A stretch of DNA of 63,972 bases, counting the filler, from Malassezia furfur (Eukaryota): the NCBI GenBank assembly GCA_052055015.1. It is 5 parts of 5 records of this genome, joined end to end, with 100 filler letters (N's around TTAATTAATTAA, not from the genome) between each part and the next. Parts side by side here need not be neighbours in the genome. Positions count along the whole stretch, not along the records: positions 1 to 13,277 come from JBQJIT010000323.1; positions 13,378 to 26,617 come from JBQJIT010000324.1; positions 26,718 to 39,943 come from JBQJIT010000325.1; positions 40,044 to 53,170 come from JBQJIT010000326.1; positions 53,271 to 63,972 come from JBQJIT010000387.1. One strand, 5' to 3'. Below, piece after piece: positions 1-63,972 of this stretch (positions within the stretch are counted from its first letter, which is position 1; every line of letters starts with the position of its first letter). Position numbers and translations under genes: made by a program. The notes under the pieces were generated by a model. It was not told the origin of the DNA and searched no databases. It was given only the letters and a program-made list of their open reading frames with translations.

Positions 1-3000
1 CGCGGAACACGATACGGAACGAGCGTTTCTCGGGAAGCATTTCGTCCATGTCTTCCAGGTCGTTGCCGAGCGACGCGCAGTCCTCGACCGTGAGGGCCTG
101 CATGAGGTCGATGCGCGTCGTGGGCCGCTTGGTCACCTCGTTGAAGCAGATCAGGTTGAGGCCCATGATGCGCATCGGCCGGCGGCGCCACGTCTTGCAG
201 TCGCCGCCGAGCTGCGTGAGGGTGCCCTTGTACGTCGTGCCGGACTGGTGCCACGCGAGGTTGTTCATGCTCATCTCGCACTCGGCCAGGTTCTTGGGCA
301 GCTCGTCCTGCATCGACACGGGCAAAGGCGGGAGGTAGAACAGGCGGAGGCGCAGCGTCCCGCGTGGCTTGCCGAGGTTCGCGGTGAATCCGCGGTGCCG
401 CTCGGCGCTCATGCGCGGGGCGTGCGCACTGCCTGTTGCGTCGTCGCCGATGGGGCGCACCGGCACGTCGAGGAGCAGCGAGCGCGCAAAGCACTTGCCC
501 TTGACCGCCTCGAGGTTCACCATCGAGCGCCCAAGCGCTCCTTTCCGGTTCGTGTAGTTCAGCATCGGCGGCACACGCGCCTTGCCCAAGAAGCGCCCGC
601 GCGAGGTGCCCGCCGTGCGCGTCGAGAAGGGGTGCAGCAGCCGTCCGACGCCCGTGCGCGGCGCACCCGGCGCAGTGCGTGAGTCCAGGACGCCGTCCTC
701 GGGCGCAGACTCGACGAGGTGGTCAGCGTGGTCGAGCATCAGCGTGAAGCTCAGCTCGAGGTTGGGGTGCTCGACCAGCTCAAACTCTTGCTGGATGGGG
801 CACAGCCCGTCGGGGCCGACGCGCAGGTCGGACGAGGCGGTTTTGACCATGTGGATGCCGTTGTCGAGCACGCAGTAGAACGAGGTCGGCTCCTTGGGCA
901 GCGGCAGCCCGCTGGGAATGAACGCATCGATCAGTACAAACGTGCGCCCCGTCGTCATTTCGCCAGGCGGCGCAGGCGGCGGCGCATCGTTGCCCGACAC
1001 ACGGCGGAACGCATTCACCTCGTTCGGCTTGCGCAGCTTCTGCCACGGCCGCTCCTCCATGGCGTGCATCGCAAACGTCGGGCGCTGCGCCAGCTCGGGA
1101 CTGTTCGACTGGAACACGCCACGGTCGCGCACGCGGTACTTTTGGTCGCTCTCGGTGACGATGCGCGACAGCTCGCGCTCAAGGAAGTGGCTAAACGGCC
1201 CCTCCTCGGCGGGCGGCGCTGGCGCTGCGGCCGGCGCATCCGCGGCCGGTGCTTCCGCAGCCGGCGCATCCGCGGCCGGCGCCGCCTCAGTGACGACCTC
1301 GTCGCCGCCGCTCGTCGAGTGGTACTCGGTGGGCGACGCCGCAGATGTTGGCGACATTGCGCGCGCCTCGACCTCGGCGGACTGCTCGTCGAACCACGAC
1401 GACTGCCGTGCAATCTCGGGTGGGACGGGCGCCGTGCCAGCTGCGGCAGGCGCAGTAGCCGGCGCGGTGCGCGGCACGCGCGTCGACTCGCTCGCGCGCC
1501 GCTTCAGGTCTGACTCGATCTGCGTCAGCGGCGACGCCAGCGACCGCCGCTCGTCGAGCGATGCACGCGTCTTGGCGACCGGCCCCAGCTCACGCAGCGG
1601 CGCAACATGCACGCGCAGGGGCGGCGCAGGACGCCCACTGCGCGACTTCGCGCGCTTCGGTGCATCGGCGGCCGGCGTCGAGGTCGCGGGGGGCGCCGCA
1701 GGGGTATAGGACGACGCAGCGGGTTCCGACGTAGGGGTGGCCTGCACTTCGGTGTCAGGCGCCTCGGGCGCTTCGGGCTCGTCGGACGGCAGCTCGGGCG
1801 TACGCTCGACGGGCAGGCCCTGGCGCCGGCGATCCATGCGCTGCCGCACGGCGTCGCGCGTAATGTGGGGGCGCACCGTGCGTACAGGCATCTCGACGGC
1901 CTTGCGCGACGGCGACGGTTCGGCCGGCAGCAGGCCCTCGAAGGTAATCGGGCTCCAGCTCGGGAGCGTGGGCAGGTCTGGCGACGCGAGCGTCGGCGCG
2001 GGCGGCGGCGCGGGCGGCGACGCCGACTCGGCATGATCGAGGCGCCGAATCGACGGGCTGGTCACCATGTGCACCTCAGGTTCCGGCGCGGGCGCCTCGC
2101 CGGCGCTGGGCACCTCGCTCGGGAACATGTCACGCTCGTCCGGCCCCGCAAGGAACTCGTCCTGAAGCAGCGCGTCGACGAGGTTTTCGACACGCTCGGC
2201 GGCCATCAGACTGCTCGTGTCCTGCCGCTCGTACGACACATCGGGGCGCTCATGGACGGTGCGCTGCGACTCGTCAAACGACAGCTCGTCGCGTGCCCAG
2301 GTCGCGCCGAGGCCAAGCGCGGCGCCGTTGCTCATCGAGGTGATGGGCGGTGCGAGCCCACCATAGTTCATCGCTGGGGCTGCAAGCGCCGGCGCCGGCG
2401 CCGGCACCGGAGAAGGCGCAGATGCTGGCTCCGTCGTGCGATCGATCGGCGGCACCACGTCGGTCGACACGGCATCTGGCTCGGCACTCGGCAGCGCCTC
2501 CAGCGGGCGGTCCAGCATCTGGTCCACGTTCGCCGAAAGATCCGAGCGGCTATCGCCCGACGTCGTCGACGGCGCAGTGACCATCGTCGCAGGCAGGCCC
2601 GTGGACCTGGGCGCCTCAGTGTACGACTCGGTGATTACCGTGGTCGTGTGGGTGTGGGTCGTAGGCTCCTCGGTATCTTGAATATAGGTCAGCGACACGC
2701 GCGGCACCGTAGGCGCCTCGGAGTCGGCGCGCGCAAGTGCCGTCGGCGACGGTGCGCGCCCCTCGAACGACTCGTCGAGCAGGGTATCGACGGTGGTCGG
2801 CTCCGTGGCATGTGTCATGTTGTGCACTGCCCCTGATACGGCGGTGGGGATGGGCGGCGCCTCGCGCGAAGGGATGGGTGTATCGTAGGCGGCCTGGGCT
2901 GTCGCTGCCCCGCGCTGGCTGCGCCACGACTCCGGCTCCTCGGGTGCCTCGGGGATCGGCGCTTCGCGCGGCGGGATCTCCTGCAAGAAGGAGGCGGATC

Positions 3001-3400
3001 CACCGGCGCGCGGCATGCGCACGTACGCGTCAATAATCGCCGGCGCAACCTGCGAGTCGCGCGAGACGTCAAAGTCTATCGACGCGTCCGCGGCGCTCCA
3101 GCTTTCGTCGCCGGGTTTAGGAGGCGAGTATTGCTCGAGCACATCGTCGATCACCAGCCGGTCGCGCGTCGCAAGCGACGGCAGCACGCCGGGGCGGCGG
3201 AACGGCGGCTTGGCCGACCGCAGCTCGGACGCCGGCACATCCCCCGCACCCGTGTACCACGAGGACGGCGGTGCCGGGGCGTCCTCGACGACGATTCCGA
3301 GGCCCATTCCACTAGTTGACTCGTTCGCGCCCGTGGGCGCGTCAGAAGATGGTGCGCTGCTTCGCATCGCACGCACCGCGCTCGGCTCGGACGAACGCAT
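1..3400 (-). CDS. BUD4: Bud4/anillin-like septin-organising protein, 3' end runs off the window
   Basis: Minus-strand frame from ATG 3400 appears open to the window edge (absent from the ORF track, consistent with no stop). Anillin-homology segment [24 protein letters not shown] and PH-domain start [18 protein letters not shown]. Start codon uncertain. Confidence 0.8.
1228..1283. repeat. About 3 copies of a 15-nt coding tandem repeat in BUD4
   Basis: Unit ~CCGGCGCATCCGCGG, encoding PAA(D/E)A on the minus strand. Confidence 0.6.
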
Positions 3401-3455
3401 ATCGAAGCCCAACGCGAGGAACAACACTCGGCGCGTCGAGGTATCACGTGATTTT
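3401..3455. promoter_or_regulatory. 55-bp bidirectional promoter with TCACGTGA E-box (3444-3451)
   Basis: Lies between divergent ATGs at 3400(-) and 3456(+); palindromic bHLH (Cbf1-type) site. Confidence 0.55.
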
Positions 3456-5480
3456 ATGCTGCGAAGACTCGCGACGCTCGCCGCGCCGGTGCATACGGTG
3501 GTGATCGGCGGGGGGCACGCGGGCGTCGAGGCGGCCGCCGCGTCGGCGCGCACCGGCGCTTCGACCGTGCTACTGACCACCAAGTCCAGCACCATCGGCG
3601 AGCTGAGCTGCAATCCGAGCATGGGTGGCATCGGCAAGGGTACCCTCACCCGTGAGACCGACGCGCTCGGCGGCCTCGCGGGCATCGCAGCCGACGCCGC
3701 TGCGATCCAGTTCCGCATGTTGAACCGGTCCAAAGGAGCGGCCGTGCATGGGCCGCGTGCGCAGCTCGATCGGTATCTGTACAAAACGCACATCCAGCGT
3801 GCATTGCGCGACGTGCCGCACCTGACCATCCGCGAGGCGCATGTTCATGGCCTCGCGCTCGATTGGCACCCAGCGCCGTCCGGCGAGGCCCAAGCATCGG
3901 TGCGCGGCGTCTCACTTTCTACGGGCGAGATCATTCCGTGCGAGCAGGTTGTGCTGTGCACCGGTACTTTCTTGGCGGCCTCCATCTTGCTCGGCAAGCA
4001 GCGGCGCCCAGCGGGGCGCATGCTGCCGATGCCTAGCCACGGAGACGAGCCAAGCACCGAGGGCCTGAGCGATGCGCTCGCACGCGCCGGTTTCCAGCTC
4101 GGCCGCCTCAAGACTGGCACGCCAGCACGCATCGACGCGGCCAGCGTCCAGCTTGGCGCGCGGTTCCCTGGGGAACAGGGCCGCCCAGCGCGCTCGCCGG
4201 CACTCGAAGCGATGCCCGGTGACGAGGTGCCCGCGCGTTTCTCGTACCTCGACACACCCATTCATCCGGATGCACACATGTACACGTTTGGTACACGCAC
4301 CACACCGACGACTCATGCCATTGTGCGGGAGCAGATTGAGCACGGCAAAGACTACGAAATGACCAAGCTCACCGGGCCGCGGTACTGCCCCTCGCTTGAA
4401 GTCAAGGTGGTGCGCTTTGCGCACAAGGAGTCGCATCCCGTCTGGCTCGAGCCCGAGGGGTTCCTCGACACGCCGCAGGGCGACGGCCACGTCCTGTACC
4501 CCAACGGCCTGTCGTGCTCGCTGCCGCCAGAGGTACAGGAGCGCATGATCCGCTCGATCCCCGGGCTCGAGCAGGCCGTGATGCTTCGCCCCGGCTATGC
4601 GGTCGAGTACGACCATATCGATCCGCGCGAACTGCTCCCCACGCTTGAAAGCCGTCGGATCCGTGGCCTTGCTTTGGCAGGGCAGATCAATGGCACAACG
4701 GGCTACGAGGAAGCCGGCGCCCAGGGCCTTGTTGCCGGGCTCAATGCTGGTCTGCGTGCGCAGCGGCGCCCCGAGGTGGTCCTAGGACGTGCGGATGCGT
4801 TTGTCGGGGTAATGATTGACGACCTGCGCATCCAGGGTGTACAGGAGCCGTACCGCATGTTTACGTCGCGCTCCGAGTACCGCCTCTCGATCCGCGCGGA
4901 CAATGCGGACCTGCGCCTCACGAAGAAACTCCTCGAGCAGTGCCCTGACACTGTGAGCGTCGAGCGCCGTGCGGCACTTGAGCGTGTCGAGGGGGACCTG
5001 GCGTATGGCATGCATCTTCTTCGCGCAACCAAAATGACGTCGAGTCGTTGGGCACAGTATGGCCTCGGTGTGGACGGCGACGTACGGACGCTGAGTGCAC
5101 TGGATGTGATGCGCCGCCCGCATGCACGCATCGCGTCGCTCTTGGACGTGATCCCTGAACTTTCCACGCTACCGACCAACACACTCAACCGCCTCGAGAC
5201 CGAAGCGGTGTACCTGCCGTTGCTCGAGCGACAGCAGACCGAGATCGAGATGCTTGCGCGTGACGAACGCGTGCCTATCCCTGCGTCGCTTGACTATGCG
5301 TGCCTTGATGGCCTAAGCCGCGAGATGCGTGAGCGCTTCGAGCATGTGCGCCCTCGCACGCTTGGCGAAGCGAAGCGCGTTGCAGGGTGCACGCCGGCGT
5401 GCTACGCCGTGCTTTGGCGGCACTGCCATGCGGACCCACGCAGCGCAGCACCGCGTGCTGAGCACCGGAGCAGCGCGTAG
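3456..5480 (+). CDS. MTO1: Mitochondrial tRNA uridine modification enzyme MTO1/GidA (MnmG)
   Basis: [63 protein letters not shown]. Start placed at MLRRLATL (mitochondrial-presequence-like). Confidence 0.95.
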
Positions 5481-5618
5481 GCTGTGTGTGCTCTCCGAGC
5501 GCGGTATTATCCGTAGGTTTCGCCGTACTTTGCCGCACTAGATACCCCACACCCCCTGGTCTCGCGGCGTTGGCAGCGCCTTCTGGGGCGCCCCAAGTCG
5601 GAAACCTGACTAAGCGAG

Positions 5619-8609
5619 ATGCCACCACGAAGGAAGCAGCCTGCCCGAGTGGAGAAGCCGCGGAGCGGCCGTGCAGCTGCGGCGCCGACGCCGGAGCCTG
5701 CAGCGCCGGAACCCACGCCGGCGCTCGACCCTGATGCGATGAAGAAGGTGCCGATCAAGTACACGCCGGAGCGCAAGTACCCGCTGCGGGAGCTCGGCAT
5801 GCTCGCAGCGTTTGTCGCAATGCTGATTTCCTTTACGCTGCGGATGCACTACCAGCTGCCTACGCCGATGGAAGCGACGACGCCCGCCGCACCGAAGCCG
5901 ATCAAGCCGGCGTCGGATGCATGGTATGCGTCGCTGCTTGCAGGAAAGCACGACGCCGAGTCGTTGCCGATGTACGACCCCGCGAAGGTCACGTCCGTTG
6001 CGCCCGTGCACGGTCCGCTGTACCACTACTTTTCCGAGGGCAATGCGATGCTCACGATACAGCACCTGGCCGAGGACATTGGCTTCCGTGTGGTCGGCAC
6101 GCAGCAGCACATTGATGCTGAGGAGTGGCTGAGCGGCATTCTGTCGCGCTACGTCGGTGCACACGACACGGGCAAGGGTGCCTACGAGACGCACGTCGAG
6201 CTTTTCACGCAGTTTGGCGACGGTGCGCACCGCTTCGACATTTTGGGCCATCCTGTGTGGAAGCAGTACTACTCCATGTCCAACCTGATTGTGCGCATCT
6301 CGGACGGCACGCCCGAGTCGCTGGAGAACACGCTGCTGATCAATGCACACATCGACAGCACGCTGCCGACGCCCGGTGGTGCGGACGACGGCGCGGGCGT
6401 TGCAATCATGATGGAGCTGCTGCGCGTGCTGACGCTGCCCGGTGCGCCGCGTGTGCGCCACGGCATTGTGCTGCTGTTCAACAACGGCGAAGAGTCGCTG
6501 CAGGATGCGTCGCACCTGTACATGACGCAGCACGACGAGACGAACCGCAACATCCGCGCGGTGATCAACCTCGAGGCGTGCGGCGTGTCGGGCCCTGAGC
6601 TGCTGTTCCAGGCGACGAATGCGGAGCTGATCCGTGCGTATGGGAAGGTGCCGCACCCCTTCGGCACGGTGCTGGCGAGCGATGTCTTCTCGTCCGGCCT
6701 GATCATGTCCGACACCGACTTCCGCCAGTTTGTCGAGTATGGCCACGGCCTGCCCGGCCTCGACATGGCGGTCGTCGGCTCGTCGTACCTGTACCACACG
6801 CGCCTCGACCGGCCCGCACACATTGAGCGCGGCGTGCTGCAGCACTTTGGCGAGAACGTCTTTTCGCTCGTGGACACGCTTGCCCTGCAAGAGACGTCGG
6901 CGCTGCCCAACGTGCGCCCGTGGCCGTTCCGTGCGAAGCAGATTCTGCCCGTATACTTCTCCGTGTTTGGGCGCTACCTGTTCCAGATGGCGCCCAAGAT
7001 GTTCAAGGGCACAGTGATCGGCATGTCGCTCGCGGCCAACTTTTTCCTGAGCGCGATCAACTCGAGTGAGACACGCGTGAGCGCGATCCACTACGCGCTG
7101 CTGTGTGCGCTCGGCGTGGTCGGCAACCTGCTTGCGGCGCTTGTCGGGGCGAATGCCGTCGCGCTTGTGCTGCGCACGCTAAACCGCCCCATGGCGTGGT
7201 ATGCGCACGAGTTCTACGCGATGCTCCTCTACATCCCGCCGGCGCTTGCGGCGATCGTCGCGGTGCAGTTCGGCCTGCACTACCTCGTCGAAAAGACGCG
7301 CCGGCCCTACCTGGAGCACGCATCGTTCACCGGAAGCTACCTGCTGTTCACGTTTGGGCTGCTGGTGATGAACATGTTTGGCCTCGGCTCGGCGTACCTG
7401 ATGCTGCTTGCGTCGCTCGCGAGCCTCGTGCCGATCACGCTCAACGACGTGGGCATTATTGGCCTCGACCGCATCGCGAGCGGACAGGTGCCTCCGGACC
7501 GCCGTGTGGTGTTTGGCACCTACTTCTTGGCGGTGATCGCCGCGGCGACGCTCGGTGTCGACGGCCTCTGTGCGTTCCTGGACATGCTCGTGCCGCTCAT
7601 GGGACGCATGGGCAAGGAGGTGCCGGTCGACTACGTGATTGCGTCGCTCGTCGCGGCGCTGACGACGCTCAACACAGCGTGCCTGGTGCCGCTGACGCAC
7701 CGCTATGGTGTGCCATTCATGCGCCGCGCGATGGTGGTGTTGGTGGGCGCCAGCATGCTGGCGACTGCGTTCTTTGCTGTGCCCGGCGTGCCGACGTTCG
7801 ACAAGCTGCACCCCCGCCGCCTGCTGGTGCACCACGTCGAGAACATCACGAGCGGCGAGTGGCACGTCGCGATGAGTACGCTCGATGCCGCGCCTTCGGA
7901 CCCGGCGATGATGCGCGACATTGAGGGCGTGCTGCTGAAGGGCGAGGCACCAACGCGCCTGTCGTGGGAGAATGCGACCGTGTCGGCAGACATGGACGTC
8001 CTTTTCCCGCTCACGCACTTTATCGACAGCACGCGCGTCGGTCTTCCTGCGACGCCGGCACGCACCGCCGCGTCGCGCGACGTGGCGCGCTGGCGCGACT
8101 TCCGTGTGTCGTGTGCGTCCGAGGTCGACGAGGCGAACGCCACGCGCACCATCCAGCTGCATCTGCACCACCCGGCGCTCGCGTGGTCGACGGTGTCGTT
8201 CGACGCGGACGTCGTCGACTGGGACTTCCCTGCGCCGCCGCCCGAGGGCATGCGCCGGCACCACCTCAAGGACGTGTCGCGCCTCGGCGCGGACGACTGG
8301 ACGATGCGCCTCGTCGTGCGCATGACGCCCGAGCAGCTCGCGGCGTGGCGCGCGGACAGCAGCAAGAAGGTGCGTGAGTCGCTGCGTCGCTCGCCGCCAA
8401 CGCATGTCTCGACGCCGCACAGCAAGTGGCGCATGCCTGTGCATTATTCGAGTCTAGATGCATGGGGTATGTATCCGCACCACAAGGACACCAGCATGGA
8501 TCGCTTGTCGATGCAGACGCTGCGCGACATGGACACGCTGCTCCTGGAGAAGTACCCGGAGGTGGACGCGATGCTCATGAGCGTCATTGCCGGCGTCTCC
8601 GAATGCTAG
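5619..8609 (+). CDS. ER membrane metallopeptidase, M28 family (ERMP1/FXNA-like)
   Basis: 996-aa ORF; NAHIDS..PGGADDG, LLFNNGEE, SDTDFRQF, YHTRLD, followed by multiple TM helices. Confidence 0.92.
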   Translation: MPPRRKQPARVEKPRSGRAAAAPTPEPAAPEPTPALDPDAMKKVPIKYTPERKYPLRELGMLAAFVAMLISFTLRMHYQLPTPMEATTPAAPKPIKPASDAWYASLLAGKHDAESLPMYDPAKVTSVAPVHGPLYHYFSEGNAMLTIQHLAEDIGFRVVGTQQHIDAEEWLSGILSRYVGAHDTGKGAYETHVELFTQFGDGAHRFDILGHPVWKQYYSMSNLIVRISDGTPESLENTLLINAHIDSTLPTPGGADDGAGVAIMMELLRVLTLPGAPRVRHGIVLLFNNGEESLQDASHLYMTQHDETNRNIRAVINLEACGVSGPELLFQATNAELIRAYGKVPHPFGTVLASDVFSSGLIMSDTDFRQFVEYGHGLPGLDMAVVGSSYLYHTRLDRPAHIERGVLQHFGENVFSLVDTLALQETSALPNVRPWPFRAKQILPVYFSVFGRYLFQMAPKMFKGTVIGMSLAANFFLSAINSSETRVSAIHYALLCALGVVGNLLAALVGANAVALVLRTLNRPMAWYAHEFYAMLLYIPPALAAIVAVQFGLHYLVEKTRRPYLEHASFTGSYLLFTFGLLVMNMFGLGSAYLMLLASLASLVPITLNDVGIIGLDRIASGQVPPDRRVVFGTYFLAVIAAATLGVDGLCAFLDMLVPLMGRMGKEVPVDYVIASLVAALTTLNTACLVPLTHRYGVPFMRRAMVVLVGASMLATAFFAVPGVPTFDKLHPRRLLVHHVENITSGEWHVAMSTLDAAPSDPAMMRDIEGVLLKGEAPTRLSWENATVSADMDVLFPLTHFIDSTRVGLPATPARTAASRDVARWRDFRVSCASEVDEANATRTIQLHLHHPALAWSTVSFDADVVDWDFPAPPPEGMRRHHLKDVSRLGADDWTMRLVVRMTPEQLAAWRADSSKKVRESLRRSPPTHVSTPHSKWRMPVHYSSLDAWGMYPHHKDTSMDRLSMQTLRDMDTLLLEKYPEVDAMLMSVIAGVSEC

Positions 8610-8640
8610 TCGAGCCGCCATAGTCGTACAAAACCGCGCG

Positions 8641-9382
8641 CTACTCGCGCAACGTACTCCCGATCGAGAAAGGGAAGGGCATTAGACTCGCGTCGCCCAC
8701 CGCCGGCAGCTGCGCCTGGTGCTCGTTGGCAAAGGTGAGTGCGGCCACTGCGTCAGTGTCTCACGTACAGAGGAAGGGGCCCAGCTCCGGCGATACGCTC
8801 CCCGGCGCCGCCTCGTAGACAATGCGCACGCTGAGCAGCCACTGCTCAAACGCCTCGGGCAGCGTCTCGAATGCCTCGTCGCGCGTCAGCACACGCCGTG
8901 CCTGCCCCCCGCGTGCATCTGACTTGCCGCCCGCCAGTGCGGACGCGAGCCACGAGTACGGCGAGTGGAAGATGGGGTACGACGGCGGCGCGCGGTCCTG
9001 CGCAGCAGGCGGCGCCGACGGTGACCGCGGCGTTTCAGCCGGCTCGTGCCACGATACGAGGATATCGACGAGCGCCGTGCCCTCGCGCTTCACCTCCTCG
9101 TCTGCGCGAGCAAGAATCTTGGCGGTTGTCTCTGCAACGCGCTTCTGCATCGTCGCGTCCAAGACATGCGGCTGCGTCAGACGACACGACGCACCAACTC
9201 CACGCCGCACACCTCGACGGTCATCGGCTCCAGCGTACCGAGCAGCCGGAAAAAAAGGACCGTGTGCAGCATGCCCTCAATCACCTCCTCGGCCTGTGCA
9301 CGCGCGAGCGTCTGGATGAGCGTGTGCTACGCACCACCTCGTGCGTAAACAGCGGCGGCGCGCTGGGGCGCATCGTGGGCAT
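8641..9382 (-). CDS. ATG101: Autophagy protein Atg101 (4 exons)
   Basis: Removing introns 9312-9334 (23 nt), 9172-9194 (23) and 8748-8768 (21) gives VIEGMLHTVLFFRLLGTLEP..AFEQWLLSV..HQAQLPAVGDASLMPFPFSI, the Atg101 pattern. Confidence 0.8.
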
Positions 9383-9408
9383 GTGGAGGCGGGGTGGGGT
9401 ATCTCGGA

Positions 9409-10193
9409 CTATGGCAAGGGGAACGCGGCGTGGCGCTCGTAAAACGCAAGCAGCGCCTGAGGGCATCGGGCCCGCACCACGGACGTGGGGTATACAAGAC
9501 GAGCCCCGTCCTTGAACGCGAGGTGGACACACAACGTAGACGATGCGTCACGCTCCACGCGAACGATCTCGTCGACGAACGGCTCCCAGTCCTCGAGCGC
9601 GTCGTAGGTCGCGCGCGGGTCGGCAGCGCCGCGCGCCGACGATGCACCGAGCACATTTTTCCGGCGCCGTTTCGGCGTGGCTTGGCGCAGCGGCGACTCG
9701 CGCGCGACCGGCGACCTCGTCCCGGACGATATGGATGCCTGTCTCCGTGTCGCGCGCTGCGTGCGCGCCGACACATTCGACGACTGAGGCGATGATGCTG
9801 CCGATGATGATTGCGGCGGGCTTGGCGGTCCGAGCGCCGACGTGACCGAATCAGGTGCAGGATCGTATCGCGCGGCTTTCGCCTGCATCCGGCGAATCCG
9901 CTGCATGGCCTCCTCAGAGGACATAGCCTGGCGCTCTGTCCAGTACTTGAACACCATATCTTCTGCGTCGATCGAGTGTTCCTGCGTGAGTCGTAGCACA
10001 TACCTCGGGCTCCCAGGAAAACACGCTGTCCGGATCTTTCCATTTAATTAGGTATTCAAATCGATCCTGCGTGAGCACGCGCGCATACAAGTTCGGTATT
10101 GTGCCTGTGCAAGATGATCGCTTCCACGACCGCCTCTTCCATATCGTCAGACGCTGACGCGCTCGGCGGCGCGCGTCTTTCCGACGCGGCCAT
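9409..10193 (-). CDS. HP1/Swi6-like chromodomain plus chromo-shadow protein (3 exons)
   Basis: Introns 10067-10088 and 9982-10003 (22 nt each). Chromodomain VVEAIILHR..FEYLIKWKD..SWEPEE; shadow domain DWEPFVDEI..RARCPQALLAFYERH. Confidence 0.85.
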
Positions 10194-10226
10194 GGCGTCG
10201 AAAAGATCACGTGTTCCTTTGTGACC
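10194..10226. promoter_or_regulatory. 33-bp bidirectional promoter with TCACGTG (10207-10213)
   Basis: Between divergent ATGs at 10193(-) and 10227(+). Confidence 0.55.
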
Positions 10227-10443
10227 ATGAGTCCCAAGTCGGCGGCTCGTGCGCAGCTGCGTGCGCTCGAGGCACAGTTCTACCAGCAGTTTGCCGTGCC
10301 CGGCCAGGAGCCCGAGGCGGGCGACCGTGCCAGTGCTGGCACGTCTGAGGAACATAGCGACGACGATCGGCCGTCGTCGTCGGCGCAGCAAAGCGACGCG
10401 CAAAGCGACGACGACGACGACGGCGCGAGCGAAGAGGATGCGA

Positions 10444-10474
<31 letters not shown>

Positions 10475-11288
10475 AGACGATGAGGGTGACGAGGACGCGA
10501 ACGATGACGAGCTTGACGATGGCGAAGACCTTCTTCAGAGCGCCATGACGCAGCCGCCGGCGCCTACCACGTCGGCTGCGTCGCGGCGACGACCGGTGGA
10601 GACGGTGGTGTTTTCTGAGACGCGCGGCGCACCATCCGGTGCGTCTGTTCCCGCAAGTGCGCGGCGCAACTTTATGGTACGTGTGTGTCTGATGCAGTCC
10701 TCGAAAATCGAGAAAATCAATGCACAGGATACGGCACAGCCCGCTGCGGGCTCGGACGACGACGAAGAGGGCGAGGAGGACCAGCGTGCGAACGACCGCA
10801 AGCTTGCCGAGCTGCTGTCCACGTCTCTTTTCGCGCCCGGCACGAGCACGCACAAGCGGAAGCTGAACACCACGACGAACGAGACGCTGGCGCGCGTGAT
10901 GGAGCTGTCGACGTCCGACACGCTGCATGCGCACGCGGCCGGCAGTGGGTGGGGGGAGAAGCAGCTGCGTGCGCAGGAGCTCGGCAAGATGCCTGCGCGG
11001 ATCCGCGCCGGCCTCCGGCGAGCGGCTGGCGAGCGGCGCGAGCGCGACATTGAGCTGCAAAAAGAGCTGGGGCTATGGAATCCGCGCTACCAGAACCACG
11101 CGCAGCTGAGCCGCGGGTCGGCGACCGAGCGTGGCTCGCGCCCGACCGAGCCCAAGAAGCGCATGCGCGGCATCGGCTCTGGCGTCGGCTCGTTCCGCAA
11201 CGGCACGCTGCACCTGTCCGAGGCGGACGTGCGCCGGATCCAGGGCCCTCCACGCGGCCAGGCGCGCCGCCGCGGCAAAAAAAAGTAG
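10227..11288 (+). CDS. FAF1: Faf1/C1orf131-like 40S ribosome biogenesis factor
   Basis: Acidic N-terminus; C-terminal RMRGIGSGVGSFRNGTLHLSEADVRRIQG. Probable in-frame 21-nt intron 10677-10697 (NFM|SSKI). Confidence 0.7.
10446..10472 (+). repeat. (GAC)9 trinucleotide repeat encoding poly-Asp
   Basis: Directly visible within the FAF1-like CDS. Confidence 0.9.
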
Positions 11289-11314
11289 CCACGTGATTCT
11301 CCTTCGCATCGACC

Positions 11315-12991
11315 ATGGCGTACCGCATTGACGCCGAGGCGGGTCTGCCGCCTGCTGCGCCACGCTTTGTCGCGGACGACGAGGAAGACGAGGGCGAGGA
11401 CGATTTCGAGGGGTGGAGCGAGGGCGGCCAGCCGACGCGCGCGCTGTTTGTCGCAGACACGACCGTCTACCCGTCGCCCGAGGCGGCGCTGGCGCAGGCG
11501 CAGGCCGACGGGTGCGATGTGCGTGCGCTGGTCCGCCGCCTGCGCCTGGATGCGCTGCAGGTGATCCGTCTGATCAACCATGTGCGGCGTGCGAAGCTGA
11601 CGCCCGCGGACGTCGCGCAGCTCACCGGTGAGGAGCCGTTCCTGCGCGACGACAGCGAGCTGCAGCCGGTGCCGGGCTACGAGGACGACGGCCTGCTGCA
11701 GCTCGACTTGGACGACGACGCGGACGTCGAGAGCGACCCGGCCGAGGAGCTCGCGCTGCTGCGCCAGGCGTACCAGGAGCTGCGGATGCAGTACGCCGAG
11801 CGCGTCGGTGTGAGCAGCGACGATGCGCAGGGCAAAGTGGTGCCCTCGGCGCCGACCGGTGTGGACGCGCACTACTTTGAGAGCTACGCCGGGCACGATA
11901 TCCACCAGACCATGATCGCCGACAGCGTGCGGACGCTGTCGTACGCGCAGTTCATCCTGTCGCCCGACAATGCGCACCTGCTGCGCGGCAAGACAGTGAT
12001 GGACGTGGGGTGTGGCTCGGGCATCCTGAGCCTGTTCTGCGCGCGTGCGGGCGCCAAGCAGGTGCTGGCGATCGACGCGAGCGACGTCGCGACGCGCGCC
12101 GAGGCGAACGTCGCGCAGAACGGCTTTGCGCACGTCGTGCGCGTGTTCCGCGGCAAGATCGAGGAGCTCGACACGGCGCTGCAGGCGTACGTCGGGCAGG
12201 TCGACTTCCTGGTGAGCGAGTGGATGGGCTACTTTTTGCTGTACGAGTCGATGCTGCCGTCGGTGCTGTACGCGCGCGACCGCTACCTGCGTGCGGGCGG
12301 GACACTGGCGCCGTCGCACTGTCGCATGCTGATGGCCGCCGCGACGGACGACGGGCAGGGCGTGCTGCGTGAGCGCTTCCGGTTCTGGGAGGACGTGTAC
12401 GGCTTTGCGATGCCGAGCATGACGCAGGGCCTCGTGAACGACGCCGCGACCGAGGAGGTGGAGGCGTCGGCGATCGTGAGCCATGCCGCGACCATCTGTG
12501 AGCTGCCGCTCGAGACGCTCGCCGCGCGGCAGCCCGCGTTTGTGTCGCCGTTCGCGCTGGAGTGCACGCGCGCGTGCCCCGTGTACGGCCTGGTCGCGTG
12601 GTTCGACACGTGGTTTTTGCCCACGCCGCAGGTGCCGTCCGAGGCGCTGCCGGCGTGCCGCGTCGACCCCGTGCAGCGCAGCGAGGTGCCGGCGCTGGCG
12701 CTGCGCGGCAATGCGGTGTCCGATGCGCCCGCGACGGAGCGCGGCGAGACGGTGTCGTTCACCACCTCGCCGTTCGGGCAGCAGACGCACTGGAAGCAAA
12801 CCGTGTTCCTGCTCAAGACGCCGATCGACGCGCAGGCCGGCACGCGGATCACGGGCGAGATCCGCGTGCACCCCAGCGAGGGCAACACGCGCGAGCTCGA
12901 CGTCGAGATCCACTACGACGTAGACGACCCGCCGCGCGCGAACGAGAAGCGCGTCAAGTCGCGGCTCGTGCAGCTGTACTCGGTGCGCTAG
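11315..12991 (+). CDS. RMT3: Protein arginine methyltransferase, PRMT3/Rmt3 type
   Basis: YFESY..IHQTMIADSVRT, VMDVGCGSGILS, double-E loop SEWMGYFLLYE, THWKQ loop; long PRMT3-like N-terminus. Confidence 0.9.
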   Translation: MAYRIDAEAGLPPAAPRFVADDEEDEGEDDFEGWSEGGQPTRALFVADTTVYPSPEAALAQAQADGCDVRALVRRLRLDALQVIRLINHVRRAKLTPADVAQLTGEEPFLRDDSELQPVPGYEDDGLLQLDLDDDADVESDPAEELALLRQAYQELRMQYAERVGVSSDDAQGKVVPSAPTGVDAHYFESYAGHDIHQTMIADSVRTLSYAQFILSPDNAHLLRGKTVMDVGCGSGILSLFCARAGAKQVLAIDASDVATRAEANVAQNGFAHVVRVFRGKIEELDTALQAYVGQVDFLVSEWMGYFLLYESMLPSVLYARDRYLRAGGTLAPSHCRMLMAAATDDGQGVLRERFRFWEDVYGFAMPSMTQGLVNDAATEEVEASAIVSHAATICELPLETLAARQPAFVSPFALECTRACPVYGLVAWFDTWFLPTPQVPSEALPACRVDPVQRSEVPALALRGNAVSDAPATERGETVSFTTSPFGQQTHWKQTVFLLKTPIDAQAGTRITGEIRVHPSEGNTRELDVEIHYDVDDPPRANEKRVKSRLVQLYSVR

Positions 12992-13030
12992 GTAGACAGA
13001 CCCCTACGTACATGCAACCCCAGGCGGTGC

Positions 13031-13277
13031 TCAGCCACCGAGCGACTGCAGCTCGCGGCGGATCTCGGCCTCGGTGTCGATCTTTTGCAGCTGCGTCTGC
13101 TCGAGCACCTCGCCCCGGTCGCGGCGGTCCTTGAGCTGCTCGATGGCCTTGAGCTTCTTGGTCAGGTTACGCAACCGCTTTTCGGCGGTCTGCGCCTCGG
13201 CGCTCGCGGCCGACACCTCGGCGGCGCCCATCACAGGCTTGGGCGCCGGCGCGGACGCCGCCTTGGCCGCGGGCGGC
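13031..13277 (-). CDS. C-terminal fragment of translation initiation factor eIF2A (5' partial)
   Basis: EKRLRNLTKKLKAIEQLKD..GEVLEQTQLQKIDTEAEIRREL matches the eIF2A C-terminal coiled coil (PYM-like proteins share it). Cut by linker. Confidence 0.7.
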
Positions 13278-13377
13278 NNNNNNNNNNNNNNNNNNNNNNN
13301 NNNNNNNNNNNNNNNNNNNNNTTAATTAATTAANNNNNNNNNNNNNNNNNNNNNNNNNNNNNNNNNNNNNNNNNNNN
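13278..13377. other. Artificial contig linker
   Basis: N44-TTAATTAATTAA-N44; stop codons in all six frames. Confidence 0.98.
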
Positions 13378-14041
13378 CAAAGCGCTGCTACAACACCCAG
13401 CTCTTGATTGACCAGCACGGCACCATTTGCGCCCAGTACCGCAAACTGCACCTCTACGATGTCGATATCCTCAACGGACCCTCGATCCTCGAAAGCAACA
13501 CCACGATCCCAGGCGACTCACTCGTTCCCCCTGTCGATACACCTCTGGGGCGTATTGGCGTACGTGTACCGTTCGCTTACCCAGCTCCTTACGTGCTACG
13601 ATATGCGCTTCCCTGAAGTGTCCCTCGCGCTGCGCCGTCAGGGTGCACAGCTGCTTACCTACCCCTCGGCCTTTGCACTGCGTACGGGGGCCGCCCACTG
13701 GTCCTTGCTCCTCCAGACGCGTGCCATTGAGACGCAGTGTTACGTCCTCGCTGCGGCCCAAGTTGGTACGTCCCGTACACACCCTAACCCAGGCTTGCAT
13801 CCAGGTACCACACGCTCTTCGTACGTATTTCTGCTCATACAGGTGGGGCCATGCGATGATCGTCGACCCATGGGGTACCGTTGTCGCGCAGTGCAGGTAG
13901 GCCGCCTACTTACGCAGCGATATGCCGCCCTTTGCACCGACGTTTTGCGTGGCTGACATTGATCTCGAGGGGCTGGAGCGTGTGCGCACGGATATGCCCC
14001 TCTGGAGCCAACGTCGGACCGAGATTTACCCCGAGCTGTGA
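13378..14041 (+). CDS. Nit1-type carbon-nitrogen hydrolase (deaminated glutathione amidase-like), 5' partial
   Basis: YRKLHLYDVD, LLTCYDMRFPE, RAIETQCYV, SWGHAMIVDPWG after removing introns 13560-13584, 13766-13792, 13821-13842 and 13897-13917. Confidence 0.9.
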
Positions 14042-14113
14042 TACATTAGTCCCCCTTGTAGATCCCAAGTGGTCCGAGCATTTTTGGACGTCGCGACTCC
14101 ACTTTCGTCCCCC

Positions 14114-15363
14114 ATGACCGCTGCCCCCTTGATCATCGAGTAAGCTGCGCGCATGTGCTAATCCACAGTACCGACCCTGGCGTCGACGACCTCCTCGCGA
14201 TTCTCCTCGCGCTGGGCTCGCCTGAGGTATCGCTCGAGGCCGTTACTCTCACGTTTGGCAACACGACCCTCGACTATGCGTACGACAACATGTTCCGTCT
14301 GGCCAACGCACTCCAAGTCACGGCCCAGAGCAATGCGCTGAACAACGACACACTGCACGATCGCGTGCTGAATGGTATTGATGGTCACCCAGTGCCGATC
14401 GCGATGGGCGCAACCAAGCCGTTGGGCGGGCGCCTGTTCACTGCGAGCTACTTCCATGGCCGTGATGGTATGTCGGGCGTCTCGTTCCTTCCCGATGACC
14501 CCTTCCCAAAGGCGACGCACACCAACCTGTTTGTGTCCTCGCCGACGCCCGCGGATGAGCTAATCCTCGAAGTGTTGCGCAAGCACCCGCCTAACACGGT
14601 CCGTATCGCGGCGGTTGCGCCGCTGACAAACCTGGCTTCGGCGTTCCTCAAAGACCCGGCCACTTTCCGCCGCGTTGGCTCTATCAGTATCATGGGCGGC
14701 GCGCTCGATGTGCCGGGCAATACGTCACCTACCGCCGAATTCAACTTCTTCGCCGATCCCTGGGCTGCCAAGGTGCTGCTCGAGGACGCCGTCGCGAACG
14801 GTGAACCGCCGCTGCCCGTGTACCTCTTCCCCCTGGACATCACGTCAGACCACACTGTGCCCTATTCGGAGCTGGTGCGCGATGCGGAGGATGAGCAGTT
14901 CAAGCGCAGCAACCTTTTCCAGCTGATCTCGCTCTTTTTGCGTAAGCCGCGCGCGGTGACCAACTCGTTTGCACCGCCTGAGGTGACGTTTGATGCGTCT
15001 AAGTACGATTTATTCCAGGCGCACGACCCGCTCGCCGTCGCGCACGCCATCTGCCCCGACGACCCGGGCTGGAAGTGGGAAGAGCGCCCCTTCTTGGTTG
15101 AGACGGAAGGCAAGTTGACGCGTGGGTTCTGCGTCGTGGACCGCCGTAACCACGGCGCGGCCGTCAAGGGCCGGAACAAGGCCGAGATCGAAGAGGTGCG
15201 TGGGCCCACCAACGAGCACGGCCTCGACAGCCAGCCTGAGGCCAAGAAGCAGAAGACAGGCCCCCTGATCCCCGAAGTGCCGCTGGTTAAGGTCGTGCAT
15301 CAGACACCGGGCATCCCTTGGTTCGCCAAGATGTTCCTAGAGCGTCTCGGATACCAGTCGTAG
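14114..15363 (+). CDS. Inosine/uridine-preferring nucleoside hydrolase family protein
   Basis: Removing intron 14140-14168 (29 nt) restores LIIDTDPGVDD; also HGRDG, PLTNLA, GNTSPTAEFN, HDPLAV. Confidence 0.9.
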
Positions 15364-15395
15364 CGTACTATGCATGAAGGACTAGGTGTCTACCA

Positions 15396-16004
15396 TCACA
15401 CACCAGGCGGACGGAATCCCGGCGGCGGTGGGGCAAAGCCGGGCGGCGGGCCCACAGGCATGCCCGGCGGCGGCGGCATGCCCATCGGCGGGCGGCCCAT
15501 CAACGGCGCCATGCCGAGACCAGCGCCGCGGCCCGTCGGCACACCCTGGCCGGGTCCGGGCGCCATGGGCGCCTCTTGCTTAGGCTCCGGCGGGGGCGCC
15601 TCGACGCTCAGGCTAATGATGGTCTCACCACGCAGGATTACCAATCCTAATGTGCGCTTTTGTTCCTGCGCGGGCGCAGGCACATCGTCGTCCTCGTCCT
15701 CGTCCTCGACATGGCCCTCGGCGGTGTCGCCGTGCGCGACCTTTTGTTTCTTGTTCGGCTTATTCGCCTGCTTCTTTTTCTTGGGCTTTATCCGACGGAA
15801 TTCCTCCGCTGCGCGTCAGCATCTCCCCGTGACGTACTATTCGACAGCACCAGGTTCATGAAGGTATCGAATGCCAGCAGCTGGCCCGTCATCTGCCGAC
15901 CGTCATTGAGCGTTACACGCAGACGGTAGTCGATCAGGGCCATCATACGGCCACCCTTGGCCTTGACTGGCGGCTGCTTGTCAGCGGGCTGCGCAACGTA
16001 CCAT
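15396..16004 (-). CDS. SMB1: snRNP core protein SmB
   Basis: ATG-only first exon; introns 15974-16001 and 15809-15837. Sm1 DGRQMTGQLLAFDTFMNLVL, Sm2 TLGLVILRGETI, Pro/Gly-rich tail. Confidence 0.92.
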
Positions 16005-16052
16005 GTTCTCTCCACCGTCGTAGGACGCGACGAGACGCAAACCGGGCAGCGT

Positions 16053-16070
16053 CACGTGGAAATCCACGTG
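16053..16070. promoter_or_regulatory. Double E-box inverted repeat CACGTGGA-AA-TCCACGTG in SmB/ARO8 divergent promoter
   Basis: Perfect 8-bp arms with a 2-nt spacer; a further GTCACGT follows at ~16079. Confidence 0.6.
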
Positions 16071-16143
16071 GAGGCAGAGTCACGTCCGCCAAAAATGTGG
16101 CCTAGGCGCAGTGGGGGCACATTGTGACTCCTCCTATCTGACC

Positions 16144-17597
16144 ATGCCGCTGGATTTGTCCAGTCTCCTGTCGAAATCCTCGTGTGACCTGCCGCTGTCT
16201 GCGATTCGTGGACTGCTTCCGCTGGAGAGCCGACCTGGTGTCATCTCGCTGCTCGCGGGAAAGCCAAACCCCAGCGGATTCCCTTTTGATTCTATCACGC
16301 TGCGGCTCAAGCCCACAGTTGAGGGTGGCAGAGATGCCCAGGGCAATCCAGTGGAGATCACCATCGATGGCTCGGAGCTTGAGCGTATTCTGCAGTACGG
16401 AAGTACTAACGGCGATGCGACGCTCGAAAGGGAGCTCACCAAGCTCGTCAGCCGCGTCCACCACCGCACACGCGACAACGGTGAGCCCGATGGCGCATTT
16501 GCGCTGGCTATTGGGTCAGGAAGTCAGGACTTGCTCTATAAGACGATCTCTATCTTGTTCAATCCGCAAGACACGGTGCTTGTCGAGTCGCCCGTGTATC
16601 CGTACGTGCAACGACTGACGCCAGCGGTTTCCTTCCGGAACTCGAGACGCACCGCGTCACGGCAGTAGGCATCTCCACCGACGAACAGGGTCTCTCGTCG
16701 CAGGCTCTACGCGATACACTCAAGAACTGGCACACGTCGGACGCGACCAAAGAGCTCCGGTTCCCCAAGGCGGTCTACACCGTGCCCACCGGCGCCAACC
16801 CGGCCGGCACTACGGCCTCCACCGAGCGCAAGCGCGAAATCCTGGCGACTGCGCGCGAGTATGGTTTGCTGGTGCTGGAAGACGACCCGTACTACTTCCT
16901 GACCTTTGAGGACATGTCCGAAGATGCTCTGGAGCAGAAGCGCGCTCTCAGCTATTTTGCGCTTGAGCGTGAAGATGCGGACAAGTGGGGGTATGGCTAC
17001 GTACTGCGCTTCGAGAGTTTCTCCAAGATCCTCTCGGCAGGTATGCGTGTTGGGTTTATGATGGGTCCGCCGACGCTGGTCAATGCCGTCGTGGCCCTCA
17101 CTGCTTCGTCCAACCTGCACGCGAGCGGACCGGCGCAGGCCATGGCTGGCGAGTTGATGCAGTACTGGGGGACCGACGGTTTCCTGCGGCATACCCACAA
17201 CGTCGCCCGAATGTACAAGGAGCGTCGCGATATGTTTGGTCGCCAACTTGACACCATCCTGGGGCGTGGCGAGGATGGAAAACAGGCGCCGATTGCGACG
17301 TACGTGACGCCCGTCGCCGGCATGTTTTACTGGATCAAACTGCACCTCCCGCCCACGGACGGCGCCCCCGAGGGCGATTCGTACCGTGTCATCTCGGAGA
17401 AGGCGCTCGAGTTTGGTGTTTTGGCCATGCCGGGAGGTGCCTTCTTTGTCGACAAACGCAAGACGCCGTATGTGCGCACGTCGTTCAGCCTGATCGAGCC
17501 GCAAGACGCGCACGAGGCCATCCTGCGTCTCCGTCGCGCTGCAGAGAGCGCCTGGAAGGACGCTGGATATGATGAGATCCCTGCGATGCAGACATAG
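16144..17597 (+). CDS. ARO8: PLP-dependent aromatic/2-aminoadipate aminotransferase (Aro8/KAT II-like)
   Basis: ISLLAGKPNP..FPF, LQYG, EDDPYYFL, FESFSKILSAGMRVG; 23-nt intron 16602-16624 joins the two track ORFs (VYP|GFLP). Confidence 0.88.
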
Positions 17598-17598
17598 T

Positions 17599-17866
17599 CT
17601 ACTCTTTCTTTTCTTGCGTTTCTTCGTTTTCCCGATCGACCTGGTCGAGCGCGGCCATGAACCTATGTGAGTCGATGGACGTACAAAGAGGCTTGGCCGA
17701 TCCCCAGGTCATTCATGTACGCTGCCTGCTCGCTTGCAATGGCCATGTAATGTTGGGTATGCTCGAGTGTATTCGACAGAGCAGCAATGCGCGATGCAAG
17801 GTAGGCATAGTGCCGCTCCTTGGCGCACGTCAGCGCCGTGCCTCCACTGCTCGACGCGTGCGCCAT
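17599..17866 (-). CDS. HSK3: DASH/Dam1 complex subunit Hsk3-like
   Basis: KERHYAYLASRIAALSNTL..ASEQAAYMNDLG..ASL|FMAA with 22-nt intron 17663-17684. Confidence 0.7.
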
Positions 17867-17959
17867 GGCCGTCTGTTGTCACGACGCGTCTGGTGCCGCT
17901 GACTCAGCGCGACATGGGGGCCAAAAAGTGCACGGCACGTGCACGGGCGCTCACTCCCC

Positions 17960-19279
17960 ATGCTGCACCATATCGGCCCGGAGCTCCGCAAGGGAATCCA
18001 CACCTACAAGTATTCGAGTGAGGATCACTCGCTAGTATCCAAGTACATCCTGGGACCATACTGGAATTGGCTCATTGGCTGGTTCCCGCTATGGATTGCA
18101 CCGAATACGATCACGCTGAGTGGACTTCTTCTCGTACTCGCCAATGTTGTGTCGCTTGTGTACCTGGACCCCCAAATGGACAATGTGACGGGTCTGCGCT
18201 TGCAGACCATGTCCAGGGGAACGAGTGACCTTCCCATTGTACCCATCCTGCCGCACTATGGCCTGCCCGAGTCCCTCGAGGCGAACATCCTTCCCGCGAA
18301 AAATTCCGTGATTCCTGCATGGTTGCTGGTCGTGTGGGGACTCTCTTTGTTCATGTACCAAAGCCTCGATAGCATCGATGGCAAGCAGGCGCGGCGTACT
18401 GGTATGGCGGGTCCACTTGGCGAACTCTTCGACCATGGCTGCGACGCGCTCAATACCACGCTCGAGAACGTCTTGGCCGCTGAGGCGCTCGGGTTGGGAC
18501 GTTCGTACTGGTCGCTCTTCACCATCATTGCTTCTATGGCCAACTTCTACCTGTCAACCTGGGAGGAGGTGCACACTCACTCGCTTTACTTGTCCGCCTT
18601 CAGTGGCCCAGTGGAAGGCATCCTGATGCTCTGTTCGGTCTACCTGCTGGCGGGCTTCTTCGGCGGTCCCGCGCTGTATCTGCAGGGGGTTTTGGATGCC
18701 ACGGGGCTTGCCAAGGTGGCCTATGTGCGTGAGCACTACGCATGGGCCAACTACCCAGTTACGGACCTGCTCATGGTCTTTGCCGTGGTAGGGATGGTCG
18801 CGAATGCGGTGGCTGGCTACGGCAACGTGTACAAAGCGTGTGTGCGCGAGAAGCGCTCGGTGGTAAAGCCGCTGTTCGGTCTACTTCCCTTTGTGGTGTT
18901 GACCGTGTCCAACGTCTTGTGGATGACGGGCAGCGACTCGCGCATCTTTGTGGAGGGCTCCGTGTTCCTTCCCTTCGTTTTCTACTGGGGCCTCAACTTT
19001 GCGTACCTCGTGGGCTTGTTGATCATCGCGCACGTGTGCAAGGGCCCGTTCCCGTACTGGAACTGGATGTACATCCCCAGCGTGCTTGGTGCAATCGATG
19101 CCAACCTCGCGCAGCCGGTCCTCCAGACGTCGGTGCAGGCTACGCAACGCACGGTGTATGGTGCTTTGCTGCTTTCGGTCCTCGTATACGGCTACTTCGC
19201 GTACGATGTGATCACCACCATCACGGAGGAGACTGGCCGCCCGTGCTTTACGGTTGTGCCGAAAGAGCGCAAGGAATAG
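17960..19279 (+). CDS. Choline/ethanolamine phosphotransferase (CPT1/EPT1 family)
   Basis: CDP-alcohol phosphotransferase motif DSIDGKQARRTGMAGPLGELFDHGCD; APNTITL; multiple TM helices. Confidence 0.95.
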   Translation: MLHHIGPELRKGIHTYKYSSEDHSLVSKYILGPYWNWLIGWFPLWIAPNTITLSGLLLVLANVVSLVYLDPQMDNVTGLRLQTMSRGTSDLPIVPILPHYGLPESLEANILPAKNSVIPAWLLVVWGLSLFMYQSLDSIDGKQARRTGMAGPLGELFDHGCDALNTTLENVLAAEALGLGRSYWSLFTIIASMANFYLSTWEEVHTHSLYLSAFSGPVEGILMLCSVYLLAGFFGGPALYLQGVLDATGLAKVAYVREHYAWANYPVTDLLMVFAVVGMVANAVAGYGNVYKACVREKRSVVKPLFGLLPFVVLTVSNVLWMTGSDSRIFVEGSVFLPFVFYWGLNFAYLVGLLIIAHVCKGPFPYWNWMYIPSVLGAIDANLAQPVLQTSVQATQRTVYGALLLSVLVYGYFAYDVITTITEETGRPCFTVVPKERKE

Positions 19280-19284
19280 GGTAT

Positions 19285-22200
19285 CTAGTGAGCTGAATGC
19301 AATGCGGAAATCTGCTGCTGTTTCTCGACGATCAGGAGAGCCGTGTCATGATGATAAGCATCGTCCTGGCGAGAAAGCACTCGCAGGTTGTCGCCGTGGA
19401 TTGTTTGACACAGCTTTCCCGTGAGTGGATCGCGCACTTCAATGAGCGACTCGTAGAAGGCCAGCACGTAGTTCGCGACGAAGGCCACGCGCGACGGACG
19501 ACCTTCCCAGTGGAAGACGGCATCGAGCCGAACGAGTCGCCCCATCACGTCGGTGTAGCATGCCAGACGATCGTAGCAAAGCAGAATCAGCGTGTCTGTC
19601 ACATAAAAGGCGCCAAGCGGCTTGGCACTTTCGAGGTGCCGGAGCATGCTCCAGGCCTGCGTATCGTCCCGAACTTTAATCGACGGCAGCAAGTCGAGAG
19701 ACTCTGAGTCAAGGCTGTACGTTTGGAAACCGCGGTGCGTGTACACCACGAGTGTGTGCCGCAGAAACTGAGCACCGGTCGCCTCGTAGCCAACGTAAAA
19801 CTTTTTGTACTCGCGGAAGTGGGAGAGCGTTTCGGATGGGCGGCGGCGCCAGAGCCCCATGCCGACGTCGTGGTGCCGTGCATGCGGGTCGATGGGCTCG
19901 AGGATGCGCACCGACGTCTCGCTCGTGCGCTTCTTTCCGTACACCAGCAGCTGGCGCCCGTCGACGTGTCCGACCGCAAAGAAGAGCACCTCGCGGTTGC
20001 CGCTAATCTTTTGCGGCGCAAAGCAAGTGGGTGCCGAGCGACTCGGTACCAGCGCCTCGAGGTCGTAGGCGATCAGCGCACGGTCAGCAAGTACGATAAA
20101 GTAGCCGAACCTCTCCATAACGGCGCACTGCGTCACGCCACGCAGGTGCAGCACCTTGTTGAACGGCTGTGGTTGGCCATACATGCCAATCCACACGCCT
20201 TCGCTCGTGCCGACGGCGAGCATCTTGGTCTCGTCTTGCAAGAAAAAGGACGTGGCACACGTCACGTCGACCTGCGCACCTGGCTGCGGGTGAACCTGCA
20301 GCCGGAAACACAGCGGTGTGCGCTCCAGCAGCGCGTGCGTCGCCTCCTGCTCCTGCACCCGCGCGGCGACCGAGAGAAAGTGCTGGTGCCACTCGGCGCG
20401 CTTCTGTGCAGTGGGCACATACAGTACGATGGGGTCATCGGTGGGCAGGTGCAGCGTGAATGGGAACATGTCGGTCAGGTCGCCGCGGAGCAGCCGTCGA
20501 TTCAGGTGGCCACGCGACAACGGCGGCTCTTCAAAGCCCGATGGAGCAAGGAGCGCGACGGGGATCGGCTGGGTAAGCGAAGCGACGCACCTTTTTGCTG
20601 TATACGAGTCGTACATGGCGCTCTTCCGTTTCCTGAGCGCCCTCGGCGTCCGAGGGTGGCTTGCGCTTGGCCAGCATCAAGTAGTTGTCAAAGAGCAGCG
20701 CTTCCATCTCGGTCCATTCGAATTCAAAGCCGTCCGGACGTCGGAAAACAACACCGTGGTGCAGCAGCTGACGCTGCGGGTTCCGCAAGTCGAGGTCCAC
20801 CTCGCTCTCAGTGCGCTTTGCCTCGAGACGCGCGGCGAACTCATCGACCTGTAGACGCTGTTCGGCCGCTTCGACACCCGCTTGGGCCACCTTGCATTGC
20901 TCGTCGATGATCTCGGTCGCGAGTGCCAGTTGCTCCCGGTCGCTGTTCTCGGCGTCGGAGTACTTGGCGATAGACTCCAGGTGTAGGTGGTAGCGCTGCA
21001 ATCGCGCCGGTGGGCGGAACAAAAAGTTGTCCAGAGGATGGCGATGCGCCGCTGGGTCGCGGCGGCAGTCGTCGGCGAATTTGGCCATGCGCGCATTGGT
21101 CGCGATCTCGCGCTTGAGCGTGTGCAGCGCTACAGGGTAGTGCTGCACATATGCCGTGTACGCGGGACCCCACTTCAGGGCGGCCTCGACGACGAGGTCG
21201 CCGAGCGACTCCACCATAGGGCTCTGCTCCCGCTGGCGCTCCTGTAGTCGGTCACAAAAGGCCGCGATGTGAGTAAGAAGCTCGGCGTAGTTACCGAATA
21301 CGGTTGTGATGAACTTGTCGAGCGCCATGCCCGAGAGCGGCGCCGTACGTGCCATCCCGACCCCCTTTGATTGGGCAAGCGCACGGAGTTGGTGTGCGTA
21401 CCGGTCGAGAAGCTGTAAGTCTTTCAGAAAACTTTCTTCTTTTTGGATCATCTCATGGATCGCATTCTGGCGCTCAATCTCGCGGCGTGGCAATGTCGCG
21501 ACCAGCTCGGCAGGCACCGTCTCCACCCAGGCCTGGGCAGCGGTGCTGCCCGGGTCGGCGTCGTCGGTCGCGTCGGCGACGCGCAAAGCGGCCGCATTCC
21601 ACGCCCTTCCGACACGCGGGCAGCTTGGTACGTAGCAATTGACGTGCGGCGGCGTCGACAGGCCACATGTGGGGCTATAGCAGCGCGTGAGCGGCGCCAA
21701 GACGCCGCTTGGCAGGTCCTGAACAGAGGCGCCGACACACGCGAGCGCCGCCTGGGGCCCGAGGCTGACCACATTGGGCGACTGCCGCACAAATAGCTCG
21801 CCCTCAACTGGCACGCCTTGGATCGCTGGCACGTCCAGTTTGTCGCTATTGGCGCCGTCGGAAAAGAACATGTACACTTCGTCGACGCCTGCACTCAATG
21901 CATGATCTTCCCAGTCCGCTTCGTGGATAAAGAGTTGCGTCTTGAATGAGCGTGCGATGCTCATGGCCATGTAGTGCGCATGTGCCTCGGGGATATCAAT
22001 GCCAAACTGTGCACAGGTCCGCACGTATTGCGAGATGATCTCCATGATGGCCTGCACGACCATCCGCCCTGTGAAGCTCAGTGGGTATACGACGCTGCCC
22101 TTAATGAGCGGCCGGCGCTTTAGCGTGCAGATGAGCAGCTGTGCAATTTGGGACAAGCGCGCCATGTCCACCGACGTGCCCTGCAGCACTGCCGCAGCTG

Positions 22201-22681
22201 ACACGACCTGTGCATCGGACATGCGAAGAATTTTTGTGCCAGAGCGCTTGAGTGTATACCTGGGGGGCACATCGGCACGCGCAGCGGTGCTTGACGAGGG
22301 ACTGGGCATTGCTTCAGGCATCAGAGGCTGCCTTGGCGTCTCAGAATGACGTCGGCTGCTGAGCGGTGGTCGTTCCAGACGCAGCGATGAGTAAGAAGGT
22401 GGCGAGCTTAGCGTGGGTGACGCAAGCGAGCGGGGTCCACGCGGTCCGCGGGGAGTAGGAGGGATTGGCCGTCGCTGCATGGTGTTCGCCGATGCCAACG
22501 AGGCGCTGCTTCGTTGCCGCGCCATGTGAGGCAGTGGAGCACTTGTCGGTTCCACAGCGCTGGAAGTAGACTCCCTGCGCGAGGAAGATGCGGAATACGA
22601 CTGCATCACGCCGTCGATTTCCGCCACCAGATCGTTCACGGCCAGGGCTGCATCCTCGCCGATGCCGGGGGGCCGTGCCAT
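19285..22681 (-). CDS. Rho1 guanine-nucleotide exchange factor, DH-PH-CNH (Rom2/Tus1/Rgf family)
   Basis: EIERQNAIHEMIQKEESF, FLFRPPARLQRYHLHL, LFDNYLMLAK, C-terminal CNH domain; 22-nt intron 20569-20590. Confidence 0.9.
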
Positions 22682-22831
22682 CGCCGAGGGTGGTGTTGCT
22701 TAGTCAGTGTGGGGAACGGAGCAGGTACGTAAAAATATGATTGCCGTGAATTACCCAGAGAGCAAGCTATGATACAAATGAGTGCGGATCCTCGGGGACT
22801 TTTGGGAAAACATAAACGAGGGCCCGCCCGT

Positions 22832-25414
22832 TCAGGCGGTGGCCTTGGGCGCATCTTCCGCTGAGGCTGACGCAGCGTCCGAGGGCGGAGTGGCCGTGGT
22901 GTAGGTGCTCTCGAGCGCGGCTGATACCGCGCCCGACACGTCCAGGTGGAAGAAAGGTGTCAGCTCATTGTTCCACAACACCGGCACATTGATGCTGGCC
23001 GAGTGGTCCAACGAGTTCGCATCGTTCGAGGGCTTGCCGCTGAACTCGCTGTACAAGTTCTTCAACTCTTCCTCGCACTGCATCTCCGTGCGGACGTGCG
23101 ACTGCGCCTCGATGTCATCGCTGGGCGCGCGCTGGCTCGTCTCGGGCAGTCCATTGTCGTCATCCTCGACAAACTTAACACCCTTGGGCGGGGGGTGGTA
23201 CCGGCCAACTTCACGCGGGTCGCCGACGGCGCCCTCGGGCACCACCGCAGCGATTTCGCGGACGTGGCGGCGGATCGAGCCGGTGCCGAAGTCGCCGGCG
23301 AGCAGCGCACGTCGGATCCACGGACTGAGGATCTGTGCAAAGTGGAACTCGACACGGTGTCCGCTGTAGATCTCCACGGCGTTACGCAGGTCCACAAGCA
23401 CTTGCACCGAGGTCGTGTCAACGTTGCCCACCGAGCCGAAGTCGAGCACAATCGCGCGCAAGCGCGGGCGTGGGTCATGCGCAAATGCTTGAGCGTCCTC
23501 GCAGCGCGTCTCGTCGACCGACTTGGCGTCAGGGTGCCGCTTATAGTAGAAGCTCATGGAGCGCCACGCCTTGATCACCCACGGGTTCGGCGGGCCCGGG
23601 TCGTTCCATGCGCGATCGCCCGCGCGCACGGAGCTGATCGCCTTATTCGGCCGCGTCTCGGCCTTGACCTTGTCAAGGATCACGTCCGACATGCGCGACG
23701 CATTGGGGTAAGTGAACGATTCCTCCACCCGGTACACCAAAATGCCGGGCGGCGGCGGGCGGATGACCAGGGAAGGGTCGCGCATGCGGTCGTTGTTGTC
23801 CATCGGCACATACACGTCGCGCAGCTGGCGCGTGCTGACCACGCCGCCGTTCTCGTGCTGGACGTGCACCACGCCAAGGAAGTGGCCACGGGGGTGTGCA
23901 ATGCGCACCAACAGCAGCGCCGCCGACAGACACACGGACACGTATACACCGTAGTCGACGCTGGAAAAGATCGTCACCGCCACCGCTGCCACAAAGATGA
24001 GCAGCTCCAGCGGGTTCATCAGCCAGAACTTGTACAGGAGCGCCGGCGGTGCAATCAGGTCGCCGACGGCATGGATAATGACGGCCGACAGCGCGGCGTT
24101 GGGGATCCAGTAAAAGACACCCGACAGCGCGTAGATGGCGATCAGCACCACAATGGCCGTGACCCAGCCGGCGATCGGCGTACGCACACCCGACTTGGAC
24201 TTGATCGCAGAGCGCGAGAAAGAGCCAGTAGCCGCATAGCCGCCAAAGCAGGGGCCCACCATGTTGGTGACGCCGATGGCAATCAGCTCCTGGTTTGGGT
24301 TGATCTTGTAGTTGTTCACGCGCCCAAACGACTTCGAGATGGCAATGTGCTCAAGCAGCAGCACAATCACCGACGCAGGCAGCTCCGAGCCCAGCGCAGC
24401 CAGCAGGCCCTGGTCGAGCACCGGCTGGCCCATGTGCTTAAAGCCGCGCGGAACATGCAGGATCAGACTGATCGGGTATTTCTTTTCGTTGTGGTACTGC
24501 GTGCCGACCCACGCGCGACTCGCGGCGGTGAGGATGATAATCACAAACGCGCTGCGCATCACCGACACAAAGAACGCCGTTCGGGCGTGCCGCGGATAGC
24601 GCTTGGCGATCCAGTTGCACATCCAGCGCACAAAGTAGAGGAAGACGAGCGCGGAGACACCGAACGCGGCGTCCGCCTTGGCCGTCGGCAGCCTGCGGAA
24701 AAAGTTGATCACGATTCGGTACATGGGGTCGTTCGAGTTCACCTTGGATTCGCCGAGCAGCTTGGGCAGCTGACCTGCCAAGATGGTCAGCGCCGAGCCC
24801 GTCATAAACCCGCTCACGGCGGGTGCAGGAATGAATTCCACAATCCAGCCGAGGCGCAGCAGACCGATGCCGAGCGTAATAACACCGCACAGGAAGGCGA
24901 GCGCCATGGCGATGATCTCGGGGTGATCCGTGTATTGCCGACCCGCGTCTGTATTGAGCACATGGTTGATCACGTTGTGGGTCTGGAGCGACATGACCGC
25001 GACGGGACCAATCGTTACATCTTTGGAGGTGGCAAACAGGGCATAGATCACCACACCCACAAACGATGCATACAGTCCAAACTCAGGCTTGAGGCCCGCG
25101 ACGTTGGCGTACGACATCGACTGCGGCACCACCACGAGACCCACCGTGATGCCCGAGATCAGGTCGCCCATTCCCCACGTCAAGTTATACGAGAGGATCC
25201 AGCGGCGGAAGGGGAAAAGCCCCTCGATGTAATTTAGTGTGCCGTACCATGGGTTGCGGTAGTGCTTGCGTGCAAAATCCCCTACGCTCACCATGGGCAC
25301 GCCCAACCGGTTCGCTTCGGTGTCGTCATACCGGACCACCTTCTTCCCAAACGCCTTGGCCTTCTGCCAGAGACTGGCGCCCTTAGACGTCTCGCCGACG
25401 ATGGTCGGCTCCAT
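22832..25414 (-). CDS. SulP/SLC26 sulfate permease with STAS domain
   Basis: GDLISGITVGLVVVPQSMSYA, ATSKDVTIGPVAV, TGSFSRSA, STAS VLDFGSVGNVDTTS. Confidence 0.95.
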   Translation of the reverse strand: MEPTIVGETSKGASLWQKAKAFGKKVVRYDDTEANRLGVPMVSVGDFARKHYRNPWYGTLNYIEGLFPFRRWILSYNLTWGMGDLISGITVGLVVVPQSMSYANVAGLKPEFGLYASFVGVVIYALFATSKDVTIGPVAVMSLQTHNVINHVLNTDAGRQYTDHPEIIAMALAFLCGVITLGIGLLRLGWIVEFIPAPAVSGFMTGSALTILAGQLPKLLGESKVNSNDPMYRIVINFFRRLPTAKADAAFGVSALVFLYFVRWMCNWIAKRYPRHARTAFFVSVMRSAFVIIILTAASRAWVGTQYHNEKKYPISLILHVPRGFKHMGQPVLDQGLLAALGSELPASVIVLLLEHIAISKSFGRVNNYKINPNQELIAIGVTNMVGPCFGGYAATGSFSRSAIKSKSGVRTPIAGWVTAIVVLIAIYALSGVFYWIPNAALSAVIIHAVGDLIAPPALLYKFWLMNPLELLIFVAAVAVTIFSSVDYGVYVSVCLSAALLLVRIAHPRGHFLGVVHVQHENGGVVSTRQLRDVYVPMDNNDRMRDPSLVIRPPPPGILVYRVEESFTYPNASRMSDVILDKVKAETRPNKAISSVRAGDRAWNDPGPPNPWVIKAWRSMSFYYKRHPDAKSVDETRCEDAQAFAHDPRPRLRAIVLDFGSVGNVDTTSVQVLVDLRNAVEIYSGHRVEFHFAQILSPWIRRALLAGDFGTGSIRRHVREIAAVVPEGAVGDPREVGRYHPPPKGVKFVEDDDNGLPETSQRAPSDDIEAQSHVRTEMQCEEELKNLYSEFSGKPSNDANSLDHSASINVPVLWNNELTPFFHLDVSGAVSAALESTYTTATPPSDAASASAEDAPKATA

Positions 25415-25742
25415 AGCTGGATGAAGGAGAAGAGGTACTTGGGGATAGGACCTAGCACTGGGGTGAAAAGAAGTACGAAGACGCACGCCCTGCCGCCCCC
25501 CTCCGCAGGGATCACCTCATGGCTGCCTGCCTGACATCTTTTTGCGAGCAGAGCACGCAATACCTGCACAATATTTCCGAACGTGGAGGTCACCGCGGCG
25601 TACCCACGTGCGACGCCAGATTCTCGATCTCTCGGCGGTGCGGCGCCCACGGTGGCGCGGCGCGCCCATGCAGCGAAGGCCACGTGGGTCCGCGTGGGCA
25701 CAGGACGCGTCGAGACGAACACTCGTCAATTCACGCGACGCG

Positions 25743-26617
25743 ATGGCCGAGCGCGCGCTGTTCGACGGGGTCCGCTACGTGCTGGCGGACACGCTGTCGA
25801 AGCACCAGACTGAAAAGGTACGCTTAACATCTGACACAGCTCCAAGCATTGCTTGATGCGCATGGCGCGGAGCCCGCGGCGGCCGCCGACGACCGCATTG
25901 CGTTCGAGGCCAACGCCACGCACGTCCTCACCGAGTCGCTCTGTGCACAAACACGTTGGTGCCAGTCGCTCGCAGATGCGCAGTCCACGCGTGGCCCACA
26001 CGAAGTGTGCGCCGTGACGGTACGTACGACGCCGCTCACCGCAGCCGCTGTGGGTGACGCGTTCCGTCGCACTCCAACACCTGCAGCCCGAGGGACTCTA
26101 TTCGCCCGACCCCACCCGCTTTTTTTCGGGGGTCGTGGTGAGCTGTGCGGGCCTTACGCCGCACGATCAAGAGATGATCGCGGCGGCGGTCGAGTCGCTG
26201 GGTGGCGCCGTGAAGCAGACGTTGTGCGAAGAAGTGACGCACCTTGTCGCAACGTCGCGAGACACGCCCAAAGTGCACGCGCTCGAGGGGCGTCCCGACA
26301 TTGCGATTGAGGTTGTTGCGCCGCACTGGGTCAATGACAGTTTCCGACTGAACCGGCGGCTGCCGCTGCGAGACTATGTCTTTGATCTGCGCACGCCCAA
26401 CGCCCTGCCCGTGTGTCTGCGCGCGTCGTGGGACCGGCCGCAAGAACGCGCCTCGTCGCCGTCCTCCTCGTCGGTTGACGAGGGCGCGGCGGTGCTCGCG
26501 GGCAAAAAGGTGCTGTTCGCGCGCGACATCCACGGCGGCGCGCTCGAGGCGCACCCCGAGCTCCACTCGCTGCGCGACCGCGTCGAGGCGGCCGGTGGCA
26601 CGTGCCTCGACACGGTC
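25743..26617 (+). CDS. RTT107: Multi-BRCT DNA-repair scaffold Rtt107/Brc1, 3' partial
   Basis: VT|PLWV..YSPDPTRFFSGVVVS..GG..VTHLVA..VAPHWVNDS; introns 25818-25839 (22 nt) and 26020-26044 (25 nt). Confidence 0.8.
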
Positions 26618-26717
26618 NNNNNNNNNNNNNNNNNNNNNNNNNNNNNNNNNNNNNNNNNNNNTTAATTAATTAANNNNNNNNNNNNNNNNNNNNNNNNNNN
26701 NNNNNNNNNNNNNNNNN
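26618..26717. other. Artificial contig linker
   Basis: N44-TTAATTAATTAA-N44. Confidence 0.98.
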
Positions 26718-28363
26718 CGCGGCTCAAGCACCGCTGGAACTATGCGTCGCTCGACTGTGCGGCGGTGCTGCATCAGGCCAACCCCTCAGCCAAACTCCCC
26801 ACGGCGATTCTGAGCGAGAAGAAGGACCGGTACATGCTCTCTCCGTGCCCCGTGTCCAACCGCGAACGCCAGTTTGTGGTGGTCGAGCTGTGCCAGCAGG
26901 TGCGCATTGATACGCTGGTGCTGGCCAACTTGGAGTTCTTCAGCAGCATGTTCAAGCTGTTTTCCGTGCGCCTTTCCAACGACCTGCATGCTCCTGAGCA
27001 TGAGTGGCGCATCCTGGGCCATTTTCATGCGCGCAACGTGCGTGGTCCCCAGGTGTTTGTGCTGAACAGCGTACCGCAAACTTACTACCGCTTTTTGCGG
27101 ATCGATTTCCTGGAGCACTACGGCAGTGAGTACTACTGCCCCGTGAGCCTGCTCCGTGTCTACGGTCGCAATGAGCGCGAGGACGCCGACGAGGCGGACG
27201 ATGTCGAGGAGGACGAACCTGACACGGTCGCGGACGAGCCGGAAGAGGACTGGGAGCCGCCGAATGCGTGCGACATCCACGTCGCGACCATCCGTGGGCG
27301 CGTGCAAATGTGCCCTGCGCATGCCGCAAGCATCTGGCCATGCGTGTGTGTGCCGCGTGTGCCTCTCGTGCCGCCCGCACACCCCGCACGGCCGGACGCG
27401 CCCCGCCTCGAGCCGAGTGCTGCCGCGCCGCATTCCCCGCCGGTGGCATCGAGCGCGGCCCATGCGGCGCGTGCGCCCAACACGACACATCCCGCCCATG
27501 CGCCACCGGCCAACGCCACCGCACGCACCGAGCCCAAGCCTGGCGAAAAGGGCACGGCCGGCGGCGAGTCCATCTTCCGCACCATCACCAAACGCCTCGC
27601 TGCGCTCGAGACGAACACGAGTTTGAGCATGCAGTACCTGCAGCTGAGCAGTGAGGTACTGCGCGACCGGCTCGCAAGCCTCGAACAGACTCGCCACACG
27701 CACATGGCCGAGTTTGCCGCGGCGCTCAACGCATCCTATACCCAGCAGCTCCACACGCACCTCGCGGAGCTGCGCGTCGCGCTGCAGGCACGCGACGACG
27801 CGTACGGCGCGCTGGCGACGCGCGTCGAGCACCTCGCCACCGAACTCGTGTACGAGCGGCGCCGCGGGTTTGCGCAGCTCCTGCTCCTCCTCGTACTGCT
27901 CGCACTGCTCGTCGTGACGCGCGCCTCGCGTCCGGTGCTCACCCTCGCGCAGCGGCCCAACGACCCACGTGGCACGACCGACGGGGGGTCGACGCCACGC
28001 CCGCGGTATGCGTCGCCGCTCGCGCGCGTCTTGTCGCCGTTGCGGCGCACGGCGTCGCCGCTTGAAGACGAGTCGGCGGTCGTTACCGCGCTCGAGCACG
28101 CGGCGCACGACATGGCACACGCACAGCCGCGCACGCCGCTCGCGCGCGTGCAGGATGCGGCCCTTCCGCCGCGGCCCGTTGCGTCGGTCAAGTACCCGCA
28201 CATCCGTGGTGCCGTGACGCCGTCGCCGGGGCGTCTTGCGTGGCGCACGCGCCCGCGCCTGCGCGCGCACCCTACACCCGACGCGCGCCGGCCCACAGCG
28301 TCCGCGTCGGCGCCGCCGAGCGGGTCGGAATGGAGCGATGGGGAGGAATCTGTACATAACTAG
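26718..28363 (+). CDS. SLP1: Mid-SUN domain ER protein (Slp1/SUCO-like), 5' partial
   Basis: RWNYASLDCAA..ILSEKKDRYMLSPC, ANLEFFSSMFK, HYGSEYYCPVSLLRVYG, ESIFRTITKRL..LETNTSLS, TM helix. Confidence 0.9.
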
Positions 28364-29368
28364 CTTGTTTTGTCGTGCCACGCCTGGTACGTGGAGCTGA
28401 TACCAAACGCAATAAACATGCATGCACCCCCGAGCGTCACTGGGTTAGCCTCTCGTACGCACAATGCCGCACGCTCAGCCGCGCCGCAAGCAGCGCCCCG
28501 GCGGTCACCGCGATGGCGACGCACACGAGGTGCGCCAGACTCGTGCCCACGGCGACGATCGCGACGCGGTGCGTCGCCGCGAGCGCCATCGTCGTGATCT
28601 GCGACCGGTCGCCCCACTCGCCGAGGAAGTTGAGCAGGAACGCCTGCGAAAACGTCGCGCTGAAGAACAGGCCGCACAGGTTGCGCGTGCCTTCGCGCAC
28701 AAACGCCGACACGGACGTCTTGGGCGTCGCGTGCAGCGCCTCGCTCGCACGCTGCAGCGTCGACTCGTGGTGCACCGGTGGGTACGGCGCGACATTGGGG
28801 TATACGCCGGCCGCCGGCTCGCCGCGCTCCAGCTCATCCAGCTCGTGCTCCTCTTCGTCCGCACGGATCTCGTCCTGCGCCTCTTTCCACTCCTCGCCAA
28901 GCTCGTCGCCCTTCATGTGGAAGCCGTGCCAGAGCATCACCACGCCAAAGCCCAGGAAGAGCGCAGCACTGATAAACAGCGCGCCGCGGTGCGACAGCAG
29001 CGCAGGAAGCACTGCGCCCATCAGGCTGGATAGCGTCGACATGCAGATCATCGCAGACCAGCTGCCCCAGAACACGGTAAGCGGCGGGTGCCGCATCGCC
29101 AGGATCGCACTTGTCAGGAACGTCTTGTCCCCAATCTCCGAGACCTGCGTCAGCGCACACGGGTGCCTACCGTCGTAATCGCAAAACTTTTCAGAAAACC
29201 CGCAACGTCGGCGTGCGTAAGATGCACACGCAGCAGCAGCGCGTCGCTCCACACCGAGTCGGCGTGTGAGCCAACAGCGAGCACCGCCGACGTCGCAGCC
29301 GCACTCGCACTCGCAGGCAGCGGCGCGGAAGCGGTCATCGCGGCCTCGACCAGCGTCGTTCCGTTCAT
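28360..29368 (-). CDS. GDT1: Gdt1/TMEM165 (UPF0016) Ca2+/Mn2+ transporter
   Basis: Twin motifs SEIGDKTF and GEWGDRSQ; introns 29145-29170 (26 nt) and 28440-28462 (23 nt). Confidence 0.92.
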
Positions 29369-29440
29369 GTCGGAGCAGGTGGAGGCAGGTGCAGCACTAC
29401 ACGCCTGCTATAATCTAACCGCTCAAATTGGCGCTATTAT

Positions 29441-32381
29441 TTACATAGAGTGCACGGACGCCGGCTTGGACGGCACGGGCGTCGGCGTGACACCCGTCGT
29501 CTCGGGCGATGATGTGATTTCGGTGCTTGCGAATGTCGCATTTGGGCGCGACGATATACGCTGCAGCCCGTCGTCGTCCGCAAAGGTGGTACGCACGCCC
29601 GTCGACTGCCCCGCATCCTGCTTGTCGTCCCATGACTTGTCGCTGCCTGCCGTAGGGTAGGACGCCATGAGCCCGGCGTTGGGCACGTTCAGGTGCGCGT
29701 CGTGTGTCTGGTCGTACGCATGGAGCTCGCTTGGAAGCATAATCGCACGGTCGATCGCGCTCGGCAGTCCACGGTGACGCCCCCGGATCATGACCGCAAT
29801 CACGATCAACTTGGAGATCACGCCAAAGTCGCCGCTCAGCGACGCATTCATGTTCTGCGCACCACACGACAGGCCGACAGTGCCATAGGCCGACACCATC
29901 TCATACAGCACGGTGAACACGGTGAGGTTCGGGTACCTTTCGTGGTCGCCAATCTTGCCCTTTTCGGCAATCAGCACGATCCACAGCGCGAGCGCCATCC
30001 ACCACAGATCGAACGCGACCTGCCGGCGCACCTGCTCCGAGAGGAAGCGGCCCCACACCGCGTGCCCGTCGTCGACGCTGCTCTCATCTTGTTGGCCTTC
30101 GTCGTCGTACACGCCCAGGCTGCCTTCTTCGTACACGTTGGTGCTGCGCACAGCCATCGTCAGGGGGAACACGGCGAGGTACATCATAAACACCTGCAGC
30201 ATCTGCTCCGCAGGCACCAGGTTCAGGATGTTAAACGTCTGGAAGCCGCCAGAGCGCACCGCAACCGACTGGAACAGCGCGTCAAACACCCATGTGCCGA
30301 TCGACGGCCACTCGTGCCGCATCTCGAGGTCGAGCACTAACAGGAAGAACCAGTCGATGAACGTCAAGATGATCACCAGCGCAAACAAGAACCACGTGTT
30401 TTCCCGCGGGAAGAGGTACACAAAGCACCGCCGCGGGTGGTCGAGCAGGAAGCGCAACGTCTCGTACAGGTGAGACTCTTTGTGCACGCAGCACGAGAGC
30501 AGCCAGATGAAAAAACGCAGCATCACAGGGTAGGCCGTGTTGCCGACCAGCACCAAAATGGCCGTGGGGATGAGCATCATGTAGCCGTTGCGCAGCGCGC
30601 CTTGGAAACTCTCGTCGGCAAGCGACATGCCCGTGTTGGTGATCGCCGAGACCACCGTAAAGATCCAGAACCACGTCGTATTGTGCGGCGGCTTCGGCTG
30701 GTCTTCGATGGCGTCGCGGTAGGACTGCGCGCTCTTGCTCACCATGTAGGGCGTCGTGATGATGATTGCCAGTAGCACCCACGCAATCCAGTAGGTCGGG
30801 ATGAGCCACGCGAGCACATCGACCGCACGGTACTCGACACCGCCCAGTTCATTGCGCTGCGCTTGCGTGAGGTTGTGGAAGTGCGAGTTGCCCGTGACCG
30901 TCGCATCAAACGTCAGGTAGGGCGCCAGCCGTACGCCGCCGCGGTCCGACTCGATCGTGTTCATACGGTCGGGGTGTGCGGACGCCATCGTCGCGCTCCG
31001 TGGCACCTTGAGCCGATGATTCACGTTGAACGACTCGAGAAAACCCACGATCCACTCGAGCGGCGAGGGGAACCCACCCAGCCCCTTGTTCTTGTTGCGC
31101 GTCATGGTCCGGTGCAGCGCGACGTGTGGCGCACGCGTCGTGTCGCTGCGCGTCTGCATCGTGTTGGTGCGCGCAAACGACAAAGAGCGCGACGGAAACG
31201 GATTGTCGTTGGCGAGCGTAGCGGCACGCTTTGGGCGCAGCTCCTCGTGCTCCTGCTTCTGCTCGGGCGTCTGCTCGAGAAACGACACAGTGTGCACGCG
31301 GCGCATCTCCTTCCCCTCTTTTGGACGGTCGTCGTCGCTCGTCGACCGGCGGCGCTGCGGCACGGGGCTCGGCGATGCACTCGACGAAAAAACGTCGTCG
31401 CGCCGCGGCTCGCGGATGCGCACACTCGACTCGTTGCCCTCTGCCGCAGGCTCGGCGATGCGGATACTCCGGTCGGTGCTCGGCGGCTCGGGCTCGACGA
31501 TGCGGACGCCCTGTTCGGGCGCGTCAGACGTCGGCTCCGCGATGCGAACGGTGGGCGTCTGTTTCTCATCGTTGGCGTCGGCCGCCGCGTCGCTCGTCTG
31601 CAGGATGGAGGGCATCGCTGGCTCGTTGCTCCCTTGCAGCACGGGGCTCGCGAACTCGACCGGCTCAGGGTTGGCGACCATTGTGGTCATCTGCCCGGTC
31701 GGGTTCACCTGCCGAGCCGGTTCGTCCATACGGTGCACCATGCCGGCATGCAGTTTGGGCCGCTTGGCCGACCCGTGGCCTTTGGACTTGTCTGCGGCGG
31801 TCTTGGCCTGCTTGCGCTTTTCTTTCTGTGCTTGCGCATCTTGCGGGTCGTGCGTGTCGTGGTCATTGTGCCGTAGACCAAAGAAGCTACGCACCCACTC
31901 CATCTCCTCTTCGTGGTGCTTGTGCTGCTGGTTTTCGATATCGCGCATGCGCTCACGCACCGACGCGCTCTCCTTGACCACTGAGCGGAACTTTTTGCCG
32001 AAAAAGTACCGGCGCAGCAGCACAATGACCACACTGTCGATAATTAAGTTTCCAATCGACATGAGAATGAACACGACGATCTGCTGCGCGAGCGTCAGCT
32101 GCGACACAGGAAAGGTGACCAGGCCCGTGACTGTCATTCCAGACGCCGCAATGAACAGACAGTCGATATATGCAATGTTGGAGTTTCCCCGGATCCCATA
32201 AATGATGCCCGACGCGACAAAACTGACCAGGATAAACCAGATCATGTGGGCACGCTGGGTGAGCTTCGACACGCACGTAAAAGTTCATATACGTCAGAAA
32301 GAAGTGGTGGAAACCTCTTTGGAAGCGCCTAAGCGCCCCTTGGGGCTCGTCCTCCGAGTCGCTGTCCAGGTCCGAGCCCAT
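29441..32381 (-). CDS. TRK: Trk-family potassium transporter, copy 1
   Basis: Four P-loops (MTVTGL, ITNTGM, VRSGGF, YGTVGL), ELGGVEYRA, FLLDHPRRC, RGRHRGLP; 22-nt intron 32255-32276. Confidence 0.93.
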
Positions 32382-32689
32382 ATCTCGCGGTGCACACGCG
32401 CTGCGACGACGCGCCAAAATGTAGGCGCAGCCCAACTCAACCAACCTATCACGTGCCCCAAGGTCCGTGCTGCGCGTGCGGCCAGATCGGCGCGTCCTGC
32501 ATCCGCCGATCGGCCAGAATGTCGGCACCTTGCAACGTGCATTGATCACGGCTCGGCGTCCACGACACAAACGTATCTTTTATATACATGATTCGATTTA
32601 CAAAAATGGTTTGCGCAAAGAAGCGGTGATGGGGGCCCATTGGCGCCGTAACATGCCCACGACACTCGCCAGACGCACGGCAGCGGACG

Positions 32690-35207
32690 CTACGTGTCGT
32701 CGCCGTCATCGTCGCGTCTCTCGGCCTCTGCATCAGCGGTGCCTGTACGCGAAACACTGAGGCGTGCGTCGTGTGTACGATCCAATACGTGCACCTCGCT
32801 CGGCAGCAGAATCGCACGGTCAATGGCGCTCGGCAGTCCACGATGCCGTCCGCGAAACATGACCGCGATCATGATGAGCTTGGATACCACGCCAAAATCC
32901 CCGCTCAGGGACGTGTTGGAGTACTGTGCCCCCACTGAGAGGCCCACGGTACCGTATGCGGAGATCACCTCGTACAGAACGGTGAACACCGATAGGTTGG
33001 GGTACTTGGTTGTGTTCTCGACCTTGCCCTGCTCCGCAATGAGCACCGTCCATACGGCCAGTGCGATCCACCACAAGTCAAACGCGAGCTGCCGACGCAC
33101 TTGTTCAGACAGGAAGCGGCCCCACACGTTCGTGCTGCCTTGCTCCCCACTGGCCTCGTCGCGTGGCTCGTCGTCGTACAGCCCCAAGCTGCCTTCTTCG
33201 TACACATTGGTCGTGCGGACGGCCATGGTCACGGGGTAGGCAGAGAGGTACATCATAAATACCTGGAGCATCTGCTCGGCGGGCGCCAGATTCAGGATGC
33301 TGAACGTCTGGAACCCAGCCGTGCGGACGGCCACCGCTTGGAACAGCGCGTCAAACACCCACGTCCCAGTCGACAGCGATTGGTGGCGTTTGCCGAGGTC
33401 GAGGATCATGAGGAAGAACCAGTCGATCACGTTGAGCACCACCACGGTGCCAAGCAAAATCCATGTGCTGCCACTCGGGAAGAGATACACAAAGCATCGC
33501 CGCGGGTGGTCCAGCAAAAAGCGCAGCGACTCGTACAGCGGCGACTGTTTGGACACGGTCTTGGACAGCACCCAGATGCTCAGGCGCAGCAGGACGGGGT
33601 ACATAGTGTTCCCCACCAGCACGAGCCCACCCACAAAAATCATCAAGAGGTACGCATTGCTCAACCCACCCTCGAAGCTCCCGTCGGCTAGCGACATGCC
33701 CGTATTGGTGATGGCTGACACCGTATTGAAGATGGAGTACCACTCGGCATTGCGCGGTGCCTTGGGCTGCTCGCCCAACGCGCGGCGGAATCCAAGCGCA
33801 CTGTTGCTGGCCATGTAGGGCGTGCACACGACAATGGCCAGCAGCGTCCAGCCCAGCCAGTACAGCGGGATGAGCCAGCACAACACATTGATCGCTCGGT
33901 ACTCCACGCCGCCCAGCTCGGCGCGCTGCAGACGCGTGAGGTGCGGAAAGTGCGAGTTGCCCGTGACCTGTGCGTCAAAGCTGAGGTATGGGGCGGATCG
34001 CACCACTCCGCTCTCTTGCTCGGCCGTTGGCTCCCGGTCGGCGTACGTCGACGCCAGGGTGGCTGTGCGCGGAACTTGGAAGTGATGCGTAAGGTGCAGC
34101 GCATCGAGAAGGATAAATACACAGTCGATGGGCGAGGGAAGCCCACCGAGCCCTTTGGTTTTGTTCAGAGTCATGGTCCGCGTCAGAGCAGCATAAGGAG
34201 CTCGCGACGCACCCGTTCGCTCATCCCGCGTGAGGGACTCGCGCGTTCCGACGGTCGGGACACGCCGTGCGCGTAGGCCCTCGACTGGAAGCGTACACGA
34301 TGTGGGTGGATCGGCGTACGAAACAGTCTGTACACGATGCGCCGCCTTGCCTGAATTGGTATTGCAAAGGTGCTCCAGCGGCGGGGGTCTGTGACGGGGT
34401 ACGCTGTCATTCGCGGGCATTTTCTCAGCCTGCTGGTCTGCCGAAATGCCGTCCTCGCATTGCGCCGTGTCTGTTTGACTGTGTTGATGGGCGCCATCCA
34501 TATCCTTTCTCCGCTCGTACGAAACCATGGTCGTTGCATGGCCTGTAGGGTTGACCTGGCGTGCCGGCTCGTCTGTGCGATGGACCATGCCCACATGGAG
34601 ACGCTGACGTTGATGTCCTCCGCATGTGTTGGTCGATTCCAAAGCCGGGGACCTGTCGACAAGAGGGCCGTCTACACCCTTCTCCAGCTCATCTTTTCCC
34701 AGGCCCAAGAACCTCCGCACCTTTTCCGCATCCGCCTCGCGCTGCCGGCGATTCTGTTCCTCGATGTCATGCATCCGCGCGCGGATGGTTGCGCTCCGCT
34801 GGAATACGGTGTCAATCTTGGTGCGAAAAAATCGTCGACGGACCAAAACCATGAACAAACTGTTGAGCATCAAGTTGCCCATGACCATCAGGATGAACAG
34901 CACCACTTGCTGTCCGAGAGTCATCTGTGATACCGGTACGGTGACCAGCCCGGTGACGGTCATGGCAGATGTAGCCATATACAAACAGTCGATGTACCGC
35001 ATATTGGTGTTGCCGCGTGCGCCATACAAGATCCCCGACGCGGTGAATATGGTGACCGCAAAGTAGAGCATGTGCACACGCTGAGTGAGCGGTTCCACGT
35101 ACATAGTAGTTCATATATCGTCGGAAAAACCGACGAATCCCTTCTATAGCGCCTTGTTTAGCGCTGCATGGTGCTTCTCCCTCGCTCATCTCTTGTTCGG
35201 TCTCCAT
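32690..35207 (-). CDS. TRK: Trk-family potassium transporter, copy 2
   Basis: Same motifs; 22-nt intron 35081-35102 at the homologous codon. Confidence 0.93.
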
Positions 35208-35598
35208 GGCGGCGTGCGCCGGTGCACAACGCGCTTCTCCGCAGGGCCCTGCGCAGCATTCAGCCACGTGGCGCTTGCGCGATTTTGCTCCTGCTGGTGC
35301 GCGCATGGGCCACCATGAGGCATCGCATGCGCACAGCGACAGTGATATGGATGAGACAGACTGCGCATCTGGGTGGGTGCCGCCAAGCCTCTTTCCCTGG
35401 AACGGACCTCGACACGGTGATGCACGCCGTCGTGCAGATGCGCACGGACCAGCTTAGCGCCAGGCACGACGATCGGCACCCGTGTCAATAGGGTCCTGGC
35501 TCGTCAGGCCATGCGGAGTGTTGGTCCAAGTGCCTTGGGCGTCGTATTTCTACAGTACAAAGGGAATGCCCGAATGAGCGATACATCCGCCCATCTAT

Positions 35599-38314
35599 TT
35601 ACAAGTAGACTCTGTGGTCCGGTTGCGATCCATCCGAGGCACCCTGGGGTTCGGCCGTAGGAGGGAGATGGAAGAGGCTGCGTGCGGCGCCGCGGTGCGA
35701 CCAGACCTGCTGCAGCGGGACTTCTTGGCTGTGCTGGTCCTCATCGATGGTGGTAAGAGGATTCGAGGGAGGGGAAGGAGTGGAGTGGGATCCATTGCCG
35801 TCCTCGTCGGCGCCAGTTTGGTCGTCGTCGTCGTCGGCTTCCTCAAACGAGTACGAGTCTGACGAGCTGTCTTCCGAGTCGGAGAAATAGAGTTTGTGTG
35901 ACTGCTCGTATGCAAGCAACTCGTTCGGAAGCATGATCGCTCGATCGATCGCCACGGGCAATCCACGGTGCCGGCCACGCACCATGACGGCAATCATGAT
36001 GAGTTTGGAAAAGGGACTAAAATCACCGCTCATCGAGGTGTTGTGGAATTGCGCACCACACGATAGACCGACTGTGCCATATGCCGAGATCATCTCGTAC
36101 AGAATGGTAAACACCGTCAGGTTGGGGTATTTTTCCCGCTCCTCGATCTTGGTCTGCTCCACGATCAGCACGATCCAGACCGCAATGGCGATCCACCACA
36201 GGTCAAAGGCGAGTTGGCGCCGCATCTGCTCTGCCAGGAAACGGCCCCATACCACGCGCCCGCCGCTGCTCCGGCCCGCTTCTGGCAGGGGGTCTGCGTC
36301 ATTCTCCCTCCCCAAACTCTCCTTCTCAAACACGTTGGTTGTGCGCACCGCCATCGTGAGCGGGAAGTCGTTAAGGTACATCATGAAAACCTGGAGCATC
36401 TGCACGGCTGGGGCGAGGTCGAGGATGTGGAAGGTCTGGAAGCCGGCTGAGCGGATCGCGAGCGACTGGAAGAGACCATTGTACACCCATGTGCCGATGG
36501 ATACACCCGACTTGCGCCGGTTCAAATCAAGGATCAGCAGGAAGAACCAGTCAATGATGGTCAGGATGATGATGAGCGCCAGCAAAAAGAGCGTGTTTCC
36601 CTGTGGGAACAGGTACAAAAAGCACCGGCGCGGGTGGTCGAGCAGGAACCGCAGTGTCTCGTAGAGCCGCGACTGCTTCCAGACGCACTGCGACATGATC
36701 CAAATCACGACGCGGAGCACAACGGGGTACGCCGTATTACCCACAAGCGCCAGGATCGTGACAGGCACCATGATCGCATACGCGTCGCGCAGTCCGTACT
36801 CAAAACTCGAGTCCGCCAGAGTCATCCCTGCATTGGTGATGGACGAAAAGGTGTTGAAGACCCAGTACCATTCCGGGCTGTGCGGCGGCTTGGGCTGGTT
36901 GTTGAGCGCCGCGCGGATCTTGGCAGCATGCTTGCTTGCCATGTACGGCGTGAAAATGACGAGCGCCAGCACCACAAACGTCAACCAGTACAAGGGGATA
37001 AGCCAGGCCAGCACATCCAATGCGCGATACTCGACGCCACCCAGCTCGACGCGCTGCGCATGTGTGAGCCCAGTAAAGTGTGAGTTGCCCGTGACGCGGG
37101 CATTGAAAGTAAGGTAGGGCGCATGGCGCACGGCCTCACCATCTGCCTGTGCCTCGGCTTCGGCCGTGAGTGGCTCGGCGACCATTGTGCGCGACTCGGG
37201 CGTCTTGAGCTTGTGCTTCACGCGGAACGACTCGAGCAGACCCATCACCAGATCTACGGGCGTCGGGAAATCGCCGAGGCCTTTGTTCTTGTTACGGATC
37301 ATGATCTGGTGCAGCGCCGTGCCGGGAATCGTCGCAATGTCGCTCCCGGTCAGAATCGAGCCTGCGTGCGCCGACATTGACGAGCGCGGGCGGGCCATGC
37401 GTCGGCGGTGCAGGCCATGGGGATGCCAGGGCAGGTAGTCTTCTTCGGTCTCGCCCCCATCGGGAGGGATCGGCAAAGCGGGCGCCTCGTCGACGTGCAC
37501 ATGCCGCGGCTGGGCGTCGGGTGCGGTTGAGTGTGGTGCCGCTTCATCGGTGGTATGCAGCGAGGGGTTCGCATAGGGCGAGGCAGAGACGCTCGCTGGC
37601 GCGTTGCTGTGCGTTGGATCGCCCACAAAATGAGCGTCCTTGTTCAGAATGGAGTGGAGCGGGGTATCGAGTGCGGTGCCCGTTTGTAGCGGGTCGTGCG
37701 CAGGTGTCTCGGGGGGTGGGGCGACCGCATTGGTTTGTGCAGGTGACTGATCCTGCGTGACGTGCGTCGGGGTATGAGCGTGGTCGTCGGTGCCGTGCGC
37801 ATCCTTTGTATGCTTGCGTGACCCGAGCGCAAAGAAGCGACGCACGCGCGCGAGCTCTGCCTCGTGCCGGAGCTGCTCCTGCCGCTCGATATCGCGCGCA
37901 CGTGCCCGTGCGCCTGCGTTGTGCCGCGTGTACCGGTGCAGCTTGGCACCGAAAAAGTAGCGGCGGAGAAGCACGATGAGGAAGCTGTCCATGATGAGGT
38001 TCCCCATGATCATCAGCACAAACACCACGATCTGCTGTGCGAGGGTCAACTGCGATACTGGCACTGTGACGAGCCCCGTGACCGTCATCGCCGCCGTGCT
38101 CATGAACAGGCAGTCGATGTAGGCCATACGCGAATTACCCCGCGCGCCGTACAGGATGCCGGACGCGACAAAAATCACAAACAAATACCACAGCATGTGC
38201 ACGCGCTATGTGAGTCGGGGCACGTACGTAAAAGGTCAGGTACACATGGGAGCTGCCCATGGCGCGCCAGCATCGTGCCACCGCGCCGCGCAGCGCCGCC
38301 TGCACCCTGACCAT
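35599..38314 (-). CDS. TRK: Trk-family potassium transporter, copy 3
   Basis: Same motifs; 22-nt intron 38206-38227; start at 38314 or 38260. Confidence 0.92.
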
Positions 38315-38360
38315 GGTGCCCGATAACTTGCATCGGGCCCTACGTCGTCCCCACTATGGA

Positions 38361-39020
38361 TCACGTGTCGTTTTCGTGGCGGGCAGCGTCCGCGGTGCCC
38401 CGCACGGGGTGGTCCGCGGTGCGTGGCGCGGCCTCGTACACGATCTGCGCGGGCCCGCCGCGCTGGCTCGCGCGCGAGGCGCCGCGGAAGCCGAGGTACG
38501 AAATCGAGGTGCGGGGATCCGCGCCCTCGGCGGCGCGCAGCGCGCCGGGGACGTACAGTGTGATGCTCTGCACGTCGGGGAACCGCGCGGCGAGCAGCGG
38601 GATCTCCACGACGTCGCTCGAGTCCGGGATGGACTCAAGCTTCTGGTTCGGCTTGCCGTCTGCGGCCTCGTCAAAGTCGAGCGACTCGCGGTTCTTGTAG
38701 AGGTGGATGGCGCGTGGCGTCGAGGGCCCCGGGCCGCTGCGCAGGACCAGCGCACGCAGCTGGACACTGCCCGTGAATGGCACATGGATGATCAGCTCGT
38801 CGTCCACGTCGGACTCGAGCACCTGGTCGGTGCGCATGCGCTCGTCGAACGGGCGCACAATCCCACGGGCCGAGCCGTCGACGCGCTCGTTCAGCGCCGA
38901 GACATTGTCGCGGTCGATGGACGCGTAAAGGGAGTCCTGCTGCCCCTCGCCCGGACGCACGTGGTCCTCATCGTCGTGGGCGTGGCCGCACGCGTGGTGG
39001 TGTTCGTGCGAGCACGACAT
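38361..39020 (-). CDS. PITH-domain protein (PITHD1-like)
   Basis: His-rich N-terminus, SLYASIDRDNVSALNE, LESDVDDELIIHVPFTGSVQL, YLGFRG, YEAAPRTADH. Confidence 0.9.
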   Translation of the reverse strand: MSCSHEHHHACGHAHDDEDHVRPGEGQQDSLYASIDRDNVSALNERVDGSARGIVRPFDERMRTDQVLESDVDDELIIHVPFTGSVQLRALVLRSGPGPSTPRAIHLYKNRESLDFDEAADGKPNQKLESIPDSSDVVEIPLLAARFPDVQSITLYVPGALRAAEGADPRTSISYLGFRGASRASQRGGPAQIVYEAAPRTADHPVRGTADAARHENDT

Positions 39021-39151
39021 GGTCGGGTGGAGCAAAGCGCACGCGGCGGCGGCGCCCATGTGGAGGCCGCCGTGCACCGTGCGCGGCCGCCGCGCACTGG
39101 GCGCATGCGCCCCGCGGCTCGGTTGTGCTCTAGCGCCACTTGGCAGGTACA

Positions 39152-39943
39152 CTAGTTCCCTATGTTCCCCAGACGCCGCGCGACCGCCGCGCGGTGACTG
39201 CGGTTCTTGAGGTGGATTTCAAAGTTGATCAGCGACTCGCCCGGCCCGGGCTTGTACACCTTGCCGGGGCAGTCGGCACACCGGATGCGCCACTCTTCCT
39301 CGGCGGGCGGCGGCATGTCGGGCATGCGCGGACGCAGCTGGATCTGGAAGCAGTCGTTCGGGTATTTGCGTCGCGACGCCTCGACCGCCTGCACGAGCCA
39401 TGCGGGTGCGACCGGCGCGGCTGCATCGCCTCCGTCGCTGTCGCTGTCGTCGCCCAGGAACGACATGTCGCCGTGCGCCGGGTCGTCGTCGTGCTCGTCG
39501 CCGGCGCCATGCGTAGCGTCGTCGGCGGGCCCGGGCGTGCTGTGCGCCGCAGCGTCGCCGTGCGCATCGCCGGCGTCGTCCGCATGTGCGTCGCCCAGGT
39601 CGGCGCTGTCGACGCCCCAGTCGCCGTGCCCCGTAATGCGCTTGAGGCGCTTCGCGTGGTACGCCGGGTCGCGCGTGTACGTCACGTTCTCCATGCGGCG
39701 GTGGCGGTGGTAGTACTTGCCGCACGGACCACACAGCGTCTTTTCGCCTGCAGGGCCCTTGCGGCGCCCGGGCGCGAGGTAGCCGGGCATGCCGCAGTTG
39801 CCGCAGTGCCACACGCCATCAAACATGTTGGGGTGCTGCCGCTCGAGGTCTTCCGGCCGCGCGCCACGCGCAAGGGCCACCTCGGTGGGCGGCGCACGGT
39901 CCTTGGGCGGCCGCCCACGCGTCGCGGCCGCCGCCTCGGTCGG
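39152..39943 (-). CDS. C-terminal part of a GATA-type zinc-finger protein, resembling the C-terminus of basidiomycete Snf5 (5' partial)
   Basis: CX2CX20CX2C finger with RRKGPAGEKTLC, then WRIRCADCPGK..NFEIHLKNRSH. The Snf5 domain itself is not visible. Confidence 0.65.
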   Translation of the reverse strand, partial: PTEAAAATRGRPPKDRAPPTEVALARGARPEDLERQHPNMFDGVWHCGNCGMPGYLAPGRRKGPAGEKTLCGPCGKYYHRHRRMENVTYTRDPAYHAKRLKRITGHGDWGVDSADLGDAHADDAGDAHGDAAAHSTPGPADDATHGAGDEHDDDPAHGDMSFLGDDSDSDGGDAAAPVAPAWLVQAVEASRRKYPNDCFQIQLRPRMPDMPPPAEEEWRIRCADCPGKVYKPGPGESLINFEIHLKNRSHRAAVARRLGNIGN

Positions 39944-40043
39944 NNNNNNNNNNNNNNNNNNNNNNNNNNNNNNNNNNNNNNNNNNNNTTAATTAATTAAN
40001 NNNNNNNNNNNNNNNNNNNNNNNNNNNNNNNNNNNNNNNNNNN
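39944..40043. other. Artificial contig linker
   Basis: N44-TTAATTAATTAA-N44. Confidence 0.98.
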
Positions 40044-43000
<2,957 letters not shown>

Positions 43001-44813
43001 CTATGGTACATGTCTAGTTTCGTTCGCTTCTAGGTTCTCGACCGTCTGGAGCACCTCGCTGAGCTGTACATGAAGTTTGCGAATGATCAACTGGTCGATG
43101 GGGTTGAGTCGGAGGGGTGTGTTGCGCTTGGGAATTTTCGGCTCGGCTGTTTTCTTCGCACAGCACGAGCCACTAGGGGCATGCAGCGGCGCCTCGGCTA
43201 CGGCGTCGCGCGGACCCGGGAGCGACTGCTGCGCCACCTGCTGAACGTGTGCCAGGGCGCGCTCCAGGTCAAGCAGTTCGAGCTTCATCGCATACAGCGC
43301 AATTTTCCGCGCATTCTGCGAAGTCGGCGTAAAGTCGCCGATCCGTACTTCCACGCCGGCATCCTCTTTGGCGAGATTGCGGGGCGCCTTCCGCGGATTC
43401 GACGAGCAGGGGCACTGCTTACAAGAGCCGGACGACGCGCATCCACACGACGTGCTACCTTCCGAAACCAGCACCTCTTGGAAGACTTTCAACGCACGCG
43501 CATAGATTTGCAGCGCTGTAGAGATCAAGAGGCCAGCGCTGATTTCGTAGGACGGGTCTTTCTTGCACGTCGGACAGTCTGCACTGCACGCACACTTCTT
43601 TGTAATGGCCTGGCTCATGGAAAGGGTGAAGACGAGAGACGACGCCACATCTGCCTTGGAGTCCACGCGGCTCTGCTTCTCGTCCATTGCCAAAGGGCCG
43701 TTGCGCAGTGACCGCTGCAGCGAAAGCAGCGCTACATCTGATTCACAAAGACACGAACAGCCCGGACCGGTAGGGTTAGGGACACAATGCACCTTTTCGT
43801 GCAGATCGTCGTCCATGGCCATGGGCGGTGGGGTAGGCTCTTTCTTGATCTTGGATGAGCAGCAAGATGACATTGGTGGAGCTCCCGATGCAGCAGCGGA
43901 GGTGGCAGAGCTCGTGCTCGCCACAGGTGGGGGACCCTGTACAGGAGCCGCAAGAGGAACATCCTGTGGTGCTGTCGGTAACGACTCACTGTGCCCTCCC
44001 TCTTGCGATGGCAGCGCCCAAGCCAGATTCCACCAACGCATATCCGAAGGGACAGAGTAGACCAGGTTTTCGTTCAGAAATGCGCTATCGGCGAATTCAT
44101 TCGCCGGGCTCTGGCCTTGGACTTGGCTGGATGATGCACCTGTCTCTGAGGCAGCATTCCACTCGCCCTGGCCAATATTGAGCATACTCGGCGTCAGTCC
44201 ATCGGATGGCGCAATCTCCAATGTATACAAGGACTCCAAGAACACGGCCAGAGATAGGTCAGACAATGAAGATGGGCCCGTGTTCAGATCTTGCGAGCGC
44301 GGCGGCGGCGCTGGCGGCGTAAAGCTTGAGGCTGGCGAAGCCGGTTTTAAACTCTCTGCTGGCAATGAAGGAAATGCAGGCGGGGTCATCGCCTCAGCAT
44401 TCCGCAGCATGCTTGGGCCGCAATGCATTTTGCGCGGGCTGTCCACCTCACTGCTCATCGACGCTGAGCGCATTCGCGTGCGATCGTCACCACACTTCCG
44501 CGGTCGACCAATTTGTGACTGCGTCGCTGGCGTCAGCGAGTCACTTACCAAAGTAGCAATCGGAGCCATCTTGTGAGCAACGAAGGCAAGCGCTGCCATC
44601 TTCCGAAACACCAGAGCACCGCAGCTTGCGTAGCCGACACTGCTCACAGGCCGCACGTAATTTGATTCCCAGCCGCAGCGCATCCGCTATAGATATCCGG
44701 CGCTCGCCATATTCCACGGTCTGGATTTGTGGCACCATGCCCGAGCGAGTATTCACGCTGCAACACCCGGCCTCGTGCGCATTCTGTGTGGCGAACACCG
44801 CACTATCCGCCAT
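43001..44813 (-). CDS. Zn(II)2Cys6 transcription factor with Cys-rich C-terminal region
   Basis: AACEQCRLRKLRCSG..ACLRCSQDGSDC joined by 22-nt intron 44527-44548 to ATQSQIGRPRK and the long downstream ORF. Confidence 0.85.
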
Positions 44814-44902
44814 TGCAGGCGCGAAGCTTATGCTGGAGCGAATGGTTTTTTTTGGGAAAAGGTCCGAGAACACCCCTGGCCTGGTAGGTACCAAGGCACG
44901 TG

Positions 44903-45787
44903 TTAAAATCGGGCGGCCTTGCTTCGGCGGGTCGTGCGTTGCGGGGTAGTCTGCTGGCCAGTCTTGATTAGCTCAATGGCCTCCAGACGCCCGCGCTCCT
45001 CTTGGCTCCGTTTGGAAGGGGAAAGATGATTTGGTTTATCCTCGACAACAGGATGGGCAGGGGAAGACAAAATGGACGACCGCTGGCTCGACCAAAGCAA
45101 TGGATCTGATTCGTCCGAATCGGCATCCTGCGGAGGAAAAGTGTCCGAAGGAGGAGTCGTTCCGTTCAGTCCCGTTTGCAAGGAAGGGTTGGCAAGAAGC
45201 GTAGATAGCTTTGTTTCAGAGGGCAAACGAAGCTTGATGAGTGGGTGACGTACCAGTCCCAGCGACATCCGGATCAATGCGTGGGTCCAATGCTGGAATG
45301 CTTTGGTAAACAGGTAGGCATTTCCAAGAATACCATCCAGGATAAGTGATATATTCAGCGTTTTAGATCCATGGGCGCGTATGGATACGGTGAGAGAGGC
45401 CTTGGTCAATACACCACCTACAACGTGTAGTTCGGTCTTGCCTACTTTCGCAGAAGCCTGGTTATGATCCGATCTGTAGACGGCAGAGTGGATCCGCTCA
45501 AAAATAGTTTGGGATTCCAACGCATTATCTTCGGCATCTTCGACACACCGTTGAATAGAAGTTTTTGTGTGCGCAACATAATAACACAAGCACTGCTCGA
45601 CGTCGATGAGAAGTAACCGGATTCTGTCGTCAGCGATGGCACATTTCTGCATTAGTAGTAGTACCTACCGCAAAGCAGTTCTCTTGCGGGAAAAACGCGA
45701 GTGCGGCCGTCTCGAGCTGCTCGGAAGCGCGCTGGGTCAGTGCGCGACACGTACGGCAGACCAACACGACTCGCGGACCGCGCACAT
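44903..45787 (-). CDS. Hypothetical protein, possibly XLF/Nej1-like NHEJ factor (3 exons)
   Basis: Introns 45732-45754 (23 nt) and 45647-45668 (22 nt) give a continuous frame from ATG 45787. Beta-rich head, disordered tail, terminal basic-Phe RRSKAARF resembling a Ku-binding motif. The gene is likely real; the identity is tentative. Confidence 0.5.
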
Positions 45788-45834
45788 TTACGTGAAATGT
45801 GGAGGTGGGGCGCGGTCGGTGCGACGTTCGTATC

Positions 45835-47665
45835 ATGCAACACGGAGCACTGGATGAGGCGATGGCCATGGAGGGCGTCGCCGACGCTGGAAGACGCTCC
45901 GGTGAAATTGCAGCAAGACCATTTCGTGACGTAGAAGCGGATCATCACCTTCCACACCTTGCACACGCGAAAGATAGTGTGTCGCTTGAAGACCGCGCCG
46001 ATGACCCTTCTACGGACGAGACTTTCTTTCAGCTGCATCCCTCACGGGATATTGATGAGAGTTTTGATCATTATCATTTGCAAAGTACATCGGGTGGGAG
46101 GCCCCGTATCGGTCTTATTGACGGTACGTTCATTTTTTTGCTCACGCAGTAATGTCTTTGACCATTGGTTTGCAAGTCGTACGTCCCACCTCCTCACGCA
46201 GGGTAGCGGGATTTTTTCATCACCTGGAGTTGTCACGGCGGACACTGGATCGGTTGGAGCAAGTCTGGCTGTTTGGATTATCAGTGGAGCGCTGACGCTG
46301 ACCGGCGCAAGGTAAGTCAGCCGCTCATATAGCTCGTTTGCGGAACTCGCAACCACTATTCCCCTGAACGGTGGTGCACAGGCCTACTTACAGGTACGAC
46401 ACAGGCTAACACAGTACTCGTATGGTCCTCTTTTCTCTTTCCTTTTTTCTTGGACAGCCATTGTCGCGATGAAACCGAGCAGTGGTGCAATTATTGCAAC
46501 CATCCTGGGTGAATACATCACGCGTGTACTTCTGCATCTTTTTGACGACGGTGCTTCTGAGGACTTCCGCAAATTTAACGTGAACGAGCTGCCTCGTTTT
46601 GCTGTGAAGCTGATTGCGGCACTTGTGGTGCTTTCGATCTTCATGGTGCAAGCCTACAGCGCCCGTCTGGGCATCCGTCTCCAGAATACAGTAACGGCCA
46701 TCAAGCTTCTTCTCCTGGGAGCAATTCCCGTGGTGTCCATTGTGTTCGCTGCACAGGGTCATATGCCTGCAACCTCACGCGTCGCATTCGCGTCGATGGC
46801 GTCTTTGTTCCGGGGCTCGTCGATTCTGCTGAGCCAATATGCATTGGCGCTGTACAGCGGCCTGTGGGCATTTGATGGCTGGGACCAGGCCTCGTTTGTC
46901 GCTGGTGAGATGAAGAACCCGCGCCGTGATGTGCCGCGGGCGATTCATGCGAGCACACTCATTGTCACGGCGGCGTTCGTGTCGGTTGTTGTGTCGTACT
47001 TTGTCGTTCTGCCGCCCATGACCGTTGCCAGCACCAATTCGGTCGCGCTCGACTTTGGTACGGTTGCGTTGGGCCCCGCAGGCGGTTTGATTTTTGCGGT
47101 CATGGTCGCTTTCTCGTGTTTAGGGGCGCTCAATGGACACCTCTACACATACTCCCGGCTTACGATGGCGGCGGGCCAGGACTCTTTCTTGCCGCGCTCG
47201 GTGGGCCAAATTAGTCCCCGCTTTGGCGGCCCTATTCATGCGACGGTGCTGTCGACCGCGCTGATTCTTGTGTTTGTGGTATTTGGTTCGAGCTTCGCGA
47301 GTCTGGTCAACTTTTGCGGCGTCTGTGCTTGGTTCTGGTATGGCACAACCGTGTCGAGCTTGCTGTATTTGCGTATCAAAGAGCCCAAGTTGGACCGGCC
47401 CTACAAGACGTGGCTCATTACTCCAGTGGTGTTTATTGCCATGGCCCTGTTCCTTCTCGCGATGCCTATTGTCGCAGCCCCTTGGGAAGCGTTGGCAGCC
47501 TTTATGTTTATTGCCGCTGGCATCCCGCTGTATTATGTGTCGCAAAAGGAGGTTCCTCTGGCGTTGCGTCGCCACTTCCCCGGCGCTTCGCACGACTTTG
47601 CTGCGCTTCCAACGGAGGCGGACGAGGTCGAGCTGGATGCGCGCGGGACTCGTAACTCTTCATAA
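45835..47665 (+). CDS. APC-superfamily L-type amino-acid permease (LAT/Mup1-like), 5 exons
   Basis: IGLQV|GSGIFSSPG, FAELAT..GGAQAYL, ALYSGLWAFDGW, GEMKNP; introns 46124-46149, 46179-46201, 46312-46332, 46394-46414. Start approximate. Confidence 0.9.
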
Positions 47666-47687
47666 TCTCACTACAGAATACAACTAT

Positions 47688-49168
47688 TTACAGTGAAACA
47701 GGCTCTAGCCTTGCTTCCGTCTCATCAATCATATTTACAGAGGTCGTCGATGGGGTGTTGAGTTTTTCCGTGGCGGATGCGGCCGCGAGAAGGCGCTGGA
47801 AGCGTTCAAGTTGCATGCTGCGCTGCACGTGAGGTTTTACATGGTCCATCTTACGCCAAAGGTAGAGCGCAATCGCGATAGTGATGGCCGCCACGCCAAC
47901 AATGACGCCAATTTGCACGCCTTTAGACCCGCCGCTCTGCTTCCCCTCATTGTCAGGGTCGAGTGCGACGCCCAAGTATACCACGCTCAGGTGCTTTGGC
48001 AGCGATAGCAGTGCAGACAAGAAAAAGACCCAGAATCGCATGCCCACCGTCGAGAAGACGGCGGTGGTCAGATGCCCTGGAATGGCCGAGAAGCGGGCAA
48101 GGAGAGCGACGACAAACCCACCTGTGCGGATGATCTCTGCAAGGCATGCATATGTCATGTTCTTCCGCTCCATTTTCGTTGCCGCTGCTTCGAACATGCG
48201 TCGGAACAGGAGGAAGTTGGCGACTTCGCCGATCAGCGTGCCAAACGCCACAATACCGAACCCGATCCAGACGCCATACACGAGACCGCAAAGCACTGCG
48301 ATAATTTCGCCGCCCATAAGCGGCGGAAAAGACAGGACGAAGAGGAGGAGCACGGGGATGATCCAACCCCATGACAGGTGTCGAACTTTTTCCGAGGCAG
48401 GTTTCAGGTCCTGGATGAGTGTGTGGTGGAAGACGGTGATCAGAATAATCAGGACCACGATGACAATCAAAATCAGATAGAGGTCTGGGGTTAGTGGATA
48501 GACGTACGCCAATACTCCCACCGGACGTATTTCCGCCAGTCCAGTGCTGTGGAAAGGAGGGTGCGCACGAGCGATTTTTGGTCGCTGTCTAGATCGGGCG
48601 CGTACTCTGCAGCGATCGCCCGCTGTGCTTCGTTGAGTTTCTCAAGATCAGGTGGGCGGTCAATGTAGATGCCGTCATCCTCCTTCGCCACGCCAGCAAA
48701 GAAGCTCGCCTTTTCGTCCATGTCCGAGACCGACGAGCCGCCAGGCGAGGAGGGCACGTAGAGCGTGGTGAGATCGCTCTCCGATACCCAGTGCGCAGAA
48801 GGCGACAGCAGGGATGTATCTGTTTGCGCGGAGGGCAGGTTCAGATAGGGTCCGGACTTGGGCGCATCGCGTGGAAACGGGGGAGTGTCATGTGGGGACG
48901 CGGGTGGAGCGTGCACTGTGCACGCATATGGCTCCTCGGTCAGCGAGCGCGCGGAAGAGGGGTGGATAGGGGTGTATGTACGAGGCGATAGTAGGGGCGG
49001 GGTCGTGCTGCGCGCGTCGGGTGGATGTGTGCCTGACAGCGGCGCCTGCGCCGCTGCAGTAGTACCTGCGCTTGTGTCGGCTCTGTGATCCATGTCGTCC
49101 AGCGCTGGGTTGAGAGCGTAAAGAAGAGAGGTTGGTACGTCGCTCGATGGCTTTTGTATCGCCGTCAT
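47688..49168 (-). CDS. TVP38: Tvp38/DedA (VTT-domain) Golgi membrane protein
   Basis: LSFPPLMGGE..CGLVYG, GTLIGEVANF, ARFSAIPGH; 23-nt intron 48485-48507 joins the two ORFs. Confidence 0.85.
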
Positions 49169-49515
49169 GTCCTTCGCACAAGCGCAAAGAAGGGGCGCAC
49201 CCTCGCGTCCTTCTGTGCACTGCCCGGCGCGTTGCGGATCTCAGGCACCATATACGCGCATGCGCCAATCCACCGGCGTGGATCGGGCGCTGAGTAGCAC
49301 TGCCTGCTACATCGGGGGTTTGTAACGCCACGCGCCGCCTTTCTCCGCGACGCGGTCGTACCACGTGCATCTCGCTCGGCGAGGGGCGTGGGTCCAGGCA
49401 CGGACCAACGCAATGACGTCATTGATGCACGACGCGCCCTGGGAGTTGGCCCTTGGCAGCGGGCCCCGCGCATTAGGGCGCCCGTCTCGGCGCGTAGGCC
49501 CGGTGTCAGCCCACC

Positions 49516-52500
49516 ATGGCTCACTACGCGGGTGAGGGATGGTCTGAGCGGAATCCGATTCCGACAGTACAGCAGTATGAACGCGAGATGCGCGAGCGGC
49601 GTGGGGAGACGGAGGAGCCGTCGACATGGTCGAGCATGTGGGACCGGTGGACGTCGTCGTCGAACGACGAGCGCGATCCTGGTGTCCCCAGCGAAGTAGG
49701 CAACTCAGGGGCGGCGGTCATTCCCAAGTACGCGCAGCCGACAACGCACGAGCAAGACGAGTTCACGGATGCGCCTTCGTCGTTGGGCCATGCGCCGGCA
49801 TCGGGCGGCACGGTGCTGGAGGGCCGTGACCTCGAGGCGGGGCGCAACCCCGAATGGCAGAACGGGTCGGGCCCTTCGCCGTACGAGAGCACGGGCATGG
49901 CTGGCGCGTACGGCAGCGGTGCGTATGGCAACGACACGTCGGGCCAGAACACGTCCTCGGCCGGCGCACCGCAGCGCACGTCTGCGAGCCAAGGCGAAGT
50001 GCCCCAGCGCCGCTCCGGGGCCCAAGGCGAGGCATCGCAGGGCAGTTCCGGGGGGCAAGGCGAGGCGCCGCAGCAGCCTCACAAGGAGAAGCACAAGCGC
50101 GAGGTGGTCTCGGACAAGGGCGGTGGCGAAGAGGAGAAGAACCGCATCAAGGAGGCGGCCAAGGCAAGTAAGCAGAAGACGACGAACCATTTCGTGGCCA
50201 AAGGTGAGCGCGAGGTCGACGACCCGATTACGGGCGGCGACGTCATTATCCGCGATGGCAAGAAGAACACGACGATCGACACCAAGCGCCTCGACTCGCG
50301 TTTCCCGAACGGCTACTCCACGCAGCCGCTCAAGGACGACGCCGTGCAGGACCCGCGGTACACGAGCCCCGAGCCGGTGGAGCCGTCGTCGGTACTGCTG
50401 CAGCCGTTCCCCGAGCCGCCCAACACGGAGATTCTGGAGCAGCTGAAGATGTCGTTCAACAATGTGGCGCTCTGGGTGGCCGCGCTGATCATCGTGGTGT
50501 GGGCCATGTCGGCGTTTGGGCACGGGTGGTTCGCGTTCTTTGCGCGCACCGGTGTGCTGCTGGTCGCCGCGCTGTTTGTGTATGGTGCGCTGGGTCTGGC
50601 GTTCAGCAACGTGAACAAGTCGATGGAGGCGCTGCGCGCAGCGATGCACAAGCAGCGCGGCGAGAAGTTCTGCCCGCCGATGCCCGAGAGTGTCGAGTGG
50701 CTCAACGCGGCGATTGCGTGCCTCTGGAAACAGCTGAACCCCGAGATGTTTGTGTCGATGCTGGACATGGTCGAGGACATTATGCAAAGCTCGCTGCCGA
50801 GCTTTGTCGAGGCGGTGAAGATCTCCGACTTTGGCCTCGGTGAGAACCCCCTGCGGATGATTGCGATGCGCGCGCTGGCGGACGTGATGACCGACCCCGA
50901 GTACCCCCGGCGGACGTGGATCGAGCACAGCGAGGGCACGCACGACGGCACGGAGAAGGACGGCGCCGACGAGGCGCAGGGCGACGAGGGCGACGCCGCC
51001 GGCGAGCTCAAGGAGTCCAAGGAGCAGGACGACGCGGGCGACTTTTTGAACATGGAGGTGAGCTTCTGCTACTCGGCCATGTCGGGCGAGACGACCAAAG
51101 ACCGCTCCAAGAACGTGCATCTGCTCGTCGAGTTCTTCCTCGGTGCGTTTGACTGGGTCGAGATTCCGCTGCCCGTGTGGGTGCAGGTGGACCACATCAT
51201 CGGCACGGTGCGTCTGCGTGCGCAGATCACCTCCGAGGCGCCCTTCCTGCGCAACCTCACCTTTTCGCTGATGGGTGTGCCGAGTGTGGCGATCAGTGCG
51301 ATCCCCATGGCGCGCTTCCTGCCGAACGTGCTGGACCTGCCGCTGATCAGCAACTTCGTGCAGTCGTCGATCGCCGCGGCGTGCAACATGTACGTCGCGC
51401 CGAAGAGCATGACGATGAACATGACCGAGATGCTCGCGGGCGACGGCATCAAGAAGGACACGGACGCGCTCGGTGTGCTGATGGTCAACATCAAGTACGG
51501 CTACAACCTCTCGTCGCAGGACGTCAACGGCAAGTCGGACCCGTACACGGTGCTGAGCTTTGCCAAGTTTGGGCGCCCGCTGTATGCCACGCGCATCATC
51601 TTTGAGGACCTGAACCCCGTGTGGGAGGAGACGGCGTTCCTGCTCGTGTCGCGCGACGACCTGCGCTCCGGCGAAAGTCTCTCGCTGCAGCTCTGGGACT
51701 CGGACAAGCACACGGCGGACGACATTGTGGGCCGTGTCAACATGCCGCTCACCGACCTGATCCGCAAGCCGAACGAGATCATCGAGAAGACGTCGGACCT
51801 GATGGGCTTTGAGGACGCCGACCAGATGCAGGGCCAGCTGCGCTGGTCGGCCGGCTTCTTTGAGAAGGCCAAGCTCAACCGCAAGCTCGAGCAGAAGAAG
51901 GACACGAAGAACGAGTCGCAGGCGGAGAAGGAGAGCGAGCGCCAGCCGTCGCCGATCGACACCAAGGAAGAGGCCGGCACGCTGTACATCCCGCCGGACC
52001 CGCAGTGGCCGTGCGGTGTGCTGAGCGTGGTTGTGCGCCACATTGACGGGCTCGAGAACCGCGAGGTGGAGAAGGGCGTCAAGGGCTCGGACCGCGAGGG
52101 CGCATCGGGCCAGGACATCGACTCGGGCACCAACCAGCTCCCGTCGAGCTACGCCGAGGTGATCCTCAACGACAACCTGCTGTTCAAGACGCGCGTCAAG
52201 CAGTACAGCAACATGCCCTTCTTCAATGCCGGTACCGAGCTCTTTGTGCGCGACTGGACCAAGGCGGAGCTGCGCGTCGTGGTGCGCGACACGCGCCTGC
52301 GCGAGCACGACCCGATCATGGGCATTGTGGCGCTGCCGCTCCGCGACCTCTTCAAGAAGGCGTCGCAGGTCGAGCAGATGTTCAGTCTGCAGGACGGTGT
52401 GGGGTACGGCAAGGTGGCGCTCAGCCTGCTCTTCAAGGCGGTGCGCCTCTCCATCCCGCCCGAGCTGCGCGGCTTCAACACGGTCCACGTCGACATCCTG

Positions 52501-53170
52501 AGCAACATCGAGGTGGAGAGCAGCTCGCAGGAGTGGAGCAGCAAGCTGAACAGCCTCAAGCTCACCATCGTCGCGGGCCTGCACGAGTTCAAGATGCGTG
52601 CGCTGCGCAAGCACCACGAGTCGAGCGAGCACGAGCCGCTCATCTCCGTGCCGGTGTACGACCGCTACTCGACGCTCCTCGTGTTCGAGTTTGGGCGCTC
52701 GCCGCTCCCGGGCCTGAACAAGCCGAACGCGATCGCCATGCTGCCGCTCCGCGAGCTCGAGGACGGCCAGATGACCGACGTCGTGCTCCCGGTGCTGCAC
52801 GCTGCCAACACGAAGCAGCTCGAGCGCAACTACATCAACTCCCAGGCCAAGGACACGCACGACTTCGAGGAGGTCGGCACGATCAGCATGCGTCTGTGCG
52901 TCAACCCCGGCCTCTCGGAGGCGTTCCGCCCGATCGCGACGGGCGCGCGCGACCGCCACGAGTTCGAGGTGTACGAGCGCCTCGTCGGCCTGCCGATGCG
53001 CGCCGAGGAGAACTCGCACGCAAACGACGACGGCATCATCACGCGCCAGGAGCGCCGCGCCATCAACCGCGCACAGACCGAGCAGCTGCACATGCGCCAC
53101 CGCGGCGCCATGGGCTACACGCCCGTGCGCACCGCCAAGTGGGCCAAGGACGGGCTCAAGGACCACGTGC
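49516..53170 (+). CDS. SMP plus tandem C2-domain membrane-tether protein (Mug190/tricalbin-related), 3' partial
   Basis: TM hairpin, SMP start PESVEWLN, C2 SDPYTVLSF..DLNPVWEET..LWDSD, second C2 domain; cut by linker. Confidence 0.85.
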
Positions 53171-53270
53171 NNNNNNNNNNNNNNNNNNNNNNNNNNNNNN
53201 NNNNNNNNNNNNNNTTAATTAATTAANNNNNNNNNNNNNNNNNNNNNNNNNNNNNNNNNNNNNNNNNNNN
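53171..53270. other. Artificial contig linker
   Basis: N44-TTAATTAATTAA-N44. Confidence 0.98.
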
Positions 53271-53338
53271 CTAATCCTAATCCTAATCCTAATCCTAATC
53301 CTAATCCTAATCCTAATCCTAATCCCTATCCTAATCCC
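53271..53338 (-). repeat. Telomeric repeat (TTAGGA)n, read as (CTAATC)n on +
   Basis: Nine perfect CTAATC units starting at the first base of the contig, then CCTATC, CTAATC. C-rich strand at a 5' end, as expected for a chromosome end. Confidence 0.88.
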
Positions 53339-53616
53339 TTTTATGGGGCAATCAAACTAACGCAAAATAAAGTTTTGCATGCGCAGCCTGTTATACGTAT
53401 CACCATTTCGACTAATTATAGATTCAAAACATCACGTCTTTGCGAAAATCATCTTACATGGCGTAACCCTAACGCTTATTCGGTTGCATACCCCATAAAT
53501 GATGGCGAGGCAGCATCTTACTATTATCCGAAACATTGAATCCATGATCTTCGTTAGCTTCGCGAGCATCACGGCTATAGAATAGAGTACTGATGAAGAG
53601 CAGTAGATTTAGCACA

Positions 53617-55014
53617 ATGCACCTTCCTATCCTTTACTTCTTTCTACTCTTCACTATAAGCGGTGTATTTGCGCATCTGCATTCACGTAATCGACGCGCT
53701 TCTATACCCACGCCCCCCAATGACCCTTTCTACTATCCGCCAGATGGCTGGGAATCTAAGCAGCCTGGTGATATCCTGAAGACTCGTAAAGTCAACCTCG
53801 CCCTATTCCAAGTTGACCAGCTAAATTACAAAGAGGCTCACCAGATTCTTTACCGAACTACTGCTTCATATGAGAGTGAGCCGTCTTATACGGTTACTAC
53901 TGTGATCGTCCCTTACAATGCTCAGAGGAACAAGCTGGTCAACTACCAAGTTTACACTGATGCCAATGGAGCTCAGTGCGCCCCTTCGTACTCGATGCGT
54001 AAGGGTGGCAACCTTGGCAACGACATTCTGCTTAATTACCAGCAGCTTTTATTTTCCACTTTCTTGGATGAAGGCTGGATTCTGACAATTCCTGATTATC
54101 AAGGACCGATGCGCGCTTTTGCTGCCGGACGGCTCGAAGCACACATGTCTCTTGATTGTGTCCGTGCTACGCTGAATTTCAACCTTACGGAGCTCAGCAA
54201 AGATGCCAAGGTCGTCACCTACGGTTACTCGGGAGGTGCCATCGCATCTGGCTGGACGGCTGCATTGCAACCTAGCTATGCACCCGAGATCAATGCAGTG
54301 GGTTTCGCTCTGGGGGGTACACCAGCCAATGTCACCAACACGGTGCAGAGCCTCGACAAAGGCCTATTTTCTGGGCTGTGTGTCACCGGTTTCACTGGAA
54401 TATACTATGCGTTCAGTTCAATCCAAGACTGGGCTAGGGGCAAAATCTATCCAAAAGGTGTGGAAGCCATGGAATATGCAAGGGCCCATTGCCTTATTGA
54501 TGTTCAGGTCAAATATCCATTCAACCATGTGTTCAGTGATGAATTCTTCAGGAACGGTGAAAATTTACTGTATGAACCATTCATCCAATCCATCATTGGT
54601 GATATCGTCTTGGGTCTAAAAGAAAGTGAAACACCGCAAGCGCCTGTTTACATGTTCCATTCTCAACATGATGAGATTGTTCCCTTCCCGGCCGCCAAGA
54701 AAGCTGCCGAGGACTGGGCCAAGCATGGGGCGGATGTCTTCTTCCAAGAGTTCTCTGACCTCACGTCCGAGCATGCATTCTCGGAAATTGGCAATATACC
54801 CAACACCCTCTTCTTCATCCGAGATCGCTTCGAAGGGAAACCATTTCCGAAAGGATTGACGCGCAAGGTTAGTCGAAATGGACTGGACGACCCGAATGCT
54901 TCCCTGCGTGGGCTTGAGTATCTCGTGAACGCCATTCAGGATGTTCTTGGCAGAAAAATCGGTCCTAGCGACTCCTTGATCAAGGAAAAGATCCTTCAGC
55001 AAGCATACTCGTAA
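53617..55014 (+). CDS. Secreted lipase, LIP (Candida/Malassezia secretory lipase) family
   Basis: Signal peptide MHLPILYFFLLFTISGVFA, PPNDPFY, CAPSY, PDYQGP, nucleophile GYSGG, DEIVP, SEH. Alternative ATG at 53593. Confidence 0.95.
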   Translation: MHLPILYFFLLFTISGVFAHLHSRNRRASIPTPPNDPFYYPPDGWESKQPGDILKTRKVNLALFQVDQLNYKEAHQILYRTTASYESEPSYTVTTVIVPYNAQRNKLVNYQVYTDANGAQCAPSYSMRKGGNLGNDILLNYQQLLFSTFLDEGWILTIPDYQGPMRAFAAGRLEAHMSLDCVRATLNFNLTELSKDAKVVTYGYSGGAIASGWTAALQPSYAPEINAVGFALGGTPANVTNTVQSLDKGLFSGLCVTGFTGIYYAFSSIQDWARGKIYPKGVEAMEYARAHCLIDVQVKYPFNHVFSDEFFRNGENLLYEPFIQSIIGDIVLGLKESETPQAPVYMFHSQHDEIVPFPAAKKAAEDWAKHGADVFFQEFSDLTSEHAFSEIGNIPNTLFFIRDRFEGKPFPKGLTRKVSRNGLDDPNASLRGLEYLVNAIQDVLGRKIGPSDSLIKEKILQQAYS

Positions 55015-55515
55015 TAAGTGTACAGTCTACGCATACTGGTCTCATTTTCTCCCGGGCAGTTTTATATGATACTTATAGTTCGTTCAGTCGTTTTCAATCG
55101 ATTCGTACTTTTGTAAAATGTGACCGTACCAGACGACATGTACACGCTTGGAAAGAGGGGCTGCATACACGACTACGAGGGTCGTCCGTCGCATGGGTTC
55201 CAGAGGCGTATTCGAAGAGCGAGCGAGCGAGCAATGCTTCTCCACTTCTTGCGAAAGGTTAAGGGGACGCGCAAGGATGTTCCTCCACATGTCCAAATCT
55301 GACCAATTTTTCATGAACGAGTCATTGCCCAATACGCCGAGACCCGAGCTCTGATCTATGGACGTTGGCGAAGCGGAATCTGAGCGTGATCAAAAGGGCC
55401 GTGCTCCATCCTCCCGCCTGTAGCTAGGAACGCATTCCTACACGTCCATACCAGGAATACGTTCGTTTCAAAGCAAACAGATTCATCTCTTATATACCCA
55501 ATTGACCGACATGCT

Positions 55516-57585
55516 CTACGGAAGAGCACGCACACTCGGCTCGCGGTCCCAGTAGCGCGTGCCGGCGGCCTTGATGAAGTCGCCTTCGGTGAGGTCCACG
55601 ACGCCCTCCGTGACCTCGATAGCGGCCTTCTTCAGCAGGGCATCGGCACTCTTCGTGTATCCGATCGCCTTCAGGTGCGCGTACGCATCCTGCACCCACT
55701 GCACAGAGGCGACCTCGCCGAGCACTTCCTGCGTGCCCTGCTCCGAAAGCACCACCGCCACTGCGTCGAAAACGACCGAGGGCGTGCCCGCAAGAATGCC
55801 GTCGGCGGAGATCACGGAGCCGTCCGAGAGCTTAATGCCGTGCGCGCGCGGCGCCACAATCGTCGGCAGCGCCTTCTGGTCCCGGATCGACTTGACCAGG
55901 CTCTCGAGCTGCTGCTTGTCGGAGCCGTGGGTGATCAGAATGCCCACGGTACGGCCCTCGATGGTGTTGCGCGAGTTGTGCGTGATCGACACCGCCGGGC
56001 TGGGCTTCATGTCGACCGCCTCACGGATGGGCTTCACCTTTTCGGGCAGCTCGATGCCGAGGCCCGCTGCAACACGCGCGGCGAGCGTCTCATCCACGTT
56101 GCGCAGGTTCGCCACGATGCGCTTAGGCACCTGGGGCAGCGACACTTGAGACAGCTCAAACACAAAGCCGTTCACCATGTGCGTCTGCTCCCAAGCCGGC
56201 AGCGAGCGCCAGTGCTGGCGCGGCTGCGTGTAGTGGTCCGCAAAGCGCTCGTCGCGAGCGCGGAGCTTTTCGCCCTGCTCACGCGGCCCCGTCGCAGCCG
56301 AAGACGTGCGGAAGCCAGAGAAGGGGCACACACGCGGGCCGGTCGGCTCGCCGGCGTCGTTCAGGCTGTTGGGCTCGTAGTTAGCACGACCCTTGGGCAC
56401 GTTCATCTGCATCATGCCGTCGCGCTGGAAGTTTTGCACAGGGCACTTGGACTGGTTGATCGGCAGCTGGTGGAAGTTGGACGTGCCCAGACGCGACTTT
56501 TGGGTGTCGAGGTACGAGAAGAGACGACCCTGCAAGAGAGGGTCGTCCGAGAAGTCGATACCCGGCACGACGTGCGACGGGCAGAACGCGACCTGCTCGG
56601 TCTCGGCAAAGAAGTTGTCCGGGTTGCGGTCCAGGACCATGCGGCCGACGATCTTGACCGGGACATCCTCCTCGGGGATGATCTTGGTCGAGTCGAGCAC
56701 ATCGTAGGGCTGCGCGTTGGCGAACTCCGCGTCAAACACCTGGATACCAAACTCCCACTCGGGGTAGAGACCGGCCTCAATGGCCATCCACAGGTCCTTG
56801 CGGTGGAAGTCATTGTCGGCGCCCTGCAGCTTCACCGCCTCGTCCCACAGCGTCGACTGGACACCGAGCTTGGGGCGGAAGTGGAACTTGACAAAGTGCG
56901 CTTCGCCCTTCTCGTTCACGAGCTGGAACGTGTGGATACCGAAGCCTTGCATCATACGCAGCGAGCGCGGAATGCCGCGGTCCGACATGTTCCACATCTG
57001 CATGTGCGTCGTCTCCGGCATGAGCGACGCCCAGTCCCAGAAGGTGTCGTGCGCCGAGCCGGCCTGCGGGAACGCACGGTCCGCCTCCATCTTCACCGAG
57101 TGGACCAGGTCGGGGAACTTGATGGCATCCTGGATAAAGAAGACGGGAATGTCGTTCCCGACAAGGTCCCAGTTTCCGTCCTTCGTGTAGAACTTGACCG
57201 AGAAACCGCGCACGTCACGGGGCGTGTCCACCGAGCCGGCGCCACCGGCCACGGTCGAGAAGCGGGCAAAGACCGGCGTCTTGGTGCCCTTCTTGAACAC
57301 ATCGGCCTTGGTGAGGTGCGAGATATCCTCGGTGGCCTCAAAGTAGCCGTGTGCACCCGAGCCACGAGCGTGAACAATACGCTCAGGAATGCGCTCGTGG
57401 TCAAAGTGGAAGATCTTCTCACGCAGGACAAAGTCCTCCAGCAGCGTTGGCCCGCGCGAGCCACCCTTCAAGCTGTTCTGGTTGTCGGACACAGGAACGC
57501 CCTGGTTCGTCGTGAGGCGTCCCTCGCCGCCCTGCTGTTGCGGGTCACCCGAAGGTCCGTATTCTGTCTTCACGTTCACACCCAT
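55516..57585 (-). CDS. katE: Large-subunit (clade 2, KatE/HPII-type) heme catalase
   Basis: [15 protein letters not shown] (distal His), DLVGND (Asn), RLFSYLDTQ (proximal Tyr), C-terminal DJ-1-like domain; intronless, no signal peptide. Confidence 0.95.
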
Positions 57586-58326
57586 ATTGCTGGTGGCTCG
57601 GGCTCAAAGTGGCCCGCCCTTTTGTACCGTTAACGCCGCCCATCCCGCCACTGTACCCTGGGGCACGAGCTAGTGATCTGGCAGCGCGTCTACGGGTTAT
57701 CTTCCAGGGTCTGTAAAATGGGCACCGTCTCATTCGTTGCTTTTTTGCGGGAAATCTGAGATTAGCTAATGCGCAGCTCCTGACTCGCTACCCTGCCGTC
57801 AAATTTTCGAAAGTGACGTACTTTCCCGCGGAGAAGTGGAAAGTCCGACAGTTGGCGACATGGGCTGCGCCCTAGACGCCCGCAAGCAAAATGACAACAT
57901 CCCCGCGTTACTAAAAAGGGGCTAGATGCCCTGGTACACGTCCGTCTATCTGTAGGCCTCGCTTCCGACGTGTTCATACGGCTCCCCCCCGCATTGCAAT
58001 TCGAATGCGAGTAGGTAAGCGGGGTTGTAATTAAGCTGTACCGAGTATTTCTGTGGGATAAGCTGGGGTTCACTATTCCCATGGCCCCGTATGGGGACGT
58101 GGAGGCTCACGGGCCTTCCGTACGAATTCATCCGGGAGCCCGTGCGCGCCTTTTCTTGTGCATGTCATTTCCACTCCGATGCACTGCGTCGTCTGCACGT
58201 GCAGGCTTAGTTTGAGGAGCGCTGAATAGCCAGTCAGTGGCGCACGTGGGCGACCTAATTTAGTGCACGGAGCACGATGCTTGTTGGTGCCTATCATGGA
58301 CGTATCCTTACTTGTCTTGTCTCGCA

Positions 58327-58333
58327 TATAAAA
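58327..58333 (+). promoter_or_regulatory. TATA box upstream of RNase T2
   Basis: TATAAAA 40 nt before the ATG. Confidence 0.5.
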
Positions 58334-58366
58334 TGAACGCACGTAGCCTTTAGCCTGCATCGCAGG

Positions 58367-59320
58367 ATGTTTAGAGCAGTGGTACTGGCGGGTTCACTCC
58401 TTTCCGCGATTGTTCATGCAAAGCTGTATGCCAACACGAGCACGGCCAACCATACCTGCATCCTGCAGACTCCCGTTCGGTCGTGCTCTGCGGCTTCTCT
58501 GAACCTCGGTGACCTCGATACTTGTTGCCAAGAAACCTACGGTGGATTACTCCTTGCAACGCAATTCTGGGACACTTACACGGGGTATGAGAGTCAAGGT
58601 CAACTGCTTCCTGAAAAGCACTGGACCGTCCATGGCCTATGGCCGGATCTCTGCAACGGTTCCTACACACAATATTGTGATCTCAATCGCCAGTATGATC
58701 CAAATCCGTCCCCTGCCGAGGTCAATGGGCAGACGGTGCCTAAGTACCAGGGGCCTGGCATTGATACCTTTGTGCGATCGGCTCAAAAACTTGATCTTTT
58801 GTCCTGGATGAACAAATATTGGGTCTCTCAGGGTCAGCCGAACAGTGATTTTTGGGCACACGAATTCAGTAAGCATGCAACATGCTACAGTACCTTTGAC
58901 ACGCCATGCTATGGGGAACATCATGAGGAACATGCAGACGTGATCGACTTTTTCGAGACGGTCGCCCGCTTCCATAAGCAACTCTCAACGTATTCGTGGC
59001 TGGAAGATGCAGGAATTGTGCCGAGCAATCAGACCTCCTACACTCTTAGTGACATTACAAATGCGCTGGAGAAGGTTACAGGCGCGAAGCCATATATTGG
59101 GTGCTCTGGACCACGCCACAACGAAACGTCTGGTGATCAGAATGACCACGGATTTACTGTATTGAGCGAGGTATGGTATTTCTACAATGTGGCAGGAAGG
59201 CCACAAGATGGTCATACGTATTCGGTCGACTCGTCGACACACTCAACTTGCTCATCTGCACCCGGTGCGATCAAGTATTACGAGCGCACGCCATCGAGCG
59301 AACAAAAAGTGAACATGTAA
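58367..59320 (+). CDS. Secreted ribonuclease T2
   Basis: Signal peptide; CAS I WTVHGLWPD and CAS II FWAHEFSKHATC. Confidence 0.95.
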   Translation: MFRAVVLAGSLLSAIVHAKLYANTSTANHTCILQTPVRSCSAASLNLGDLDTCCQETYGGLLLATQFWDTYTGYESQGQLLPEKHWTVHGLWPDLCNGSYTQYCDLNRQYDPNPSPAEVNGQTVPKYQGPGIDTFVRSAQKLDLLSWMNKYWVSQGQPNSDFWAHEFSKHATCYSTFDTPCYGEHHEEHADVIDFFETVARFHKQLSTYSWLEDAGIVPSNQTSYTLSDITNALEKVTGAKPYIGCSGPRHNETSGDQNDHGFTVLSEVWYFYNVAGRPQDGHTYSVDSSTHSTCSSAPGAIKYYERTPSSEQKVNM

Positions 59321-59550
59321 ACGGGGCGCAGTTTTCAACGGTCACAAAGCTCGCTACTAGGGCGCATTGATAGGGAATCGTATTGAGTTCTTAGGTGGTC
59401 CATGCGAACGCCACGACCTTTTTCACAGACCCATCCGGTGGAGTGAATAAAAAAACAATCCCATAGCACGGACCGCTACCCCATAATCTGCAGCCGCTTT
59501 CAGCGGATTGCTGATCGATTTCACCTTCCGCTTGACCTCACAACGAAGGG

Positions 59551-60450
59551 ATGGTGGAACGTGAAGACATCAAAATCCCATGTGGGGATGAGATCCTCGA
59601 CGCCTGGCTCTATCCTGCGGCAGGGGCGAGCGCAAGGAAACAATCCCCGGCAGTCGTGCTAGGCCATGGCCTCGGAGGTGTCAAGGAAATGCGTCTGGAT
59701 GCCTATTGTGAGCACTTCAGCCAGGCTGGCTTCGTGTGTGTAGCTTTTGATTACCGGTACTGGGGCAAGAGTTCGGGAAAGCCGCGAGGGCTGATTGATG
59801 TCGAGTTACAAATCGAAGATTGGAACACGGTGATTGACTATGTCTCCAAGCTGCCACAGGTGGATCCACAGAGGATTGGAACCTTCGGAAGCAGTTTTGG
59901 TGGTGGACACGTCATCCGCCTTGCGGCCACGAACCGGCTTGTGCGTGCAACGGTGAGTCAGTGCCCCTTTACGAATGGTTTCGCCTCTGCACGTACGGTG
60001 GGACTGCTCCCTCTGCCCAAGCTTGCCATGCTCTCTCTCTGGGACATCTTTTTCAGTTCCAAGGACGAGCCGGTACGTGTGTCGCTGCTGGGCAAACCCG
60101 GTGAGGCCGCACTTCTGAATACGCCCGACTGTGTCGCAGGGTGTCGTTCGCTACTACCGCCTGGTGTGGATACGTTTGACATCGAGGCCGTCCCCGCACG
60201 ACTTGTGCTTCATTTTCCCTTTTTGTACCCCGGCTCGTATGCGCGGTGCGTACCCACACCCATCCTTTTCGCCATTTGTGGGAGTGACTCGGTGGCTCCG
60301 CCGGGTCCGACGCTCTCCTATGCACGGCAGGCCCCCAAGGGCGTGATTCAGATGTATTCCGGCGTGGGGCATTTTGATATCTACACCGGCAAAGCGTTTG
60401 AGCAGGCCGTATCGAATTACACGGCGTTTTATCGAGTCAACCTGCAGTAA
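59551..60450 (+). CDS. Alpha/beta-fold serine hydrolase (bacterial-like)
   Basis: HGLGG, FDYRYWGKSSG, GSSFGGG nucleophile elbow, GSDSV, GHFDIY. Confidence 0.88.
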   Translation: MVEREDIKIPCGDEILDAWLYPAAGASARKQSPAVVLGHGLGGVKEMRLDAYCEHFSQAGFVCVAFDYRYWGKSSGKPRGLIDVELQIEDWNTVIDYVSKLPQVDPQRIGTFGSSFGGGHVIRLAATNRLVRATVSQCPFTNGFASARTVGLLPLPKLAMLSLWDIFFSSKDEPVRVSLLGKPGEAALLNTPDCVAGCRSLLPPGVDTFDIEAVPARLVLHFPFLYPGSYARCVPTPILFAICGSDSVAPPGPTLSYARQAPKGVIQMYSGVGHFDIYTGKAFEQAVSNYTAFYRVNLQ

Positions 60451-60706
60451 CTGCAGGGTCTACATAAAAATAGGCCGAGGGCCGTGCGCAGAGACCAATT
60501 ATGGCGTAGCAAGTGTGCATGTGCCATCATACGATCATCTCGTTCCTTACGACATTGGTCAAATGACAATGCGCCCTGACCAGGACATCTAGCTAATCGG
60601 TACAATGTGTCAACCTTATTGGTTCCTGTAAAAATGCGGGAGGACAGCTACATAGCCGTACGCCGTATGGGGCATGGGAGGATGTTCCCGTGGGGGTGGT
60701 ACATCC

Positions 60707-60714
60707 TATAAAAG
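60707..60714 (+). promoter_or_regulatory. TATA box upstream of THI5
   Basis: TATAAAAG 44 nt before ATG 60751. Confidence 0.55.
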
Positions 60715-60750
60715 ACGACGGTGGGGAGTGGCAATATTGAGCTCATCATC

Positions 60751-61791
60751 ATGTCTACCGACAAGATCACGTTTCTGCTCAACTGGCATGCGACGCCGTA
60801 CCATGCGCCGATCTACCTGGCGCAGTCCAAGGGGTACTTTGCCGAGGAATGTATCCGTGTGGCTCTGCTGGAGCCTAACGATCCCTCGGATGTGACCGAG
60901 ATCATCGGTTCAGGCCGCGTGGACATGGGCACCAAGGCCATGATCCACACGATCGCCGGCAATGCGCGTGGCTTTCCCATCCAGTCGATCGGGACGCTGT
61001 TGGACGAGCCGTTTACGGGTGTCATCTACCTCGAGGGCTCCGGCATCACCCCAGACTTCCACAGCCTGAAAGGTAAGCGCATCGGCTACGTGGGCGAATT
61101 TGGCAAGATCCAGATTGATGAGTTGACGCGGCACTTTGGCATGACGCCCGCCGACTACACTGCGGTGCGTGTGGGAATGAACGTGAGTGATGCCATTAAG
61201 CGTGGCGACATCGATGCTGGAATTGGTCTAGAGAATGTGCAAATGGTTGAGCTGGAAGAGTGGTGCAAGGGGCAAGGGCGCCCCCCCACGGACGTCAAGA
61301 TGCTTCGCATCGATGAACTGGCCGAGTTAGGCTGTTGCTGCTTCTGTTCCATCCTGTATATTGCCAACGAGTCCTTCCTGCATGCACAACCTGAAAAAGC
61401 AAAGGCATTTATGCGTGCCATCAAGAAGGCGACCGACTTTGTGCACCGGGAACCTGTGCAAGCCTGGAAGGAGTACAAAGTGTTCAAGAAATCGATGAAC
61501 ACGTTTGAAAACGAAAAGATTTTCGAGCGCTCGTTTGTGTACCTGAGCAAGGACTGTGCCAACGTGCCGCGCGACTGGAACAAGGTGACCAGCTACTGCA
61601 AGCGTCTGGGTGTGGTCAAGCCCGATTTCCAGCAGAACATGACGAACAAGTTCCTATCGTGGAGCCTGGACCCCGAGGACCCTGATCCTGCCGCGAAGCA
61701 ACTGGCTATTGCGCTGCACCAAAAAGAGGTCTCAGTGCAAGGCGGTGTACTGCATGCCAAGGCGCCACTAAAGTCGACGGTTGCGGCCTAA
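60751..61791 (+). CDS. THI5: HMP-P synthase Thi5/Nmt1 (thiamine pyrimidine synthesis)
   Basis: MSTDKITFLLNWHATPYH, KAMIH (PLP Lys and substrate His), GYVGEFG, GCCCFCS. Confidence 0.97.
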   Translation: MSTDKITFLLNWHATPYHAPIYLAQSKGYFAEECIRVALLEPNDPSDVTEIIGSGRVDMGTKAMIHTIAGNARGFPIQSIGTLLDEPFTGVIYLEGSGITPDFHSLKGKRIGYVGEFGKIQIDELTRHFGMTPADYTAVRVGMNVSDAIKRGDIDAGIGLENVQMVELEEWCKGQGRPPTDVKMLRIDELAELGCCCFCSILYIANESFLHAQPEKAKAFMRAIKKATDFVHREPVQAWKEYKVFKKSMNTFENEKIFERSFVYLSKDCANVPRDWNKVTSYCKRLGVVKPDFQQNMTNKFLSWSLDPEDPDPAAKQLAIALHQKEVSVQGGVLHAKAPLKSTVAA

Positions 61792-62012
61792 TGCGGGGCA
61801 CTGCGCAGAGGCGGTTTATTTTTTTTAAAAAAAAAAAATCATTTTTTTCTTGGAAAATGATTCTACGCGTCCGCTAGGTCTTTTTGCCAAATAGATTCAC
61901 GATACACCGAGACAGCATTGAATTGCATACTGGGATGCCATGTACCGCGAACTGACGTGTGCGGTGTTTCCTGCACCTCCCACATGAACGCGCGTGACCT
62001 GGATTGCCTCAT

Positions 62013-63017
62013 CTATTTGGAATGGATGGAATCTGCCGAGTACCTCGACATAGCTGCGATCTGAATGCTTTCGGAGAATGGATCCTCCATCAGCGTGTCG
62101 GGCGTGGTCGCCTCAGGCAACAAGCTGCGCCGCGTGCGCAAATGCGAGGGGATGCGCACGAGCTCGACGCGCCCCTGCACAAGCTGGATGCGTGTCGGGA
62201 CCGTCGGGGTGCGGCGGCTCGTACGTCCACTGTTCGTCCGTGCGCTGGACGTCTGGCGCGAGATCCGCTCCGAGTCCCATGAGCCGTAGTCTGAGTGGTC
62301 CTCGTACTCGTCAACGAGGTCGTTGAGGAAGGCATAAAATGTGCTATCGCGGCATGACTCGTCGGCACGCGCCGGGGGATAGGGCTGATTCCGTGGCCCT
62401 GAACACCGGCGCGGCGAGCGCACTTCAAAGCTGGACGCGGCGCGCGGAAGCGCGGCATGAAGATGCGGCGGGTCCGGCGTCGCATTCGAGGGTGGAACGG
62501 GTGACCCACTGATGGTCGGCATGGCATCCCAGCGGCGGTACGCGGCGCGGACCCGGTGGGGTGTTTCGGGCGGCTCGGCCATCTCGGTGATGCGCCAGAG
62601 GTCGTGACTTGAAGCCGGGGCGACCGTGCCCGGCGCGGTGCGTGGCTTTGGGAACGAGTGGGGTGAGCGTTCTGGGATATCTTCTGCATGCAGTTGAGGC
62701 GACATGAGGACCGACGGCGGCATGGGCGGCAGCGTCGGCCGCGGCGAGGGCGGGGGGAGGAGTGGCATGGTTTTCTGGAGGCGGCGGTAGAGCAAGTAGA
62801 GTCCGCCCACGAGCAGAATCGCACCGAGGCACCCGCCCACGGCGGCGCCTATCACTGCATCATGCGCGCCACTCGATCCTGCGTCCGGAACACACACGTT
62901 CGCTGGGCACGTATCGCACGAGAGCGGATAACTCTGCTGGCACACCTCGTGCTCGGCGCACGGTGGGCACGGTGGGATCTCGGCGCAGTCCGCACACCCC
63001 GTCCACGACTCCAGCAT
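62013..63017 (-). CDS. OPY2: Opy2-like single-pass membrane anchor (HOG/filamentation MAPK signalling)
   Basis: Eight-Cys N-terminal domain CADCAEIPPCPPCAEHEVCQQSYPLSCDTCPANVC, one TM helix, disordered cytoplasmic tail. Confidence 0.75.
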   Translation of the reverse strand: MLESWTGCADCAEIPPCPPCAEHEVCQQSYPLSCDTCPANVCVPDAGSSGAHDAVIGAAVGGCLGAILLVGGLYLLYRRLQKTMPLLPPPSPRPTLPPMPPSVLMSPQLHAEDIPERSPHSFPKPRTAPGTVAPASSHDLWRITEMAEPPETPHRVRAAYRRWDAMPTISGSPVPPSNATPDPPHLHAALPRAASSFEVRSPRRCSGPRNQPYPPARADESCRDSTFYAFLNDLVDEYEDHSDYGSWDSERISRQTSSARTNSGRTSRRTPTVPTRIQLVQGRVELVRIPSHLRTRRSLLPEATTPDTLMEDPFSESIQIAAMSRYSADSIHSK

Positions 63018-63133
63018 GCTGGTCGGGATGCATTGCGCCGTGCCGCGCGCGTCGGCGTGCGTGGGTGCCGCGCGTGTGTCGCGTCGTGATCTGTGCGCGA
63101 ATTCGGTTCGCGTGGCCCTCCACGTCGGCGCGG

Positions 63134-63682
63134 ATGGAGCGGTGCGTGGACGCGGCGCTGACGCAGGCTCACGGTACACGCGCGAGCCACGGTCGTGGCC
63201 GACGCCGACCTGCGTGGCGATATTACGATTGGGAGTGGTACGTACGGCGCGCTGACGTGGGCACCGTCGTGCATCCTCGGTGCAAGATTGATGCGACGCT
63301 CGCGCCGATCCGACTCGGCGACAATTGCCTCGTGGAGGAGGGCGCGGAGCTGGTGAGCACGGCCGCCGGGATGACGATTGGCGACGGCAACCTGTTCCGT
63401 GCCGGATGCCGTGTCTCGTCGCGCGAGATTGGCAACTGCAACGTGTTTGAGCCGCGGTGTGTCGTGGACGCGGCGTGCGTTGCGTCGTTTTGCACCGTCG
63501 GCGGGGGGTGCCAGGTCCGCGACGCCCACCTTGCCGAGCGTACCGTGGTGTATGGTGCGCCGGCTGCGCGGCGGACATGGAGCGGCGAGGGCGTCGCGCA
63601 GCGCCTCGCATTGCACGCCAAGCACCTGCAGTACCTGCGCGACACGCTGCCCCACGCACACAAACTGCGCCTCATTCGCTAA
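63134..63682 (+). CDS. DCTN6: Dynactin subunit 6 (p27), hexapeptide beta-helix, 3 exons
   Basis: MERLTVHARATVVADADLRGDITIGS|GTVVHPRCKI..PIRLGDNCLVEE..HLQYLRDTLP; introns 63142-63166 and 63238-63260 (the latter ends GG). Confidence 0.85.
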   Translation: MERCVDAALTQAHGTRASHGRGRRRPAWRYYDWEWYVRRADVGTVVHPRCKIDATLAPIRLGDNCLVEEGAELVSTAAGMTIGDGNLFRAGCRVSSREIGNCNVFEPRCVVDAACVASFCTVGGGCQVRDAHLAERTVVYGAPAARRTWSGEGVAQRLALHAKHLQYLRDTLPHAHKLRLIR

Positions 63683-63683
63683 T

Positions 63684-63972
63684 CTACAACAGGAAGCCGT
63701 CGCTACGGTCGTTTTGGTGAAGGTAGGCCGTGGCGTGGCGTGCGAGCGCGTCGCCCGAGGGCGCGGCGGGCTGCGTACGTCGGCGCGCGGGCACCGGCGC
63801 CTTGGACCGTGGCGTGCGGTGCGGCGTCGCGCGGCGCAGGGCCGGGAGCGGCGCGATGTCGGTATCGGTGGGTGCTGCTGGGACGGCAGCCGCCGGGAGC
63901 GGCGCATGGGCGAGCAGGCGCGCGGCCGACGTTGGCGGCGGGTGTAACGAACGAGTCGTGCCGTGCGAATAC
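63684..63972 (-). CDS. 3' end of an unidentified protein (5' partial)
   Basis: Frame open from the window edge to TAG at 63684, ending ..AYLHQNDRSDGFLL; stop lies 1 bp from the DCTN6 stop, like other convergent pairs here. Confidence 0.35.
   Translation of the reverse strand, partial: YSHGTTRSLHPPPTSAARLLAHAPLPAAAVPAAPTDTDIAPLPALRRATPHRTPRSKAPVPARRRTQPAAPSGDALARHATAYLHQNDRSDGFLL

Follow-up and report, generated by a model that had tools for sequence, protein, structure and literature searches.

Intron-like segments of 21–29 nt with spliceosomal-type signals in Malassezia genes

Introduction

In the skin yeasts of the genus Malassezia, introns have already been found to be very short. M. sympodialis carries 5350 introns in 4493 genes, with a mean length of 30 bp and RNA-seq support for 99% (PMC5389616, Table 2), the median intron of M. 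restricta is 30 bp (PMC9241646, Table 1), and a review describes Malassezia as having 'very short introns' (PMC7426719). The portions of the Malassezia literature available to us gave no published length mode or branch spacing and did not describe donor, branch or spacing rules. In the ciliates Paramecium and Nyctotherus, nearly all introns are ∼25 bp long and have canonical ends (PMC5014332). Median introns of myxozoans and dicyemids measure 22–27 bp, two myxobolids having a median of 22 bp (PMC13644364), and Microsporidia have very few introns, which are spliced inefficiently (median ∼25%; cited in PMC13644364). The list of eukaryotes with introns below 30 bp given in the same paper, from 2026, names ciliates, Microsporidia and Dicyemida; Malassezia is absent from that list. 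Gene-deletion and insertional-mutagenesis tools have been published for Malassezia (PMC5654937), and this culturable genus appears to be little exploited for testing how small a spliceosomal intron can become.

Here we describe the introns of a 63,972-nt stretch of DNA (the window) from the M. furfur assembly GCA_052055015.1. As in M. sympodialis and M. restricta, they are very short and of GT-AG type, and as in M. sympodialis there is about one per gene (37 in ∼39 genes). Their median of 22 nt and mean of 23.3 nt lie below the ∼30 bp of these two species, although only 37 introns enter this comparison and longer ones may have escaped the scan. The median equals that of the two myxobolids; however, myxozoans and dicyemids are animals with reduced splice-site motifs, whereas the motifs in the window are unusually strong and stereotyped. 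Ciliates, an unrelated lineage, share the problem of fitting two splice sites and a branch site into ∼20–30 nt, but their introns are AT-rich, whereas the 37 introns here have a G+C content of 58% and carry a strong fungal-type CTNAY. Introns below 30 bp also occur in the reduced genomes of the fungal-lineage Microsporidia. Unlike there, about half of the genes in the window bear introns, and the essential SmB and RuvB-like genes depend on them. The window's introns are among the shortest in any fungus, and tiny introns are already present in published Malassezia gene models. Given these spliced public models and the published short introns of the genus, this kind of intron is already known, as the sequence-only reading that preceded our analysis had partly anticipated in calling Malassezia introns short.

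Results

The window consists of five pieces from five records, joined by spacers, and is no firm guide to the genome-wide length distribution. Both strands were scanned for GTRNGY, a spacer, CTNAY, 0–4 nt and YAG, with lengths admitted down to 17 nt. This strict motif matched 38 times, compared with 6.4 ± 2.8 times (maximum 16) in 200 dinucleotide-Markov shuffles; in the 21–23-nt class, 25 matches were observed and ∼1.3 expected. Fixing the donor as GTACGT gave 19 matches against 0.10 expected (300 shuffles, maximum 2). Thirty-five of the 38 strict matches lie in sense orientation within gene models. Two others, 13630-13658 and 13630-13662, are both antisense within NIT2 and were dropped, and 58246-58263 was also rejected as an intron. 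Beyond the strict motif, two further introns were recognized, 46394-46414 with the donor GTACGA and 63238-63260 ending in TGG, bringing the final tally to 37 introns across 21 of the ∼39 genes. Their lengths are 21 nt (five introns), 22 nt (14), 23 nt (eight), 24 nt (one), 25 nt (three), 26 nt (two), 27 nt (one), 28 nt (one) and 29 nt (two); no intron below 21 nt was accepted, with the scan reaching down to 17 nt. The sequence-only reading had counted 36 introns in 19 genes. Its length histogram of 21–29 nt was recovered in full, with one further intron of 24 nt (42251-42274); the present count is 37 in 21 genes. The introns do lie in the span 8748-63260 that it gave, but as the window is a five-piece composite, this span is not one contiguous locus.

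All introns are built alike, in most cases from GTACGT, a spacer of 6–12 nt (mode 7), CTNAY, 1–3 nt and CAG. In the donor, G1, T2 and G5 are invariant (37/37), and A3, C4 and T6 occur in 31/37, 28/37 and 31/37 introns, respectively. This consensus arises partly by construction, as 35 of the 37 introns came from the GTRNGY filter, and the motif statistics are partly circular because these introns were found through the motif. The two introns found without it, 46394-46414 and 63238-63260, have the same layout, CTNAY included. Upstream of the 3′ splice site, the CTNAY branch-site consensus is present in 37/37 introns, followed by 1 nt (29/37), 2 nt (five) or 3 nt (three) before the terminal trinucleotide. 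The putative branch A is accordingly 5 nt from the intron 3′ end in 29/37, 6 nt in five and 7 nt in three, and falls at intron position 16–22, never less than 16 nt from the 5′ end. The 3′ ends read CAG in 33/37, TAG in 3/37 and TGG in 1/37, with AG in 36/37. The earlier description of usually 1–2 nt before YAG holds, with the one departure that 63238-63260 does not have YAG at its end; the example it quoted, 8748-8768, has exactly that sequence on the minus strand, and its branch A is nucleotide 16 of the intron. Because the gaps of 6–12 nt and 1–3 nt leave no space, a polypyrimidine tract is impossible. Introns of the non-spliceosomal HAC1/XBP1 type have twin stem-loops, are cut by Ire1 and are confined to one bZIP mRNA; the GT...CTNAY...AG layout common to 21 unrelated genes argues against such an origin.

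Homology-type evidence is available for 22 of the 37 introns: 12 by homologue alignment, two by colinearity with solved structures (SmB and dynactin-6), three by paralogue comparison and five by Pfam or domain colinearity. For the remaining 15, a Pfam domain edge coincides with the splice site in five, frame and motif agree in nine, and one was assigned by motif alone. A Pfam search of 12 short exons returned no family for eight of them.

The 12 homologue-aligned introns, all of which were confirmed, belong to ATG101 (3/3), an unnamed gene (1/1), NIT2 (4/4) and an amino-acid permease (4/4). In ATG101 (minus strand), the homologue's residues 13/14 and 52/53 meet across the frame changes at intron 1 (9312-9334, 23 nt) and intron 2 (9172-9194, 23 nt). 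Intron 3 (8748-8768, 21 nt) contains an in-frame stop and corresponds to an exact 7-aa gap against the M. obtusa homologue; the conserved C-terminus is reached solely when it is excised. The unnamed gene at 10194-11246 (plus strand) has a stop-free, in-frame 21-nt intron (10677-10697), whose seven residues are exactly those absent in 9/10 aligned homologues, the tenth having an intron-like 8-residue insert. In NIT2 (plus strand), the homologue match leaves frame 3 at residue 151 and resumes in frame 1 beyond the 25-nt intron (13560-13584). Here, the two matches of four homologues share one residue, those of one homologue overlap by three, and the CN_hydrolase profile runs over the junction from 90–145 to 147–211. 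The stop-free 27-nt intron (13766-13792) appears as a 9-aa gap in 5/7 homologues and a 10-aa gap in a sixth, and across the 22-nt intron (13821-13842) homologue sequence continues unbroken from frame 1 to frame 2. The 21-nt intron with an in-frame stop (13897-13917) matches an exact 7-aa gap in five homologues; P0126 aligns from just downstream onward, and the alignment of P0137, the most distant, is ambiguous. In the permease (plus strand), homology to the N-terminus stops in frame 1 at intron 1 (46124-46149, 26 nt), beyond which an exon of nine codons in frame 3 matches M. psittaci residues 96–104 at 100% identity. Intron 2 (46179-46201, 23 nt) and an exon in frame 2 follow. Intron 3 (46312-46332, 21 nt, with an in-frame stop) gives an exact 7-aa gap in 8/8 homologues. 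Intron 4 (46394-46414, 21 nt, donor GTACGA, stop-free), located by the homologue gap and not by the motif, gives one in 7/8, the eighth (P0010) having a longer gap that spans the segment.

Solved chains supported introns in two further genes. SmB exon 2 aligns to chain residues ending at 40–46 and exon 3, in a different frame, from 52–62, so that excision of intron 2 (15809-15837, minus strand, 29 nt) makes the gene colinear with solved SmB chains. In dynactin-6 (plus strand), exon 2 matches DCTN6 chain residues 14–30, weakly (E 0.3–0.6) yet as the sole matches, and exon 3 matches from residue 33; frame and colinearity are preserved solely by excising exactly the 23 nt of intron 2 (63238-63260), which has TGG in place of YAG. 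Three tandem paralogues of a Trk transporter (minus strand) each contain a 22-nt phase 0 intron (32255-32276, 35081-35102 and 38206-38227) at the identical position; the spliced junction is kept in 3/3, and the unspliced frames diverge.

Domain colinearity accounts for five introns. The Aminotran_1_2 profile covers 33–101 up to the donor of the aminotransferase intron (16602-16624, plus strand, 23 nt) and 133–358 in the next exon, where it begins at residue 28 and in a different frame; Pfam colinearity of this kind was seen here and in NIT2. In three other genes, domains of one architecture lie in different frames. The HP1-like gene (minus strand) has two 22-nt introns, intron 1 (10067-10088), where the unspliced frame meets stops, and intron 2 (9982-10003). 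Its 21-aa middle exon resembles Chromo profile positions 15–36 (E 0.011, below Pfam's cut-off) and the chromo shadow domain follows downstream in a third frame. In the Rom2-like gene, a 703-codon RhoGEF frame and a 427-codon CNH frame are united only by excision of 22 nt (20569-20590, minus strand). In the ataxin-3-like Josephin gene (plus strand), exon 2 aligns to ataxin-3 chains to within two residues of the donor of intron 2 (42004-42025, 22 nt), and the UIM exon is in a different frame.

Domain edges coincide with splice sites in five genes. The first residue of nucleoside hydrolase exon 2, after a 29-nt intron (14140-14168, plus strand) with stops in the unspliced frame, is IU_nuc_hydro profile position 5. 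Likewise, GDT1 profile position 9 is the first residue of the exon after the first GDT1 intron (29145-29170, minus strand, 26 nt), where the unspliced reading stops. At the other three, the domain ends at the donor of a 22-nt intron: DASH_Hsk3 1–44 of 45 in Hsk3 (17663-17684, minus strand), otherwise placed by frame and motif; TIP49_C 1–62 of 66 in the RuvB-like helicase (41295-41316, plus strand); and Zn_clus 2–30 of 39 in a Zn(2)Cys(6) factor (44527-44548, minus strand), where frames of 141 and 507 codons flank the intron and the unspliced frame stops after two codons. Splicing gives the helicase a 28-residue tail with its stop at 41403. A PDB search with this tail exon returned only unrelated ydhR chains at E ∼1 and lent no support.

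Frame and motif place nine introns. SmB intron 1 (15974-16001, minus strand, 28 nt) lies immediately past the ATG, and the unspliced reading meets a stop after seven codons. Excision of dynactin-6 intron 1 (63142-63166, plus strand, 25 nt) fuses the ATG at 63135 with exon 2, and excision of Josephin intron 1 (41539-41560, plus strand, 22 nt) fuses the ATG at 41493 with the Josephin frame; for the latter, an alternative of 36 nt leads to the wrong frame. Excision of the last GDT1 intron (28440-28462, minus strand, 23 nt) yields a 25-residue hydrophobic tail, which we take to be like the family's C-terminus, in place of a stop after eight codons. A BRCT protein (plus strand) has introns of 22 nt (25818-25839) and 25 nt (26020-26044), the latter followed by the exon with the BRCT domain, and the unnamed gene 44906-45790 (minus strand) has introns of 23 nt (intron 1, 45732-45754) and 22 nt (intron 2, 45647-45668). 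In a VTT-domain protein, frames of 244 and 264 codons are united by removal of 23 nt (48485-48507, minus strand). The stop-free 24-nt Josephin intron 3 (42251-42274, plus strand) was assigned by its motif, GTACGT with CTAAC, G and CAG, for which 0.10 matches are expected per window.

In line with the claim that excision restores a motif or the reading frame, reading frames and conserved protein sequence were regained in homologue, paralogue and structure comparisons. As judged from sequence, these comparisons confirm that the segments truly interrupt genes in the manner of introns and carry signals of the spliceosomal type. One might instead read them as frameshifts introduced by sequencing, lesions in pseudogenes or random motif matches, as high G+C yields long open frames by chance, ∼3.6 chance matches to the loose motif are expected at 21–29 nt, and one candidate has no AG. 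However, observed matches exceed expectation six-fold with the loose motif and ∼190-fold with GTACGT as the donor, 12/12 introns compared with homologues were confirmed, and independent public M. furfur models have the same junctions. Error or chance is already contradicted by these data and is hardly credible.

The encoded proteins are closest to Malassezia, consistent with the stated origin. In the two genes compared, ATG101 and NIT2, the proteins are 96–100% identical to M. furfur entries (93–100% per aligned stretch for ATG101 exons, 89–98% for NIT2), and the best named match of the permease is M. psittaci (69%). By these proteins, the source is M. furfur itself or very closely related to it. 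The 21–27-nt introns of NIT2 are already spliced out in public M. furfur models, all four of them in P0127, as are the two 23-nt ATG101 introns. Other models are at fault. ATG101 is truncated in the public M. furfur model, which has 146 aa where relatives have 228–233 aa, the 27-nt NIT2 intron (13766-13792) is retained as coding in one M. furfur model, and translated 21–24-nt introns lie inside the ATG101 models of M. obtusa and M. brasiliensis and inside P0246. The expectation that gene finders would mis-annotate such genes is thus borne out in that public models are wrong at micro-introns, but of the four genes it named only ATG101 was compared with them. Malassezia annotators set the minimum intron length at 10–20 (PMC5389616, PMC6473144). 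Translated stop-free, multiple-of-three micro-introns and the truncated ATG101 indicate that Malassezia protein sets hold avoidable errors, which matter in a medically relevant genus; the motif GTACGT, 6–12 nt, CTNAY, 1–3 nt, CAG would flag them.

If some stop-free introns of multiple-of-three length were sometimes retained and translated as 7–9 extra residues (10677-10697, 13766-13792, 42251-42274 and 46394-46414 are the candidates), the public models with inserts would be correct isoforms, not errors. Such inserts do occur in public or predicted proteins of relatives (P0126, P0123, P0125 and P0246), and 4/7 multiple-of-three introns lack an in-frame stop. Yet the inserts are missing from 9/10, 6/7 and 8/8 homologues, non-Malassezia ones included, the segments bear complete intron signals, and the 27-nt NIT2 intron is spliced out in P0127, another M. 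furfur model. The multiple-of-three class is also, if anything, under-represented (7/37; one-sided binomial p = 0.041), weakly hinting at the depletion of such lengths known from Paramecium. We consider retention of this kind very unlikely.

Discussion

The 37 segments are very probably ordinary U2-type GT-AG spliceosomal introns that, in Malassezia, have shrunk until hardly anything but their signals remains. Each would comprise three abutting modules: the 5′ splice site, mostly GTACGT, a spacer of 6–12 nt, and a 3′ block in which the branch-site consensus CTNAY is followed by 1–3 nt and CAG. By consensus, the A of CTNAY would be the branch point, and the first AG right after it would serve as the 3′ splice site, leaving no space for a polypyrimidine tract. 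A minimum of ∼16 nt from the 5′ end to the branch A that the spliceosome core can accept may underlie the sharp 21-nt floor.

Beyond standard machinery at its limit, micro-introns might need a specially adapted spliceosome, as the sequence-only reading proposed; examples would be a U1 5′ end changed to match the C at +4, a lost or remodelled U2AF-type recognition of polypyrimidine, or binding of U1 and U2 in sequence instead of simultaneously. The short donor–branch and branch–CAG distances that preclude a polypyrimidine tract would fit such adaptation, as would the length floor and the C at +4 in 28/37 introns, a base that would not pair with the canonical 5′ end of U1. However, no snRNA genes were found within the window, nothing else in it bears on the splicing machinery, and SmB, the sole core component of the spliceosome recognized there, shows a normal alignment to SmB chains of solved structure. 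Other lineages with 22–27-nt introns are, moreover, reported with reduced splice motifs but without new machinery in the sections seen of PMC13644364. Special adaptation appears rather unlikely, and ordinary spliceosomal introns remain our preferred reading.

More doubtful still is a spliceosome working by fixed distances, in which a 5-nt ruler from the branch A would fix the 3′ splice site, the catalytic core would impose the 16-nt floor between 5′ end and branch, and a changed U1 or U6 would read the C at +4. If this were true, Malassezia would be a genetically tractable model of minimal-intron splicing that intron reviews have overlooked. With a ruler set from the branch A, and not by an AG and a pyrimidine tract, the GG terminus of dynactin-6 intron 2 could still be used.

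Short introns in the M. furfur window

Our final census comprised 37 introns in 21 genes, with lengths of 21 nt (5 introns), 22 nt (14), 23 nt (8), 24 nt (1), 25 nt (3), 26 nt (2), 27 nt (1), 28 nt (1) and 29 nt (2). An earlier sequence-only reading had listed 36 introns of 21-29 nt in 19 genes; its length histogram was recovered in full, with one extra 24-nt intron, and the example intron that it quoted matches the minus-strand sequence exactly. The observation of 21-29-nt introns is confirmed, and with high probability these introns are real. The support for this reading consists of the splice signals, the enrichment of these signals, restored reading frames and homology.

A loose motif (GTRNGY, a spacer, the branch-site consensus CTNAY, 0-4 nt and YAG) matched the window 38 times, compared with 6.4 ± 2.8 expected matches (200 shuffles; maximum 16). 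In the 21-23-nt length class, 25 matches were observed versus ∼1.3 expected, and with the donor fixed as GTACGT there were 19 matches versus 0.10 expected. Three strict matches were rejected, two of them (13630-13658 and 13630-13662) lying antisense inside NIT2 and the third (58246-58263) being intergenic. Conversely, two accepted introns fall outside the strict motif: 46394-46414, detected as a skip in 8/8 homologues, and 63238-63260, found through the end coordinate given in the sequence-only reading. Of two relaxed scans, one filtered by codon usage gave 117 candidates, mainly in-frame exon pieces with a high read-through coding score, and was rejected as a detector; the other gave 17 candidates, of which none was convincing, and 46394-46414 was not among them. 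Longer alternatives (36-54 nt) that would use the acceptor of an accepted intron, for example 41525-41560, were rejected because the reading frame comes out wrong. The intron at 28440-28462 belongs to the 3′ end of GDT1, in phase 1; a minus-strand frame at 26789-28438 was rejected as its partner, as this frame is antisense to a plus-strand gene.

Four further intron-like modules were seen and not accepted: a 21-nt in-frame module ending in AAG at 45233-45253 (minus strand), in an unnamed gene at 44906-45790 (minus strand); a 29-nt module at 57793-57821 (minus strand), upstream of the catalase start; a 29-nt module with a TTCAC branch at 25458-25486 (minus strand), at the 5′ end of the sulfate permease; and a 50-nt module at 17858-17907 (plus strand), upstream of a CDP-alcohol transferase gene. 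These four may be introns in untranslated leaders.

A compact and rigid intron architecture

Across the 37 introns, G1, T2 and G5 of the donor are invariant (37/37), and A3, C4 and T6 occur in 31, 28 and 31 introns, respectively. A spacer of 6-12 nt (7 nt in 14 introns) leads to a branch-like CTNAY element, present in 37/37 as CTGAC (12), CTCAC (9), CTAAC (5), CTCAT (4), CTTAC (4), CTAAT (2) or CTGAT (1). The gap from CTNAY to the terminal trinucleotide is 1 nt in 29 introns, 2 nt in 5 and 3 nt in 3, and the terminal trinucleotide itself is CAG in 33, TAG in 3 and TGG in 1. The putative branch A lies at position 16-22, never below 16, and the shortest real intron is 21 nt long, in a scan that permitted lengths down to 17 nt. 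Intron G+C is 58%. Length is divisible by three in 7/37 introns (one-sided binomial p = 0.041), 3/7 of which contain an in-frame stop.

The 37 sequences resemble standard GT-AG introns cut down to the elements needed for recognition. Variation in length appears confined to the donor-branch spacer. The 3′ block hardly varies, so the first AG past the branch probably serves as the 3′ splice site, without a polypyrimidine tract. A minimum distance of ∼16 nt between the 5′ end and the branch would probably account for the 21-nt floor. The sequence-only reading had inferred an adapted spliceosome; a need for altered snRNAs or splicing factors would at present be speculative. As to the machinery, an Rfam search of the window for RNA genes gave no matches, and hence no snRNA; the sole spliceosomal protein encoded in the window, SmB, looks ordinary in comparison with solved chains.

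Homologues support intron removal

Fetched homologues were aligned to the window in all frames. Homology-type evidence supports 22/37 introns, a Pfam domain edge exactly at the splice site supports 5, frame and motif support 9, and one (42251-42274) has the motif alone. In the permease, the N-terminal, 9-codon and main exons, with 26 and 23 nt between them, each occupy a different frame, and the 9-codon exon is 100% identical to M. psittaci. Two 21-nt segments of the same gene are absent from 8/8 homologues, including non-Malassezia basidiomycetes, the second lying inside a longer gap in one of them. A metagenome scan with the permease returned 73 loci from other fungi, with best-segment identities of 28-62% and no evident close Malassezia relative, and these loci were left out of the comparison. 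For ATG101, the homologue alignment shows three exon junctions, and its 21-nt intron, which contains an in-frame stop, matches a 7-residue gap relative to M. obtusa. NIT2 has four introns, two of them with a frame change; its 27-nt and 21-nt introns correspond to 9- and 7-residue gaps, each seen in 5/7 homologues with two exceptions. In the unnamed gene at 10194-11246 (plus strand), a stop-free 21-nt segment is missing from 9/10 homologues.

SmB exons keep their colinearity with solved SmB chains on either side of a 29-nt segment at which the frame changes. In the stretch 15974-16004 (minus strand), the first SmB intron directly follows the ATG, such that exon 1 codes for the initiator codon only. 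Three Trk transporters share a 22-nt phase-0 intron whose spliced junction is conserved; these tandem TrkH-family potassium transporter paralogues span 29444-38353 (minus strand), and the intron occupies the same N-terminal position in each. Pfam colinearity or split architectures back introns in the aminotransferase, RhoGEF/CNH and Josephin/UIM genes, and two in HP1. When 12 precise short exons were searched against Pfam, 8 matched no family. Against the PDB, the 28-residue tail of the RuvB-like protein gave ydhR chains alone (E ∼1), and Josephin exon 3 gave UIM-type matches alone, with the junction region outside the alignment.

The one intron with a TGG end is dynactin-6 intron 2 (63238-63260, plus strand), in which the donor and branch modules are complete. 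Dynactin-6 exon 2 resembles residues 14-30 of the solved chain, and exon 3 resumes from residue 33. Only the exact 23-nt excision maintains the frame and stays colinear with solved DCTN6 chains; if the intron ran on to the next AG, it would be 49 nt long and a stop would follow at once. The TGG end may stem from an assembly error or a strain lesion, or may be a genuine non-AG acceptor.

Public gene models and published introns

The sequence-only reading had also claimed that gene models go wrong at such introns. We compared five public or predicted Malassezia protein models (P0123, P0124, P0125, P0126 and P0246) with 8748-9334, 13766-13792 and 10677-10697, and the claim held in part: truncations or inserts were present in models of ATG101 and NIT2 and in P0246. 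The M. furfur ATG101 model has 146 aa versus 228 in M. brasiliensis and 233 in M. obtusa. Where introns 1 and 2 lie, the M. obtusa model has two inserts of 7 residues, both with LTQ at the end, and the M. brasiliensis model continues through the 21-nt intron. The 27-nt NIT2 intron is retained in one M. furfur model, and an 8-residue insert is retained in P0246. More generally, stop-free micro-introns appear in public or predicted Malassezia models as 7-9 extra translated residues, often ending in LTQ. Judged from sequence, these inserts and truncations may be either errors or real isoforms.

The existence of short introns in Malassezia is already known, given the published intron figures and the public M. 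furfur models, which already use junctions found here. For M. sympodialis, 5350 introns are reported, their mean length being 30 bp and 99% of them having RNA-seq support, and transcripts were assembled with an intron range of 10-2000 bp (PMC5389616, Table 2 and text). Introns of M. restricta average 37.2, and their median is 30.0 (PMC9241646, Table 1). Another study set the minimum intron length at 20 and 15 (PMC6473144), and a review speaks of 'very short introns' (PMC7426719). The list of eukaryotes with introns <30 bp in PMC13644364 does not name Malassezia, and among CC-licensed PMC papers and bioRxiv preprints we found no account of the spliceosome of Malassezia, or of the length mode and branch spacing of Malassezia introns. 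The rigid architecture and the GG terminus merit a bench test.

Composition and origin of the window

The window is a composite and does not represent a single locus. Four spacers (13278-13377, 26618-26717, 39944-40043 and 53171-53270) split it into five pieces, each spacer consisting of 2 × 44 N flanking a 12-base gap; in the first spacer, this gap is a linker with stops in all frames. Genes are cut at the joints: ∼90 codons are missing from the N-terminal end of NIT2, and truncation also affects the RuvB-like, BRCT and Mug190-like genes. Homology searches with the permease, ATG101 and NIT2 indicate a Malassezia origin. The top named match of the permease is M. psittaci (69%), and ATG101 shows 100% identity to an M. 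furfur entry over exons 1-2 and 93% over exon 3. In the search listing, NIT2 is 98% identical to two M. furfur entries; identity per aligned stretch is 72-98% and is low where a stretch extends into an intron. The window is G+C-rich (54-69% in 4-kb bins). Part of the last piece (53271-60500) is poorer in G+C (0.54-0.57) and a bad fit to the codon model. Its lipase, catalase, RNase T2, hydrolase and NMT1/THI5 genes carry no accepted intron, and the LIP lipase has a codon-model score of 35.9 bits over 411 codons.
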